A stretch of 64,000 bases of DNA from Vermamoeba vermiformis (lineage: Eukaryota). A program made the translations under genes and the position numbers. Every line of letters starts with the position of its first letter. Position 1 is the first letter of the stretch. Shown piece by piece: positions 1 through 64,000 of this stretch. Location of the stretch: NCBI GenBank assembly GCA_045837725.1, contig JBEWZL010000123.1, positions 124,001 through 188,000 on the forward strand, written 5' to 3'. Under the pieces are notes generated by a model, which was not told the DNA's origin, did not search any database, and saw only the letters and a program-made list of their open reading frames with translations.

Positions 1-1212
1 CCTTGACTTCTTTGGACGCCAGCACTTGCAACACTTTGCCTAATTGGGACATCAGCTGTGATTGTGCAGAGACAGCTAATTTTGGATCAGAAATGAAATT
101 TCCCATGAGTACCAGCACACCAGGGCCCATGCCAGTGACACCTGTCAAAAGTGTCTTCAGCGCACTCAGCACAGCGGGCTTGTCGAGCCAGACATCGCTC
201 AGGGCCATTATCCACGTGTCAGGCGAGCCCTTTGCCAAATTAGGTAAGTCCACAGCACGAGGCAGTCACGTGATCTTACCGGCACCGAGCGAGCAGCGCA
301 ATTGAGCTGTGGATGCAGTGCCAGGGCCTTGCTGCGCGGTTGTGAGGGCGGATATGCCAGGGCTTTGACGTGAAATTTCTGCTCGTCACGTGACACTTCA
401 CCCTCGACCAGCACGACGCTGTTTTCAGTGAACAGACCGGTCATTTTCTCCGCTTGACTCAGATCGAGTTCAATGTGGCTCTTGAGATCTGCGAGGAGAT
501 TCAGTCACGTGCACTTTCCAAATTAGGCAATCGTACCCTCCAAGAAGTAGCGGCCCTCTTCGAGTTGCGTGAGTATGCCGAGCACGTACTTGGTGCCCGC
601 AGCGCCAATGAGTGACTCAATGGGCGTCAGTTTGTAGTACTGGTGCTGATCGATGTTCGACGCGAGCACTGGCGGCTGAAACAGCGGATTCGACAGCAGA
701 CGCTGCTGAACGGTCACGAATCGCTCGCGCAACATGTTTGTCTTGTCGAGTGCAGTGCCGTGCAGCGAGGTCGTGTTCGGTGCACTGAACAGCAGCAGAT
801 CAGCGCTCTGACACTAGACGAGGCGTCGAGTACTTACGGATCGAAGGTCTTCTTGGTCTGATTGTAGACGTACTTGGGCAGGTCAAAGGCATTGATCACG
901 CGTATAAAGTCCTCTTGTTCCTTGTCGTCGGAGCTCTTGCTCTGTTGCTCTACACAGCGCTCGATCGTGTGCTTGTCGATCATGCCTTGATTCACTGCGA
1001 AGAAGAGTACGGCATTATTATCATATACATCCACATATATATGTATGTATATGGGACTACGTACGCTTTTGGCTGTCAATAGAGTTCAAGATCTTATCAA
1101 TGAACTCCGTCGCATTCGGTTGTTGTTGGCACAGCTCTTGCAATACTTCAAGCGCATCTAATTGCAGCACTAAGCCACGCAATTTGAAGCTGTTAATAAT
1201 GACTTTGTGCAT
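1..1212 (-). CDS. POLE2: DNA polymerase epsilon subunit B (3' part runs off the window); multi-exon
   Basis: ATG at 1212 gives MHKVIINSFKLRGLVLQ. Later exons encode VINAFDLPKYVYN, RERFVTVQQRLL, KLTPIESLIG and VLGILTQLEEGRYFLE..TGLFTENSVVLVEG, which are hallmark Dpb2/POLE2 segments. Introns are GT-AG. Confidence 0.93.
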
Positions 1213-1539
1213 GTGGAGTGTGGTGCAGGACAGTGTGCAGTTTGAATAATGTTATCAAAAAGGGCGCGGAAAGCAGTTCCAAGCGAAATCTCCCGCCGTA
1301 GCCCTGGCCGAGGGTGCGCAGAGGTGGGCAGTGTAACAGTAGTTGATGATTGGATGGTTGAACACACCTGCTGCACTATGCTCTTGAATTAATTTCCGTC
1401 AACAAATAAGCTAGCAGAGATCAGATCCAGCTCGTGCGAACAGCTGAACAACACTACGACTAGCTGACAATACAATAATTATAATAATTATTCGTATATT
1501 TAACGCCACTATTTAATCAAGGCCAGCAGTACCATCACC

Positions 1540-4231
1540 ATGATCAGCACTTTAAAAATCAACAAAATTGCGGCAGTACTCTCAGCACTGTGGAACAACA
1601 GCGCGGAGCTGAGCAGCTACATATCCGATGTGCAATATAGAGCTGTAGTTGCACTCTGCATGCCCACGCTGATGCGCATCCACACTCACAACACGCGCGT
1701 GCTCGGAGCACATCTGCTCTCGTTCAGTGAATTCAACTTGGTCAAACTTGGTCAACAGATGCTCGACCAGGGCCTCGTTGCACAACTGCACACACAGCTC
1801 GCCCTGGAAGAGAAGACTGGTGCCGCACTCAGCGCGGAACAATTGTTGCGTCAGTACGAAGCGAGTGACACGCGCGATCGCGTACGGTGAGTGACACGTG
1901 TCATTTGCGCACCTCCACCACTGACCTGTTTCCCAGCATTGTCATTGACGCATTGGTGCACTTGTCGCGTGAGTCAGTGCCTGACACGTGTCACAGTGCA
2001 CTGCTGTCACACGCGCTACACTGGCACGAGGTGTCACTTGTCATTGCACTGTTGGCGTGTCAAACAGCGACCTCCAGCGAGTACCTGTCACTCCCCGCGC
2101 TGATTCATGTGCTCGTGCAACACAGTGCCCTGCTCGACTGTCACGTGCTCGTGCTGGCACTCAACTCCGATCACGTGCGCTGGTCCGATGTGAGTGTGAC
2201 ACGTGTCATTCTTTGACCTCGACTGACACTCACTGCAGATTATCCACGCCCTGGTAGACTGTCACAATGTCCCGCAACGAGAATCACGTGCGCGAGTCAA
2301 GTAAGTGTTGCTAAAAATAGACGCAATCGTAATTCAGTGAACCAGAGCTGCCCTGAGTGTCATGGACCGTCTCGAACGGGTGACAGTGAGCCATTCAGTG
2401 AACGAGTCACGTGACAGCACTGCACCGTGGAGTCACAGTCACGTGATTGACACCATTACACGGAGACTGCTGTCAACGTGTCAAACAGCAGACTTGAGCA
2501 GCGTGTCACTGACACTCGACGACACAACTGCCATAAAAGGCAATGCTGATATCGATCACCTGTTCGACGTGCTGCTCGACATTTGCTTTCACGAAGATGT
2601 CACGCAGTCACGCGATCCCCTGCACGAGCTATATTTAGCCGAGCACGTGACTACTCTGCTGCACCACACCACACTCCGCGCAGTGCTGCGGCGCGATCAG
2701 ATCGATCACGTGATGAGTCAGCTCATCGTGCTGCTGCGGCGTGCTGAAGGTGCCACCACGCAAGAGCTGCATCGCCTAATTAGGAAAGTGAACGAATTCA
2801 GCGCGGAGAGTGTCGCGTCAGAGGACAAGTCACGTGATCAGAGTCGCGACCTCACCGAGCACTATCACGTGCGGTGGCGTGCACTGCTGCAAAGTCCATC
2901 ACGTGACGGCGCAGAGCTCGGAGCCCTGGTGCAGCACGTGCCACACATGTTCAGTTCACTGAACACGCTCATTCGACTCGTGCCGCAGTTCACCCACGTG
3001 TTCAATTCTCCGCAATCTCCGATGGAGATCACCGCAGAGTTCGAAGCACACGTGCAAAAGCTATTTTTAGACACAGAACTCGCCCCGCACCGCACACTGA
3101 ATCTCCTGCGCGAGATGAAGCGAGATTTGACCGACGATCAGCTGCTGCAAATATCTCCGCACGTGATTGGCACCTTGTTGCCTATTTTGGTGCGAGCCGA
3201 TGAAGTGCGCTATCATCACGTGATCAACACGTTTGTCTCGGTGTGGAAGCGCGTGCATCAGTTGAATCCTGAGCACGTGATGCAGTGGACAACACGAGCC
3301 CTGGTCGATGACTTGCAACAACTGCAAACAGAGCCATTGCGCCTGTTCGACCTACTTCCTAAAATGGTAGTGCATCCTCAGCTGTTCAGCACCCTGTTTT
3401 TAGAGGTAAGAATGAAGTTCACTTGCCATATTTAGTAATCCCTGCTAGATGATCATGTACTGGCGCGTCGTCTCCGAGCGACATCTGCGTGTGACAGGTG
3501 TCAAAGACGAGCACGTGACAACGTTGTGTCATTTGCAGACCAGTGCTGTCATTCAAGAGCTCTTGCACGCCTGCCAACATCCATCTTTGCAGCTCTGCGA
3601 CACAGGTCAGTGTTTGACACGCGTCAATGTTGTAATTCTAACGAGTAGTGTTTTGACAGGTGTCAAAGAGCAGATCGCAACGGCAGTGTGTCGCTACATT
3701 CACCAAGAATTCATTGAAATTCCCGCAATGACCAAATTAGTACATTTCCAGGGCTACGATGCGGCACTGATTCCGATCACTACCTCTGGGATACCCTCCA
3801 TGCGTATGTCACGTGATTCGTAGCTATATTTGGACTCACGCTCGCGCAGATGTCTGCCTGGATTTCATCCCTGAACTGTTGCAATCACCGAATTTGGAAA
3901 AACAAGTCTTTGCACTTAATCTGGCAGGTCACTTGATCGCCAAGTATCCAATCCAAAAAAGGCAAGTGTCCAGCGTGCAGTCGCGCAGTACTGACCTCAC
4001 TTTGACAGCCAACACATTGCCACACTGGTCTTGCAGCACATCAAAATGTGGCGCGAATCGGCGAATGACACGTGTCACGCGTACAGTACTGTCATTGACG
4101 CGACACTCGCATTGTGTTGTCAGTCATTTCCTTTTATGGTAGAATCAGCGCTAGAATTGCTGCAATCACTCGACACTGACACGAGTCACGTGCTCAAATC
4201 ACTGGTGCGCAAGAGCGTGGTCACGAATTGA
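1540..4231 (+). CDS. INTS2: Integrator complex subunit 2; multi-exon
   Basis: C-terminal exons give YIHQEFIEIPAMTKLVHFQGYDAALIPITTSGIPSM-VCLDFIPELLQSPNLEKQVFALNLAGHLIAKYPIQKS. This matches the conserved INTS2 C-terminal block (KLVHFQGY..GIPSMHICLDFIPEL). Confidence 0.88.
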
Positions 4232-4318
4232 CACGTGTCAAACTAGCATTTGCGCCGATTGGTTCATTCTTGTACATAATTAAATTGCCAAAAATAGCTA
4301 CAACTAATTACACGGTGT

Positions 4319-5464
4319 TTATTGATTGGTCAGTTGACTGACGGGCACGAACTCGTTCTCTGAATTCGCGACACGTGCCACCACATCGGAGTTGAAGTGA
4401 CCCGCGCTGAGCCAGGCCTGCAAATCATTCAGTGAATAGGGCCCGTACACCTGCGTCTCGTGCGGACCCCATTTGTACTCGTATTGTTCCGCACCTCCGT
4501 TTGACACGTTTGACACGCGTCTGACACCACGTGACGAGGCCTTGTTCTCATCGCGTTCGATCGATTCGATGATTCGCTCGCGCGTGTCGTTGTATATATT
4601 AGGAAATCCGTGATTCATCAGCTGATCGGCACTCTCCACCAGGGCATTGAAGCGCTGCACGGTCGGATCTGCTTCGCGCTCTTTTTTGCTCCGCTTGTCA
4701 TTTGCAGGTTTGAGGCGTCGCATGGCTGCAAAGACATTCTCGCCGTAATTGAGCTGTTGCACGAGCTGCTGTCGCGCGAGCAGCGAATTGAATTCTTCGC
4801 CGCTGTCCTCGTCGTCTACCACGGCCCTGTTGCGACCAATGCGCGCGTAGTAGTGCTTGTCGTCACGGGCGCGCGCCTCTTGCTCCTCGTACCACGCGCG
4901 GTCCCCTGCGTCCTCGTCCTCCGAGTCTGCGTCCTCGTCGCTGTCGTGATACACCATGCCGCGCTCTAGTCGCTGCTTCTTCGCCTCGCGCGCTTGATCT
5001 GCTTTGCGCCGCACGGCACCGAGACCTCGATCGAAGTCACCGCCCTCGAGTTCTTCGCGCACATTGAACGGCATCATATTGGGTCCTAGTTCTGCGACTG
5101 TATCGCCCTCCTCACCGAGCTGTCCGAGTGCTGGTCCTTCGCCCTCTTCGTCAGATGCATCGCTGTCCTCTTCTTCTTCCAGACCTAATTTGCGCTTCTG
5201 ATCGCGCCACTTCTTGCCTCGAATTTTCTTCGCCAAATTTGCAGCCTCTTCGTCTTCATATACTTGTGTTTTGTCGTTCTCTGCGTCGTTATTCATCACA
5301 TCCTCCTCTTCAATCTGCGGTGTACGGCCACGAGCCCCGCGACCACTGTTGCCACTATGTGTTAATATCTCCTCTCTATTGCGGTGACCTCCTCGGCCTC
5401 CTGATTGTTTGCGGCGCTTGTTGCTGCCTTCACGGTCATCATCCACTTTTCTTTTTCTGTTCAT
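4319..5464 (-). CDS. CD2BP2: CD2BP2/U5-52K/Lin1 U5 snRNP protein with C-terminal GYF domain
   Basis: Single ORF with an acidic N-terminal half, PFNVREELEGGDFD motif, GENVFAAMRRL, and C-terminal YEYKWG..VYGPYSLNDLQAWLSAGHF (GYF domain). Likely start is MNRKRK at 5464. Confidence 0.88.
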   Translation of the reverse strand: MNRKRKVDDDREGSNKRRKQSGGRGGHRNREEILTHSGNSGRGARGRTPQIEEEDVMNNDAENDKTQVYEDEEAANLAKKIRGKKWRDQKRKLGLEEEEDSDASDEEGEGPALGQLGEEGDTVAELGPNMMPFNVREELEGGDFDRGLGAVRRKADQAREAKKQRLERGMVYHDSDEDADSEDEDAGDRAWYEEQEARARDDKHYYARIGRNRAVVDDEDSGEEFNSLLARQQLVQQLNYGENVFAAMRRLKPANDKRSKKEREADPTVQRFNALVESADQLMNHGFPNIYNDTRERIIESIERDENKASSRGVRRVSNVSNGGAEQYEYKWGPHETQVYGPYSLNDLQAWLSAGHFNSDVVARVANSENEFVPVSQLTNQ

Positions 5465-6090
5465 GCTGCTAATAGTGTATTCTGCTATATATGTACGATC
5501 ACTATGCACACGATTGCTATTCTACAATTATGTACACCTCGTGTGCTAGTGCATTGACTGCGCAATGATTATTCGCGCACTAAGCAGAACTCGTGCTTAC
5601 AGCCACGTGACCGCTCGGAACACATCAAACAGCACTGCATGAGTGCGCTATATGCGCTAGTCTCGGCTAGATGCTGCGCGGTGCAGTGGTGTACTGATGA
5701 TCACTCCGAGGCGTTCAGTGAAAATCAGTGTGAGATTTCCAGCAAATATTCCGGGGCCCTGATAGCCGCATTGCAGTGCATTGAGTGAAGAGTCACGAGC
5801 ACACTAGAGGCAAGTAGCACTATATTGCAAGGGTGTCCTATACTCGGCCAGTGTGGCGACACGACCATCATCACTGGCGACACTTTGGCAGTTGATAAAC
5901 AAATCTTTTGCGCGCTTACTTGTGCGACCATATCATTCATATTGCACCATAAAATAGCTCTTAATTAATGACATATAGAGGTCTGAAAATCAACTTTGGA
6001 GCGGTTAGATCTATAATTTTTTTCATTTATTTATTAAATAACGCACTTTATTAAGGCACTTAATTAACAGTTGCACTCTAGGAATAGACA

Positions 6091-6966
6091 ATGAGCCATC
6101 ACAAATTGACATTCGGTGAGCATTTAATTGCTGGTGGAGTTGCCGGAGTGACAGAAGTGCTGATCATGTACCCGTTGGATGTGGTCAAGACACGTCAACA
6201 ACTCGAAGTCGGCAAGGGCATGACCATGACTAAGACCTTCAGCACCCTGATCAAGAACGAAGGTTTCTCCATTCTCTACCGCGGTATTTTGCCCCCGATC
6301 CTGATGGAGGCCCCCAAGCGCGCCGTCAAGTTCGCGAGCAATGAGCTGTACAAGCCCATCTTCTCCAACAAACAGGGCCAGATCGTCGGTCCCGGTGCCA
6401 TGATGGCTGGTGCGTGTGCGGGCATGACCGAGGCGTGCGTCATCATCCCGTTCGAGCTCGTCAAAGTGCGCTTGCAGGCCAAGGAGAATGTCGGCAAGTA
6501 CCGCAACAGCATGCAAGCTGTCACCACCATCTTCCGCGAGGAGGGTGTGTTTGGCTTCTACAAGGGCCTCGAGTCCACGCTCTGGCGCAATGCCGTGTGG
6601 AATGCCGCCTATTTCGGTCTGATCCACCACCTGCAGAAGACTTTCGCCACCCCCGCTGATGCCTCGCGTGGCACACGACTGTTCCGCGACTTCACTGCTG
6701 GCTTCATCGGCGGTGTTGTGGCCACCACGCTGAACACGCCCTTCGACGTGGTGAAGAGTCGCATTCAGTCCAGCAAGGTGGTCGGCAAGTACAACTGGAC
6801 CTTGCCCTCGCTCGTCACCGTGATGCGCGAGGAAGGTGTGCGCGCGCTGTACAAGGGCTACGTGCCCAAGGTGCTGCGTCTCGGTCCTGGCGGTGGCATC
6901 TTGAAGGTCGTGTTCGACTTTGTGTCCAACTTGCTCATTCAACGCAAACACGCTGCGCAACACTAA
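6091..6966 (+). CDS. SLC25A21: Mitochondrial 2-oxodicarboxylate carrier (ODC/SLC25A21 family)
   Basis: Intronless, 291 aa, three carrier repeats (PLDVVKTR, PFELVKVR, PFDVVKSR). ODC-specific motifs PILMEAPKRAVKF and PKVLRLGPGGGI are present. Confidence 0.9.
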   Translation: MSHHKLTFGEHLIAGGVAGVTEVLIMYPLDVVKTRQQLEVGKGMTMTKTFSTLIKNEGFSILYRGILPPILMEAPKRAVKFASNELYKPIFSNKQGQIVGPGAMMAGACAGMTEACVIIPFELVKVRLQAKENVGKYRNSMQAVTTIFREEGVFGFYKGLESTLWRNAVWNAAYFGLIHHLQKTFATPADASRGTRLFRDFTAGFIGGVVATTLNTPFDVVKSRIQSSKVVGKYNWTLPSLVTVMREEGVRALYKGYVPKVLRLGPGGGILKVVFDFVSNLLIQRKHAAQH

Positions 6967-7133
6967 TGGTGACACCTGTCAAACACTGACTTGTAGCGAG
7001 TGTCACGGTTACTATATAAATTCCTCTATTCACGCGAGCAATTGTTTTTCACGTTGTTTATGTTCAGAGAATTCATGTACAAATTAGGCAAGTGCCACCA
7101 CGTCACTCGCCAGTGCTATAATTAGAAGGTGTT

Positions 7134-8001
7134 CTAGTCCTGACGGGCCTTGAGGTGACGTGTGATGATCTGCGTGGGTGTGATCACGTGCACCACTGCA
7201 CCCCAGCCTGACAGCGCGTCACGATCCTGCGCGGACAAGAGACACTGCGCGGCACACTCGAACAGCTGATCGGGCTCCATGTCGCTCTTCCACAGTGTCT
7301 CGCACATGCCGTACAGTGCTTCAGTGCAGGTACCGCCCACCACAAAGTTGTTGGTGAACAGCGGGGCACCGATCAGATCCATGGCGCACAAATAGGGCTC
7401 GTTGTTGTCATTCAAGCCCGCAATAATTGGCTCTACGAAATATGGACCAAATCTGCGTTCATAAAGCAAACTCATGCACAAATTGGAGAGCACTTGAGGG
7501 CTCATCTCTCTTTCCTCGCGCAGTCTGTACAGATTTATTCTATATTTCAATTTTTCGTTCCTATAATATTATCGTTAATATTAATACCATAAATACACAT
7601 ATTGTAGCGTCTATAGTAATAGTAAGGATGGAAATAATAAATTATTTTTTTGTCAGCAAAGTTTTTCAAAATTATTTTGTCACTAGAAGCACCTAAATAA
7701 TATTAGGAAGCAATATTAAATATAAATATGAGATTGATAATATATTTACATTGTTTGGGCGTCAGTTATGAGACCAGGAAGACCAACAAAGGTTTTCTCA
7801 GTCATCTGATAGACCTTGGGCTTATCAAACGAGACAGTTTGATTGCGCGTACCAAAGCGCGTGTCACTCGCAATGGCAACGCAGTTCTTGCCTGCCATAG
7901 CTAGCACTGCTCCTCCGTTGTATTGGGTAATTGAATCTCCCTAGAGAGCAGAGTCAGCTTACATAATCAACCATCATAACCTGTATAATCGCAATTACCA
8001 T
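7134..8001 (-). CDS. PSMB3: Proteasome subunit beta type-3
   Basis: ATG-only first exon (7999-8001), then GDSITQYNGGAVLAMAGKNCVAIASDTRFG, and last exon LYERRFGPYFVEPIIAGL..DRDALSGWGAVVHVI..RQD. Confidence 0.95.
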
Positions 8002-8082
8002 GATAATTAATATAATACAGAAGGGTGGTGTTGTGTTGAATTTGAATTAAAATTTTTAATGCAAGAAATTTGACAAGTAATC

Positions 8083-8224
8083 ATTTGTCGCCTGGGCCTG
8101 AGTACACGCACGATGTACACTGAGGTTAAGAATAACATAGCATAAGGATAATCTCAATGGCGTTGTAGAGGCTAACACCAACATTGTGCATCCAGTTCTG
8201 GATGTGAATCCCCCTTGGCGTCAA
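8083..8224 (-). ncRNA. Candidate structured ncRNA, possibly an H/ACA snoRNA
   Basis: About 140 nt GC-richer island in an AT-rich spacer. Minus-strand hairpins: CATCCAG-aa-CTGGATG, CAATG..CATTG and GTACAT..GTGTAC. An H-box-like AGATTA (8154-8149) follows a stem, and ACA+3 nt (8088-8083) follows the last stem. No target identified. Confidence 0.35.
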
Positions 8225-8276
8225 GTGTTATTTAAAGAGCGGTATTTTATTGTTATTTTAAACAAGTGCTGCTGAC

Positions 8277-9095
8277 TTAGATTCGAGAAGGATAGAGCAT
8301 AACACGAACGGTGGCACCGATAGCCTTAGGAGGCAAGTTTCGTCTGAATCTGGCGCGGACGGTACCGTTGTGACCGTGATGTCTCACAATTTTGCCCCAC
8401 ATGACGCGAATGTTGCTCTTCTTCTTGTTGTTGCCGCTCTTGTTGGTTCTGCGAGCGCGGTACACGAAAGCAACACGCTTGCCCATGTAGAATTCGGTGT
8501 CGGCCTTGGTGTGAACACCTTCGAGCTTCAACAATGAGACGTCATTGTATTGAGTAGCCAAGCTCCTAATTATCAGAAAAAATAGGGTGTTAATACAACT
8601 GCACATCCAACAACTTTAAAGAAAAAAAATCGATCTGTGGTTGGATCATAAATAGAATTATTCGGAAGCTGAGGCACCCCAAACAATAATTATCCAACTG
8701 CCGTAATTATACACGCAACAACAATAAATGATTATCAACTTTGTTCCAGATCGAATAAATATCTCCCCAAATCGTTATTCTAACAACGAGTAAATTCTTC
8801 ATTTGAGTTTGTATCTTCAATATCGACATGTACCTTTGGTAGCCAGCAACTTTAGCCTTGGTGTACAATCTAATAAAATTAATTAGATACGATTAACATA
8901 AATCCTTTAGCCATATAGGTGGTATGGATATTTAATGCGAGTATTATTATTATTAAATAATTAATTTTCCAACAAATAGGAGCATCGTAATACCAAATCG
9001 ACTAAAACAAGTCAGGATCCGGAAGTTACAAAGATAATGAACTGTATGAGCTAAGAATGTGATAATAATTACCTAACGGGTTGATGCGAGGGCAT
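8277..9095 (-). CDS. RPL35A: 60S ribosomal protein L35a (eL33); 3 coding exons
   Basis: MPSHQPVR / LYTKAKVAGYQR / SLATQYNDVSLLKLEGV..FYMGKRVAFVYRA..WGKIVRHHGHNGTVRARFRRNLPPKAIGATVRVMLYPSRI. Confidence 0.96.
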
Positions 9096-9319
9096 TATGC
9101 GAGTCTCGAATATGTGGATAACGAACTGAGAGCAAGAACAGATAGAGATGAAAAAGGAAAAAGGCCAGACAGAACAAAAATTTAGGTCATATCGCCTTTG
9201 GATTTTGGAGAGAGTCTGACTCAACTATCTGACCCAACCATGAAAATAACGAGCGCGGATCTTGTTATTATATTTAGTAGTTAATACGAGTCATCGGATA
9301 GTTTTGACTCGGTATAAGG

Positions 9320-11127
9320 ATGCGTGTTTTGTTTCTTTACACGTTTCTGGTTGTCACATCAACCGTCTGTTCAGTTATTTCAGCCTCGAAATTCGATCAT
9401 TATGCGAAATTGATTATAGATTCAAACGATATTAGTGCTGAAGCAGTCACTCGTCACTTACTCAATGTGGATGCATTTCGGTTTTGCGACGTAGTACCAG
9501 ACAACTCCACAGACTCCGCCACAGGCTATACGTGTCAGCCCACTAATTACATTGAGGTACGTATTATTATATTATAATGTTCAATTCTAAATATTACAGT
9601 GGAAATTTAAAATAATTAATTATTCCAACTGTTTCTGTGTAAAGGCGTTGGTGCTCATGTCACTCGTGGGCATTATATTCGCGGGCCTCGCACTCATATT
9701 CTGCATCTGGTACTCAATTGGCTACGTTATGTGCGGCTGTTGTGGGTGTCGCAAGTACCCCAAACCTCCTCAGCCCAAGCGACTCTTGGCACTGCGGATC
9801 CTCTCCATCCTCATTCTCGCATTCAGCATGTACGTACTTCTAGTGTTCGTATATATATATCTCTAACATTCGAGCAGTGCGGGCATGGTGCTGGTACTCG
9901 TCGGCAATGCATCCGTGAGCCAGTCCCTGCGCGCCTTTGGTGACACAATGACGCAGACCGCAGTGCGCAGTCAACAGCGCGTCGATCGATTGAACGCAGT
10001 AGTTGCGGAGCTGCCCACCCCTGCTGGACCACCCTTCGATCTCTCCGCGGAACTCGTGCTCGCGCGTCAAGGCGCCTCCATTCTGACGCAACAAACGCGC
10101 GACTCGAACGACTCCATTCTCGCGTACAACTCGTTCCGCGAGGGCTTCGTGTATCTGATTGCCTTCGTGCCGTTTGTGCTGCTCTTGTTCAGCTTGATTG
10201 CCATGTACAAGTACTGGCGATTCTACACCCTGATGTGCGTACAGTTGTGAGTGCTATGCGTCATACTAATCACGCACACTAGGGCGGTGGTGGGACTGTC
10301 CACGTGGCTCTTGTTCATATGGCTCACGTGGTCCGTACACTTGGCGTGCACTGAAGCAGCAGATGACGTGTGCTACGAGGCCCGACAGATGAACGACACG
10401 AGTGCTGACCACTTGGCACCCTTCGAAGCACTCTCGCAGATAGTGCCCTGTCAACTCAACTCCACGACCTCGCAAGATCTGCGCAATTCACTCGACACGA
10501 TTGGCGCGGAGATTGTGCAGTCTGGTTGCATGGCCGTGGATCAGCTCTGTAGCTTGCCTGCTGCAGTGCAGAGTTCGAGCAATCCAGTCGTGGGTGACTG
10601 CAGCGATCAGGGTGTGTGCGATGAGAGCGTGCTCGCTGACTACGCTGCTGGACTGCGCGGCACTCACACCGTACACGATGTGCGCTACAACTGTCTCGTG
10701 AGCGGCGTGGCCAGCACGGTGGATGACACGGTGCAGTGTGACACGCCCTCGAACTACACTGTCGCGAGTGACGTGCAGATCACTCTGCAGAGCTGTGTCA
10801 GTGGCTGCAACAATCTGCTCATGCGCGACCTCGCTGCTTCCATCCTGCTGTACTACAACTCGAGTGCAGCATTTGACACGACAGTCAGCCAGGACATTCT
10901 GCCCCTCGTCTCGTGCTCCTTCGTGAAAGAGACCTTCGACCAGGGCAGTACCATTGTGTGCACGGAGTTCCAGTACGGCCTCACTCTCGTGTCTGCCGGC
11001 TGCATCGTTCTCGTGTTTGCGTGTCTGGTACGTACTGCAGTGTGGTAGCATATATATGATACTAATCGCTGCTTAGATTGGTGTAATTGTGAATTGGATT
11101 GGCTGGAAATATTTAATTAAGCCTTAA
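9320..11127 (+). CDS. Tweety/prominin-clan multi-pass membrane protein
   Basis: Signal peptide and about 5 hydrophobic helices. A CGCCGC motif follows TM1, GN ends TM2, DDVC follows TM4, then a large Cys-rich loop. The last exon ends KYLIKP* at 11127. Confidence 0.55.
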
Positions 11128-11266
11128 AATCGGCAACCAAGCCTCGCCCGCAGATCTGACTTAGAATTGTATCATTACTGTACAAAATACCTGTTTATGT
11201 AATAATAATTATGAAATCCAAGAGCACGAAAAGAGAATTTATTACAAGCATTCAGAGCTACCCAGC

Positions 11267-12649
11267 TTACAGGTTGATGACGCGCGATAACTTTTGAATG
11301 CGATTGAGCAAATTGTCACCTTGCTTAATAACAGATTGATATTGAGCGTTCTTAGTGTCAGGACGATTGGTCTCGATCACTCCGCCAACCTTGTCGATTT
11401 TGCAATTCAATCGACCTGCAGCGATGAATCGGGACAATTCTCTGCAATCAGAATTAGCATTACTATATTTGGAATACATGTCACGTGACAGCGGTACGTA
11501 CTTGTCGAGGAATTCACCAGTGACAGCAAACAGTCCAGCCATCGACGAGAGATTGACAGTTTTGTACGACTCCAAGAACTGCGCATAAGCACGCACGCGC
11601 ATTTCACGGGCCCAATAGCGCGCGTGATGGTGCACGGCAATGTCGAGGGCAATGTGGTCGTCGAGCACTTGCGCCATGGACTTGAAGAAGGTGCCGTACT
11701 CACCGTTGTAGTACGAGGTGATGAGTGTGCCGAGTGCGCCGAGTTCGTGAATGACCGACTTGATCTCGGGCGAGTCGAGGATGCGCTTGTGCAGCGTGAC
11801 ACGATCGAGCGAGACAATAGTGGTGATGATGGTGTAGAAGATGAAGGTCTTGTAGTCAATCAGCTCCTCGGAGGTGAAGGTGCTCAGCGTGTCCAAGAAC
11901 AGATTGGCAGCAGGCAAGAATTGACGAATGCGCAGCAAGTAGTACGCTTCGTACACTTTCAAACGATTGCGACGGTCCCAGTCACCGCCCTCTTCAATCA
12001 TCGACTTGGCGCGTTCAATGCTGCGCTTCACGAGCTCCATGTCATCGTAAAAGATGCCAATGCGAATGTTGGTGAGTGCAATGTCGAGTTTGCTGCCGAG
12101 ACCGACAGTCTGTTCGAGGGTCTGGCGGTACATGGACAGCGCTTGTTCCTGGATCTGCTGTCAGTCATTGCGCACTTGGAACAACCGAGTTCAGCGGTCT
12201 ATATCATCTGCGTACCTTGTTGCCAATGCGAGTAAAAAATTCAGCACGTTTTAAAAAGCTCTCGCGCACTTCGGTCGAGCCCAAATTTTTGACTGCATCC
12301 TCTGTCTTGTCTTCAAGTTCTTTTTGCGTTGTTTCATTATTTTTTCTCATTGTTTGGATTAAATTTTCATCTCTAGGCCAGTTGAATTGAGTGCAGACAT
12401 CTTCATAGTAAGGAGTCATATCTGAAAAATTTTCAATTTTAGAATTTTTGTCATTATTCAAGGCAACAATCGTCAATTTGGCTTACTGTTCTCTTTAATA
12501 GCTGCCATCAATTTTTGTTTAATTTCTTCTTTGTGAGCATAATTAGGAAGACTAAGCAAGAAGCGCCATCTAGGCAAGTCCATATTTGGCAGCTTTTCTA
12601 GAACAGGTTCAGCAACAATCTGTTCTTCTTCCGCATAATCAAACTCCAT
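11267..12649 (-). CDS. PSMD6: 26S proteasome regulatory subunit RPN7
   Basis: EEGGDWDRRNRLKVYE, FLDTLSTFTSEEL, REMRVRAYAQFLESY, and C-terminal GRLNCKIDKVGGVIETNRPDTKNAQYQSVIKQGDNLLNRIQKLSRVINL. Start is MEFDYAEEE at 12649. Confidence 0.96.
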
Positions 12650-12837
12650 GGTGTTATTAATTGCAGGTCTAATCGAATTTGAAACAAATTATTCGTGGCC
12701 AGGCATTTTAATTTTTGGGTGTCCCGCGAATTTTTGACCATCAAATTTTGTGCGCGCCATTTACATTCTGCGATGAACTGCAATTATAATTCTATTTTCT
12801 TGACTTGTGAGAACAATACCATTGTATAATTCTACAA

Positions 12838-13328
12838 ATGGCTGACGAACAAAACACCCACGAAGGAGGCGAAGATAAAGGTGCCAGCGAGCACATCAAC
12901 TTGAAAGTTGTTTCGCAGGTAATTTTTTTGTTTTTCTAGTTATTATTGTTTTCTATAATTTCAATTTTTCTCATCGTGCAGTAATTTACATTATATTTTT
13001 AGGACGGCAGCGAAGTTTATTTTAAAATTAAAAAAACGACTCAATTACGCAAATTGATGGATGCGTACTGCTCACGCCAAGCAATTAACCCCAACTCAAT
13101 TCGTTTCTTGTTTGATGGTCAACGAGTGCGCGAAGACCAAACACCCAAGGAGGTATGTCACTCGTCCACTATCATGACTGAACTGACTGACGCGTTTGTA
13201 GCTCGGCATGGAGGACAACGATGTGATTGACGCTGTATTGCAACAAACGGTGCGTAGTAGTAGTGCTGTATATGGACACTATAGGACCCACATAACTGAC
13301 GTGTATTCGTTGATAGGGCGGTCACTAA
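12838..13328 (+). CDS. SMT3: SUMO; 4 exons
   Basis: Spliced product MADEQNTHEGGEDKGASEHINLKVVSQ/DGSEVYFKIKKTTQLRKLMDAYC..IRFLFDGQRVREDQTPKE/LGMEDNDVIDAVLQQT/GGH*. Confidence 0.96.
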
Positions 13329-13549
13329 TCGGTGCCTTTAATTCGTACATAGCTGTTATAAATAAATTCTCTTTATTCCAAGTGCTTATTCTCCCTGTTG
13401 TCCTAATGTCTGTTATTATCCCCCTCCTAGTGCTGCTGCAGTGTCGTTGCTGTTGTGCTCAAAATGAGCACACGTGTTTTATTTTGTTATTATTAATATC
13501 TGCTGTTGACCACAACACAATCGGGTGCTACTTTAGTATATTAACGACT

Positions 13550-14992
13550 ATGACTTCCAAAGTGCGCGTGGCTATTATAGGCTCAGGTGTCGTAGCTTAT
13601 TGCATAATTATGAACAGCTTTATTCGCACCGTCTCAGCCAACATTAATATTAATATTCAATTAACTAGGCTGGGGTGTTAAAGTACAATATGCTGCATTT
13701 AAGCACGCAGGACTCGAAGTCGCAGCGCTGTGGTGCAGATCTGAGGACAAAGTTGATGGTTTGAAAAGTCAGTTCAAAGATGTTGCACTCGTCACCAGTG
13801 ACTATGCGAGCATATTAGCCGAGCCATCTATTCAACTGGTAAGTGACAGCGCGCAGCACGACTGACTCACTGTGCGCACCAGATCTCCATCACCACACCC
13901 CCGCACCTGCATCGCGACATGTCGATTCAAGCACTGCGCGCAGGCAAGCATGTCTTGTGCGACAAACCCACGTGTTTGAACCGCGTTGAAGGTACGTCAC
14001 GTGCTGGACTGACTAGTGCACTAGTGACTGACTGACCCTCGCACTGACAGCGGAAGAGATGTGTCGCGAGGCTGCAGCACATCCCTCACAACTCGCGCTG
14101 ATCGATCACGAGCTCAGGTAACACGTGTCACGCGCGGAGATGAGTCATTGACACGTGTCAGGTATCTTGCACCGTACATCAGGGCCAGAGAACTCGTGGC
14201 CCAGGGCGCACTGGGCACAGTGATCCGCATCGACATTGTGGATGTGGTGGTGCCTTCAGGACCTGCCAATGCGTGGTGGTGGGACGCATCGCTCGGCAAG
14301 TGACAGCAGCGAGTAGTGATTAGTAGTAGTGCTGACTAGGCATTAGGTGGTGGACTGTTGGGGGCACTGGGCTCGCACTGCTTTGACTTGGCGTGCTACT
14401 TGACCAGCGACAGCATCGCAGCACTGCACTGTGTGCTCGACATCACGCAGTCACAGCGCGTCACGCGAGGTAAGTAGCGCTGAGAGTTGATTGGTCCGCG
14501 GTCACGTGACTGACATTGCGCGCCAGAGAACACAACAGTGACAGTGACAGCCGACGACTACATGAACATTCAGTTCAGGACTGCTAAAAATAGCCTCGGC
14601 ACCATCACTGGCATCTACAGGTCATTCGGCACGAGTTCACACACGATTACCATATATGGCAGTGAAGGAGTTATCACGTGCGTCGATGGCAAGATGTCTT
14701 GGCACAAAGTCAATGGTCGACTCGTAGAGGAGGTCGTGCAGCCCTCTGCGCCAGCTGGTGAGTGACACGTGTCAAAGTGAGTGTCGTAACTGAACTAATC
14801 GAAGCAGAGCTGCCGGACACCATCTGGGCGGCAGCGTCCATTGAAATCGGCAAGGCCATCAAACTAGCCCTCGAGGCCGGTGATCGTCAGGCAGTGTCAC
14901 GTGCCGCGCCGTTCAGTGAAGGGCTCGTGATTCAGTCGCTGCTCGATGCGGCGCGACAATCGCACGCCACACGGCAGTGGATCCAACTCTGA
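13550..14992 (+). CDS. Gfo/Idh/MocA family oxidoreductase (GFOD-like); multi-exon
   Basis: MTSKVRVAIIGSGWG Rossmann start, ITTPPHLH..ALRAGKHVLCDKP, IDHELRY, WWWDASLGGGLLGALGSH. Confidence 0.88.
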
Positions 14993-15246
14993 GCAAAAAA
15001 AGAGATTTACGCAACTCCTGGCATACAACGCCTCATATATGAATCAAATGTTGTATGTGTTAAGCTGCGACATAATAAACTGCCAGCAGATGTGCTTGTC
15101 AATCGCGCCTCACACCCGCGCTTGTTTTGCTATGGGATACGCACACTAATTTTAGACAATCTGGCGAACGAGTCTAGCACTGATAACAGGATATAATAGT
15201 AGTCGATAGCACCACAATCAGTTGGCCACTGGGATGCACTTAAGAA

Positions 15247-16217
15247 ATGAGCAAGACTAATGCACCCAGCAATACTACCCCCAAGACACCTCGACCTGGT
15301 GCGAAGCGTATCGAAACAGTTGATACTACACCATTGAGTGCCAAGAAACAAAATACAACCACCATATTCAAGAATTTATATGCATCCCCGTTCAATGTTA
15401 CATGGTAATTAATTTTCAAAATTATTTCCGAACTGAATACTCTATTAATGGTTTGAAACATAATCACCCTAAACCTCGAATAATTTTTTAAAATTCGCAG
15501 GCCCAAGCTGGATGAAGCGACAATGCAGTTAATTAAAATTGAGCTAGCCAAGTAAGTGCCCGACACCAATCTACGCTATTAACACATTTTTAGCGCATTT
15601 GAAGGCATTAGTATGCGGGCACCGAGACAACGAGCCAGTACACGAAGAGAGAGCAGATCTGCGGCACAAGACAGCAAAGAAACCGAGTCCGCAGAGCCTG
15701 CAACAAAACGACGCAAAATTGAGCACCAAGATGATAGCGCGAGTGCCCAAGTGAAGCAGATTCGCTCAGAGCTCGTGTTTGGATTGAATCAAGTGACGCG
15801 TGGTCTGGAAAAAGAGTCGCTCAAGCTCGTCATTGTGAGCAAGGACATTCAAGCGCAGATTGTCATTCAACACTTGCCTGTACTCGCACAGCTGCACCAC
15901 ACGCCACTGTGCTTGTTGGACATGTCTTCTGAAGAGTTAGGTGCTGTTTTTGGCTTGCGTACTGTCATCGCAGTCGGCGTGAAGGTAAGTGTCAAATGGA
16001 GTGTTGCAACAGACTGACAGGTGTCATTGTTTAGAACAAGACAGTGCTGAGCACACCACGCCTGGATGAGCTAGTGACAAAGATCATCAAGAGAACTCCT
16101 CCCGTGCAATTAGACTGGCTGCCAAGTGACGGTGTCAAAGTGTCACCTGAACCAACACTGCAAAACCTGCAAGTCACCAAGATGAGCTACCAATCCAAGC
16201 CTAAACCAGCTAAATAG
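15247..16217 (+). CDS. RPP38: RNase P/MRP subunit Rpp38/Pop3-like (L7Ae fold)
   Basis: N-terminal SPFNVTWP motif followed by the L7Ae core ELVFGLNQVTRGLEKESLKLVIVSKD..HLPVLA..LGAVFGLRTVIAVGVK. Confidence 0.72.
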
Positions 16218-16322
16218 ACAGCATGTGTTATTTGCTTCATGTACATAAAATATCTGTAAATAGAACACAACGCAGTAGTGAATTTTTAACTTATTTTTTA
16301 ATTTTGTTAACACGCGCGGTGC

Positions 16323-17425
16323 TTAGAAGTCATCACCGAAGAGACCACCGACTTCAACAGCTTCTTCTTCTTCTTCCTTGGGCTTCTCTTCCTCAACAGG
16401 AGCAGCAGTGGAGCCACCAGAGGGAGCAGCGGTGACGGCGCCAGGGTTGGCAGCGGCGTTCTTGAAGCGATCAGCGAGCTTGAAAGAAATATCTGTAGCC
16501 ATAGCAATAGCCAAAACGTTCTTGAAACCAGCGGCGATGGTGTGAGGCAAAGAGGCAATGTTGGGGATACCAATAGCCAAAGAGACGGAAGCAACTTGGC
16601 GCAAACCAGCAGCGAAGTGGCCCAAAATTTGCTCGTCAGTGATTTCGAGGATAGCATCGTCGTACATTTGACCGTTGTCATAGACAGTCTTGGTTTGGAG
16701 ACCGTATGAGAAAGGCTTAATGTTCAACATTTGAAGCAAAGTGGCTTCAGAAGAGCCAACCTTGTCACCCTTCTTAATCAAGACCAACTCGTTGATAATT
16801 TCAATTTGACCTCTGTTAATCTTGGTGGGGATGTTGAGGGCTTGGAAGAAAGAGGTCTTGGTGGGTTCGAGACCAGTAGTACCGGCCTTGATGGACACAT
16901 CAACGGGGGCGATGGATCCAGCCTTGGCGGGGGCAGCGACTCTTTCGGACAAGAGCTTCTTGCGGACTTGGGAGAGATCGCCCTTAGTGAACACGAGACC
17001 GACTTCACCCTTAACGCAAGGCAACAAGTGTTCCAAAGCGGCGTTCTTCTCGATGTGAGAGCGGATGGCCTTTCGGATCATAGTCTATTGTAATAATACC
17101 ACGTAAGAAAATATCCCATGGCCATTCAATACTTGTATTAGCAATTATAATATACAGTAATTATTGACGAGTGTTTTGAGAAAATATTGAGTCTCGGGAT
17201 CACCAAATTATAATTCGCTTATTAATTGCTGCCACTTACGTTCTTGCCCATAAGAATAACGGCTTCACCGCGAAGGATCTTGCGGATCTTTTGCATGTGG
17301 TGAGAGCCGACGTTGGAGCATTGGACGATCAAAATCTTGGGGTACTCATCCAAGAGGTTGCTCAACTTAGCGAAGTATTCTTGCTTTCGCTCAAACTTGG
17401 AGTTGCTTTTGCCAGAGTCTGCCAT
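16323..17425 (-). CDS. RPLP0: 60S acidic ribosomal protein P0 (uL10)
   Basis: [45 protein letters not shown], and acidic C-terminus [16 protein letters not shown]. Confidence 0.97.
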
Positions 17426-17960
17426 TATTCTTCAAAAAAAACAATACGATTAATAATTGAGATATTATTGTAAAATAATAATAGAAAATAACTCTATAAT
17501 TTAATTAAAACTTCGCATCGTTGCCTATATGTTATTGTTGGATTATTGTTTTATTATTATATTTTTCCTCGTCGTAAGAACATTAAGTTCATCCTTCATA
17601 AGCTAATCCTCCGATGCGATTACAATAAATGCAATTCTTCGCAACAACCACTCTTTGTGCTAGCATACTTACAATTTACAAGAGCTTATGTGATTGTCCG
17701 TGGTCTAACAGGATAAATAGTACCAACAAAAGTAGGAAGGGCTGGACTAGGAATTGTTCGGGAACCCAATTTTCATCTCGTCTCTGATTGGTCAGTTTAT
17801 TTTGGCCAACATTTTGGCCCAAAATCCCACAACCACAATCTCCTCTCATGCACGTCTCTTCGGCATCGAGACAGTGTGACTAGGTTAAAATTGGCCGCAA
17901 ATTTATGATACAATGTTTTTATTCGCTCGAACGCGATCTGTACAGATGTGTGTGAAGTCT

Positions 17961-19311
17961 TTAACAGAACTTCCAGCGATTGCCGCAATTAATGCACTCC
18001 ACGAAAGTAGTCATAGGCTCGTCAGCAGACCTGGTTTGCATTTGGAAGTAGGTGGTCTTGTTCTGCTTGCACTTGCTGCAGGTGAATTGCGTGCAAGTCG
18101 CTTCTTTCACTCCACGCAAGCGCGTCTTCTCGTTCTCCTTGTGAATGGCTTGCATTTCTTTCTGCAGCTCGGGATTGGCGAGTTCCTAAGTCAAAGTCAG
18201 TCATACGTCATTGAACGCAAAGGCAATTCGAAACAAAGGCCTAATATTTCATTCGTCTTACCGCGTTGCTCATGTTGCACAATGTGTGCGCTGAGACATC
18301 AGAAGACAACAGCTTGTCGCGCAGCTGTTGATTCTTGGTGTCGTTGATGTTGAACCACAGCGTGCGGAATTTCTCTTTGTACTCTTTGGTGATGCCTTTG
18401 TACATGAAGAACAGCTCTGGCATGCACATTAGATGCATTGTTATATGATTGCACTGGCTATATTACCTTCTTCAATCTCTGCTGCTACCCGTTCTACCGC
18501 GTCGAGAAGTGTTGCATCCGCTGTCCAACAACATTAGTACTACTCACTACTCGCGCGATGTTACATACATTGTTGTTTTTTCAACGCTTCGGCAAACTTT
18601 TTAATGGCTGCAATGCGTGACGGGTCAGTGGTGGTCAACACTTCAAATTTGGAAGAGGTGTTAGTGACACCGTTCTTCTCGCTCTTCACTTCACTAGGCA
18701 CTGAATCGCTCTTAACAGGTTCAGTCTTAACAAGTTCAGTCTTGACAGGTTCGTTTTTGACAACAGCTTCTTGTTTGACAGGTGTCTTGTCTTCTGACTT
18801 GACTTCGTTCTTCACGACACCGCCGCTCGCGTTCAATTTCACCACGCCTTCGTTCTCATTCGCGCGTCGCTTCACATCTTTGCCGTCAGTCTCCTCCTCA
18901 TCGCGTTTGCGTTTTAGATCCGCTGCACTGGGCTTGTCATCGCTCGTGGCTGAGCTAGTGACCAGTGACTTCCACTGTGCGATCAGATCTGAGGACAATT
19001 TGGAGATAGTCTCGCTGCCTTCTTTTTTCAATTTAGCCAATGCAATGCCTAATTTAGTTTCCTACAATTGGCAACGAGAAATTAGTTGCGTAATTTTCTA
19101 GAAGAATTGAAAAAATAATTATTTACCGATAATATTCCTATAGTCATAGTCACTGACTGCAATTTGTTCAGTACATCGATTATACCAGCTTCCTATTTAA
19201 ATAAAAATTATGAAAAAATATTTTTTTCGTGGATCCATGTTTGCAACTAACATTTTCTTTGGTTTTAAGGTATGCCATAATATCGGCCTTGTATTTTTTT
19301 ACATCCTCCAT
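17961..19311 (-). CDS. TCEA1: Transcription elongation factor TFIIS
   Basis: C-terminal zinc ribbon [41 protein letters not shown], central [21 protein letters not shown], and N-terminal LW-type domain. Confidence 0.95.
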
Positions 19312-19474
19312 ACTGCCGAGTGTTGTAGAGTTTAGTGTACTAATGTTGTGTTGTTCTTACGGGCAGCAAGGGTGAATGATCCGACGACTTTTATTGCCGT
19401 TTGTTTGGCCAAATTCTGTTCGGGACTACTGGTCTTATTGTCGCTCTATTCAACAGTGAAGTTCAAGAGGAGAC

Positions 19475-20508
19475 ATGAGTCAACACGGTCAATTAAATAC
19501 AGTCAAGAAAGATCCGTCGAAAGGCAAAGATGAGCACCTGTACAAGGTGAGGGCATTATATTATACCAGAGCATATCAATTAATTATATTATGCCATATT
19601 GTACCAATTAAACAATAGACTTGATAGTTGGAAATTGATTAACGTCAAGATAGAAAATTACGTTGATTAATCAATTAGATATTTACTTAATATTTATGCA
19701 CAAATAGGTGATAGTAATAGGAGATTACGCAGTTGGCAAGACAAGTCTAATTAAGCGATATTGCGAGGGCTATTTCACTCCAAATTACAAATTGACAATC
19801 GGTGTTGACTTTGCCGTCAAATCTTTGGACTGGGACGACAACACTAAGATCACATTGCAATTGTGGGACGTTGCTGGTCACGAGCGGTGCGTATATTCAA
19901 TATTTCTCAACTGATTCCGTTTGGATCGGCAGATCGTGCAATATTTAACGTTGATAATGATAGATTTGGCACAATGACACGCGTTTATTACAAATATGCT
20001 ATTGCGGGTATAATTGGTAGGTTTTGATCGTGTATTGAAGCAATATTAACTAGCGCAGTTTTCGATCTGTCGCGACCAGCGACTTTTGAAGCAGTAAGCA
20101 AGTGGCAAGAAGACGTTAATAATAAAGTAGTGCTCGCCAACGAAGAGCCTATTCCGTTGTTATTATTGGCAAACAAGGTCAGTCTTAAACGAGTTAATCT
20201 CTCATTACTCCATCGTGTACTGACATCAGATCTGCTCTCAGTGCGACATTGCGGACCCTAAAATAGACAAGGATACTCTCGATGAATATGCGCGCAGTCA
20301 TGGCTTCATTGGCTGGTACTACACTTCTGCGCAAGACAACACCAACATAGACGATGCGATGAACTTCTTAGTGCGCAAGATACTCGAAGTCGCGCAGAGC
20401 AACAAGCCCCGCGCACCTGAAGAGACAGTAGTGTTGAGCAGCAGCGAGGCACAAGACAATCCTGTGGATGTGTACGAGCGACAGGAGAAGGCCACTTGTT
20501 GCTCGTAA
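19475..20508 (+). CDS. RAB32: Rab32/38-family small GTPase
   Basis: EHLYKVIVIGDYAVGKTS, YKLTIGVDFA, LQLWDVAGHERFGTMTRVYYKYA, LLLANKCD, YTSA, and C-terminal CCS prenylation motif. Confidence 0.88.
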
Positions 20509-20734
20509 TGCCGTGTATGTTAATTGTGTAATAAAGTATCTTATAATGTATTTAGTCGCATATCATCGAGCTATAATCAATGCAGGTCGCTGAATGACAC
20601 TCAACACAAATTGAATGCCGATACTGTAACCTGCCAAATATAACTGACAGTGGAAGTCTGACATTTTATCGAGCAATTGACTGGAGACACCACATACGTG
20701 ATATTACATACAAAACGATCTGTTAAAAGCGCAT

Positions 20735-23700
20735 ATGACAGATCGTAGTCGTCCTCGTCGCGGTTCGCGCGATCGGTCCTATGAACGAAGATCGCGCTAC
20801 AACAACGAGAACAAATTCCATGACGATAATGCATCGAATAACAATGCGTAAGTATTAACTGCTGCTTGATAAAAAATTAACTGTTTAAGTTAGAATTTAA
20901 AAATAATTATTCAGCATATTAATTAAATTTCCAAGTCCCCACAAGTAGCGCTTTTAACGCTGATTATACTATTAGCAAGCTCAACACTACTGCTGACAAT
21001 AAGCGCAAGAGGAGTGACAGTGACAGCAGAGGACGAAAGCGCGCCAAGTTCAGTGAAGACAAGTCACGTGACCGCAATTCAGTGAACGGTGTGCCAGGCC
21101 TGGATTGGTGCACGTGCGAGGGCCGACTGAGTGATCGACGCGACACCAAGTCCATCTTCAATCACGCACTCCCGGGCGAGGAGTTCATCGCACCGTGTCC
21201 AGAGAGTTTCCAAATTAGGCAATTAGTGGAGCAGGGTCGACTGCACGTGTACGCAGTCACAATCTCCCCTGCAATCTCGCCTGATTGGCCGCGCACACGA
21301 TTCAGCGTGGAGGACAAAGAGTTCGTGTTCGATGGCTTCTACTTACTGGCACATCACGTGATCAATGTAAGAGAGCATTGCCTAATTTGGTAACTGACTG
21401 ACAGGTGTCAACAGGTGACTGACATGCAGTTCACGCACCTCGGCAATGAATGTCAGCTCAAGCTCGAGTCCGTGGCCCTGGAAGAGCTGGAGATTGCGGT
21501 GGAGATTGCAGACCTCGAGTGGAGCTACAAATATCTGTTCACTGAACTGCTCGGCTACTCCGACTTTGTCAAGTGGACCTGCAAATATCCTGGCGCATTC
21601 ACCACTCCGCGCACTCGTCACGTGCACGGCTGTCGGAGATTTCATTTCTATCCCAAGTTCGTGCATGACGCGGCTAAAAATAGTCCGCTGTCACTGCGCG
21701 ATCTCCGCCGTGTGATTCAAAGTCAATCAGGGCGCAATGTGTGGCACGTCATGTCGCACGAGGCACGTGATCAGCTGCGCGGGCAGTTGGTGCGGCATGA
21801 GGGGCGCTGTTACCGCGTGGATCACGTGGATGCGATGAGTGCCACGCTGCTGCACCAAGTCACGTGCTTCACGCACTACGAGCCAGTGTTTCGTCGCACG
21901 GAGCGCAAGGGCGGACATCAGCTGTTCAAACTCACCGCGCGTGCTGATCGAGGCCCTCGCGAGCTCAAGCTGCTCTCTGACAGGTGTCTCACGACTGCAA
22001 TCTCCGCTGATCTCGCGCACGTGGCCAGTCTCTTGCCGTCCCTGGTCTATCACTTGCGTCTGCATGCCGCACTGCACCGCGTCGAGCACGTGATTGGCGT
22101 GCAGTTCAGTGACCGCACACTGCTGCACCACGTGATCATTCATCCCTCGTACTGGGAGTGCATTGACGCTGCGGCCAGAGAACTGCGTGACGTCACCTCG
22201 CGTGTCACGTGGTGGGGCGTGTCACCGTCGTTCAGTGAACCAACTGTCACTGCCCTACCTGTGCGCAAGAGGCGCAGTGTGACACATCTCGACAGCGAGA
22301 TTTGGGAGCAGTTCTCGGGCAATCAGCGACTCGAATTCCTCGGCGATGCAGTGCTCGAATTTGTGGTCTCCACGCACCTGTTCATGCTGGTAAGTGTTTG
22401 ACATGTCACGTGGTCGCGACTGACACCTGTCACATAGTTGTCGGAGCACAAGGCCGGCGAGCTGAGCACCTTTCGGGCAGGGCTGGTCAACAACAAAGTG
22501 CTGTGTCACCTGGCACAACAACTCGAACTCGATCGACTCGTGACACACGTCTATCACCGCGAGCTGATCGACGACACCAAGAGCTATCAGAGTGTGGTCG
22601 GGGACTGCTACGAGTCACTGCTCGGGGCCATTTATCTCGACCAGGGCCTCATTGCTGTCCGCGAATTCTTCACGCGCTGTCTGTTCATGAACGACGAGGA
22701 TCGCGAGGCCCTCGGTGCACTGTGGCAAACACCGCCGTCCATGTCCCAGGCCCTGCTGTCCAGTCCGCAGCTGAGTGCAGGTGCAGGGTACAGCGCGACA
22801 CTGCAGCGCTTAGAGGCCCTGGAAGAGCTGACAGGTCTCGTGTTTCAGAACAAACTGCTGCTCGCTGCGGCATTCACGCACCCCTCTGTGGGCACCAATG
22901 CCTCGCTGGACATGCTCAACATTGGCAGCAATCAACGGTAGGGAGTGCCATGTGACACATGTCAATACTAATCACGCGTCAACAGATTGGAATTCCTCGG
23001 CGATTCAGTGCTGCAGCTGGTGGTGAGTCGGTACCTGTTCAATCGCTTCCCCGAGTACTTTGAGGGCCAGTTGAGTGTAAGTCGAGATCTATTTTTAGCC
23101 ACACATCACGTGACTCACTCGCGCTAGTTGGTGCGCACGACACTGGTGAACAATGAAATGCTGTCGCAAGTGGCACTCGAGCTCGGACTGCACAACTACA
23201 TTCGCTATCTGCCCGGTGAAGCACTGCTCGCGGATGGCCGGGCACACGCGCGCATGTTGGCGGACACCTTCGAGGCCTATCTCGCTGCCATCTACTTGGA
23301 CCGCGGCCTCGTGGTCGTGGAGACCTTTCTCTCCGTGGTCCTCTTCCCACGCCTCGATCACGTGCTCGAAGAACGCTCTTGGCTCGACTCGCGCACTCGT
23401 TTGACACGTGTCGTGTTGAACATCACCAAGTCTCGCACGACACTGCCGACATATCGCGTGACTGGCGAGAGTGGTCCCCCGCACCTCCGCGTGTACACTG
23501 TCACGTGCTTTTTGGCCGACAGACCTCTCGGTCAGGGCCGCGGAATATCTCGAAGTGCCGCGGAACAAGAAGCGGCTAAGAACACCCTGCTGCGCTATGA
23601 ATTTTCTCGCCCTGCCACAGATGTCAAGTCACGTGTCATTGATGTCAACTCCATCGTGTCAGAGAACGTGTCAGAGAATGACACGGCCCTGGTAGAGACG

Positions 23701-23766
23701 AGTGACATGTTGACAGATCTTGGCGAGCCCACTGAGGATGAAGTGCGCGAGATTGATGCGGAATAA
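20735..23766 (+). CDS. DROSHA: Drosha-type class 2 ribonuclease III (RS-rich N-terminus, central domain, 2 RNase III domains, dsRBD)
   Basis: Start [21 protein letters not shown]. Central domain [51 protein letters not shown]. RIIIa [28 protein letters not shown]. RIIIb [37 protein letters not shown]. ds[31 protein letters not shown]. Confidence 0.9.
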
Positions 23767-23872
23767 TTGCCTAATTAGGTAATGGAACATGTTTATATAT
23801 ATTACACTGTACAAATTTGTAAATACACAGATAATACTACTATAGTGATGAGTGCTAAGAAGGATGACTTAA

Positions 23873-25008
23873 CTAAGTATACCTCCAGTACGTGTTGCCA
23901 TAGCTTGCCACCAACTCCTCGCCCGCTCTGATTGGGGCGAGTGTCACGACCACTGAGGTCAGTTTGTCGCTCAGCCACACTTTGTTGAACGACACATTCG
24001 GTGCGGAGCGGATCTGCTTGTAGTCGTTTATGTACCGCGCTTCATTGCCCTATCAATGTCTGTTACTCGACACGCACCACTATATTCAACGAGACTACGC
24101 ACGAGTTGCGCGGCATCAATGACGACGTGGCCAGTGTACTGCGCGTACATGTTGTCGTAGTCGAGCATGTAGTAGGTCTGCTGCACGTGATGGCGCGAGG
24201 CAGTGTAGTGCACGAGTCCGGTGTATTCGCCCACGCACCGCCCTGCAGGCACATCCGTCAATGCGAACAGACCTCGTTGTCCGTAGCAGCTGTAACGCCG
24301 TCAGAACTGGTGGAATATACTCATATACGTACATATGAGCAGGGTCTGTAATCTCTCGTATTTCAGCGATGAGGCCCCACGTAGAAACAGTTTCCCTGAA
24401 CAGATCGGATTCAGCCGCGGTGAAAGAGGCACTCAGCGGCATGTCATATCGCAATGGGGCATTCAATCGCATGTTATTACACGAGATTACGTCGCTATTG
24501 GTCCTCTCAGCTACAATCTCCTCACCAGTTGCGATTGGCTCCACAATTTCGATCAGCACTCGAATTGTACCGGAAATGAATGCTCGATGTAAGCGAATAT
24601 TGTAATTCCTCTTGGAGAACGACATATATCTAGCATTAAATAAGCATTAACATTCGTCATAATTCGGTTGTACCTTGCTTCGTTTGAATTCTGAGTCAGA
24701 TCCAGGTACAAATTTCCGAGGGCAGGTATTGAACACAAATATAGTGCCAATACATCGCCGTCAGTATTTAACTCGTCCCCCTTCACTACAGTGCCAGCTA
24801 CATCACCAAGAAATGCGCCCACAGGCATATCACATCTCGCTTTGAGGAGCCGTCGTTCATGTTCGAGATGAACGGAGACTAGGTCAGTTATATTATATTC
24901 TGTATTGTATTCATTGCGCAGGTCACTCGGAAATTCCTCACTCCATTCCAGTTCTCGCGCGTACCGGACATCCAAGGGCCAGTTTGCTGGCAAAGTTTTG
25001 TAGGCCAT
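23873..25008 (-). CDS. Tandem SET-domain protein (first copy degenerate)
   Basis: Second domain GQRGLFA..VGEYTG..VIDAAQLGNEARYINDY..PIRAGEELVASYGNTYW. First domain FLGDVAG..LDLTQNSNEARY..PIATGEEIV. Confidence 0.75.
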
Positions 25009-25211
25009 CGTTTGCTCACAAGTGCTTCCAGCGATGTATATGGTACCTCCGCCCTATTAACAGTGTCATTAGTACAGTTTTCTGGCTGGTTTTCGGCAAA
25101 CATGTTTGGCTCAAAAAAATTGCGCTGAAATACTGGAGATTATTAGCGCTCTATTCGTTGTACACTGTAGTCATCGAGCAGCACTAGTCTTCCAAACAGA
25201 ATACAGTAAAA

Positions 25212-27221
25212 ATGAGTATGTATTCGTCACATTATGACTGCGATCCAAATCTCTCTGACAAATGATGATGCGATTGTATATTAATAATAATAGTGTTAAT
25301 AATTGCTATGATAATTATCGTATGCATTTATAACATTGGAAGATCTCAATTAATTTATTATACAAATAATTATTAATTATTTTTGGATTTAGTGAATATG
25401 AATGCCCTGGCCAGCAGCATTGCTGTTGATGAGTTTGGTCGACCATTCATTATTTTGCGAGAACACAAGCAAGAAAGACTTCAAGGAATTGACGCTTTGA
25501 AAGTATGAATCCGTAACAGCTTCGGATTTGGATCGAAACTAATTTTGTATTTGTCTGCAGCATCATATTCTTGCCGCTAAGAGTGTCGCCAATATTATGC
25601 GCACTTCACTTGGCCCAAAGGGTAAGTTACTAAGGCAACATCAAAATCAGATCTGACAAGTCGTTACATCAGGTATGGACAAGATGCTTGTCAGCTCAGA
25701 TGGTGATGTTACTGTCACCAATGACGGTGCTACTATTTTGGACAATATGGAGGTGAGTCTTCGTATTCTAACGCATTCGCCTTTAACACACGCGCAGATT
25801 GAAGATCAGATCGCCAAGTTGATGGTCGAACTGTCCAAGTCGCAAGACGACGAGATTGGTGACGGCACTACTGGCGTGGTCGTGCTCGCTGGTGCACTCT
25901 TGGAACAGGCTGAGGCACTCATCGACAAAGGTCTGCATCCTAGCCGCATCTCCAAGGGCTACGACATGGCCTGCGAAGTGGCCGTGCAACACTTGCAGAG
26001 CATCGCTGAGAGCGTGCAATACACGCGCGAGAACTTGGCACCGCTCGTTGAGATTGTTCAGGCCTCATTGGGCTCAAAGATGTAAGTCTAGTGACATGTT
26101 TGTGCAGACCTCAATTTGACACCTGTCACAGCGTCAACCGCATTCAACGCAAGTTAGCAGAGATTGCCGTGCAAGCAGTGGTGTCAGTGGCAGATTTGGA
26201 GCGCAAAGATGTGAACTTAGATCTGATCAAACTCGAAGGCAAGGTCGGTGGTTCATTGGAGGACACTGCCATCGTGAAGGGCATTGTGATTGACAAGGAG
26301 TTCAGTCACCCGCAAATGCCGCGCGAGATCAAAGACGCCAAGATCTGCATTCTGACCACCCCCTTCGAGCCCCCCAAGCCCAAGAGCGAGACCAAGCTCA
26401 AGGTGAAGAGCGCGGAGGACTACTTCAAACTGGCTCAAGCCGAGCAACACTACTTCACAGACATGGTCAAGAAGGTCAAGGACTCAGGCGCCAATCTCGC
26501 GCTCTGTCAGTGGGGCTTTGACGACGAGGCCAATCACTTGATGCTCGTCAATGACTTGCCTGCTGTGCGTTGGGTCGGTGGCGTTGAAATTGAATTGATT
26601 GCCATCGCTACTGGTGCTAGAATTATTCCGCGATTCAGTGAAATCTCTGCTGACAAACTCGGCCGTGCTGGTCGCGTGCGTGAAATTTCCTTCGGCACGA
26701 CCAAGGACCGCATGATTGTGATTGAAGACTGCCCCAACAGCAAGGCCATCACTATCTTTGTGCGCGGTGGCAACAAGATGCTCATCGACGAGGCCAAGCG
26801 CAGCATTCACGACGCACTTTGCGTGGCCAGAACGTTTGTGCGTGACAACCGCATTGTCTTCGGTGGTGGTGCCGCTGAAATTTCATCCGCCCTCGCCGTC
26901 TCCAAGGCAGCTGCAAAGATCTCCACCGTCGAACAGTACGCCGTGCGCGCCTTTGCCAATGCATTAGAGGCCGTGCCCGTCGCCCTGGCCGAGAACTCAG
27001 GTCTGCCAGCGATTGAAACTGTGAGTGCCGTGAAGGCACGTCAAGAGAAGGAACACAACCCGCGCCTCGGAGTGGACTGTTTGAGCAAGGGCACCAATGA
27101 CATGCGCGAGCAGCACGTGTTTGAAGCACTCATCTCCAAGCGCGCGCAGTTCATGTTGGCCACACAGGTGGTGAAGATGATTCTCAAGATTGATGACGTC
27201 ATCAAGAAGGGCTCGTTCTAA
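25212..27221 (+). CDS. CCT5: Chaperonin CCT epsilon subunit
   Basis: [79 protein letters not shown]. Start is either 25212 (ATGA mini-exon) or 25398. Confidence 0.97.
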
Positions 27222-27305
27222 GACAACTGAGCTGATTTTGATTGGTCGACAACAATTGCCTTATATAGTAATAAAAACGCGAAAATTGTAACAGCTCAGC
27301 GAGTG

Positions 27306-28763
27306 TTATTTATTGTTTGGCGTTGTATTCAATACGACGTCGTATTTGTTCGCTGTTCGTTCGGCACAGCGCAGTTTAGCAGATCTGGCTCGTGGATTGC
27401 TGTCAATCTCCGCTTGGGTCGGTCGAATTGCCTTTTTGGTCACGAGTTCGAGCGCTGGTCCGTGAGTCACGTGACTTGCCAAATTAGGACGTATTTGTGC
27501 TTTACCAATACGATGCGAGGCATAATCTACTAATCAAATTAGCTCCCGAATGTCAAAAGTGTCAATGTGTCACCTCCGCGCAGTCCACTCGCGTACTGCA
27601 AATAAGACTTGACCTGTATATACAACTGCATTATAATAGCAGCACTAATATCTATTAACACTGACCAAGCGATCTTCCAGCGAATGAAATGTCACCACCA
27701 CTAGTCGTCCACCAGGGCTCAGCACTGCTGTCGCTGCTTGCAATCCCCGTTCAATCTCCTCCAACTGTCACGTGTCACTTTCATTGCCATATTTAGACTC
27801 GCACTTACCTCTTGATTGACGAACATGCGCAATGCTTGAAATGTTTGCGTGGCTGGGTCGCTGTGTTTGCCCGGTGGAGGTCTCGGTTTGACACGTGTCA
27901 CGAGTTCGCGCAGCTGCTGTGTCGTGCTGAACGGTTGTGATTTCCTTTCTTGGACAATGGCACGTGCTATGGCATGGGCGTGCGGCTCTTCTCCGAGCTA
28001 CAGAGGTCGATTAATTGCTTAATTTGGTAATGTCGTACCTCAAAAATGATCTGTGCCAGTCGGTCCTGGTCAAAGGTGTTGATCACGCGTGCAGCTGTCA
28101 GACCCTGATCAGCGGTGTCCATGCGCATGTCAAGGGGCCCTGGTTGACGGAATGAAAAGCCACGTGCCGCAGTGTCAAGCTGCAGACTGGAGACACCGAG
28201 GTCAAACACGACACCTGTCACTTTGCCGATCATGTCTGGCCTGTTCAGTGAATGACACGTGTCAAACTAATGCTCGCATCAACATCGTCACTTACATGTC
28301 GCGTTGCATCACGTGCAGCAGTTGACTGAATCTGGTGTGTTTGGCGATGAATCGCTCGTTGAATGATTGCAAGCGCGTAGAGGCTAGTTGAAGTGCGTCG
28401 TAGTCTCTGTCAAGACCCAACACGCGTACTCGAGGGTGTGAGGCTGCATGCGGATCAGCAACTGAATTGAGCAGTCGCAAGTGACTTACATAATATTTGT
28501 TTGGTGTATCCACCGAGCCCTAGTGTTGCATCAATCACTAGACCTCCTTGATCTTTAATTGCTAATTTTTCAAGCACTTCAGTGAGGAGCACGGGCTTGT
28601 GGATCTGTTCGACATTGATCTGCTTCAGAGGTGATGATTTAGCACTGGTTGATTTCTTCACAATTTTTTTGGCATAATTCCTGTGCTGGAAGTAACTCGC
28701 GAGTGTTAGTGCTGACTTGGAACCCATCCGCGTCTGTATTCGTCGCAAAAGGCTCTGCTGCAT
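27306..28763 (-). CDS. METTL15: RsmH/MraW-family rRNA m4C methyltransferase, probably mitochondrial
   Basis: Basic presequence-like start, [62 protein letters not shown], and [14 protein letters not shown]. Confidence 0.92.
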
Positions 28764-29069
28764 TGAGTAAGCATAACGAGCTGAAATAACAATGGAGCTG
28801 TTGTATTTGTATGTGATAGCACACAGTATTGTGAGACCAGTGATGTCTATTTTCTATCGACAAACGAAATTTCATAATTAAGATATCATCTTTGCATGCC
28901 GAATGTGTTGCTGCTAATCATCCCCCGCACACCTTCAGCGCTGACCACCTCAATAGGTCAATCCCGACTCTAACTGAACAGTCCCACTGGTCAAAGTACT
29001 ACGGCAGCCCTACAAATGTTGCTGAACTTCGGGTGCTATTTACAATTACGAGTATAATACAAGAGAGGC

Positions 29070-31221
29070 CTATTGTTCGTTGCAATAGGTCTCGTAGATG
29101 AGGCGAGAGAGTACTGGCCCTAATTTCTTGCTGCTCGCTGGTCCTTTCAAATCTTTGAGCAGATCCGCGCGCTGTTGACTCGAGCTGAGTGCATTATAGG
29201 CCTGTACGAGTGCGAGTGGTGTGGGGTACTTGGCAGTGATCGCTGCTGCTTTGTCTTCTGAACAGCCGTGCAGCTGGTGCTCGTGTCAGTAACTGCCTAA
29301 TTAGGAAATGCTGTCACTTACTGTCATGAGCTGTTTGGCGAAGATGTCAGTGAGTGTCAAGTCACGTGACTTGGTGTTGCATTCACTGAACTGTTCAAAA
29401 GTCAGGTGCAGTGTGGTCAGACCCTGACCCTTCAACTTGTCACCGATCAGTCTGTCGCTCTCAGTGGTGTGCACGTGACTGCCACAGTGACGCGCTGTCA
29501 AGACACGTGTCATGCGCGCCAAAAACTTGACTGTCTCACTTGCTGTCTGGGTCTGTGGTGACAGTGTTAGTTCACTTGATGACACGTGTCAAATACTGAC
29601 CTGCACAACACGCAGTCCGTCGCTGACAGCAGTTGACGTCAGTGCTGTCAACAGAGTCTCCTTTTTGACACCCCCAGGCCGAGGTCGCTGAAAATATCCG
29701 TTGATATCTCCCTCCACGAGATACAGCACGTCACGCACGCCACAGCGGCGCAGTCGGAATTTTTGTTCTAAATTAGGTAAGAGCGTGGACTGCGTGACGA
29801 GAGGGACTTACCCTTGTATCGACCGTCAATGATGCTGGCACAGAGGTCGGGGATCTGTTTGCGCTCAATGATGTGATCGAGCAGCACTTCAGCCCCGCGA
29901 TCAGTGCGACCGAGCCACACGACGTCACCGAGCTCCAACTTGCGCACTTGACACGTGACACCTTCTTTCACCAGCTGATCGTGCAGATAACTCCGCTCCT
30001 TTTGCGTCTTGATCTCGCGGTTGTCGAGCACGACGATCACTTCTTCGATCACGTGCTCGGTCAGAGTGTCACTTTGACACGTGTCATCAGATGTCACTGA
30101 TCGATCTCCATGCGATTGTGCGCGCTCAAACTGTTGCAGATCTGCGAGCAGATGATTGACACGTGTCACACTCGGTGCAGTCACTGCTTTGACAGGTGTC
30201 TCTTGCCACTCCGCACTGTCGCGCCAAGTGTCAACATCAGGTGTCTGTGCGTGCAATTGTTCCGCTAGTGCACGGCCTTGGTCAGTGAGCGAGTAGCGCG
30301 CAGGTCTGCCATCACGTGACACGAGCACGTGCTTTTCAAGTGTGGCCATGCCACCCCAAGCAGTCGCGTGATAGGGCATGCCTGGCGCTGGTTCAAATGA
30401 GGCGTCAGCGAGGGGTGCAGCACGTGCGATGAGTGCTGTCTTGCTGAGCCCAGACAGTGACGTGTCAGACCCTGGTAGAGAGCACGTGATCAGTGCGTGG
30501 CGGTACAGGGCCAGCAACAGGGCCCAGGCACCACTGCGCACTTTGGGCACGTATTGTTTGACAGGCTTGGACTTGGGCACTGTCTCTGCGCTCTCAGTGG
30601 TCTTGGCGCGTGTCGTCTTCTTCTTCTTGAGCTGGGGCTCGTCAGTTGAATCACGTGACTCGGTGTGGTGAGCACGTGATTCAGCAGGGACGTTTGGATC
30701 TGCTCTGTTCTCTTGCTCCTCAGTGTCTGCACGTTCTAAGCAGTCGCATTAGCTACACTGTGCACATTGTCACTCGCTACCAGTACGTACTGCGCTTAGC
30801 ACTCTTCTTTGCGGGTGTGACGGGCACGAAGGGCTGACGGCAGTGCGGATCTGGCTCAAAACTCGCTTCAGGGTGTTTGCGACGGTACTCGTCGAACTTA
30901 TCTGCTAATTTCTTGGCAATGAACTTGCCCACGCCATCGAGTACCATGGCCTGTTCGCCCGAATAGAGTGGTGCTGGATATTTTTGAAAGGAACGGATGG
31001 CCTGCACAAATTAATTGATTAGTCGAGCACAGACTGCAACAAACACCTGGCACGTATTATATTATCAATGTATATTTATAGCACTATTAAAATAGAGGGC
31101 AATAAAAGTTGCCTACTTTTCTGTAGTTGAGCACCAGCCGATCAGCGTGGCTGGCTTGAGCCTCGCGCTGCAACTCTTTCAAAAAGCGTTCAAAGAGAGG
31201 ATTGGCACTCGACTGAGTCAT
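29070..31221 (-). CDS. MUS81: Crossover junction endonuclease MUS81
   Basis: N-terminal HhH (NPLF..KYPAPLYSGEQAMVLDGVGKFIA), winged helix YVPKVRSGAWALLLAL, ERCC4 nuclease motifs VLDNRE, LELGDVVW and IIERKQIPDL..IIDGRYKEQKFRL, and C-terminal HhH. Confidence 0.94.
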
Positions 31222-31294
31222 AGTTGTGCATAGATACACTTGTTGCGCTCACCTGCTGCTCGATCCGCAGCGAATTGATTTAAAAATGAACGAA

Positions 31295-31304
31295 GGCGCG
31301 AAAA
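31295..31304. promoter_or_regulatory. E2F-like site GGCGCGAAAA upstream of MUS81
   Basis: Matches the TTTSSCGC consensus about 75 nt upstream of the ATG. Similar words lie upstream of POLE2 (1263-1272) and CDC7 (47581-47590). Confidence 0.45.
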
Positions 31305-31587
31305 AAATTTAACTGGCCACTTCCTAATCAGGAAATACAGCCCTGGTGGATGGATCTGAGCCTTAGATATTCCCTTGACACGACTAATATACAGACTGAA
31401 TAGCATTGAAACTACTAATGTGTTCCATCACATCCCCAGATAGATTTTCATTACTATCATTCTTATTATAATAATACTTGCCTTATAATCCCTATATGTG
31501 TACGTGCGTTATAATAGTTATATTATATTCGCGTTAATTAGGGTTTATTATTCACAACAAATATTTCAGCTGATCGCATCGTGTAAT

Positions 31588-32073
31588 TTACCACTTTTGT
31601 TTTTCTTTCTTTTGGGTCATCAAGACTTTAAATCTTCGCTTCAAGATTACTCTGTGACGCGAGTATTTGTCATCGGGGGAGAATCGAGCTACATCCAAGA
31701 CGATCAGTACGCGCAAATAAGATTTGAACGATAAGTTAACAACAAATTATTATTGTCCTTACATAATTATATTTTTATCGCTATAGTGTTATTGCAGTAT
31801 ATTGAGCGTTATTAATCTAAATGCAGGCGAAATAATAAATTTTTAACTTACCGGGATGGGCAGAGATGGTAGCAGAACCATCAGGGGCGGTTTTCTATCG
31901 TTGTTTATGTAATTAATACATCATATTAAATTAATTATAATTTTTTCTGACAAAAATCAATCGAACCGCAACCAGATCAGGTTTCTGATTGCGATCGAAA
32001 CATAATCGACTTGACTTACCGACAAAGTGTAGACACGCTTGCCTTCCTTATCCAAGTAATATCTCAAATGCAT
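31588..32073 (-). CDS. NOP10: H/ACA snoRNP subunit Nop10; 3 exons
   Basis: Spliced [59 protein letters not shown]. Confidence 0.95.
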
Positions 32074-32181
32074 GTTGATAGTATTTGTTGTGTTCTTCGT
32101 GAACTGGGGCACAAAATAATATTTATCGAGCAGATCTAATTTACGCACGAAAAATTATGATAGAAACACAATAGAGACATC

Positions 32182-35100
32182 ATGGGGGCTAAGAACTCGA
32201 CATTTGAAGGAGTAGATGAGGTCAAACAGCTCACTAATCGTAAGATCATTCATTTTGCTGCAGTCTCGTGGCGCAACTACTGATTATTTACGCCTTTTCG
32301 ATCCAGTCACTGACGAAGAAATTCGCACTGTTTACGAACAGTTCATGCGCAAGTATCCTAATGGTGAGATGACTAAAGAGGTACGCAAATTAATTATGAA
32401 AATTGAAGTAATATTCCAATTCGACTTTGAACCCTTCATGATTTCATTTCAATTCAATACGCACACATTATAATATACGGTCGAACATTATTCAATGATA
32501 TCGTATCAACGTCGTAAATTCCATGACACACGCGTAATCTCATCAATACGCACGCAGGAATTCATCGCGGAGAACATGAGCATCAACAGCGGCAGCCGAG
32601 AGTTCTGGGAAGAGATTTTTCATCTGTTTGCGAAACACAGTGGCACGCGCATTGACTACAAAGGTACCTTTCACTTGCACGTCAGTTCTGTCACGTGTGT
32701 TTGAATAGCAGATCTGCAGTGCTTGTAATACCCGATGTTGCAATGCTAACTGACCCCTCTACTAGACTTCATCATTAATTATGGCCTGTTATTGAAGGGC
32801 ACGACTGAAGAGAAATTAGCGTGTAAGTCACTTGACTTGTGTTGTGTGGACTGCTCTTAATCTCCCACGCAAATTCGCGGGAAATTTCGCGTAACAATCA
32901 CGTGATTGGTGATTCATTCTCTGAACGGTGTTTGTGTAGCGCGACACTGACGATGAAATTTCATTCAGGGGCGTTCAAAATGTTCGACACGAAGCAGCGC
33001 GGCTATCTCGAGAACGCGGAGATCAGCGAGCTGTTGCTGTTCTTGTTCGCGTGTGAGAGGCAAGTGCTGATTGCCTAATTAGGAAATACTCACCCTTCCC
33101 TTTGCAGTCGCCATGCCCCGCAAGCACCGGGTTCAGCGCCGCGGAAAAAGTCCTCGTTGCGCACAGCGATCAATCTGAGCGGCACAGCGGAACAATTAAT
33201 GCGCGACATGGACCGCGACGGTGATGGCAAAGTGACGCGCGAAGAATTCATTGCTGCGTGCACCAACAACGAGGGGATTGCACGCGTATTTGAGTCAGCA
33301 CTGCAACGCCTGATTGAAGGTCAGTGTTTGACACTTGCAAGTGACACGTGTCAACGGGCGAGACTAATCTTTGCACCAGTTTCACCGAAGGGCACTACCG
33401 TGGAGATATTTGCAGATCAAGTCGCGGGCCACAAGAAGGCAGGCACGGGCATCATGAAGCAGGGCGACAAGTTGTACAAGCCGTTCACTGCGCGCGAATT
33501 TGAATTCTACGAGTGCATGAAACACTGGCCACGTGTCCCGCGCTTTTTTCCGCAGTACTTTGGTCGCACTCAAGTGCTCGTGCATCAGACTGGCACGCCG
33601 AGCAGTGCTGAACAGACCCTCGTCAACCGTATCCTTATCTGGCTAATTCAATCATTGCACTTATTTTGCTGTACAGCATGACACCTTGACTCTAAAAATA
33701 GATTTTCTCATCCTCGAAGACTTCACCCAGGGCTTCAAAAAGCCGTGCATTTGTGACCTGAAGATTGGTCGGCGCACCACTGAAGAGGACGCGTCGCTGT
33801 TCAAACGGATGCAAATGAACGCTGTGGACACGATCTCGACCTCGGGACAACTAGGGCTTCAGAATATGTGGCATGCGGGTGAGTGAATGACACGTGTCAA
33901 ACAGCAGTCGCTGATCAGTGTCACGTGACAGGTGTACAACACAGCGCGCGAAGAGTACGTGGTGAAAGACAAGCTGTGGGGGGGCTTGTTGTCGTCGAAC
34001 AGCGGCATCAGAGAGGCACTGCTCTTGTTCGCGAACAATGGCCGCGAGATCAGATATGACGTGCTCAGGGCATTTATTCCGCTGGTCGATGAAGTGCTCA
34101 CCTGGTTCAAGACCGAGAATCACATGATGCGCTTTGTGGGCAGCAGCATTCTGCTCATCTACGACGCCGAGGACAAGCAGTGGGGCATTGTGCCACATCA
34201 CCGCCACTTGCATCACGTGAAGCCGCACCGCAGGAAGTCTGAGCCACGCCCGCACCGCGAGAAAGTGATCGCGAGGAGCGAAGAGGGCCCGCACACCACA
34301 CGCGAGATGTACGAGGACTCCGAGAGCGGTGATGCCGTGTCACTGCCGAGTCATCTGTCACCGGTCCGACACGCGACGAGGACTCGTGGAGCACTGTGAG
34401 TGACTCGCCACTGCCCAGCCCACGCACCATGGACGTGGACAAGCCGACCATCAGCAATCACCGCTCATCACCGCAACAAGACTCAAACACCAATCACATC
34501 CCTGCACTCGTGGACCTCAAAGAGCAGCTCAGTTCACTCGGTCAGAATGCATCCAATGAGGCCAGTGTCAGTCCGCGCACGCGAGCACGTGCTGCATCTA
34601 ATTCGCACAAACCATTCACGCGGCCCAATGCCAGCAAGGTGCGTGTCGGACTGGTGGACTTTGCACACACCAGTGCCCTGCAAGAGAATCAACTCGACGA
34701 CGACTACATCTTTGGCGCGGAGAATGTGTTGACACTGCTCGGTGAACTGTGCTTGGAAGAGAAAGACAAGAACTTTGAAGAGCTGTGGATCACTGAGCTA
34801 CGACGAGCACGTCGCAGTGTGTTGGTGCGCATTGAAAACAAGACGAGCAAGACACTCGAATTAGTGACCAAGACACTACTCGGTGAACATCAGCTCTGGG
34901 CTGCAAAGCCTCGTCAACAAATTCCGCCGTTCAGCACCATGGTGTGCGGCACACACGGCGAGAACTCAGTGTCAGGCACGCACGCCACAGTGGACTACGT
35001 GATCAAAGACCCAGCTGCGGACACACCCGCCAAACAGTGCCACTTGGTTGCTGAGTGGGAGAATTCAATCGGCTTGTTTGCGCGTCGAGTGTTTGTGTGC

Positions 35101-35277
35101 AATATGCAAGCAGGAGACGAAGCAGATCCGACAGCTTACGACGCGAGTACACGCACGGCACCCGGGCAGCTGTTGTATCGCGTAGGTGGTGACTGCACTG
35201 AAGCGACATTCACCGTGACAGAATTGACGCGCCCCTCCACCGCCACTGCTGAAGTGAAACAAGAAAAGGAGGATTGA
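32182..35277 (+). CDS. Fusion of an NCS/recoverin-like EF-hand module, an inositol polyphosphate kinase (IPK family) and a C-terminal beta-rich domain; two apparent frameshifts
   Basis: MGAKNS myristoylation-type start, YEQFMRKYPNGEMTKEEF, KGTTEEKLAWAFKMFD, DRDGDGKVTREEF. IPK motifs QVAGH, PCICDLKIG, SSILLIYD and VDFAH. Frame breaks near 33854 and between 34333 and 34396. Confidence 0.8.
33629..33701 (+). other. U12-type (minor spliceosome) GT-AG intron
   Basis: 5' end GTATCCTT, branch ACCTTGAC about 10 nt before the AG. Splicing restores the frame (..LVN-H-FLILED). Confidence 0.85.
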
Positions 35278-35393
35278 ACAGATACTCCTCTTGGCACATG
35301 TAAAATAAAATTCTGTGAATAGCAACGCAATTGTATGATAATATGCTATTTATTATTAATAATGCAACAAAATAAATAAAAGGGAGCTGTTGT

Positions 35394-38300
35394 TTACTGG
35401 GCGGGGTCACCTTCTTTCTTTTCACCGTCTTGATTGCGTCTGTTTCTGAACATCAGACCAGCCTTGATGTTGTTGAACATCTCGTCCACAACTGCGTCTT
35501 GACCAGGAGCACCCTTCTTGGGACCACCAGGCACCAGACCCGGCAATCCGAACTTCTTGGGAGCACCGCTTGAGGGGGCAGCAGCAGCGCCTGGGCCACC
35601 CTTCTTGGCTGCAGCGGCGAGTTCTCGCTTCTTTTCTTTCTCGGCCTTATCGCGTGCAGCAGCGAGCTTCTTCTTCGAGTCCTGAAAGAGAGTTATTACA
35701 GGAATACAAAGTGAAATGGATATCGAATAATATTAGGGATGTTAGAATATATCTTTCTCGAACGTATTCCGTGATACGATTAAACCACGAAATGGAAAAG
35801 AAAGAATTGATTGCCAGTGCAGTAAAGATGAGCACGTACCTCGAGGTTGTCAACAAAAGTGGTGAAGTATTTGAAGAAGTTAGAGCCCTCATCAGGACCA
35901 GCGTTCTTAGGATCTTCACCGTACATCTTGCACAACTCGCTGTATTCAGCTTCAGCGTCCTTGTAGTCTGCGTTCATCTTCTCCAAATCAGCCTCGGCCT
36001 TGACGAAGAATGCCTTAATCTTCTCGTGGAATTGATCGGTAGCGCCGGCAGAAGGAATGGTCTCAGCCAACTTCTTGACGTTGTTGAAATCGCCAGTAAG
36101 TTTGCCCAACTCTCCTTGCAATTGTTGCAATGACACACGGACGGCAGCGGGAGCAGCTTCGAGGTCCTCCTTGACACTCAAGAGGTCACCACTTTGTTTT
36201 TCAACCATCTCGACCATGTAGTCCATCAGTGAGGCCTTGTTGTCGGTGGTCTTAGTGTCGCAGAGTTTGTTCAGCGAAGACAGCTTGAAACCCCACGCTT
36301 GACCGTTGTTTGTACCAGCGTTCAGGAAGTTACCAAGATGCAACACGATCTCCAAAAGACGAGTCAACTTGGCGCTTTCTTTAACTTGCTTTGAGGCCTT
36401 CTTCAATGAGTCAATGTCGGGCTTAATTTCGATCTTCTTGGGTTCAAAGTCGACCATGTATTTGAATGCCTTTAAGCGCTCCTTGATGTTAGGGGCTTTG
36501 TCGAGTTCCAATGTGAACTTCTCAGCGGGACCCAAGCGATCCTTCTCGTTTGAGGGATCAGCAACCCAATCTCTGACAGTCTGGCTGTCTTCAGGCGTGG
36601 GGATCAAAGCAGAGAGACCACCGACTTGTGAAGCGCTGAACATCTTGTCGTCCAAGTTCATGGCACCCTTGACAATATCAGCGTGAGTGCTACCTCTGAA
36701 CTGTGACAAGAAAATGGCTGTAAAAGAAGGTCAGACAATATCCTAAACAACAAGTTCGCAACTTACAAAGATTTTGACCGAGCTTAGGATCGATCAATGA
36801 AACGGGACCCTTGTTGGCAGCGGCAGCAACAGCACCTCCACCGTCTTTAGCTTCAACGACTTTTTGAGCGAATTTGTCTTCGATGTCAGTGAAGTCCAAG
36901 TTAAATCCCTTGAGCTCCATATCCCACTTCTCGAACAAAGTACCCTTCAACTTGGCGGGAGGCAATTTGGCCCATTGAAGATTCTTCACCTTCTTAGTGG
37001 GCTTGACTTCAGGTCGCTTGGGCAAACCTGCTTTAGGAAGACCTGGGCCTGGGGGACCTGGAGGGCCTGGAGGGCCTGGAGGACCGGGGGGAGGAGGAGG
37101 ACCCATACCAGGTGGTGGTGGGGGACCAGGTGGACCGGGTGGTGGTGGTGGGCCTGGAGGGCCAGGTGGAGGAGGTGGTGGTGGGCCGCCATCGCCTCCG
37201 GGTGGTGGGGGTGGAGGTGGTGGACCGCCATCGCCTCCAGGTGGTGGGGGTGGTGGAGGTGGGCCACCGTCGCCTCCAGGTGGTGGTGGAGGGCCAGGTG
37301 GAGGAGGTGGTGGTGGACCGCCGTCGCCACCAGAGGGAGCAGCAGCAGCCTTAGCCAACTCGTCTTTAAGCTTGGCATTTTCAGCCTTAAGAGTGTTTGC
37401 CTCTTCTGAGAAGCGAGCATTCTCTTCTTGGAGCTTCTTGCTCTCTTGTTGGGCCTTCTTCACTTCAGCTTCCAACTTGTTAGTATCTTGTTGGCTCTTA
37501 GTGTTCTCGTTCTTCAACAACTCGAGTTCTTTCTTCAAGATGTCAAGTTCCGGTGAAGGGGCAGCAACAACAGTGGTAGATGAAGTGCTCTTTTCAGCAG
37601 CTTCCTTTTGCTGCTTCAAAGTTTCTTGCAACTTCTTCAACTCTTCTTGGTACTTCTCAGCCTCAGCTTTACGAACATCGGATACAGCCTTCTCCTTTTC
37701 AGCGCGAGTGGCTTCCAACTCGGCTTTGAGGTTCTCTTGGTCGGCCTTGAGAGCGGACAATTGTTGCTTCAACTCATCGACTTGCTTGGTGTCAACGACA
37801 ACCTCAGGGGCAGCAGTGACGGTCTTGGTAACAACAACTTCCTTGGGTTGTTCTTCCAATTGCTTCTTCAACTTGGAAATGCTCTCATCGCGTTCGTTGA
37901 CTTCAATTTCACGAGTCTTCAATCTCTTCTCTAATTCGCTCTCGCGAGCTTCGAGTTCGACAATGCGTTGCTTCAAGGGCACAACGTCGGCCTTTTCTTC
38001 AGCGACGGAAGCAAGCAAGTTTTGCAAGTTGACTTGACCAGCGCCCTCACCAATCTTTTGTCGTTGGTAAGCGATTTGTCTAACAATCTTTGAAGCAACA
38101 ATCCATTGTTTCATGCCAGCTTCGTTGTCTTCGAGCTTGATGGCAACAAGGGCTTGAAGCATATCAATCAAGTAGCGCTGAAGACCCTTCTCCTTGATAG
38201 CTCGCTTGATAGCATTGAAGACAGCATCCTCATCTTGCAAGTTGAGGTCGGACACGTGAGCAAATCTGTTCTTAAGCTCTTCGTTGTCAGCAGTCTCTTC

Positions 38301-39997
38301 TTCCTCGAAAACAGAGAGCTGTGTATCGAGTTCAGGAGACTCATCGTATGAAATCTTCTTCAAGCTCTCAAGGATTGACTTGAAGCCCAACAGATCCAAC
38401 TCGCGTCTCATTTCAACACGCAAGTCAAAATCTTCAGGAGAGTTGACAATAGAGTTGATGAAAGCCATAAGAGCAACTCTCAATTCAATATTGTCAGTGT
38501 TCTCCAACAACTTGAGGAACGTTTCAAATCGCGCGCGTTCCTTAGTTGTGTTCTTGAAGTTAGACATGGCCTGAACAACAAGACGATGACCATCAGGAGG
38601 AATGATGGAAATGACAGTCAACATCTTGACGATGTCGAGTTTCAAGTCCATAGCCAAATCCTTGGTGTTCAAAGTCAAAGCCAAAGTGTTAACAGCGTTT
38701 GGTGTGTGCATGACCAAATCGAGACCAGTCTTGTTGTTAGAGATCTTGGTGAAGGCACGAATAAGCTCAGCTTGAACCTTGTCAGCTTGAGAAAGGTGTT
38801 CGTGCAAGACTTTCGCCATGACAGCAATGCCTCCAAGCTCTTCGAATTGTTTCAACCAAGTAGTCAACTCGTGGCCTACAAGCAATTAGCTCATGTTAAT
38901 ACTAATACGACGGATTGAAGTGTTTACGTACTCAATCTGACGATCAAATCACGAATAGTTTGTTCGTTGCATTCGTCTTTCAACTTCTGCACCCAATATT
39001 CAGGCTTAGAAGTGACAGAGCCAGAGGTGGCTTGGTTCTTGGCTTGAGCTCGGCCCTGGCAAATCATCATCCACTTGTTCTTAGCGGGCAGCTCTTTCAT
39101 TTGTTTAAATTGAGGTCCTTCGTAGACACCAATCTCGCCCAAAAATTTTTCAAATTCAGTTTCGAGCTTTTCGAGTGCTGGCATAGGAGGCAACTCGTCT
39201 GAGCTGATAATAGCGTTTTTATTTGCAGCAGGCTTCTTAGGAGCTGAGCTGGTAGTCGGTGCTGCGAACAAGGTTATTAATTTCCCTAAAAATTGTATTC
39301 ACTTACAAACTGGGGTGGGTGCAGCTTGTGTCTCGGCAGAGGGGGCTTTTTTGCCAAAGTCCAAAGCAGTCAAACCGATGTTGATTTCTCCCTTAGGATC
39401 TAAAGCGATCCACTCGAGTTTTTCAACCTTCTCTGTTAAATCATTCAACTTGATATTCACGGAGCCGACCTTCTTTTTGCTCAAAGAGATTTCTGTAATT
39501 CAAGTCAGTTGATGATTTTTTGCCTCCTGTGACACAGATTTCATATCGTATCTTTAATATTTTTACATTTATAATTTATCCGTGTAATTACATTCGTAAT
39601 GTATTGCATAATTTACGAGCAAGAAATTTAATTTCGCGAATGAAATAAACGGATTGAATCCGAATTATTTAAACAAAGACGTACCGACTTCCAAAACATC
39701 CTTGGAGGGATCGTCAACATCGAGAGTGGCTGTAAAGAAGAACTGCGGGGCAGCAGACTTTGCCTTGCTCTTCTCGGTCTTCTGCGGTTTGCCCTTGCCA
39801 GCAATTCCGACATGACCAACAAAACCCTTATCTAGAATAATAAATTAATTATACTAGGCACAAATTAATTATTGCAAGTAAATTTAAATATTTAGTTTAT
39901 GGTTCAGATTCGCTCGTTAACTGAATTTCTCCAGAATCAGAATCATACCTTCAGGTAATCCTCGTGCGGAAATTAAACGCACGTTGAGCTTTCCCAT
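35394..39997 (-). CDS. Diaphanous-related formin with N-terminal C2 domain (C2-GBD/FH3-coiled coil-FH1-FH2-DAD), ForA-like
   Basis: C2 exons MGKLNVRLISARGL..GEINIGLTALDFG. FH3 FINSIVNSPEDFDLRVEMRREL, polyproline FH1, FH2 KNLQWAKL..LGNFLNAG..AWGFKLSSLNKL, and DAD VVDEMFNNIKAGLMFRNRR. Confidence 0.93.
37040..37340 (-). repeat. Coding tandem repeat (GGDGG-P7/8 four times, plus GPP units) of the formin FH1 domain
   Basis: Imperfect tandem units such as ggtggtggtgggccgccatcgcctcc on the plus strand. Confidence 0.9.
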
Positions 39998-40334
39998 AGT
40001 GCAAAAAGCTCTTGGTCTGTTGCGTTCTGTTGTTAAAAAAAAATAGTCTAAAATCTTGCAAGCGAGCTGCGCTTAAACTGCGAAATTGACCCGCCCTCGT
40101 ACGGGCGCCAAGAAAGAAGGTCAATAGTGCCTATATGCATGCCCACTTCCTTACGTTAACTAAGCGCAGCCGAATCGATATTGAATCACACAAAGATTCG
40201 CTTGTTCGCCACAAAGACTGGATAATAGCCCATGAAATTATTATTAATAAAACTCGCATCATCGTGTAGGTCATGCACGTGTATATTGAAACAATGCTAT
40301 TTAATGAACTGTTTGAACAGCTACTTATGTACTC

Positions 40335-41260
40335 TTAGACACCGCGAGCAGCGTTGGTGTTGAACATGCGGCGCAAGTAGAAGACTTGACCGACGCTCAT
40401 GCCGACTAAGATCAATGACTCGAAGATGGACCACCACTTGACTCGCTCGTTGGTGCTCTCGGCAGCTGCGGGTAAAGAATGTGAGTGCGTGTTCTGTACG
40501 GCACTAAAAAAAGAGCTGCGCGCCCTCAGCTCGTGGATCAGCTACTTACTGTTACGATGAGTCATTTCTCGCCATCTCATGTACTCTTGTTCTTCTTCAA
40601 TGGCGGTGAGATCAGCGCCGATCTTGATCAAGGACTTCTCCATTGGGGAGATATCGTCTACGATAACAAATGAATAAATGTTACTATTTTATCGCATATA
40701 GTATTGCCAAGTATTCAAACTTACCGGGAGACTGCTTGACCTTCTCTTCCATGCTCAAAGTAAAGCTGACTGTCTTAGGGGTGAAGCGAGCCATATTATT
40801 ATCAAAGCAGAAGCTATAGCGAGTGGTTGATCCATAAGCCATAGAGATAGTTTGGTATCTGTTGTTGTCCTTGCCTTCAAAGTATAATTTATCGTAAAGA
40901 ACCAAATCTCCTGCTTTGACCTGTTTAAAACGCCCAATTAATTCCAATAAAATTTTACAATCCATCACAATACATAATTAGTGCAATTATCGCATTAAAT
41001 AATGAAAGAAAATCAAAGCAAAAAAATTGGATGAAAATAATTACAAATCATTAAATAAGCCCGGCTTCTGCATTATTACTTACGACAACTCTAACATCCA
41101 ACAAGCCACCATCAATAACGGCCCAAGTCAATTCGACGTTAGTGCTGGGCTTCACGTCAGCATAAAAACATTCCTCAGATTTGGGTTCAACTCTGAAGGT
41201 CAGCGACCAAGCAGAGTGTAAGATTGCCAAAGTGCAAATAGCCACTAACAGGTTCTTCAT
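40335..41260 (-). CDS. TMED2: p24/emp24 family cargo receptor (beta/TMED2 type)
   Basis: Signal peptide, FRVEPKSEECFY, GGLLDV, YSFCFDNNMARFTPKTVSF, AESTNERVKWWSIFE..GQVFYLRRMF. Confidence 0.88.
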
Positions 41261-41397
41261 GGTGTTCAGTTTCAATTACAAGGCTGATTTTGATATTGTC
41301 CACGTCAGACAATTATTATTTCATTAAAAGCACAATATGAACACAGGCCAATAAATTATGATTACTACGATCTATTAACATTTACTAAAACAAAAAT

Positions 41398-44300
41398 TTA
41401 CACGGCAGACATGTTATCGCGGGCACGTCGTCGCTTCAGGTAGGTGTAGAGCGGCAATACAATCACCATGCTTGCCAGACCATACAACGCTACTGTAGAG
41501 AAGCTAGTGCCACTGTTCTTACGCTTGAAATCGACGTTCTCGATGAAGAGACCAGAATTCTGGTTATTTAAATCGACACGGTTCTAGAACGAGGTTAGTA
41601 ACTCGTTACTGTTGTCTGAGTCAGCAATGGTTACTCACCGGCTGCGTTGGCCAATTGATAGGTGGAGGTCTATTCACAGTCACGTTGTACCGACTAAAGT
41701 CTAAGATCTCACAAGAGGCCTCACGGTCAATGACTTTGGAGAACTTGAACAGGAGACTACCCTCGTGTCTGCTGGGCGGGGTAGATCTCTTTGAGGTGTA
41801 ATCGCTCTCCAACGGCTTGTACTGCATGAGGTCTTCAGAGAGAATACCTTGGCCAGTGAACATGAGCACATCTTTGAGCAGCCAGAAGCAGTCATTGTTG
41901 GGCTGATTGTTGAGTCTGTTCGCGCTGTCCAAACACGAGGAGTCGCCAAACACTGCAATACGTCCTCGAGGCAATCCTGCGTCAGTGTCATTCGAGTCCT
42001 GTTGGGTTGTGTAGAGACCAAGAATAGGGACTTTGTGGACTTCTTCTTGACTCTCTAGCAATTCCAGGCTCTGGTCTTGCAGTTGTGCTGGCACGAGAAC
42101 GCCTGTAGCTGGGAAAGCAGCGATTGCGTTGCCACTGGAGAACTGCAATGGAATTAGAATTGTTGATGGCATGGTGACATTAACTTACAATAGCCTTTTT
42201 AGAGCCAATAGAGAACTGACCGTCGTAGACTCGGTCACCAAACTGGATGCCGTATTTTCTCAACAAATCGTTCAAGGCGGGAACGTTAGCACCACTATAA
42301 GGATTAGCACATCGTGCAGAAACGTAAATAAATTACTTACCCAGTGACTGGAGTCCACCATTGCTTTGTGTTCTCGTCGAAGAACTTGATCTTGGCAAAC
42401 AGATCGACGTTATACCAGTCGGCAAAGACAGCGACAGAAAGACCTTCCTTAATATCTTTCTCTAGTTTTTCAATTTCAGCGGGGAAGAATTCGTCTTCGG
42501 TGTCGACAATCAAGAGTGTGCCGTAGTTGGATGCGTTGAAACAAGTGTACGGCTGGCCAAGCACTTCGATGTAATAGCCTTGAGAGCGCAAATAATCGTA
42601 CAGTTGCTTAAAGTTAGTGTGCAAGTGGTCGCCATTCCAATCAAATGGCTCGTGCTGTTAAGTAAATTAGCTAAAGTTCACACTGGGAAGCGAGGATACA
42701 CGTACCTTAGCGCTGAGGGAATCTCGAGGCAAGTAGCCAGGAGGGTAGCGTAGATTGTGATATTGGTCCCACAACACACGCTTGGCCTTTGGAGGGGTCG
42801 GGATAACATTGATCTTCACAGGTAATTTGATTGTAGTGCTGATCGGATCCGTATTGACCTCTGAAGGAGATTCGATGTCTACTTCAACATAGCCTTCAAT
42901 GCTACCTTGCCACTTAGCAGCTTTGGGACTGGCTTGTAAGTGGATGGAAATCCAGCCAGTCCAGGGCCAAAGAACTTCACTCCAACGGAACGAGACTTGC
43001 ACCATTTCAACACCATCAACCAAGTTACTGGCGCCCGATATCCAACGCGGTGTGTTGACAATGCGACCTGTAACGCCAAGACCGTTCAGAATGGTCACAT
43101 TGAACACCACTGGCATGGAAGAATAGTACAAAGGTTGAGTGCAGAATGGCCACATGTACGGGCATGACGTCAAGTCGAGAGCAGGAGGCAAGAAGCTAGC
43201 ACGGGGTTTGTACTTGCCAAGTAGAGCATAAGACTCCATCAAGTCAAGTCGTCCCATGCCTTGCTCGAAGATCGGAGTTTGTTGCAAGACGTGGCTGCCC
43301 TCAATGAGAATTTGTCTCATGCTAGCGGGATTGACGATCTTGTCGCGCTGATCTTCAGGAACAGAGCTGGCCAACAAGGTGATAGCACCGGCGACTACAG
43401 GCGAGGCGACACTTGTGCCTGACAATACGCGGCATCCACCGTCAATGCGAGGTCCTCTGACAGCAACACCTGCAGAGTGGTTAGAACCGAATGAAAAGTG
43501 ACGCACAACTTACTGTATGAAACAATGTCGGGCTTCACGCGTCCATAACCGTGAGGCAACTCCCAGGTTGTCATGCCACGCGAAGAGAACCGTGAAATCT
43601 TGTCTTTGAAGTCAATACCACCAACACCAATCACGTCGAGTTGATCTGCAGGGTTGTTCAAAGTACCATAGAGAGGGCCATCGTTGCCAATTGCTGACAC
43701 GACGATGATGTTGTTTGCACTCATTTCCCATACTTTCTCGACAAAAGGCAAATCCATAAAGTCAGGACCACCAATGCTCAAGTTGAGGACGTTAATCTTC
43801 TTGCTGATTGCGTAGTTGAAGGCGTCCAAGAACCACGAGGTGTACGAGACCTTCTCAGAGGTAAACACACGGAATGCGTAGATCTCAGCGTCAGGTGCGA
43901 ATCCCAAACACTCTCTTGTGCTAGCAATAACACCAGCCACAAAGGTACCGTGACCGATAGTGTCGTCCAAGCGGTCCTCGTCGGTCCAATCCGTTCGCTC
44001 CACGATGTTGTTGAAGTGCGTGTGCCCTTCGTAAATGCCCGTGTCGAACACTGCCACCTTGATACCTTTGCCTAATTTCGCAGGTTAATTACGATTCAAT
44101 GTAAATGAGAGAGTGCTATTAATACCAGTGATCTTGCGGTCCCACAAATATTGCGCCTTAAAATGGTCGGTGATGCTTCCTCCTTCATCGTGCAGCTTGC
44201 GCTTCATTGTAGTGATATTAAAATCATCATCAAGGTCCAAATCAGGGAAATTTGAGTGTAATCTTATAATATGGATCGTTAGGTTAATTGTTTCAAGAAA

Positions 44301-44885
44301 ACTAGCTGAACACTTACTTTCCGTGCGCCTTAAAGGTCAGATCCTCCTCAAGTATGCTATCTAGCTCATTGATAATATTTGTGTATCTTTTCTGAGGAAC
44401 CAGATATTTGATTTTGTTGTCCTTTTTCAATTTATTGACCACAGACTCAGTAGAGACCTGGATTTGCGAAAAATATGAAAATTAACCTAACTGCATTATT
44501 TAGGGTCGATATTAATAATTCGAACCTGTATCAGTGCAAAATCGCTTGGGAATGCGCTAGCTGGATTATTTCGGTGTATTAAATGCCAGCCATCGTGGCC
44601 AATAATATTTTCAATCTGTTTTCTTTGGTCTTCGCTCGACATATAGCTTCTAAATCCCACAATAAACTCTGTATAGTAAATATAATTAGGTCAATGGGGT
44701 AATTAAATTATTATCTTCGTTGGAGAAATTTTGATTTTAATAATTTGAATCGGGATTTGCTTGGGCCATAATCGCATACCATTTTCAACAACGCTAGTCT
44801 GAGCATATTGGGAAAAATTTTGCTCTGTCAATTTTGCGTAGACAAAGAAGCCAAAGAAGACAAAGAGAAAGATCGACACCTTCAT
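41398..44885 (-). CDS. MBTPS1: Site-1 protease (SKI-1/S1P), subtilase
   Basis: [89 protein letters not shown] and a C-terminal TM helix. Confidence 0.96.
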
Positions 44886-45065
44886 GATCGCTTGTTTTGT
44901 GTTGCTTGTTTAATATTTCATAATGTTGAAATCAGCGGTTAGTTGTAGTGTGGTATGTGACTGATAATAAGATTGAAATAGAATTGTTTCATTGCACCGA
45001 TTTATCCCGGTTTTCGTCGCCAAATTTCCAGTACGTGCTCAAAAGAAGTTAATTCTCCGCCTCAA

Positions 45066-45958
45066 ATGAACGACCACAGTACCTTACCTGTAATATACAA
45101 CGAACGAACTCATTTCGGTCGGATTACTGAGCATCTTGCTCGCACCTTCAAATGTAAAGGTAGGTTGGATGATTAGATAAGAGATCGAGGTCCTAACTGG
45201 TTGGTTTCTTAGGTTCTGCCGATTGTCTACCTGTGCGTACATGGCATTGCTTTTTTCGTGCATAACATCTGTTTAGGACTACATCTTTCCAACTCTCCAG
45301 TTGGCCTTTCAAGTAATCGATACCAAAAATTGGCTGAGGGACCATCAAAAGCAACGCAATGATATTGAAAGGGCATCTTCGCTTAGCAAAAACTTCAAGA
45401 ACAGGTAATTTATAAATTCGGAGCGAGAGAATTAAATTTTGTTTCGTCGCAGCTTCATCTGCGTTGTTAGCGAGCAAAATACCAGCAGCAATGCCATCGC
45501 TAAGCTTCAAGATAAGTAGGTATGCTATAGTCTCTCCAATTTCTAACGCAAGACTAGCCTCTCGTTGAGATCCGGCATCCTGCCTTGTCCTACCGTCGAC
45601 GCAGCTCTCAAAGCCATTCTACGATTGATAGAGAGTTGTGCAGCAACGAGCAAGGAGATACGACACTATCTACAAGACGTGAGTGCCTACCAAAGTGAGT
45701 TAGTTCCCTTACGTTATTATATTTCAGGCCGAGAAACATGTCATGTACGCGGAGACCGTGCCCACGCGGGTGTTGATGACAATACCTGGCCTCACTAAAC
45801 AAGACTGCACTGAGTTACTGAGTGAGTTTTCAATCCGAGAGATCGCCTTCACGCCCTCTGCTAGTCTCCAGCGCATTGTAGGCCAAGGAAAAGCTGAGGC
45901 GATCGAGACGTTCTTTCAGTCCGACTACTTGACTGCAGCACTCGATGAGATGTCTTAA
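45066..45958 (+). CDS. SPO16: SPO16/C1orf146(SCRE)/PARTING DANCERS-like ERCC1-fold protein with C-terminal HhH2
   Basis: Spliced DYIFPTLQLAFQVIDTKNWL..NSFICVVS..GILPCPTVDAALKAI..ATSK resembles remembered C1orf146 (IIFSLSGVAFLLMDTKE..NSFLVLS..RILPVHNTVNAI..TTSK). Tail IPGLTKQDC..SIREIA..KAEAIETFF is an HhH2. FAAP24 is the alternative call. Confidence 0.6.
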
Positions 45959-45970
45959 CGAGGTACTCAC

Positions 45971-47529
45971 CTAGTCAACCAAGAACTTGTGTTTTAATGC
46001 TTCTCCGGCAGTGATTCTAGTCATCGGATTAATGTCCAAGCAACGTGCCAACAGGTCATAAACATCATCGCTAACTGACAATGCATTGCTTCCTCGCAAT
46101 CTGAGCTCGTTATTAGTAAAGTCAGTGTTAAATACAACGACGTACTTCGTGCAAAGCTGTTTCCAGTCCGACTTGGGTGCGTGGAAATTCAGGGTGACTT
46201 TTCTGTTTAGGAGCTGGCCAACTTCCACGATCTCGTTTGTGCCAACAATCATCGCGAGCTCAGCTAAGGCTGACATGTCATCAGGTGAGTGGAAGAAGGG
46301 GTATCTGCCCGACAGAATGGACAACAGAATGACACCTGCTGACCAAACGTCAATCGCTGGTGTTTGTTTGATGCAACGCAGCAAGACTTCGGGTGCACGG
46401 AACCCACGAGTGCCAGCACGAGCTGGTATCTTCTTCTTTTGGTTAGGATCGTTGGTTGGCGTTGGGATTGTCAAGCGACTCTGTGATTGAGAGGACGACA
46501 ACTTTTGACGCTTTGCAGCACGTGACGCATCCTCCTGGTCCTCTTCGCGAAGTTTGCGCTTCTTAGTTTGTTGCTCTTCTTCGTCTTCAAGCTGAAAGTG
46601 AGCCAATCCAAAGTCCACAAGGAGAAATTGGTCGGTTCTGCTGGAATACAAGAAATTGCCGGGCTTAATGTCGCGATGCATTACTTTGTGCTTGTGCAAG
46701 TGTTCGAGTGCAGTGAGCAGTGCGCGCATGTATTTTTTGATCCACACAGCGTCCATGTTCAACATGAAATCTTTAAAGCTGTCGTGCGAGAAGTACGGCA
46801 TCACCAGCGTGACCTGTCCGCCATCTCGGAAGCCACCAAGTAATGGCACAACGTTGCATTTACCACTGAATATATCGGTTAGTGACCACCAATACGACAT
46901 TATGACGTGGACTTACCCAAGCAATTGAAGAAGTTTTATTTCGTTCAAAATTCTTTGAGGTGTCGACGTCGGGTACAGACGCTTCAAAGCAACAAATCCG
47001 TTGGGCGTAGTTAATGAGCGAGCTTTGTACACTGAGCTGAATGTGCCTGTTAACAAAATGAGTCCGAGTAATTGGCACCGGCAAAATATCATGAAAGCTT
47101 ACCTTCTCCGATCTTGCCAATGATAAGAAATTTTCCTTCTATTTCTGAAAAGCTGTACTTTGCTGCTTTAATCGCTGACAAGGCGGCAATGCTTTGTTTT
47201 ACGTCGTCATCCGTGTAAAGTTGTGTTGACTCGTCATTCTCGAGTCTGTTCAATAACTCTTCAGCAGGGTGGTCCTCGCCGGATCTAAAAAATATTTCGT
47301 CGTCTTCGTTGATCAATCCAGAAGCTCCCTCGCTAAAATATTCGAACATGTCCGACTGAGAATTAATATCCACTTCGTTCTCCGATATATCCAGTACTTG
47401 GGGGTCGGAAGGAGGCTTCTCATCGTCACTGCTAAAATTGACTGCCTCAACGAGGTCATCATCTGATCCAAGATCAACGGGAGGTCGAGAATTGTCGCTT
47501 ATAATAATTACTTCTGACTCCATTTTCAT
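45971..47529 (-). CDS. CDC7: Cell division control protein 7 kinase
   Basis: KIGEGTFSSVYKA, VALKRLYPTSTPQRILNEI, HRDIKPGNFL, DFGLA followed by an insert, RAGTRGFRAPEVL, IDVWSAGVILLSILSGRYPFF. Confidence 0.95.
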
Positions 47530-47649
47530 TCAGTCTTATGGACGTCACTTATGAGCGGTTGTGTAAAATTCGAATTCATATTTTGGCGGGCTTTAGAGCC
47601 TCCCAATCACAATTAGGGAGTCAAAATCTTGGAGGCCAAAAACTAAACG

Positions 47650-48240
47650 CTTCGTTTCGCTTCATTATTCATTCCCATCCCTTCTAATAACCACACCGAA
47701 CCATCCGAGCAAAGATCATCGACTGGTAAGTTGACTACTTGTTTTGATCTCTCATTACAACAAGGCGCCACTGCCTTCCGTTGAGATGACGACAAAACTG
47801 GAATCTCGTTCGTTCGAAAGGAGCCCTTAACCAGCTCCATCTATGTGACCAATGGAATTCAGATCTTCTTCATTCATTAATCGCATTATCTTACTCTTTA
47901 AACAGAATTTTTTCTAATTTTTAAATCCAGATTGAGATGCATCTCTTGCCAGGCCTGCTTCCAGTGTGCTATTAGTAAGTACGATTACTAAAAACATTGT
48001 ACATATTTTTTTCGATTTTTTTATGATGATACAAATGCCTCGCGACGGTCAAATGATCGTAATGATTAGAAACGGCTTATTTGTCTGATCCAATTTTTCT
48101 TATTCACCCTTTCGTTGTTCCCTCAAACATTTCTCTAATATCTTGCAATCAGATTGGTGGATTGACGATCCGAACTTGGATCCGTACCTACGGATCGAGG
48201 CCAAGTTTGCTTGTAGCATTGTAAAGCAATAAAACCTTGC
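47650..48240 (+). ncRNA. Putative spliced non-protein-coding snoRNA host transcript
   Basis: Pyrimidine-rich start, GTAAGT donors at about 47726 and 47975, acceptors at about 47764, 47930 and 48152, AATAAA near 48230, only tiny ORFs. It carries the C/D snoRNA in an intron. Confidence 0.5.
48018..48092 (+). ncRNA. Box C/D snoRNA, U35 (SNORD35)/snR73 type
   Basis: C box ATGATGA 48023-29, D' ATGA 48053-56, C' ATGATTA 48062-68, D CTGA 48085-88. Guide CTCGCGACGGTC upstream of D' is complementary (one G-U pair) to conserved LSU rRNA GACCGUCGUGAG. The +5 rule hits the first C of GACC, the site equivalent to yeast Cm2959. Confidence 0.8.
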
Positions 48241-48400
48241 TGTTTTCCTCTAAATATTTTGAATTCTATTGCCTCTTTCTGATATTTTTTCTCTCGTTCT
48301 ACATTGCGTGACTTCACGTCGGGTTTCGCCATCTGTCAATTTTATTTCTTTAGAACTCTTATTACATACTACCACTAGTGGCTTTGCATACAAATCAAAC

Positions 48401-49469
48401 ATGCTCAGCAATCTATACCGACAGCTGTCTCACAGAGGTCTGCGGCAGATTGGATCGAACCTTGCTTGCTCCGCGCGTCCCTCATTTTTATTTGCACAAA
48501 AAAATTCTAAAATTAATAGCTCACGAAGCTATGCTAACAAGCGCTCGAAAGCAATGAGCGGCATCCAAGAGAAAAAAATGGGCGAACTACACAGCATCCT
48601 CTTTCAACAAGAATTATATCGTCAAACTACGCAAGAAAAGAAGTGGTACAATTTTATATTCAAAGGATTGATGAATAAGAAGTCAGTAATGAATTTAAAT
48701 GCCCAAGCTTTGATGATCCACATTACAAAACAAGTTGAGGCGATGAGCTGGGAATGTAAGACCAAAATTTCAAATGCAAATATCATTGTTGTAATTAATC
48801 TGATCGTCCTCCTTTATTAGCGCTGGATCTGCCAGACACATTCAACACCTGGTTTCAATTGATGGTGCTGCACATTTGGATGATTGTCGTGCGATGTCGT
48901 TCATTGGCTATTGAAGACCCTCGAGGTGTCACTCTGTTAGAAACACAATTGGCCTCGCTCTTTTGGGAGGAAGTCGAACAAGAGATTATGCTCATTGGTG
49001 TACGTGCTGCCTAACTGTTCGCACTGACGTACTAACACTCGCGTAGGAAACCTCAAATCCGCTGATCGTTGGCAAGAACAGAAACTTAATGCTTAAGTAT
49101 TACATGGGTGCACTCGTGGCATACGACGAAAGCATTCTTGATGGCGATGCAATCTTAGCTGACGCAATTTGGAGGTACTGTACTGCTTAAAGCACGTGTA
49201 GACCTCGATGAAATCTGACAATTATTCGTAGAAATGTGTTTGGTCAAGATCGCGACATTTCATCGCTAGAAAATGTTTACAAACTCGTCGAGTACGTGCG
49301 ACGCGAGGCACATAACTTGGAGACAAATACACAACCGCTGTTAGAGAAAGGATTTGTTGCTTGGGGACCACCACCTATCTTCAGTACGAAGAAGATGGAC
49401 CCGAACACTGTGGAATCAAGCGGTGAAAAAGTCGAACAAGCAATTGAAAAGACCACTCCTGCTATTTGA
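48401..49469 (+). CDS. UQCC1: Ubiquinol-cytochrome c chaperone (Cbp3/UQCC1)
   Basis: Mitochondrial-type presequence, LPDTFNTWFQLMVLHIWMIVVR, GALVAYDESILDGDAILADAIWRNVF, LVEYVRRE. Confidence 0.9.
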
Positions 49470-49523
49470 GTGCATACATTGTGAATAAACGGATATCCAT
49501 GCCAATTGTTACATAACACATTT

Positions 49524-51536
49524 TTATTTTCTAATGCTGCTCTTTAGCTCGAGATATTTAGAAAAGTACTCGGTAGATCTGTTCATGTGATACCACAGCA
49601 GGTTGCCAATGACATCTGTCTCACGTCTCTTTGGGCTCTCGCGCATAGTTTTTTCAACAAAAGACAGGAGTTTTGGCTAGAAAGTCATGATTAATGACGT
49701 GCAAAAGAAACAAAATTGACTTTGATAATACCTCATTGACACTTCGCGAGTACATATTATTCACCAGCTCTATTCCTCGAAGACTCAAGTTTTGTCTCAA
49801 TTGAGTGTCGTTGTACAGTTGGGCAGCAGCATTGACAAGTCTGCTTGCACGTTAATACAAACTATATATTAAACAATCTTACTCTTCGTCAGTGTCACCA
49901 ACCAATCCTCCAAATCCCTTGCCATCATCCATGCCCTCAGCTCCTGTTAATTTGGTTAGTATTCATATGATATTGTCTTTATTATCGTACCAACGCTGGT
50001 CGTGACGCAGGGTACACTGGCAGCCCAGCCATCAACAATTTTAGTTTTTACACCCGCACCAAACCTCAGCGGGGCAAAATTAACAGCATAGTGAGCCAGT
50101 CTTATAGTATTAAGGTTAGTACTTATAGATCTACGAAAGGCTTAGCCGTACTTGTGCATTTGATCTTCTTTCAGGAATCCTTTAACGATGAAGCATTTTT
50201 TTACATTTGTCATGTGCATGACATCTTGAGGTGGGTATGCGCCTATTGGATCGCATTATACATCTGTACCTCACATATATGACAAGTCTTACCATAGATA
50301 TGCAGCTCAGCTTTCGGGATTTTTGCGCGGATTTTAGGCCAGAGTTTGCAAACCCACTAAACAACAGGTAAGTGTCAACGCGCCAAATATGGGCACGTGC
50401 TCGCGTACCTTGAACGAGTCCAAATTCGGCGGATGTCTGAAGTTACCAATCATGAAAAAGTGTTCAATTTTCTTCGATTGAAGTTGCACTTTTGGATAGA
50501 AGAACGGTGCGAGACATACCTGATTTGATTAGTAAAAGTAGTATAAATAGGTGGCCAGAGGGACCTACTTTTTCTTCTACAAATTGTTTGCCCAATATCT
50601 TTTCTAATCGTTGAGCTTCAGCTGATGAAACTAAGATGGTGCCATCGGATCTATACAGCGAGGCTATTTCACGCAAAAACATTCCTTCAGGAGAGTTACT
50701 TTCAGCGTTAATGTTTCCAAGCACGGGATTATCTATATCAGCAATATCTTTGATTGCCATGCCTAGTCGAATGAGTTAGCGACGCTTTACGAGGGCTAGT
50801 CAGTATCTTGCCTTTAGCGCTTGCTTCTTGCCTCAAAACTCGCATATAGTGTAGGTCTTGAGTGTCTACAATATGTGTAGCCTTGGGAAGTACTTTCTTC
50901 ACTCTCCAACTAAACTGCATTGCGTTAGAGTTACAGATCGGGATCTTGATTGCTTACTTGTTCTTCCATAACGAATCGGTCGTATATAACTAGCTCTATT
51001 GCAATGTGCATGTTAGATCATCGCGTTAATAAAGGGAATTGCCGCACCTGGTTTCGTTTGCTGCAAGTAAGTGTCAAATTCGCTGCTGTTTGGCTCGCAT
51101 TGTCTGGTGGGCACTAATTCGCTCAATAGTGTTTTGTATTCATTTGGTTTTGAGGGTGATACACATTCGATGTCGTACCCGTTCTCTAAAAGGACTTGGA
51201 TCAGCGATCCCGTTCGCAGACCTCCACCCGAGGCATTTTTCTGCAGATATTTTTAGCATAAGGGCAATATATAATATATTGCAGTGGATAATAGCAAATT
51301 GCATAAGTAATTAGTTGAAATTAAACAAAAATATTATTTGAGATCTGTCATACCTGCGGCCACACTGTTGAGATTAACAAAGTCTTTGGTCCTTTCTAAA
51401 ATTCATTAATAATTGACGTATTAATAATTGTCACTACCTTTTTGGTGGCGGTTGAAAGAGATCGGGATGCGATCCCACCATTGAACGCTTGTGCTCGGCG
51501 TGTACACCTTACGAAACACTTGCCAATGTGTTGCAT
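49524..51536 (-). CDS. Bacterial-type GT-B (family 4-like) glycosyltransferase with many introns and a presequence-like N-terminus
   Basis: Spliced motifs TVWPQ..SGGGLR, IYDRFVMEEQFSWRV, DTQDLHYMR, EIASLYRSD, IGNFRHPPN, APLRFGAGVKTKIVDGW, TTSVGAEG, and LWYHMNRSTEYFSKYLELK. Confidence 0.8.
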
Positions 51537-51587
51537 GTTTCAAAGTAATACTAATTATGCCAAAGCAACCGTTTTGCTTTAAACAGT

Positions 51588-54500
51588 TTATTTACGTTCG
51601 CGCTCAGGTTTCATGAGTTCTAATTCAGTGGGCTTGACTTGACGACTCAAACACAACACCAAGAACAGCATCACGAATGATAGGCACAGCGTGACACCAA
51701 TGAGCGGCCAGAATGACCAATTTACAGGCAGATCTTCGTTGTTCATGCCAAACAGACCTGAGACTATAACTACGGGCAGCGTGAAACTACTAACAGCTGC
51801 AATCATGCGTTCAAATCGAGCTTGGTGCTGGTGAAGAAGGAATCAGTATTTGACTCGATAACAAGGTCAAAGTTACTTACGATCAGATGCGCTTGTTCAG
51901 TCAGCTTTCGACGCTGATCTTCGCGATCACGATGATTGCGCTCAATATTGCGTAACTTGCGCTGCTCTTCCAAGTAGTTAGACTCGACTAGGGCCATGAC
52001 TTCTTGAATCTCTTCTCGCAATTCACTTCGCTGTGACTTGATGGAGAAGATCTAGTGCGACACTATTAGACACATTCACTGCATTAAGGCAAGTCTGGCA
52101 CTTACATCACGCATTGCTGTGAAGAATTCGACGTATTCGGAGAGACCTCCGCAGTCATCAGATGACATTTGCAGCGTGTAACGTGTCATGAGAGTGGCCA
52201 GTTCAATCAGTTGTTTACGATAGCGTGACATTTCTTGCAATGACGCGTGTGTCACTTGACGCAACAACTGACCCGAGGCAGCGGACAAGTTGGACAGCTC
52301 TAGCAACACGGACTTTTCGCCGTGCACGTGCAGCGCTAACATCAAGTAGATGCCCAAGAACTTCTTGTGCCACTGTTCGACTTCAAATTTGTTGCTGTAC
52401 TCACTCGGCCACGATAGTGACACGGTACCCACACGTGACAGGGCGATGTATCGGTTCTGACGCTGAATCAGCACGCGATCAATGATGCCTTGTTCAATCA
52501 AGCTCTGCGGTCGATTTCTTTGACCGTAAGCACGACGCAAATGGAACAAATACTCGTTGATTTGTTCTTGTTTGGGCTCACGATCAATGACGATCACGGA
52601 GTGGTGATAGGCTCGCTTTTGATAGCGACTCAATCTCTACAATTATTGTTAGTATAACGAGCTATCTATGACACGTTGAGCAATGACTTGCCTTTGGCGG
52701 GTCCTCTGGATCTTCGCGACGACCGCACAACAACCAGTTACCGAGTGCCCTGAGTGACAACATGCGACCTTCGTAGCTGTCGAGTGAACAGTTAGCACAA
52801 CCATCAATATTAATAACGCTTGTTACGTACATTGACCCAATCAATTTGCGACCAAGTGATCTGTAGTGTGCGTCGGAATATTCCATGTTACTCCAACTGA
52901 GATTAAGTTAGTAAAATCATTATTCTCAATAAGTCACTTCACTTACGCCTCGTTGTGCAAGTTCCAGCCAGAGAACACGCCAGGCACTTTGTACGTGAAT
53001 TTCGACAAGAACAACCACGTGCGCAGCTCGTCGACTGTCATCTTCTGACCGTTGTGCAGCCAGTTGATGTGGAACATGAGAATCGCTGTGCCGAGTGGAA
53101 AGACCCAAATGTCGACATTAGTGACTTCAATGTGACAGCTCACGTTGTCATCGCTTTCAGTCGTGTCTGATCGCATGCTGGGCGCTTTTTTTACTGACGG
53201 TGGCTGGGCGATGTTGAAGCCATTAGGATTGGGTGCAGTACGGGCATTAGCATTCGCTTCTTGCTCGTCATCAGAAGACTTTTTGCTGTCAGTGTTGGTG
53301 TTGTTCGTTTGCGGCACACCGACTGGCGAGTCCTCGTGATAAATGGCGCACAGTTTGGTCTGGGAAAAGAGCAAGTTCCTGGCTTCAGGTGTCAGTTCCA
53401 ATCGTTGACACGTGTCAGTGATGGCATCGTCCACGTCGTCTTCTTGCTCGTCCCACTCTGGCTCTTGCAGCAGCACGTCGCCCTTGGTCGTGTTGATGCC
53501 GCCCACCAGTCCTGAGCCGTGACTGCGCGCCCTCTCTAACTTCACTCTCGGCTTGTCTTTTTGCTGCAACATTGCGTCAATAAGACAAGAGTATTATTGC
53601 CTAATTAGGAAATTACTCACCTTCATTTTAACGCTCTCAAAATAATCTTCCATAATATTTACAACTTTGAACTCTGGTGCATCCCAGCTTTCATCTTTCC
53701 AACCGACTAATCGTCTAAAACTAGGATCCTAATCATGGATGTTACTGACTGCTATCAACATTGTCATTCATAATTTCGTACCAGATCTCCTGCTTCAAAT
53801 GGCAATTTGTCGGTTGTTTTCCACAAATAAATTTCTTCATCTTTGGCGCTGACGACTTTTCTTTCTAACAGATGCCTAACCCAATTCTTAATATCTGCAT
53901 TGAGAGGGCTCGACCACTAAAATTGAAATGTTAGATCGGGCTGAGATCTGGACTTGCGCCATACCTTAAAAGGCAATAATAATGTAGTTCTTGAGACTAA
54001 GCAATCAAAATCTTCGTGGTCATCGTGGTGTGTTTGAGTCTCATCTGCGGACGGCTATAAAACAATAAGAGCGTTAAATAGAAATTTCGGGTGGAAGTTT
54101 CAGATCTTCTGACCTCTTCTTCGCCCTTGTAAAATCCAATACTAAAGCTAGGCTCTTGGTCCAAACTTTCTGCCAATCTTGGGAACCTTCTTTTAGAGGG
54201 AGAACCGAATCTACGAAAAGAGCGCCTGGATGAGAGTTCAGAATTAGTTTCAGCAAAAGACATTGCTTCATAATGCAATATCATTACTTTAAATCGATGA
54301 AATCACCCTCAGTCTCATCCTCCGAACCAGGCGCGGGCTGCAAACATTAATATTATTGAAATCCAGTCAGATCCACGAAGTGAATTGCCACAACAGTATG
54401 AGGGTAGTAATTACAGTTATGAATGTTGCAAGTAACAATATTATGTTTATATTTAATTGTTTTTATATAATAAAAATAAAATTGAATTAATTATTTGATT

Positions 54501-54737
54501 TATTCAATAATTGGCGTAGATCAATCGAATAATTCTGACACATACCCCTCTGTCGCGTCTCGTGTATTTATATGGGAGTTCGCGGTCTTTAGGAGTCTTT
54601 GGAGTATAAGCAGTTTTCTTTTTGCCCGAAACTGGGACAGATCCGGGCGTGCTGAACGTTTTATTGTGATTGTAAGGACGTCGGGGCGTCGAAACGTCGT
54701 CGTAGTCGCTTAATAATCCTCGTTTTTCCTTGTCCAT
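51588..54737 (-). CDS. Large protein with a C-terminal CorA/Mrs2-like two-TM module (GMN motif)
   Basis: C-terminus VSSFTLPVVIVSGLFGMNNEDLP..WPLIGVTL is preceded by coiled/helical segments. Upstream exons were joined by eye and the 5' structure is uncertain. Confidence 0.6.
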
Positions 54738-54962
54738 AATGTGGTTATATATTACAACATAATTCGCTCGTGTGCTATTGCACTCAAATAACTTTTAAAA
54801 CTGGATCTGTAATTACTTTATTCCGATTACTCAAATGGAGTCGATTCGAAAAGGTAAGTATTTATACGACAAATAACACTATATACAAGATTAGTTTCGG
54901 GTTCACAAAAAGCGATTCGTCAAACAGATGCAGATTTAGCTAAATCGTTGCATCCAGTCTCA

Positions 54963-55970
54963 TTATTTAGAACTCGACTGCGCACTCGATTCATGATTCG
55001 AGGCATTGTCATCCTCGCTAGAACTCTGACTGCTGCTCTCACTGCTCTCGCTGCTGTCTTCTGCGCTCTCTTCGTCCTCGCTGCTCTCCTCTGAGCTGGC
55101 GGGGGCAGCAGATGCGCTCTTTTCACTCGCTGATTTGCTGCTCGATGACGAGACACTACTGCCAGCACTGCTATCGTTATCATTATGATTGCCATCGACT
55201 TCAACAGGCTCTTTTTTGATCTCTGTCATCGGTACGTCTTTGTTCGTGTTGTGACCTCTCGCACTAGTCTTAGTACTATTATTGTTATTATTAGCGCTGT
55301 TGTTGTTCGCATTGTTGGCGGCATTGTTGGTGCTCGTAGCGCCCTTCTTCTTGTCTTTCTTCTTGCGCAGTCGGGAGTACAAGATCAACGCGATAATAAC
55401 TGCGACAATCGCAGCAATGAAGCATACGGCAATAATAAGACCTTCATTCTGACTCAAGCCACTGTTTGCAACAAAGGTAAGCACGCGACAGTAAATCCGA
55501 CATTGAATTTTAATATGATTTTTTGAATAATTACGTAAATAATAAAATAATGATTACAATATTATTAAAACTATTATATATCGTTTAATAATTACTTACA
55601 CGCAAGATCCATTTTGGCAGTGCATAGTTTCACCGTAAATTGTACATTCGCTATCAGCGGCGCACGCGCGGCAAGCACCAGTATCATTAGAGCAAATAGG
55701 AGTGGCTGGATACAGCTGACCACACTCAGTAGCGTAGTCACCGGTGCTAATACACGGATAGCAACCTCCAGAACTACAAATGGGACTATTTGGACTTCTA
55801 GCCAAGCACTCTGCAGGCGCTGATTCATTACAGGTACCACAAGTACCATTGCGACATAAAGGAGCTGCTACAGGGTCTGTGCATTGCTCATTCGTTGTGC
55901 AGCTCTGCCCCGAGATGTGGCTAACCGACGAGAGCACTAATATACAAAAAATAAATAATATACTTCGCAT
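54963..55970 (-). CDS. Small type-I membrane protein: signal peptide, Cys-rich repeats, TM helix, Asn/Ser/Glu-rich tail
   Basis: MRSILFIFCILVLSS, three CxxC..EC..PIC..C units, LIIAVCFIAAIVAVIIALILY followed by RLRKKKDKKK. One intron. Confidence 0.75.
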
Positions 55971-56156
55971 TTGCGAATATGCAACACTTGTGTGCTCTGT
56001 TAGGTTGCTTGTTGCGATAATGAACAAAGGCCGCGAACAAAAAAATCCTCGCAACCGTTCAGTGAACCATTCGAGTTTGAAACATTAATGAACAATGCAT
56101 CTGTAGGGCACCCAATGCTGCGCTATTTATAGAACCATCGACTAATAACACGAAGG

Positions 56157-59100
56157 ATGGGTGATCCCTTTGTTAAAGCGGACTGGAAGCTGTCCAAGTT
56201 CGGATCTATCGGCCAGTACATTGAACACCTCTTAAATAATTATTCAAAAATGGCCCCTGCTGCACTTGAATGTATCTTTTAATGATATAATAGTCATACC
56301 TCAATTACTAATTTTGTTGATTTTATTTTTTTTGGCTGGATCTTTCCTTGACACTTGCTGCAGATGCTTTCACAAAAATACTCAAAACAGACGTGCTTTC
56401 GCGTTCGATACAAGATGAAGCGCGAATTAAATTGACAGAACTCCTTGGTGCCCTTGATGTGCCTCAGATCGGACGACTTTTGTCTTCGCGCACTCTTGAC
56501 AACTATCCCTGCGATGTGTAAGGGCAACTCGTAGCACCATATTAAGCCCATTAACACTTATTTTAGGTTTATGAAGACTCGTCTATTCGTGGAATTAATG
56601 AGCAATTTGCGCAGCAAAAAGAATGGTAGTTCAGTGATCAAAGTTCTGACGCCTGTCAAGACATTAATGCTCTTTGACAGCATTGAAAATTCATTGCCTG
56701 GTACGCAGCCGAGTCCTTGAGTACATTAATACTAATCCTATCCTTAGAAAAAGAAGGCTTCGTGACAGCAATAGTCAACAAGTTGACTGCACGCCAAATC
56801 AACGAGCTGTTCTGCTTCACCATGCACAAACACAGCGAGCAGTACATGGCGCAGTTCAATCAAATGTACGCGCTGTTTGAAGGACGACGGAGCGGTGAGC
56901 TGATGGAGTTCCGACAACACAAGCTGATTGACAGGCTGTTCATGAATGCCACTTCACTGAACACGTGGCGCACTGAGTTTACATTTGACATTATTCTACA
57001 GGAGCGTAAGTCATATATGAGCCTCTATTGCGAAGAAAATCCGTCTAAGAACTGGCGAGGTATGATTTCAAATCATCAAACGCAAAGACTAATAGTGCCG
57101 TCAGAGAGTGGTGTGTATGGCACTCGCTTCGCGTTTGTGTTTGATCTGTTGCAAAGCAGTGCTCCTGAAGGTCGACACTTAGTGCTCGAGAAGTTGTTCA
57201 AGCTGTTATTTGCTGATGAACATCGCGCACTCTTGTCACAGTTCACGGTGTTAGTGCTCAACAACGAACACGAACGAGAGCTGTTTGTCGAAGCACTGAT
57301 TCAACTTGACGCCAAGTACGACAGCAATGCCAAGGAGAGTGATCAGGTGAGCTTTGGTGTCGACACAATAATGTTCTTACTAACCTAGTGAATGGTGCAG
57401 AATGATCTCTTTGACATCGATCAGTCACTTATTGCTGCGTGTCCGATAGATAAATTCATTCAAGTGCTGCAAGAGCTCGCCGATCAGTTGAAGCGCAAGA
57501 CGTCAGACAAAGAGCTCGATTTGAATACGCTCAATCACACCTTCAAAGCCAAAGAACTCATCTCCGCATTGAAGAGACAGAGTTTTGTTCTAACTGTCAA
57601 ACAACAACTCGATGCAGCAGCGAACAGCAAGTACATCAAATCAATGCTCACACAACACACGCACCACCGTCAAGGCATGGCACTCTACGTGAGTGAAGTG
57701 CTGAGTGATCGTGTGCTCGACGACTATCAAGAAATCATGTTGATCGATTCGAATGATGAGAACGAGGACGTCAAAGAGAACGAAGACTGATAGTCGAGAA
57801 GCGAAGAAAAATGAATGGATCGAATTGATCGCACAGCTGCCTTCTGACATTGTAAGTTTACATTTCAATAACACGCGCACTAACTAGACAACTGCAGTTG
57901 ACGCTACTCGTCGAGGAGTTGAAATCAATATTCTACTTGCAAGGTTCCACCGCACTAATAGCATTCCCAAGCTCAATCTCAAAGTTCATTCAGCACGTAG
58001 TTTTAGAGCTGCACAAGCGAGGAGATTTGGCCAATTTTGTGGCTCAGAACTCGGGCTGGCTGGCAATGCTCGCTGCCAATCTTAACAAGAACAAGACATC
58101 GCAAGACAAGTTCACCAATCGCGTCATATCGGCACTGCTACCATACCCTTCGATTGTCAATCGGTTGATCGGACAAGTGTTTGATAACACCAACGAGGAG
58201 CCAAGCACACTCAAACACAGTCAAACTATTGACAAGTCACTAGACCCAGTCACTGCACAGTTCTTAGTGCACCTCTCAAAGACCAATCAGAACAAAGAGC
58301 GTGTGAAGAGCTTGATGAAAGTGCTGACTGACTCGCAATCGAGCGTTGATTCAGAGGTAAGTGCAAACAATGCTCTATGTAACTTATCTTAATTGAATGC
58401 AGCTGATCGACGTGCTTATGGACACTTTGCGACATATTGCAGAGAGTTCGTTGACCTCCAGCAGTGCTGCACGAGTCACTGAAAGCGAGTTACAGACAAT
58501 CACAGCGATATTTCAGCTGCTGGAAAGAATACTCAATCGTTCCAATGGCGCAGATTTGTTGTTTGCTTGGAGGTACGTTGCATTAATAATCGTAGCAGTA
58601 ATAACTCACGCACTACAGTCCGAGTGATTTTAATGACACTGGTCACGAGGTGATATCACCTTTGTTTATGACTATATTTGGTAAGGCATATGTACAACAT
58701 CGCTGTTAGACTAATCCACGCCACAGATGAAGTTTTACTGCCGTTATGTCGCATGATTATTCACGTGGACTTGACGCAAGAAACGAAATTGCTCAAGCGT
58801 CAAATTGACACGTCATGCACAATAGTACAGTTCATGTCGCAGCTTATTGTACACTACAGCGGCGATTTTGGCACGAGTTGGTGCTTTTGGAAATATGTCA
58901 AACTACTACGCATGTTTAGTAAGTACTTGATTCCAAGGCCAACGGATTGTACTCATTCGTGCCACAGACAAAGCAATCGACGAGGTGCTAGTCTCATCCA
59001 CACAAGTGCAACAACACGCACAACAAGAGTTCGTCATTGACCCCCTCGTGCAGGCGATGCAGCTCTTCGTGACGAAGGTGTTATTGGCCGTCAGTGAGAC

Positions 59101-60331
59101 TGCCACTGATCACCCGTTCAGTGAAAAGTCACTCGCACAGGTCTTCGACCAGGGTCAATTGTACAAAGTGATTCGCGTCACGACCATTTTGCTCTCAACA
59201 ACGCTGCACTGTCTCACCGGCGCCGTGAACATCACTGAGGGTCTGGTGCCTTGTTTGTCAGCACTCAACAAACTGTTCTTGAAATACACGACCAATGACA
59301 GCTCGGACAAAATTACACGAGGCATGAAGCGTTTGGTCATTTTGTTGAAACAAATTCTGCTGCAATATGACCACAACAGCGATGTCGTCAGCGGCACAAT
59401 CAAAGCTCTCGTGACACTTACGAACAGCGGGTGCGTATTATTAGTAGAACAGAGTATTCAGACCTGTCATTGACACACCTTCGTAGCCCCGCACAAGCAG
59501 CGGTACTCAAAGAAGATCCCATTGAGCCCATGCTCCTGTTCATTAGCAACAGCTCGATCAAAGTCGACGACAAGCGCAAGTTGAACTCGTTCATTGCACT
59601 GAACGTCATTTGTTCGAACATCAAGAGCGAGTGCAGTAAGTACTAGCCAATCAACTCGTCACTTGTCATTAACACGAGTCAGTCCCTGAGCTCATGGCCC
59701 TCGTCAACAAACATCACATCACACGTACACTAGTGCTGAGCTGTGTGGTCGATGTCAAATCAATGACAGATGAAGACCACTCGCAATGCAGCGCTGCGTG
59801 TATTCAACGAGTCACTCGCTGTCATTCAATTGCTTGCCCTGCGAGACCCGAGCACGATTGAAAAAGTGTTTTACCCGCAGCACAAATTCTTGGAGCGAAT
59901 CATGTATGCCTCATCAGTCTTGTTGATCTAATCGATTGTTACTTAACTTCTCGTTTAGCACTAGTTTTGACAGCAAATTTTACTCGCAAATCGTGCAGAA
60001 CGTCGACTGCTTCAAGCGCCTTCAATTCGTGCTGCACCAGTTAGTGTCGCGCCACATCAACACGCTGGTGCACAAGAACATGACAGACCACAGGTACATT
60101 GTGCAAGTGCTCTACAACATCTTGAAGGCCTGCACTGCTGTCAACGAGGCTACGATGAAGTATATCATGGTCGTGTTGCATCCACTCAAGGGCTACGAAC
60201 AGTTCTTGCACTTCTTTCGCAATCTGCGCTTAGATGAGCCACTGACCACCATTCTCGAACAAAACAAAAACAACTTTTCACCGCGCCTCGTGCAGATGAT
60301 TGAAGAGGTGATTAAAGTCTGCAAGAAGTGA
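56157..60331 (+). CDS. Large uncharacterised alpha-helical (ARM/HEAT-like) protein; multi-exon
   Basis: Chain of Leu-rich ORF segments separated by GT-AG introns from MGDPFVKADW (56157) to EEVIKVCKK* (60331). No family recognised. Confidence 0.6.
56272..56363 (+). other. Probable U12-type GT-AG intron
   Basis: 5' end GTATCTTTT, branch TTTCCTTGAC ending 11 nt before the intron end. Splicing keeps the frame (ALE-Y-AFTK). Confidence 0.75.
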
Positions 60332-60673
60332 ACAATGCTTAGAACGCAAGAACATTTGATGTGCACATTAACGCCCTCTCGGAGAAAAGGAGATACATCA
60401 AAATCAAACTCGTGCTCTGATTGGCCTTGCACGGGAGTTTGATCCAGATCTGTTTTCGTCAAGACATTCGCGGGCAACAACCGATGCTAATGACGAGTTC
60501 TGAAGCTACTTACCGGATATAATACAATTCATGCATGCCTCTGTCCGGTGAAATTCCTCTTCGTATTAAAGTTATCAGCCTGAATCGGAAAAACGGCGAA
60601 TTTAATTCTACGTTGTTGCGGCTTAAATCACTTTCGAGGCCTCAGTTCGATCAATTCTCAGTGAATCAAAACA

Positions 60674-61912
60674 ATGCAATACTTTGACACGATTTCGACC
60701 GCTACGAAGACCTCTCTCATTACGCTCGCAGCATCCGCTTCATTTTACGCTTTGCGCAATGTAAGTTGAAACCCTAATCATTTTTTTGCTAACAAATATT
60801 GTATACAGTGGACTGCAGGTGGTGTAAATCAGCATAGAATTGACATGAGCGGTAAAGTAAGTAATTCCGGATCAACCCAGAATTTGCTAATCCGGCTTAA
60901 TCAGACAGTCTTTATCACGGGTGGTAATACTGGAATTGGTAAAGAAACTGCTAAGGAGCTGGCAACATTAGGGGCAGAGGTGATCATATGTAAGTTGGTT
61001 CTGTTATGGCAATACATTACTAATTATGGTAATTTTCAGCTGTGCGCGACGACCAGAAAGGAATATCAACAGTTGCACAACTAAAAGACCAATCAGGGAG
61101 CTCTAAAATATCATATGTAGTGCTTGAGCTCGAACGGTTGTACTCTGTACGTGAGTGCGCAGATCAACTGAGAGCAAGTGGAAAGAAAATTGATATTTTG
61201 ATTTTAAACGCTGGTGTTGCTGTAAGTAACAATGATAGCTCGTCAAAGCTAATCTAATCAATCTGCTGTTAGTTGGTCCCGCACGTGCTGACTGAAGATG
61301 GCTTCGAGACGCACATGGCAGTCAATCACTTGTCACAGTTCCTGTTGACACGACTGCTGCTCAAGTACAACCTGATCAATGAACCTGGCCGCATTCTCGT
61401 AGTGTCGTCGTTGGCTAATGAATCAGCGTCCATAGATTTCGACGACTTGAATTGGAAGAAGCGGCCGTACGGTCAAGTTAGTGCCTACGGACAGAGCAAA
61501 CTAGCCAACGTGTTGTTTGCTAAAGAACTCGATGAACGCCTCAGACGACAAAACAAAAATATTACAGCCGTGTCAATACATCCCGGTGCAGGTAATATCA
61601 AGCGCTATTCATGAATACAGCCAAACTGACCAGGAAATTGCAGTGGCAACGGATCTAGGACGTCATTTACACTGGCTAATTCGACCAATCAACGCACTGT
61701 TCATTCCTTTCTTCTACAAAACAGTACGCGAAGGTGCTCAGACCACACTACACTGCTCTATGGCCCCTGAAATTCCCTCGCAAGGTGGTCGTTACTTCGC
61801 CGACTGCAAGTTGAAAGAGCCCAACAAACTCGTCTATGACAGCGAGACACGTGCACGATTATGGAGCATTAGCGAAAGACTAGTTGGGTTGATTGAAGAG
61901 AAGACGGAGTAA
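60674..61912 (+). CDS. Retinol dehydrogenase 12/13/14-like short-chain dehydrogenase
   Basis: VFITGGNTGIGKETA, IDILILNAGV, TEDGFETHMAVNHL, YGQSKLANVLF, HPGAVATDL, EGAQTTLHC. Confidence 0.9.
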
Positions 61913-62033
61913 TTGATAATAGTTGCAATAGATTTACATTGCATTTATTTTCAAGTTTGGAAACTATGTACAAACACTATGTGACAAAATAATAATCACA
62001 ATATTGTTATCAATCTACATCTTTGTATTTGGA

Positions 62034-64000
62034 TCATAGAGGCTCAAAATCATCTTCAGTCAATGACGCATTCATTGAGGCCTCTAATTCATGTTCAGGC
62101 GAACTAGTTTCAACCGTGAACACGAGCGGAACATTCTTTTGCTCCCACTGATTGGCAACTTGTTAGTGACTAGACAACGATATATTATGAATAATAGGAC
62201 GTACCTTATAGTAAAAATCGATGAACTTGAAGAACTCCTCGCGTGTCTTCAACAAAAATCCTACAGCTAAGCTCGGATCCACGTCTTCAAAGTTCATTCG
62301 TTGAGGGACTTTGCAGTGATAGCTCTATTATGCATAGTATTAGTATTGGCTCTAACTTATAGCATCATAAACTGAACATACCTCCAACACATCCACGGAG
62401 TAATCTTGGTCTGGTTTCACTGCAGGACGAACAACGTGCGGATCCAAGTACACCACGTCCTCGTCTTGATAGCCAACAAAATAGAGCGACTTGTTTGGCT
62501 TGCCGCCGATAATACCCACCGAGAACGGGCACTCCAAGCACGCTTTCAAGTGCGGGATGTACGTCTTGTTCAACTTGTCAATGCCCAATCGCGTCGGAAC
62601 AATGAGCAGCAGTGGCCGCCAGAAGGCTTGAGGAGGCTGATTGGTGTTGGGTTGTGTCGAGGGCTGTTGTTGCGCTGGCTGTTGCGGCACGAGTGGCGGC
62701 ATGCCTGTGTTCTTCGATGGCGAGCGCGAGAGTGGTGTTGAGGTCTTGGACGAGGGTGAAGACGACAAGCTGCCGTTGACTTTTGACTTGCTCGTTGATC
62801 GCGTGACACGTGTCTTCTGTGAACTGAGGCCCGTCAAGTCATCGAGCTCAATGACCGGTCCTGACTCGGTCTCTTTGATCACCATGGCGCTGTGCTTATT
62901 CTGCACTACGACGCTGTCGACTTCTCCCTCGCGAGGACTTGCGAGAACGAGGCTTGGTGGTCTCGCCATTAGTGCCGTTAGTCTCGTTCTTCTTCTTTTT
63001 CTCCTTGAGACTGCTCTTCAACAGCGGATAAGGATCACTCGAAGTCAAACTCTTGCGTTGATTCTTCAAAAAGTCCTCTTCTTCCTGCGACATCACGTCA
63101 TCTTCGCTTGAAAAGTCTTCGCTCTCATCAGACACGTCGTGTCCGTTATTTGCATTTGTATTGTTGAAATTACTATGTACAGTTTGATTATTTGGCTGAT
63201 TGTTCTTCATGTGCGAAGCGGGCTTGGATGAGCAAATGATGAGAATTTGATCGATGTAGACCACTCCCTGCGAGGGCACATTCATCACAAGGCCTTCTGG
63301 GCTGTGTCGCCGAATCAAAATTCTAATAATAGTGTTAATACAGCTCGGCACTATATGTGACATGTGCGTGTCAGTGCTTACTCTAATATCTGACAGATCT
63401 CTGAAGGTGCTAGCCAATTGCCTCCTTTGTACAAATACTCTTCCGTCTTCTCCTCGTATTCAATGTTGTATTTGGCCGCACGTTGTCGCTTGATCCACGC
63501 ATTGCGCGCAATGATGTTGTGAATGGAATAGGGATGAGCTGTCGAAGGATTATCCGAGAACCAGCGCAGCACCTAATTATAGATGTCAGCCTCTATTGTT
63601 ATATATGACAGGGGATTACATTACCTGTCTGTAAGTCGAGTACGGTGACTTCCTATCCGCGTCAAGACCAGCTAGTGACACGAGTGTTAGCAAGTGATTA
63701 CAAGTGATATAAAGTGACGTACTAGACTCAAATAAGTTCATCAATGCTTGTGCGAGCACCATTTGACCTGATCGAACCATACAGCCCCAACCTAGAAACA
63801 CCAGATCCAGGTCAATTAATTGTTCCTACTCCTCGGGCCTAACAGTCTATAATCACATATGCATTATTGTCGTGCATACCAATGTCAGAAGTGACTGAAT
63901 AAGGTCCTTGTTGCAGTTCAGGAAAGTCTTTGCGGTAAGTGAACCAAACGATGTTAGAAAAATCTTGAATAAATCGCTGGGCGTGGGGATACTGATGCGA
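62034..64000 (-). CDS. ATG4: Autophagy cysteine protease ATG4 (5' part outside the window)
   Basis: WFTYRKDF, TSDIGWGCMVRSGQMVLAQAL (catalytic Cys), PYSIHNI, GIIGGKPNKSLYFVG, YLDPH (Asp/His), DPSLAVGF, and C-terminal LIR-like DDFEPL*. Confidence 0.95.

Follow-up and report, generated by a model that had tools for sequence, protein, structure and literature searches.

Why does one 12-letter palindrome recur through the gene bodies of a eukaryote, in tiny introns and coding sequence alike? Our study addressed this question in a 64-kb stretch of the Vermamoeba vermiformis genome (64 000 nt, hereafter the window). The word TGACANNTGTCA was found there in 24 perfect copies, compared to 0.22 ± 0.46 expected from dinucleotide-preserving shuffles, and 0 of 100 such shuffles reached 24. 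The first-pass annotation of this DNA had reported at least 24 copies; all 23 of the starts that it listed were recovered, alongside a further copy at position 136. Perfect copies, 23 of which fall within 1–33.9 kb of the window, outnumber one-mismatch copies, of which there are 19. TGACAC abuts GTGTCA 15 times, compared to 0.08 times expected from the half-site frequencies alone.

The suggestion that the word is a product of chance, base composition or assembly polishing was refuted by several lines of evidence, even though the half-sites and CACGTG are themselves enriched and raise the baseline. In addition to the dinucleotide shuffles and the half-site adjacency given above, exons contained seven copies where codon- and amino-acid-preserving shuffles yielded 1.8 ± 0.8, with 0 of 1000 shuffles reaching seven. 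Contigs built from the reads of run X1 extend across several copies and show few differences (record 7, for instance, spans 25876–30069 with 10 differences). An origin in assembly is ruled out by L028, a syntenic contig of an independent metagenome that carries copies at orthologous sites. By comparison, 79 distant eukaryotic CCT loci (238 kb) held no copy of the 12-mer.

The grammar of the word is strict. TGACA arms in inverted orientation around a 2-nt centre account for the 24 copies, whereas every other orientation or spacer length (0–10 nt) gave between 0 and 3. The central dinucleotide had been described as variable between fixed arms, and it does vary (CG in 15 copies, CC in 4, GG in 4 and CA in 1), but its restriction to these forms means that each half-site has a specified sixth base as well, TGACAC making up 81 % of half-sites and TGACAG 17 %. 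Two independent, abutting half-sites are expected to generate 15.8 CG, 6.5 CC/GG, 0.7 GC and 0.8 CA/TG centres, which the observed 15, 8, 0 and 1 fit. The word is also cohesive, in that 20 occurrences of ACACGTGT narrow to 18 of GACACGTGTC and 15 of the full word, and the outermost base is the deviating position in 8 of the 19 one-mismatch copies. This strict inverted grammar, the fit of the centres to independent half-sites and the cohesion all argue for the explanation that we tentatively prefer, namely that a dimeric DNA-binding protein recognizes the 12-mers and that these are retained inside the bodies of certain genes.

Two known families of binding site resemble the word. According to PMC6158717, the TGIF1 homeodomain binds a TGACA motif, and the TALE-homeodomain (TGIF/MEIS/PKNOX) site TGACAGCTGTCA, given in that paper, shares the inverted TGACA arms and the 2-nt centre. 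However, its GC centre was seen in 0 of 24 copies, and TGACAC is preferred here over TGACAG; the TALE label proposed in the first-pass annotation is therefore not specifically supported. Our copies also differ in lying within gene bodies at very high density. In a plant study, GACACGTGTC has been assigned to bZIP and CACGTGk to bHLH proteins (PMC8133646, Table 3). As in G-box/ABRE (bZIP) and E-box (CACGTG, bHLH) sites, 15 of the 24 copies contain GACACGTGTC and all retain a CANNTG core, but an ACGT core is missing from 9, the TGA/TCA at the outer ends are fixed as firmly as the core, the copies are intragenic rather than promoter-proximal, and the host is not a plant.

Copies were then placed relative to predicted genes (centres are CG unless given). 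The copy at 136–147 (CC) lies in an exon of a minus-strand gene, where it encodes LTGVT; this gene has a match to DNA polymerase epsilon/alpha subunit B slightly below the Pfam cut-off. The putative plus-strand INTS2 gene, an identity supported by a Pfam INTS2 match in the ORF at 3449–3820 (E 3.5e-19), holds copies at 1892–1903, from nt 6 of a 50-nt intron (1887–1936) after GTGAG; at 1982–1993, in an exon (PDTCH); and at 2197–2208, from nt 8 of a tiny intron placed by eye at 2190–2238. The copy at 3492–3503 (GG) is probably exonic, with the ORF open through RVTGVK and a longer intron possible. That at 3654–3665 (GG) follows a branch-point-like TTCTAAC and precedes the 3′ splice site of a probable 63-nt, in-frame, stop-free intron (3606–3668), suggested by a Pfam match that exceeds the profile by ~15 residues. 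The last INTS2 ORF contains an exonic copy at 4066–4077 (NDTCH), and the copy at 4229–4240 supplies the TGA that ends it, as the first-pass annotation had noticed. A further copy (6970–6981, CC) occupies the 3′ flank of a mitochondrial carrier ORF, 4 nt past its end (6966, stop included).

Further along the window, the copy at 14149–14160 is ambiguous, as it lies in a predicted 65-nt intron (14118–14182, the start of which overlaps a one-mismatch copy at 14119) through which the ORF is also open. The next begins at nt 6 of a 47–50-nt intron starting at 14758 (14763–14774), and another (16015–16026, GG), sharing bases with a branch-point-like CTGAC, stops 8 nt short of the 3′ splice site of a 50-nt intron (15985–16034). 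In the RNase III (Dicer-like) gene, the copy at 21399–21410 (GG) shares a 48-nt intron (21367–21414) with the word CCTAATTTGG, that at 22421–22432 (CC) lies in a 48-nt intron between RNase III exons (22390–22437), and that at 22953–22964 (CA) is probably within a predicted intron (22938–22985). The CCT-epsilon copy (26117–26128, CC) abuts the 3′ splice site of a 50-nt intron (26082–26131). A minus-strand MraW/RsmH-like methylase gene has one exonic copy (27889–27900, VTRVK) and one in a 55-nt intron (28253–28264; intron 28241–28295). In MUS81, also on the minus strand, one copy starts at nt 10 of an intron, after GTCAGTATT (29580–29591), and two are exonic in the linker between the winged-helix and ERCC4 domains (30075–30086, DDTCQ; 30157–30168, VTRVN). 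The plus-strand EF-hand/IPK gene has a copy at 33342–33353, probably in an in-frame 60-nt intron (33320–33379), and a predicted intron at 33879–33944 has one from nt 10, after GTGAGTGAA (33888–33899). The only copy beyond 34 kb (53406–53417, TDTCQ) is in an exon of an unnamed minus-strand gene, which also has the only distal copy of CCTAATTAGG.

Overall, ~50-nt introns account for about 13 of the 24 copies, which lie close to splice sites, and exons for 9. In a set of 24 introns picked irrespective of the motif, 8 contained a perfect copy, either starting at intron nt 6–10 or ending 3–12 nt before the 3′ splice site, which agrees with the earlier remark that many copies lie at intron ends; the density in these introns was 5.4 per kb compared to 1.2 per kb in the exons of motif-rich genes. 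This bimodal placement, by the 5′ splice site or overlapping a branch-point-like CTGAC shortly upstream of the 3′ splice site, would suit an RNA-level element, with the 12-mer or its TGACA half acting as a splicing enhancer, a branch-point extension or an RNA-binding-protein site in a subset of transcripts, as would the 3′ splice regions found among the conserved intronic blocks. We consider this explanation improbable, as binding to RNA calls for neither a strict inverted repeat nor a fixed spacing, GG-centred copies are unable to pair with each other, and 16 of the 24 introns, including 3 of 4 CCT introns, lack the 12-mer. Exonic copies are also far from splice junctions, with one copy at a stop codon or 3′ flank. 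As first reported, exonic copies use several frames, and they occupy both that are free of stops, one giving VTRVN, VTRVK and LTGVT and the other PDTCH, NDTCH, DDTCQ and TDTCQ. Because all usable frames are occupied and GG and CC centres are mixed in orientation relative to the transcript, the 12-mer appears to act at the level of DNA.

The 12-mer is the tip of a wider, 8-fold excess of CACGTG, which persists under a codon- and amino-acid-preserving shuffle and occupies all three frames in exons (21/12/11). The first-pass annotation was silent on this excess, on its gene specificity and on the location of about half of the copies in ~50-nt introns. CACGTG-rich genes (INTS2, the RNase III gene and MUS81) carry about one CACGTG per 70–160 nt in most exons. 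The long plus-strand INTS2 exon (2341–3435) has no 12-mer and 13 CACGTG in 1092 nt, most of them in the form TCACGTGA, and the minus-strand MUS81 exons (29304–30748) have 14 in 1263 nt. In the plus-strand gene with two RNase III domains and a dsRBD (21394–23763), exons under weak constraint have 8 over 1005 nt and 4 over 636 nt, compared to 0 in 501 nt of the exon with a catalytic domain. Housekeeping genes are among those poor in CACGTG; the poor set, which comprises RPLP0, the CCT and proteasome genes, RPN7, the mitochondrial carrier and the formin, has a GC3 similar to that of the rich genes and still shows a weak excess (8 vs 3.2 expected). The proteins of rich genes are altered, with His at 4.6 % compared to 1.8 % and His-Val at 3.3 times expectation. 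Three distinct palindromic words, including the AT-cored GCCTAATTAGG that clusters with the 12-mer, co-localize in 2-kb bins (rho 0.75 and 0.65) and share single introns.

Conservation was examined in L028, a single 4.2-kb contig with 80 % DNA identity. All five comparable sites are present at orthologous positions, with 59 of 60 bases kept, and one-mismatch variants are the same in both. The intronic 12-mers are the best-conserved blocks of their introns, with 12, 12 and 11 of 12 bases kept at the three sites, compared to 1 of 216 background intron windows conserved at 12/12. The CCT-epsilon copy at 26117 is identical while the remainder of its intron is scrambled, and the MraW-like intronic copy at 28253 keeps 11 of 12 bases. 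Two of these three sites lie directly at 3′ splice sites, and their conservation is thus due in part to splicing constraint. The two shared exonic sites, including the identical copy at 27889, are not significantly conserved by themselves, since full conservation is seen in 29 % of exonic windows.

These data bear directly on an origin from mobile-element remnants, in which the abutting terminal inverted repeats of a MITE or introner-like element would form the palindrome. A palindromic, intron-rich word invites this reading, a few pairs of copies have 16–39 nt in common (families D3, D6 and D8), and invasive intronic elements exist in other protists, according to the Amoebophrya paper. It is nevertheless largely refuted and, in our view, very improbable: flanks are otherwise unrelated with no recurring unit longer than ~16 nt, which shows that the 12-mer is not a MITE, in-frame exonic copies encode peptides, and the five sites are orthologous at 20 % divergence, none being present in one lineage and absent from the other. 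The statistics of the half-sites match recognition rather than descent. The earlier reading of a protein-dimer-type word rather than a transposon is thus upheld by the strict orientation and spacing, the independent half-sites and the unrelated flanks.

The main rival is a molecular drive of the kind proposed by analogy with HIP1, in which a sequence-specific DNA-modification or mismatch-repair system, or biased gene conversion, would make and maintain the palindrome wherever constraint permits, single sites would be functionless, recombination or chromatin would set local intensity, and purifying selection would oppose the word in highly expressed genes. We know of no such drive in eukaryotes, and we regard it as rather unlikely here. 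HIP1 (GCGATCGC) sites of cyanobacteria are conserved, with one-nucleotide deviants biased to the first or last base, according to PMC4390886 and PMC13756078. Several HIP1 traits are shared here: a short perfect palindrome far exceeds expectation within and between genes, perfect copies outnumber one-mismatch copies (24 vs 19), deviants gather at the outermost base, every usable frame is employed and sites are conserved, as a site-maintaining system would also predict. Drive would further account for the costly protein imprint, for a saturating density that is hard to justify per site, for the weak excess in poor genes, for the correlation of density with GC content (rho 0.61) and for the over-dispersion of palindromic 6-mers as a class (SD of log2 o/e 0.95 vs 0.56). 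However, sequences one step away from CACGTG show no overall depletion (o/e 1.07), their two low classes being below expectation in the motif-poor half as well, and one-mismatch variants are stable in both lineages, both of which argue against a converting drive. No 12-mer occurs in the AT-rich introns of poor genes that are interspersed among rich ones; the co-localizing AT-cored palindrome would need a second drive; and a CpG o/e of 1.02 gives no sign of cytosine methylation decay. Unlike the genome-wide HIP1, the word is 12 bp long with a semi-degenerate centre, has a gene-specific density and a preference for tiny introns, and belongs to a eukaryote with spliceosomal introns.

A dimer-binding code is further favoured by survival of the codon-preserving null, gene specificity at similar GC3, conservation in L028 and the co-localization of three palindromes, as in regulatory modules. 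A homodimeric, sequence-specific dsDNA-binding protein of this lineage would recognize the 6-bp half-site TGACA(C>G) directly joined to its complement, and the outermost base would matter least. Selection would actively retain the sites. They would cluster densely, alongside GCCTAATTAGG and simpler CACGTG words, in the transcribed part of certain genes, and lie where sequence is cheapest, in ~50-nt introns, overlapping the 5′ splice site or branch point, and in weakly constrained parts of exons; such a code may control the transcription or chromatin of this gene set. The excess of the word, its grammar and placement, its mark on proteins, its gene specificity and its conservation are observed directly, whereas reading by a protein dimer on DNA, upkeep by selection instead of drive and the effect of binding are inferred. 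Against a regulatory code stands a CACGTG density extreme enough to raise His and His-Val. The excess of perfect over one-mismatch copies, unlike ordinary degenerate factor sites, the weak CACGTG excess even in poor genes and the tracking of GC, as recombination-linked drive would produce, also count against binding by a dimer, and a maintaining drive likewise predicts conservation. The first-pass observation is therefore confirmed and its interpretation partly supported. Our literature search found no description of such a palindromic word in eukaryotic genes, and what looks like a protein-recognized code in tiny introns and coding sequence may be new for eukaryotes.

Other over-represented words offer partial parallels. 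The bacterial DUS/USS and Chi sequences also extend into coding sequence, where they skew the peptides that are made, and are kept up by a molecular process rather than by per-site regulation. USS and Chi are non-palindromic, strand-oriented and tied to natural transformation or RecBCD, whereas the word described here is palindromic and implies no such machinery. PATCs, periodic A/T tracts in Caenorhabditis elegans introns, and the DSR hexamers of Schizosaccharomyces pombe meiotic transcripts, which act on RNA and are strand-specific, are gene-class-specific features associated with chromatin- or RNA-level control. Like our word, they are spread through the bodies of a subset of genes, but they are neither long perfect palindromes nor do they reshape protein composition to this degree.

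Searching the window for the 12-bp palindrome TGACANNTGTCA, two inverted TGACA arms around a 2-nt centre, recovered 24 perfect copies, compared to an expectation of 0.22 ± 0.46 under dinucleotide-preserving shuffling, with none of 100 shuffles giving 24. Every start position reported by the first-pass annotation was found again, along with an additional copy at 136. The centre was CG in 15 copies, CC in 4, GG in 4 and CA in 1; a further 19 copies carried a single mismatch, and 23 of the perfect copies lay within 1–33.9 kb. The word is real and strong, on an evidence base of 64 kb plus one 4.2-kb relative. That it represents an artefact is scarcely conceivable given this excess and its presence in other sequence: several copies are spanned by contigs derived from read run X1 that differ little from the window (record 7 covers 25876–30069 with 10 differences), and L028, an independent metagenome contig from a related lineage that is syntenic with the window, holds the 12-mer at orthologous positions, which disposes of the polishing error that the annotation had entertained. 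An origin as mobile-element remnants, whether MITEs or introner-like elements, is also very improbable. The longest recurring unit around the copies, as determined by repeat finding, is approximately 16 nt, roughly (T/A)(T/G)TGACACGTGTCA(A/C)(A/T), and beyond this length the copies share no homologous internal or flanking sequence, in agreement with the earlier view that this is not a transposon. Furthermore, five of five sites are orthologous in L028 with no presence/absence difference, in what is a small sample.

The arrangement of the arms was strict. Inverted arms with a centre of exactly 2 nt accounted for the 24 copies, compared to 0–3 each for everted or direct arms, or other spacers of 0–10 nt. 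TGACAC abutting GTGTCA was seen 15 times where half-site frequencies predict 0.08, and the word was cohesive, with 20 occurrences of ACACGTGT leading to 18 of GACACGTGTC and 15 full 12-mers. Counting two 6-bp half-sites per copy (n=48), 39 were TGACAC, 8 TGACAG and 1 TGACAT; independent pairing of these predicts 15.8 CG, 6.5 CC/GG, 0.7 GC and 0.8 CA/TG centres, and 15, 8, 0 and 1 were observed. The variation previously described for the central 2 nt is genuine in that CG, CC, GG and CA all occur, but half-site pairing indicates that these two bases are not free to vary as those of a spacer would be. The outermost base was the commonest deviant position among one-mismatch copies (8 of 19). This grammar is the signature of a putative homodimer reading double-stranded DNA.

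The 12-mer is the top of a broader enrichment of CACGTG, which occurred 107 times in the window compared to approximately 13.5 expected (8-fold), while other CANNTG boxes occurred 8–36 times each. TGACAC/GTGTCA was enriched 4.6-fold and CpG was not depleted (o/e 1.02). Palindromic 6-mers in the window were over-dispersed compared to non-palindromes (SD of log2 o/e 0.95 vs 0.56). Some were scarce under an order-2 Markov null (AAGCTT, 4 vs 22 expected; CCTAGG, 0 vs 3.3; GTATAC, 2 vs 9.3), a pattern that resembles restriction-type avoidance on a base of 64 kb, which is too little to judge by. Across 2-kb bins, correlations with the 12-mer were found for other CACGTG (rho 0.75), a second palindrome, GCCTAATTAGG (rho 0.65), and GC content (rho 0.61). 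GC content was 0.41–0.46 at 36–64 kb, where introns were AT-rich and free of the word, and mostly 0.47–0.52 at 1–36 kb, where they were GC-rich and word-laden; this contrast points to a compositional boundary on the scale of a domain or of genes.

The window consists of eukaryotic DNA in which genes are densely packed and spliceosomal introns are very short. Pfam named genes for a GYF-domain protein, a mitochondrial carrier, two proteasome-related proteins (a proteasome subunit and RPN7), an L7Ae-family protein, ribosomal P0 (RPLP0, 16.3–17.4 kb), a TFIIS-like protein, a Dicer/Drosha-like protein with two RNase III domains and a dsRBD, CCT-epsilon, an MraW/RsmH-like methylase (an rRNA methylase family), MUS81, an EF-hand/IPK protein, a Diaphanous-type formin, an MBTPS1-like protease and a protein kinase. 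INTS2 was recognized from an ORF at 3449–3820 that matched Pfam profile positions 864–950 (E 3.5e-19), and DNA polymerase epsilon/alpha subunit B from a weak match of 28.8 bits against a cut-off of 29.1. The best named relatives of CCT-epsilon were Arcella and Balamuthia (71–72 %), which makes an amoebozoan source probable, although as a placement this is weak. No longer homologues of the INTS2 exon were found, Rfam and tRNA scans of the window gave no matches, and a PDB sequence search returned only noise. Window DNA was matched in water, aquifer and soil metagenome runs, of which read run X4 was aligned to the window. RNA-seq reads under the same species label, examined over 14001–34000, showed only 95–99 % identity, with many fixed differences in RPLP0, and hence represent a distinct strain or close species; since these runs carry its species label, the organism is cultivable.

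Copies were placed using the CCT introns, reading of the sequence in gene orientation and a noisy, home-made exon/intron model. Thirteen were intronic (1892, 2197, 14763, 16015, 21399, 22421, 26117, 28253, 29580 and 33888, and probably 3654, 22953 and 33342), nine were exonic (136, 1982, 4066, 27889, 30075, 30157 and 53406, probably 3492, and 4229, which supplies the INTS2 stop codon, as had been noticed), one started 4 nt past the carrier ORF in the 3′ flank (6970) and one was ambiguous (14149). The four introns of CCT-epsilon were fixed by a 98 % identical protein and were recovered by the retrained ab initio model at its loosest setting; the model was noisy on antisense strands and served as a guide only. 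Intron seeds, defined by splice consensus and coding flanks, clustered at 42–55 nt. Among RNA reads, which derive from a 95–99 % identical strain and covered few genes, the only well-supported joint of those listed was 17085–17239 in RPLP0, so the reads defined no introns in motif-rich genes. Two candidate introns, 3606–3668 (63 nt) and 33320–33379 (60 nt), are in frame, stop-free and begin alike with GTCAGTGTTTGACAC; retention would lengthen each protein by approximately 20 residues.

A motif-blind set of 24 introns (1477 nt) contained a perfect 12-mer in 8, comprising 8 of the 19 introns within the first 36 kb and none of the 5 beyond; the 24 include a spurious seed antisense to MUS81 (30641–30740, + strand) and one of uncertain boundaries (33053–33166). 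At the 5′ end, copies started at intron nucleotides 6–10 (e.g. GTGAG then the 12-mer), and at the 3′ end they overlapped a branch-point-like CTGAC and ended 3–12 nt before the splice site, so the proximity to intron ends originally remarked upon holds for these eight. A role in RNA or splicing is nevertheless improbable, as a core splicing signal should be present in most introns, rather than 8 of 24, and on the transcribed strand only, whereas the 12-mer is a palindrome that is found in exons too.

The effect of the word lies at the nucleotide level and is specific to certain genes. For 5724 nt placed with confidence in exons of genes rich in the word, synonymous codons were shuffled within each segment, preserving protein and codon usage, and the excess survived this null, which the first-pass annotation had proposed: perfect 12-mers numbered 7 compared to 1.8 ± 0.8, CACGTG 44 compared to 18.2 ± 2.7 and half-sites 73 compared to 31.2 ± 3.8, with 0 of 1000 shuffles reaching the observed value in each case, even though the shuffled values themselves greatly exceed those of ordinary DNA, the word having already bent the proteins. 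Exonic 12-mers used both TGA-avoiding frames, giving T-R/G-V and D-T-C-Q/H, which bears out the several frames reported earlier, and exonic CACGTG in rich genes fell in all three frames (21/12/11). His-Val made up 1.26 % in rich genes, compared to 0.38 % expected and 0.12 % in poor genes, and His 4.6 % compared to 1.8 % in poor genes. Poor-gene exons (10191 nt) held 8 CACGTG compared to 3.2 ± 1.3 and no 12-mer. The exons of INTS2, the RNase III gene and MUS81 mostly carried approximately one CACGTG per 70–160 nt, and CCT, RPN7, the carrier, RPLP0, the GYF gene and the formin 0–2 per 0.8–2.2 kb at similar GC3; a catalytic-domain exon of the RNase III gene had none.

A metagenome scan yielded 80 CCT loci, of which L028 (4173 nt) was the only close one, the other 79 being distant eukaryotes that served as negative controls. 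L028 is syntenic with 25168–29428 at 80 % DNA identity, and in the orthologue comparison that had been suggested all five overlapping sites (≤1 mismatch) were orthologous, with 59 of 60 bases identical. Four of the five were identical at 12/12, compared to 16 % of all 12-nt alignment windows. The two exonic sites are not significant alone, as 29 % of exonic windows are fully conserved. The three intronic copies matched at 12, 12 and 11 of 12 positions, each being the best-conserved block of its intron, against a background from seven aligned introns of 1 window at 12/12 and 3 at ≥11/12 among 216. The conservation of the intronic sites is significant; splicing constraint contributes to it, because two of the three abut 3′ splice sites. 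The 79 distant loci (238 kb) held no 12-mer, and their CACGTG density was 0.20 per kb, where the window has 1.67 and L028 has 2.16.

The second palindrome, GCCTAATTAGG(A), often lies within (A)TTGCCTAATTAGGAAAT and was located at 38, 234, 518, 2774, 12537, 21210, 21380, 23769, 27478, 29295, 33073 and 53599, with 17 matches at ≤1 mismatch compared to 0.46 expected. It occurs in tiny introns (e.g. 230–279, 21367–21414 and 29274–29321), with a single occurrence (2774) in the long exon of INTS2, and its median distance to the nearest 12-mer was 277 nt compared to 1603 nt under the null (P 0.003). A hybrid palindrome, TGACACGTGACA on the strand where it is so read, combines an arm of the 12-mer with a GTCACGTGAC arm at 27766–27777 and 29949–29960; of these two, the one at 27766 forms the end of an intron (...ACAG|) and has an identical counterpart in L028.

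From the grammar, the frame-independence, the mixed GG/CC orientation relative to transcripts and the conservation, we infer that a putative protein dimer recognizes the 12-mer as DNA and that the sites are being maintained in some way. They would be kept by selection as an intragenic binding code, a reading that we favour tentatively and rate at somewhat below an even chance, because density is gene-specific among interleaved genes, because three different palindromes co-localize, sometimes within one 48–50-nt intron, because one-mismatch variants persist in both lineages and because the depletion of CACGTG one-step neighbours sought as a test of conversion drive was not seen overall in the window (o/e 1.07). 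A HIP1-like drive, resembling that of the cyanobacterial highly iterated palindrome, is rather unlikely to be what keeps the word, although the saturating density, the cost to proteins, the excess of perfect over near-perfect 12-mers (24 vs 19), the HIP1-like deviation at the outer base, the weak CACGTG excess in poor genes and the link between word density and GC content all speak for it. In its fullest form, which we regard as a minority possibility, a lineage-specific system (modification and repair, or motif-directed gene conversion) would write and maintain the 12-bp palindrome and its CACGTG core in certain gene bodies as a eukaryotic counterpart of HIP1, reshaping proteins as in the His-Val excess; the word would then mark 'self' or a chromatin domain heritably rather than being a set of ordinary regulatory sites. 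A drive would constitute a new kind of directed sequence evolution for eukaryotes. The favoured binding code would mean that, in a genome that is very compact and has introns of 50 nt, regulatory DNA is located within the genes, and would show the extent to which such a code bends protein sequence.

Bacteria have palindromic words (HIP1 and uptake sequences) that are over-represented and intrude into coding sequence, and there too their cause is debated. Full-text searches of the literature turned up no eukaryote for which such a word has been described. Here, the word occupies spliceosomal introns as well as exons, alters amino-acid composition, is gene-specific and is conserved at approximately 20 % DNA divergence. 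By analogy, HIP1 (PMC4390886, PMC13756078) is the closest phenomenon, being likewise short, perfectly palindromic and much commoner than expected in both coding and non-coding DNA, as seen here in 64 kb. Its one-nucleotide deviants are described as biased to the first and last base (PMC4390886), comparable to the 8 of 19 outermost deviants in the window. However, HIP1 is cyanobacterial, spread roughly evenly genome-wide and linked to cognate orphan DNA methyltransferases that recognize its inner core and to methylated sites, whereas the present genes are eukaryotic with spliceosomal introns and their density is strongly gene-specific.

The TALE-homeodomain label of the first-pass annotation received no specific support. 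TGIF1-HD is reported to bind TGACA (PMC6158717) and the layout of inverted TGACA half-sites around a 2-nt centre is the same, but the GC-centred form TGACAGCTGTCA was absent (0/24) and the half-site differs (TGACAG in 8/48, TGACAC in 39/48). GACACGTGTC, contained in 15 copies, was assigned to bZIP factors in a plant study (PMC8133646); nine copies lack the ACGT core. With respect to bZIP G-box/ABRE and bHLH E-box sites, CANNTG is present in all copies, as CACGTG in 15/24 and as CACCTG, CAGGTG or CACATG in 9/24; unlike promoter sites, 22 of 24 copies lie in introns or exons, with one just past a stop codon and one ambiguous. The word may work like a dimer-recognized iterated palindrome, and we assign it to none of the HIP1, TALE and bZIP/bHLH families.

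A search of a viral collection with the word itself also brought up a 16-bp palindrome, TTTGACACGTGTCAAA, in a tailed-bacteriophage family; this was treated as a coincidence arising from how the search was designed and rejected as evidence on the eukaryote. Its phage loci (L148, L164, L158, L145, L142, L132, L120, L137, L098, L106 and L113) belong to phages with a lambda-type portal, gpA terminase, capsid protein E, tail sheath and baseplate J. The palindrome lies shortly before start codons, in the gaps of approximately 20 nt between genes of an array that runs in one direction, with one copy inside a head-protease gene, and it looks like a candidate gene-start or promoter element.
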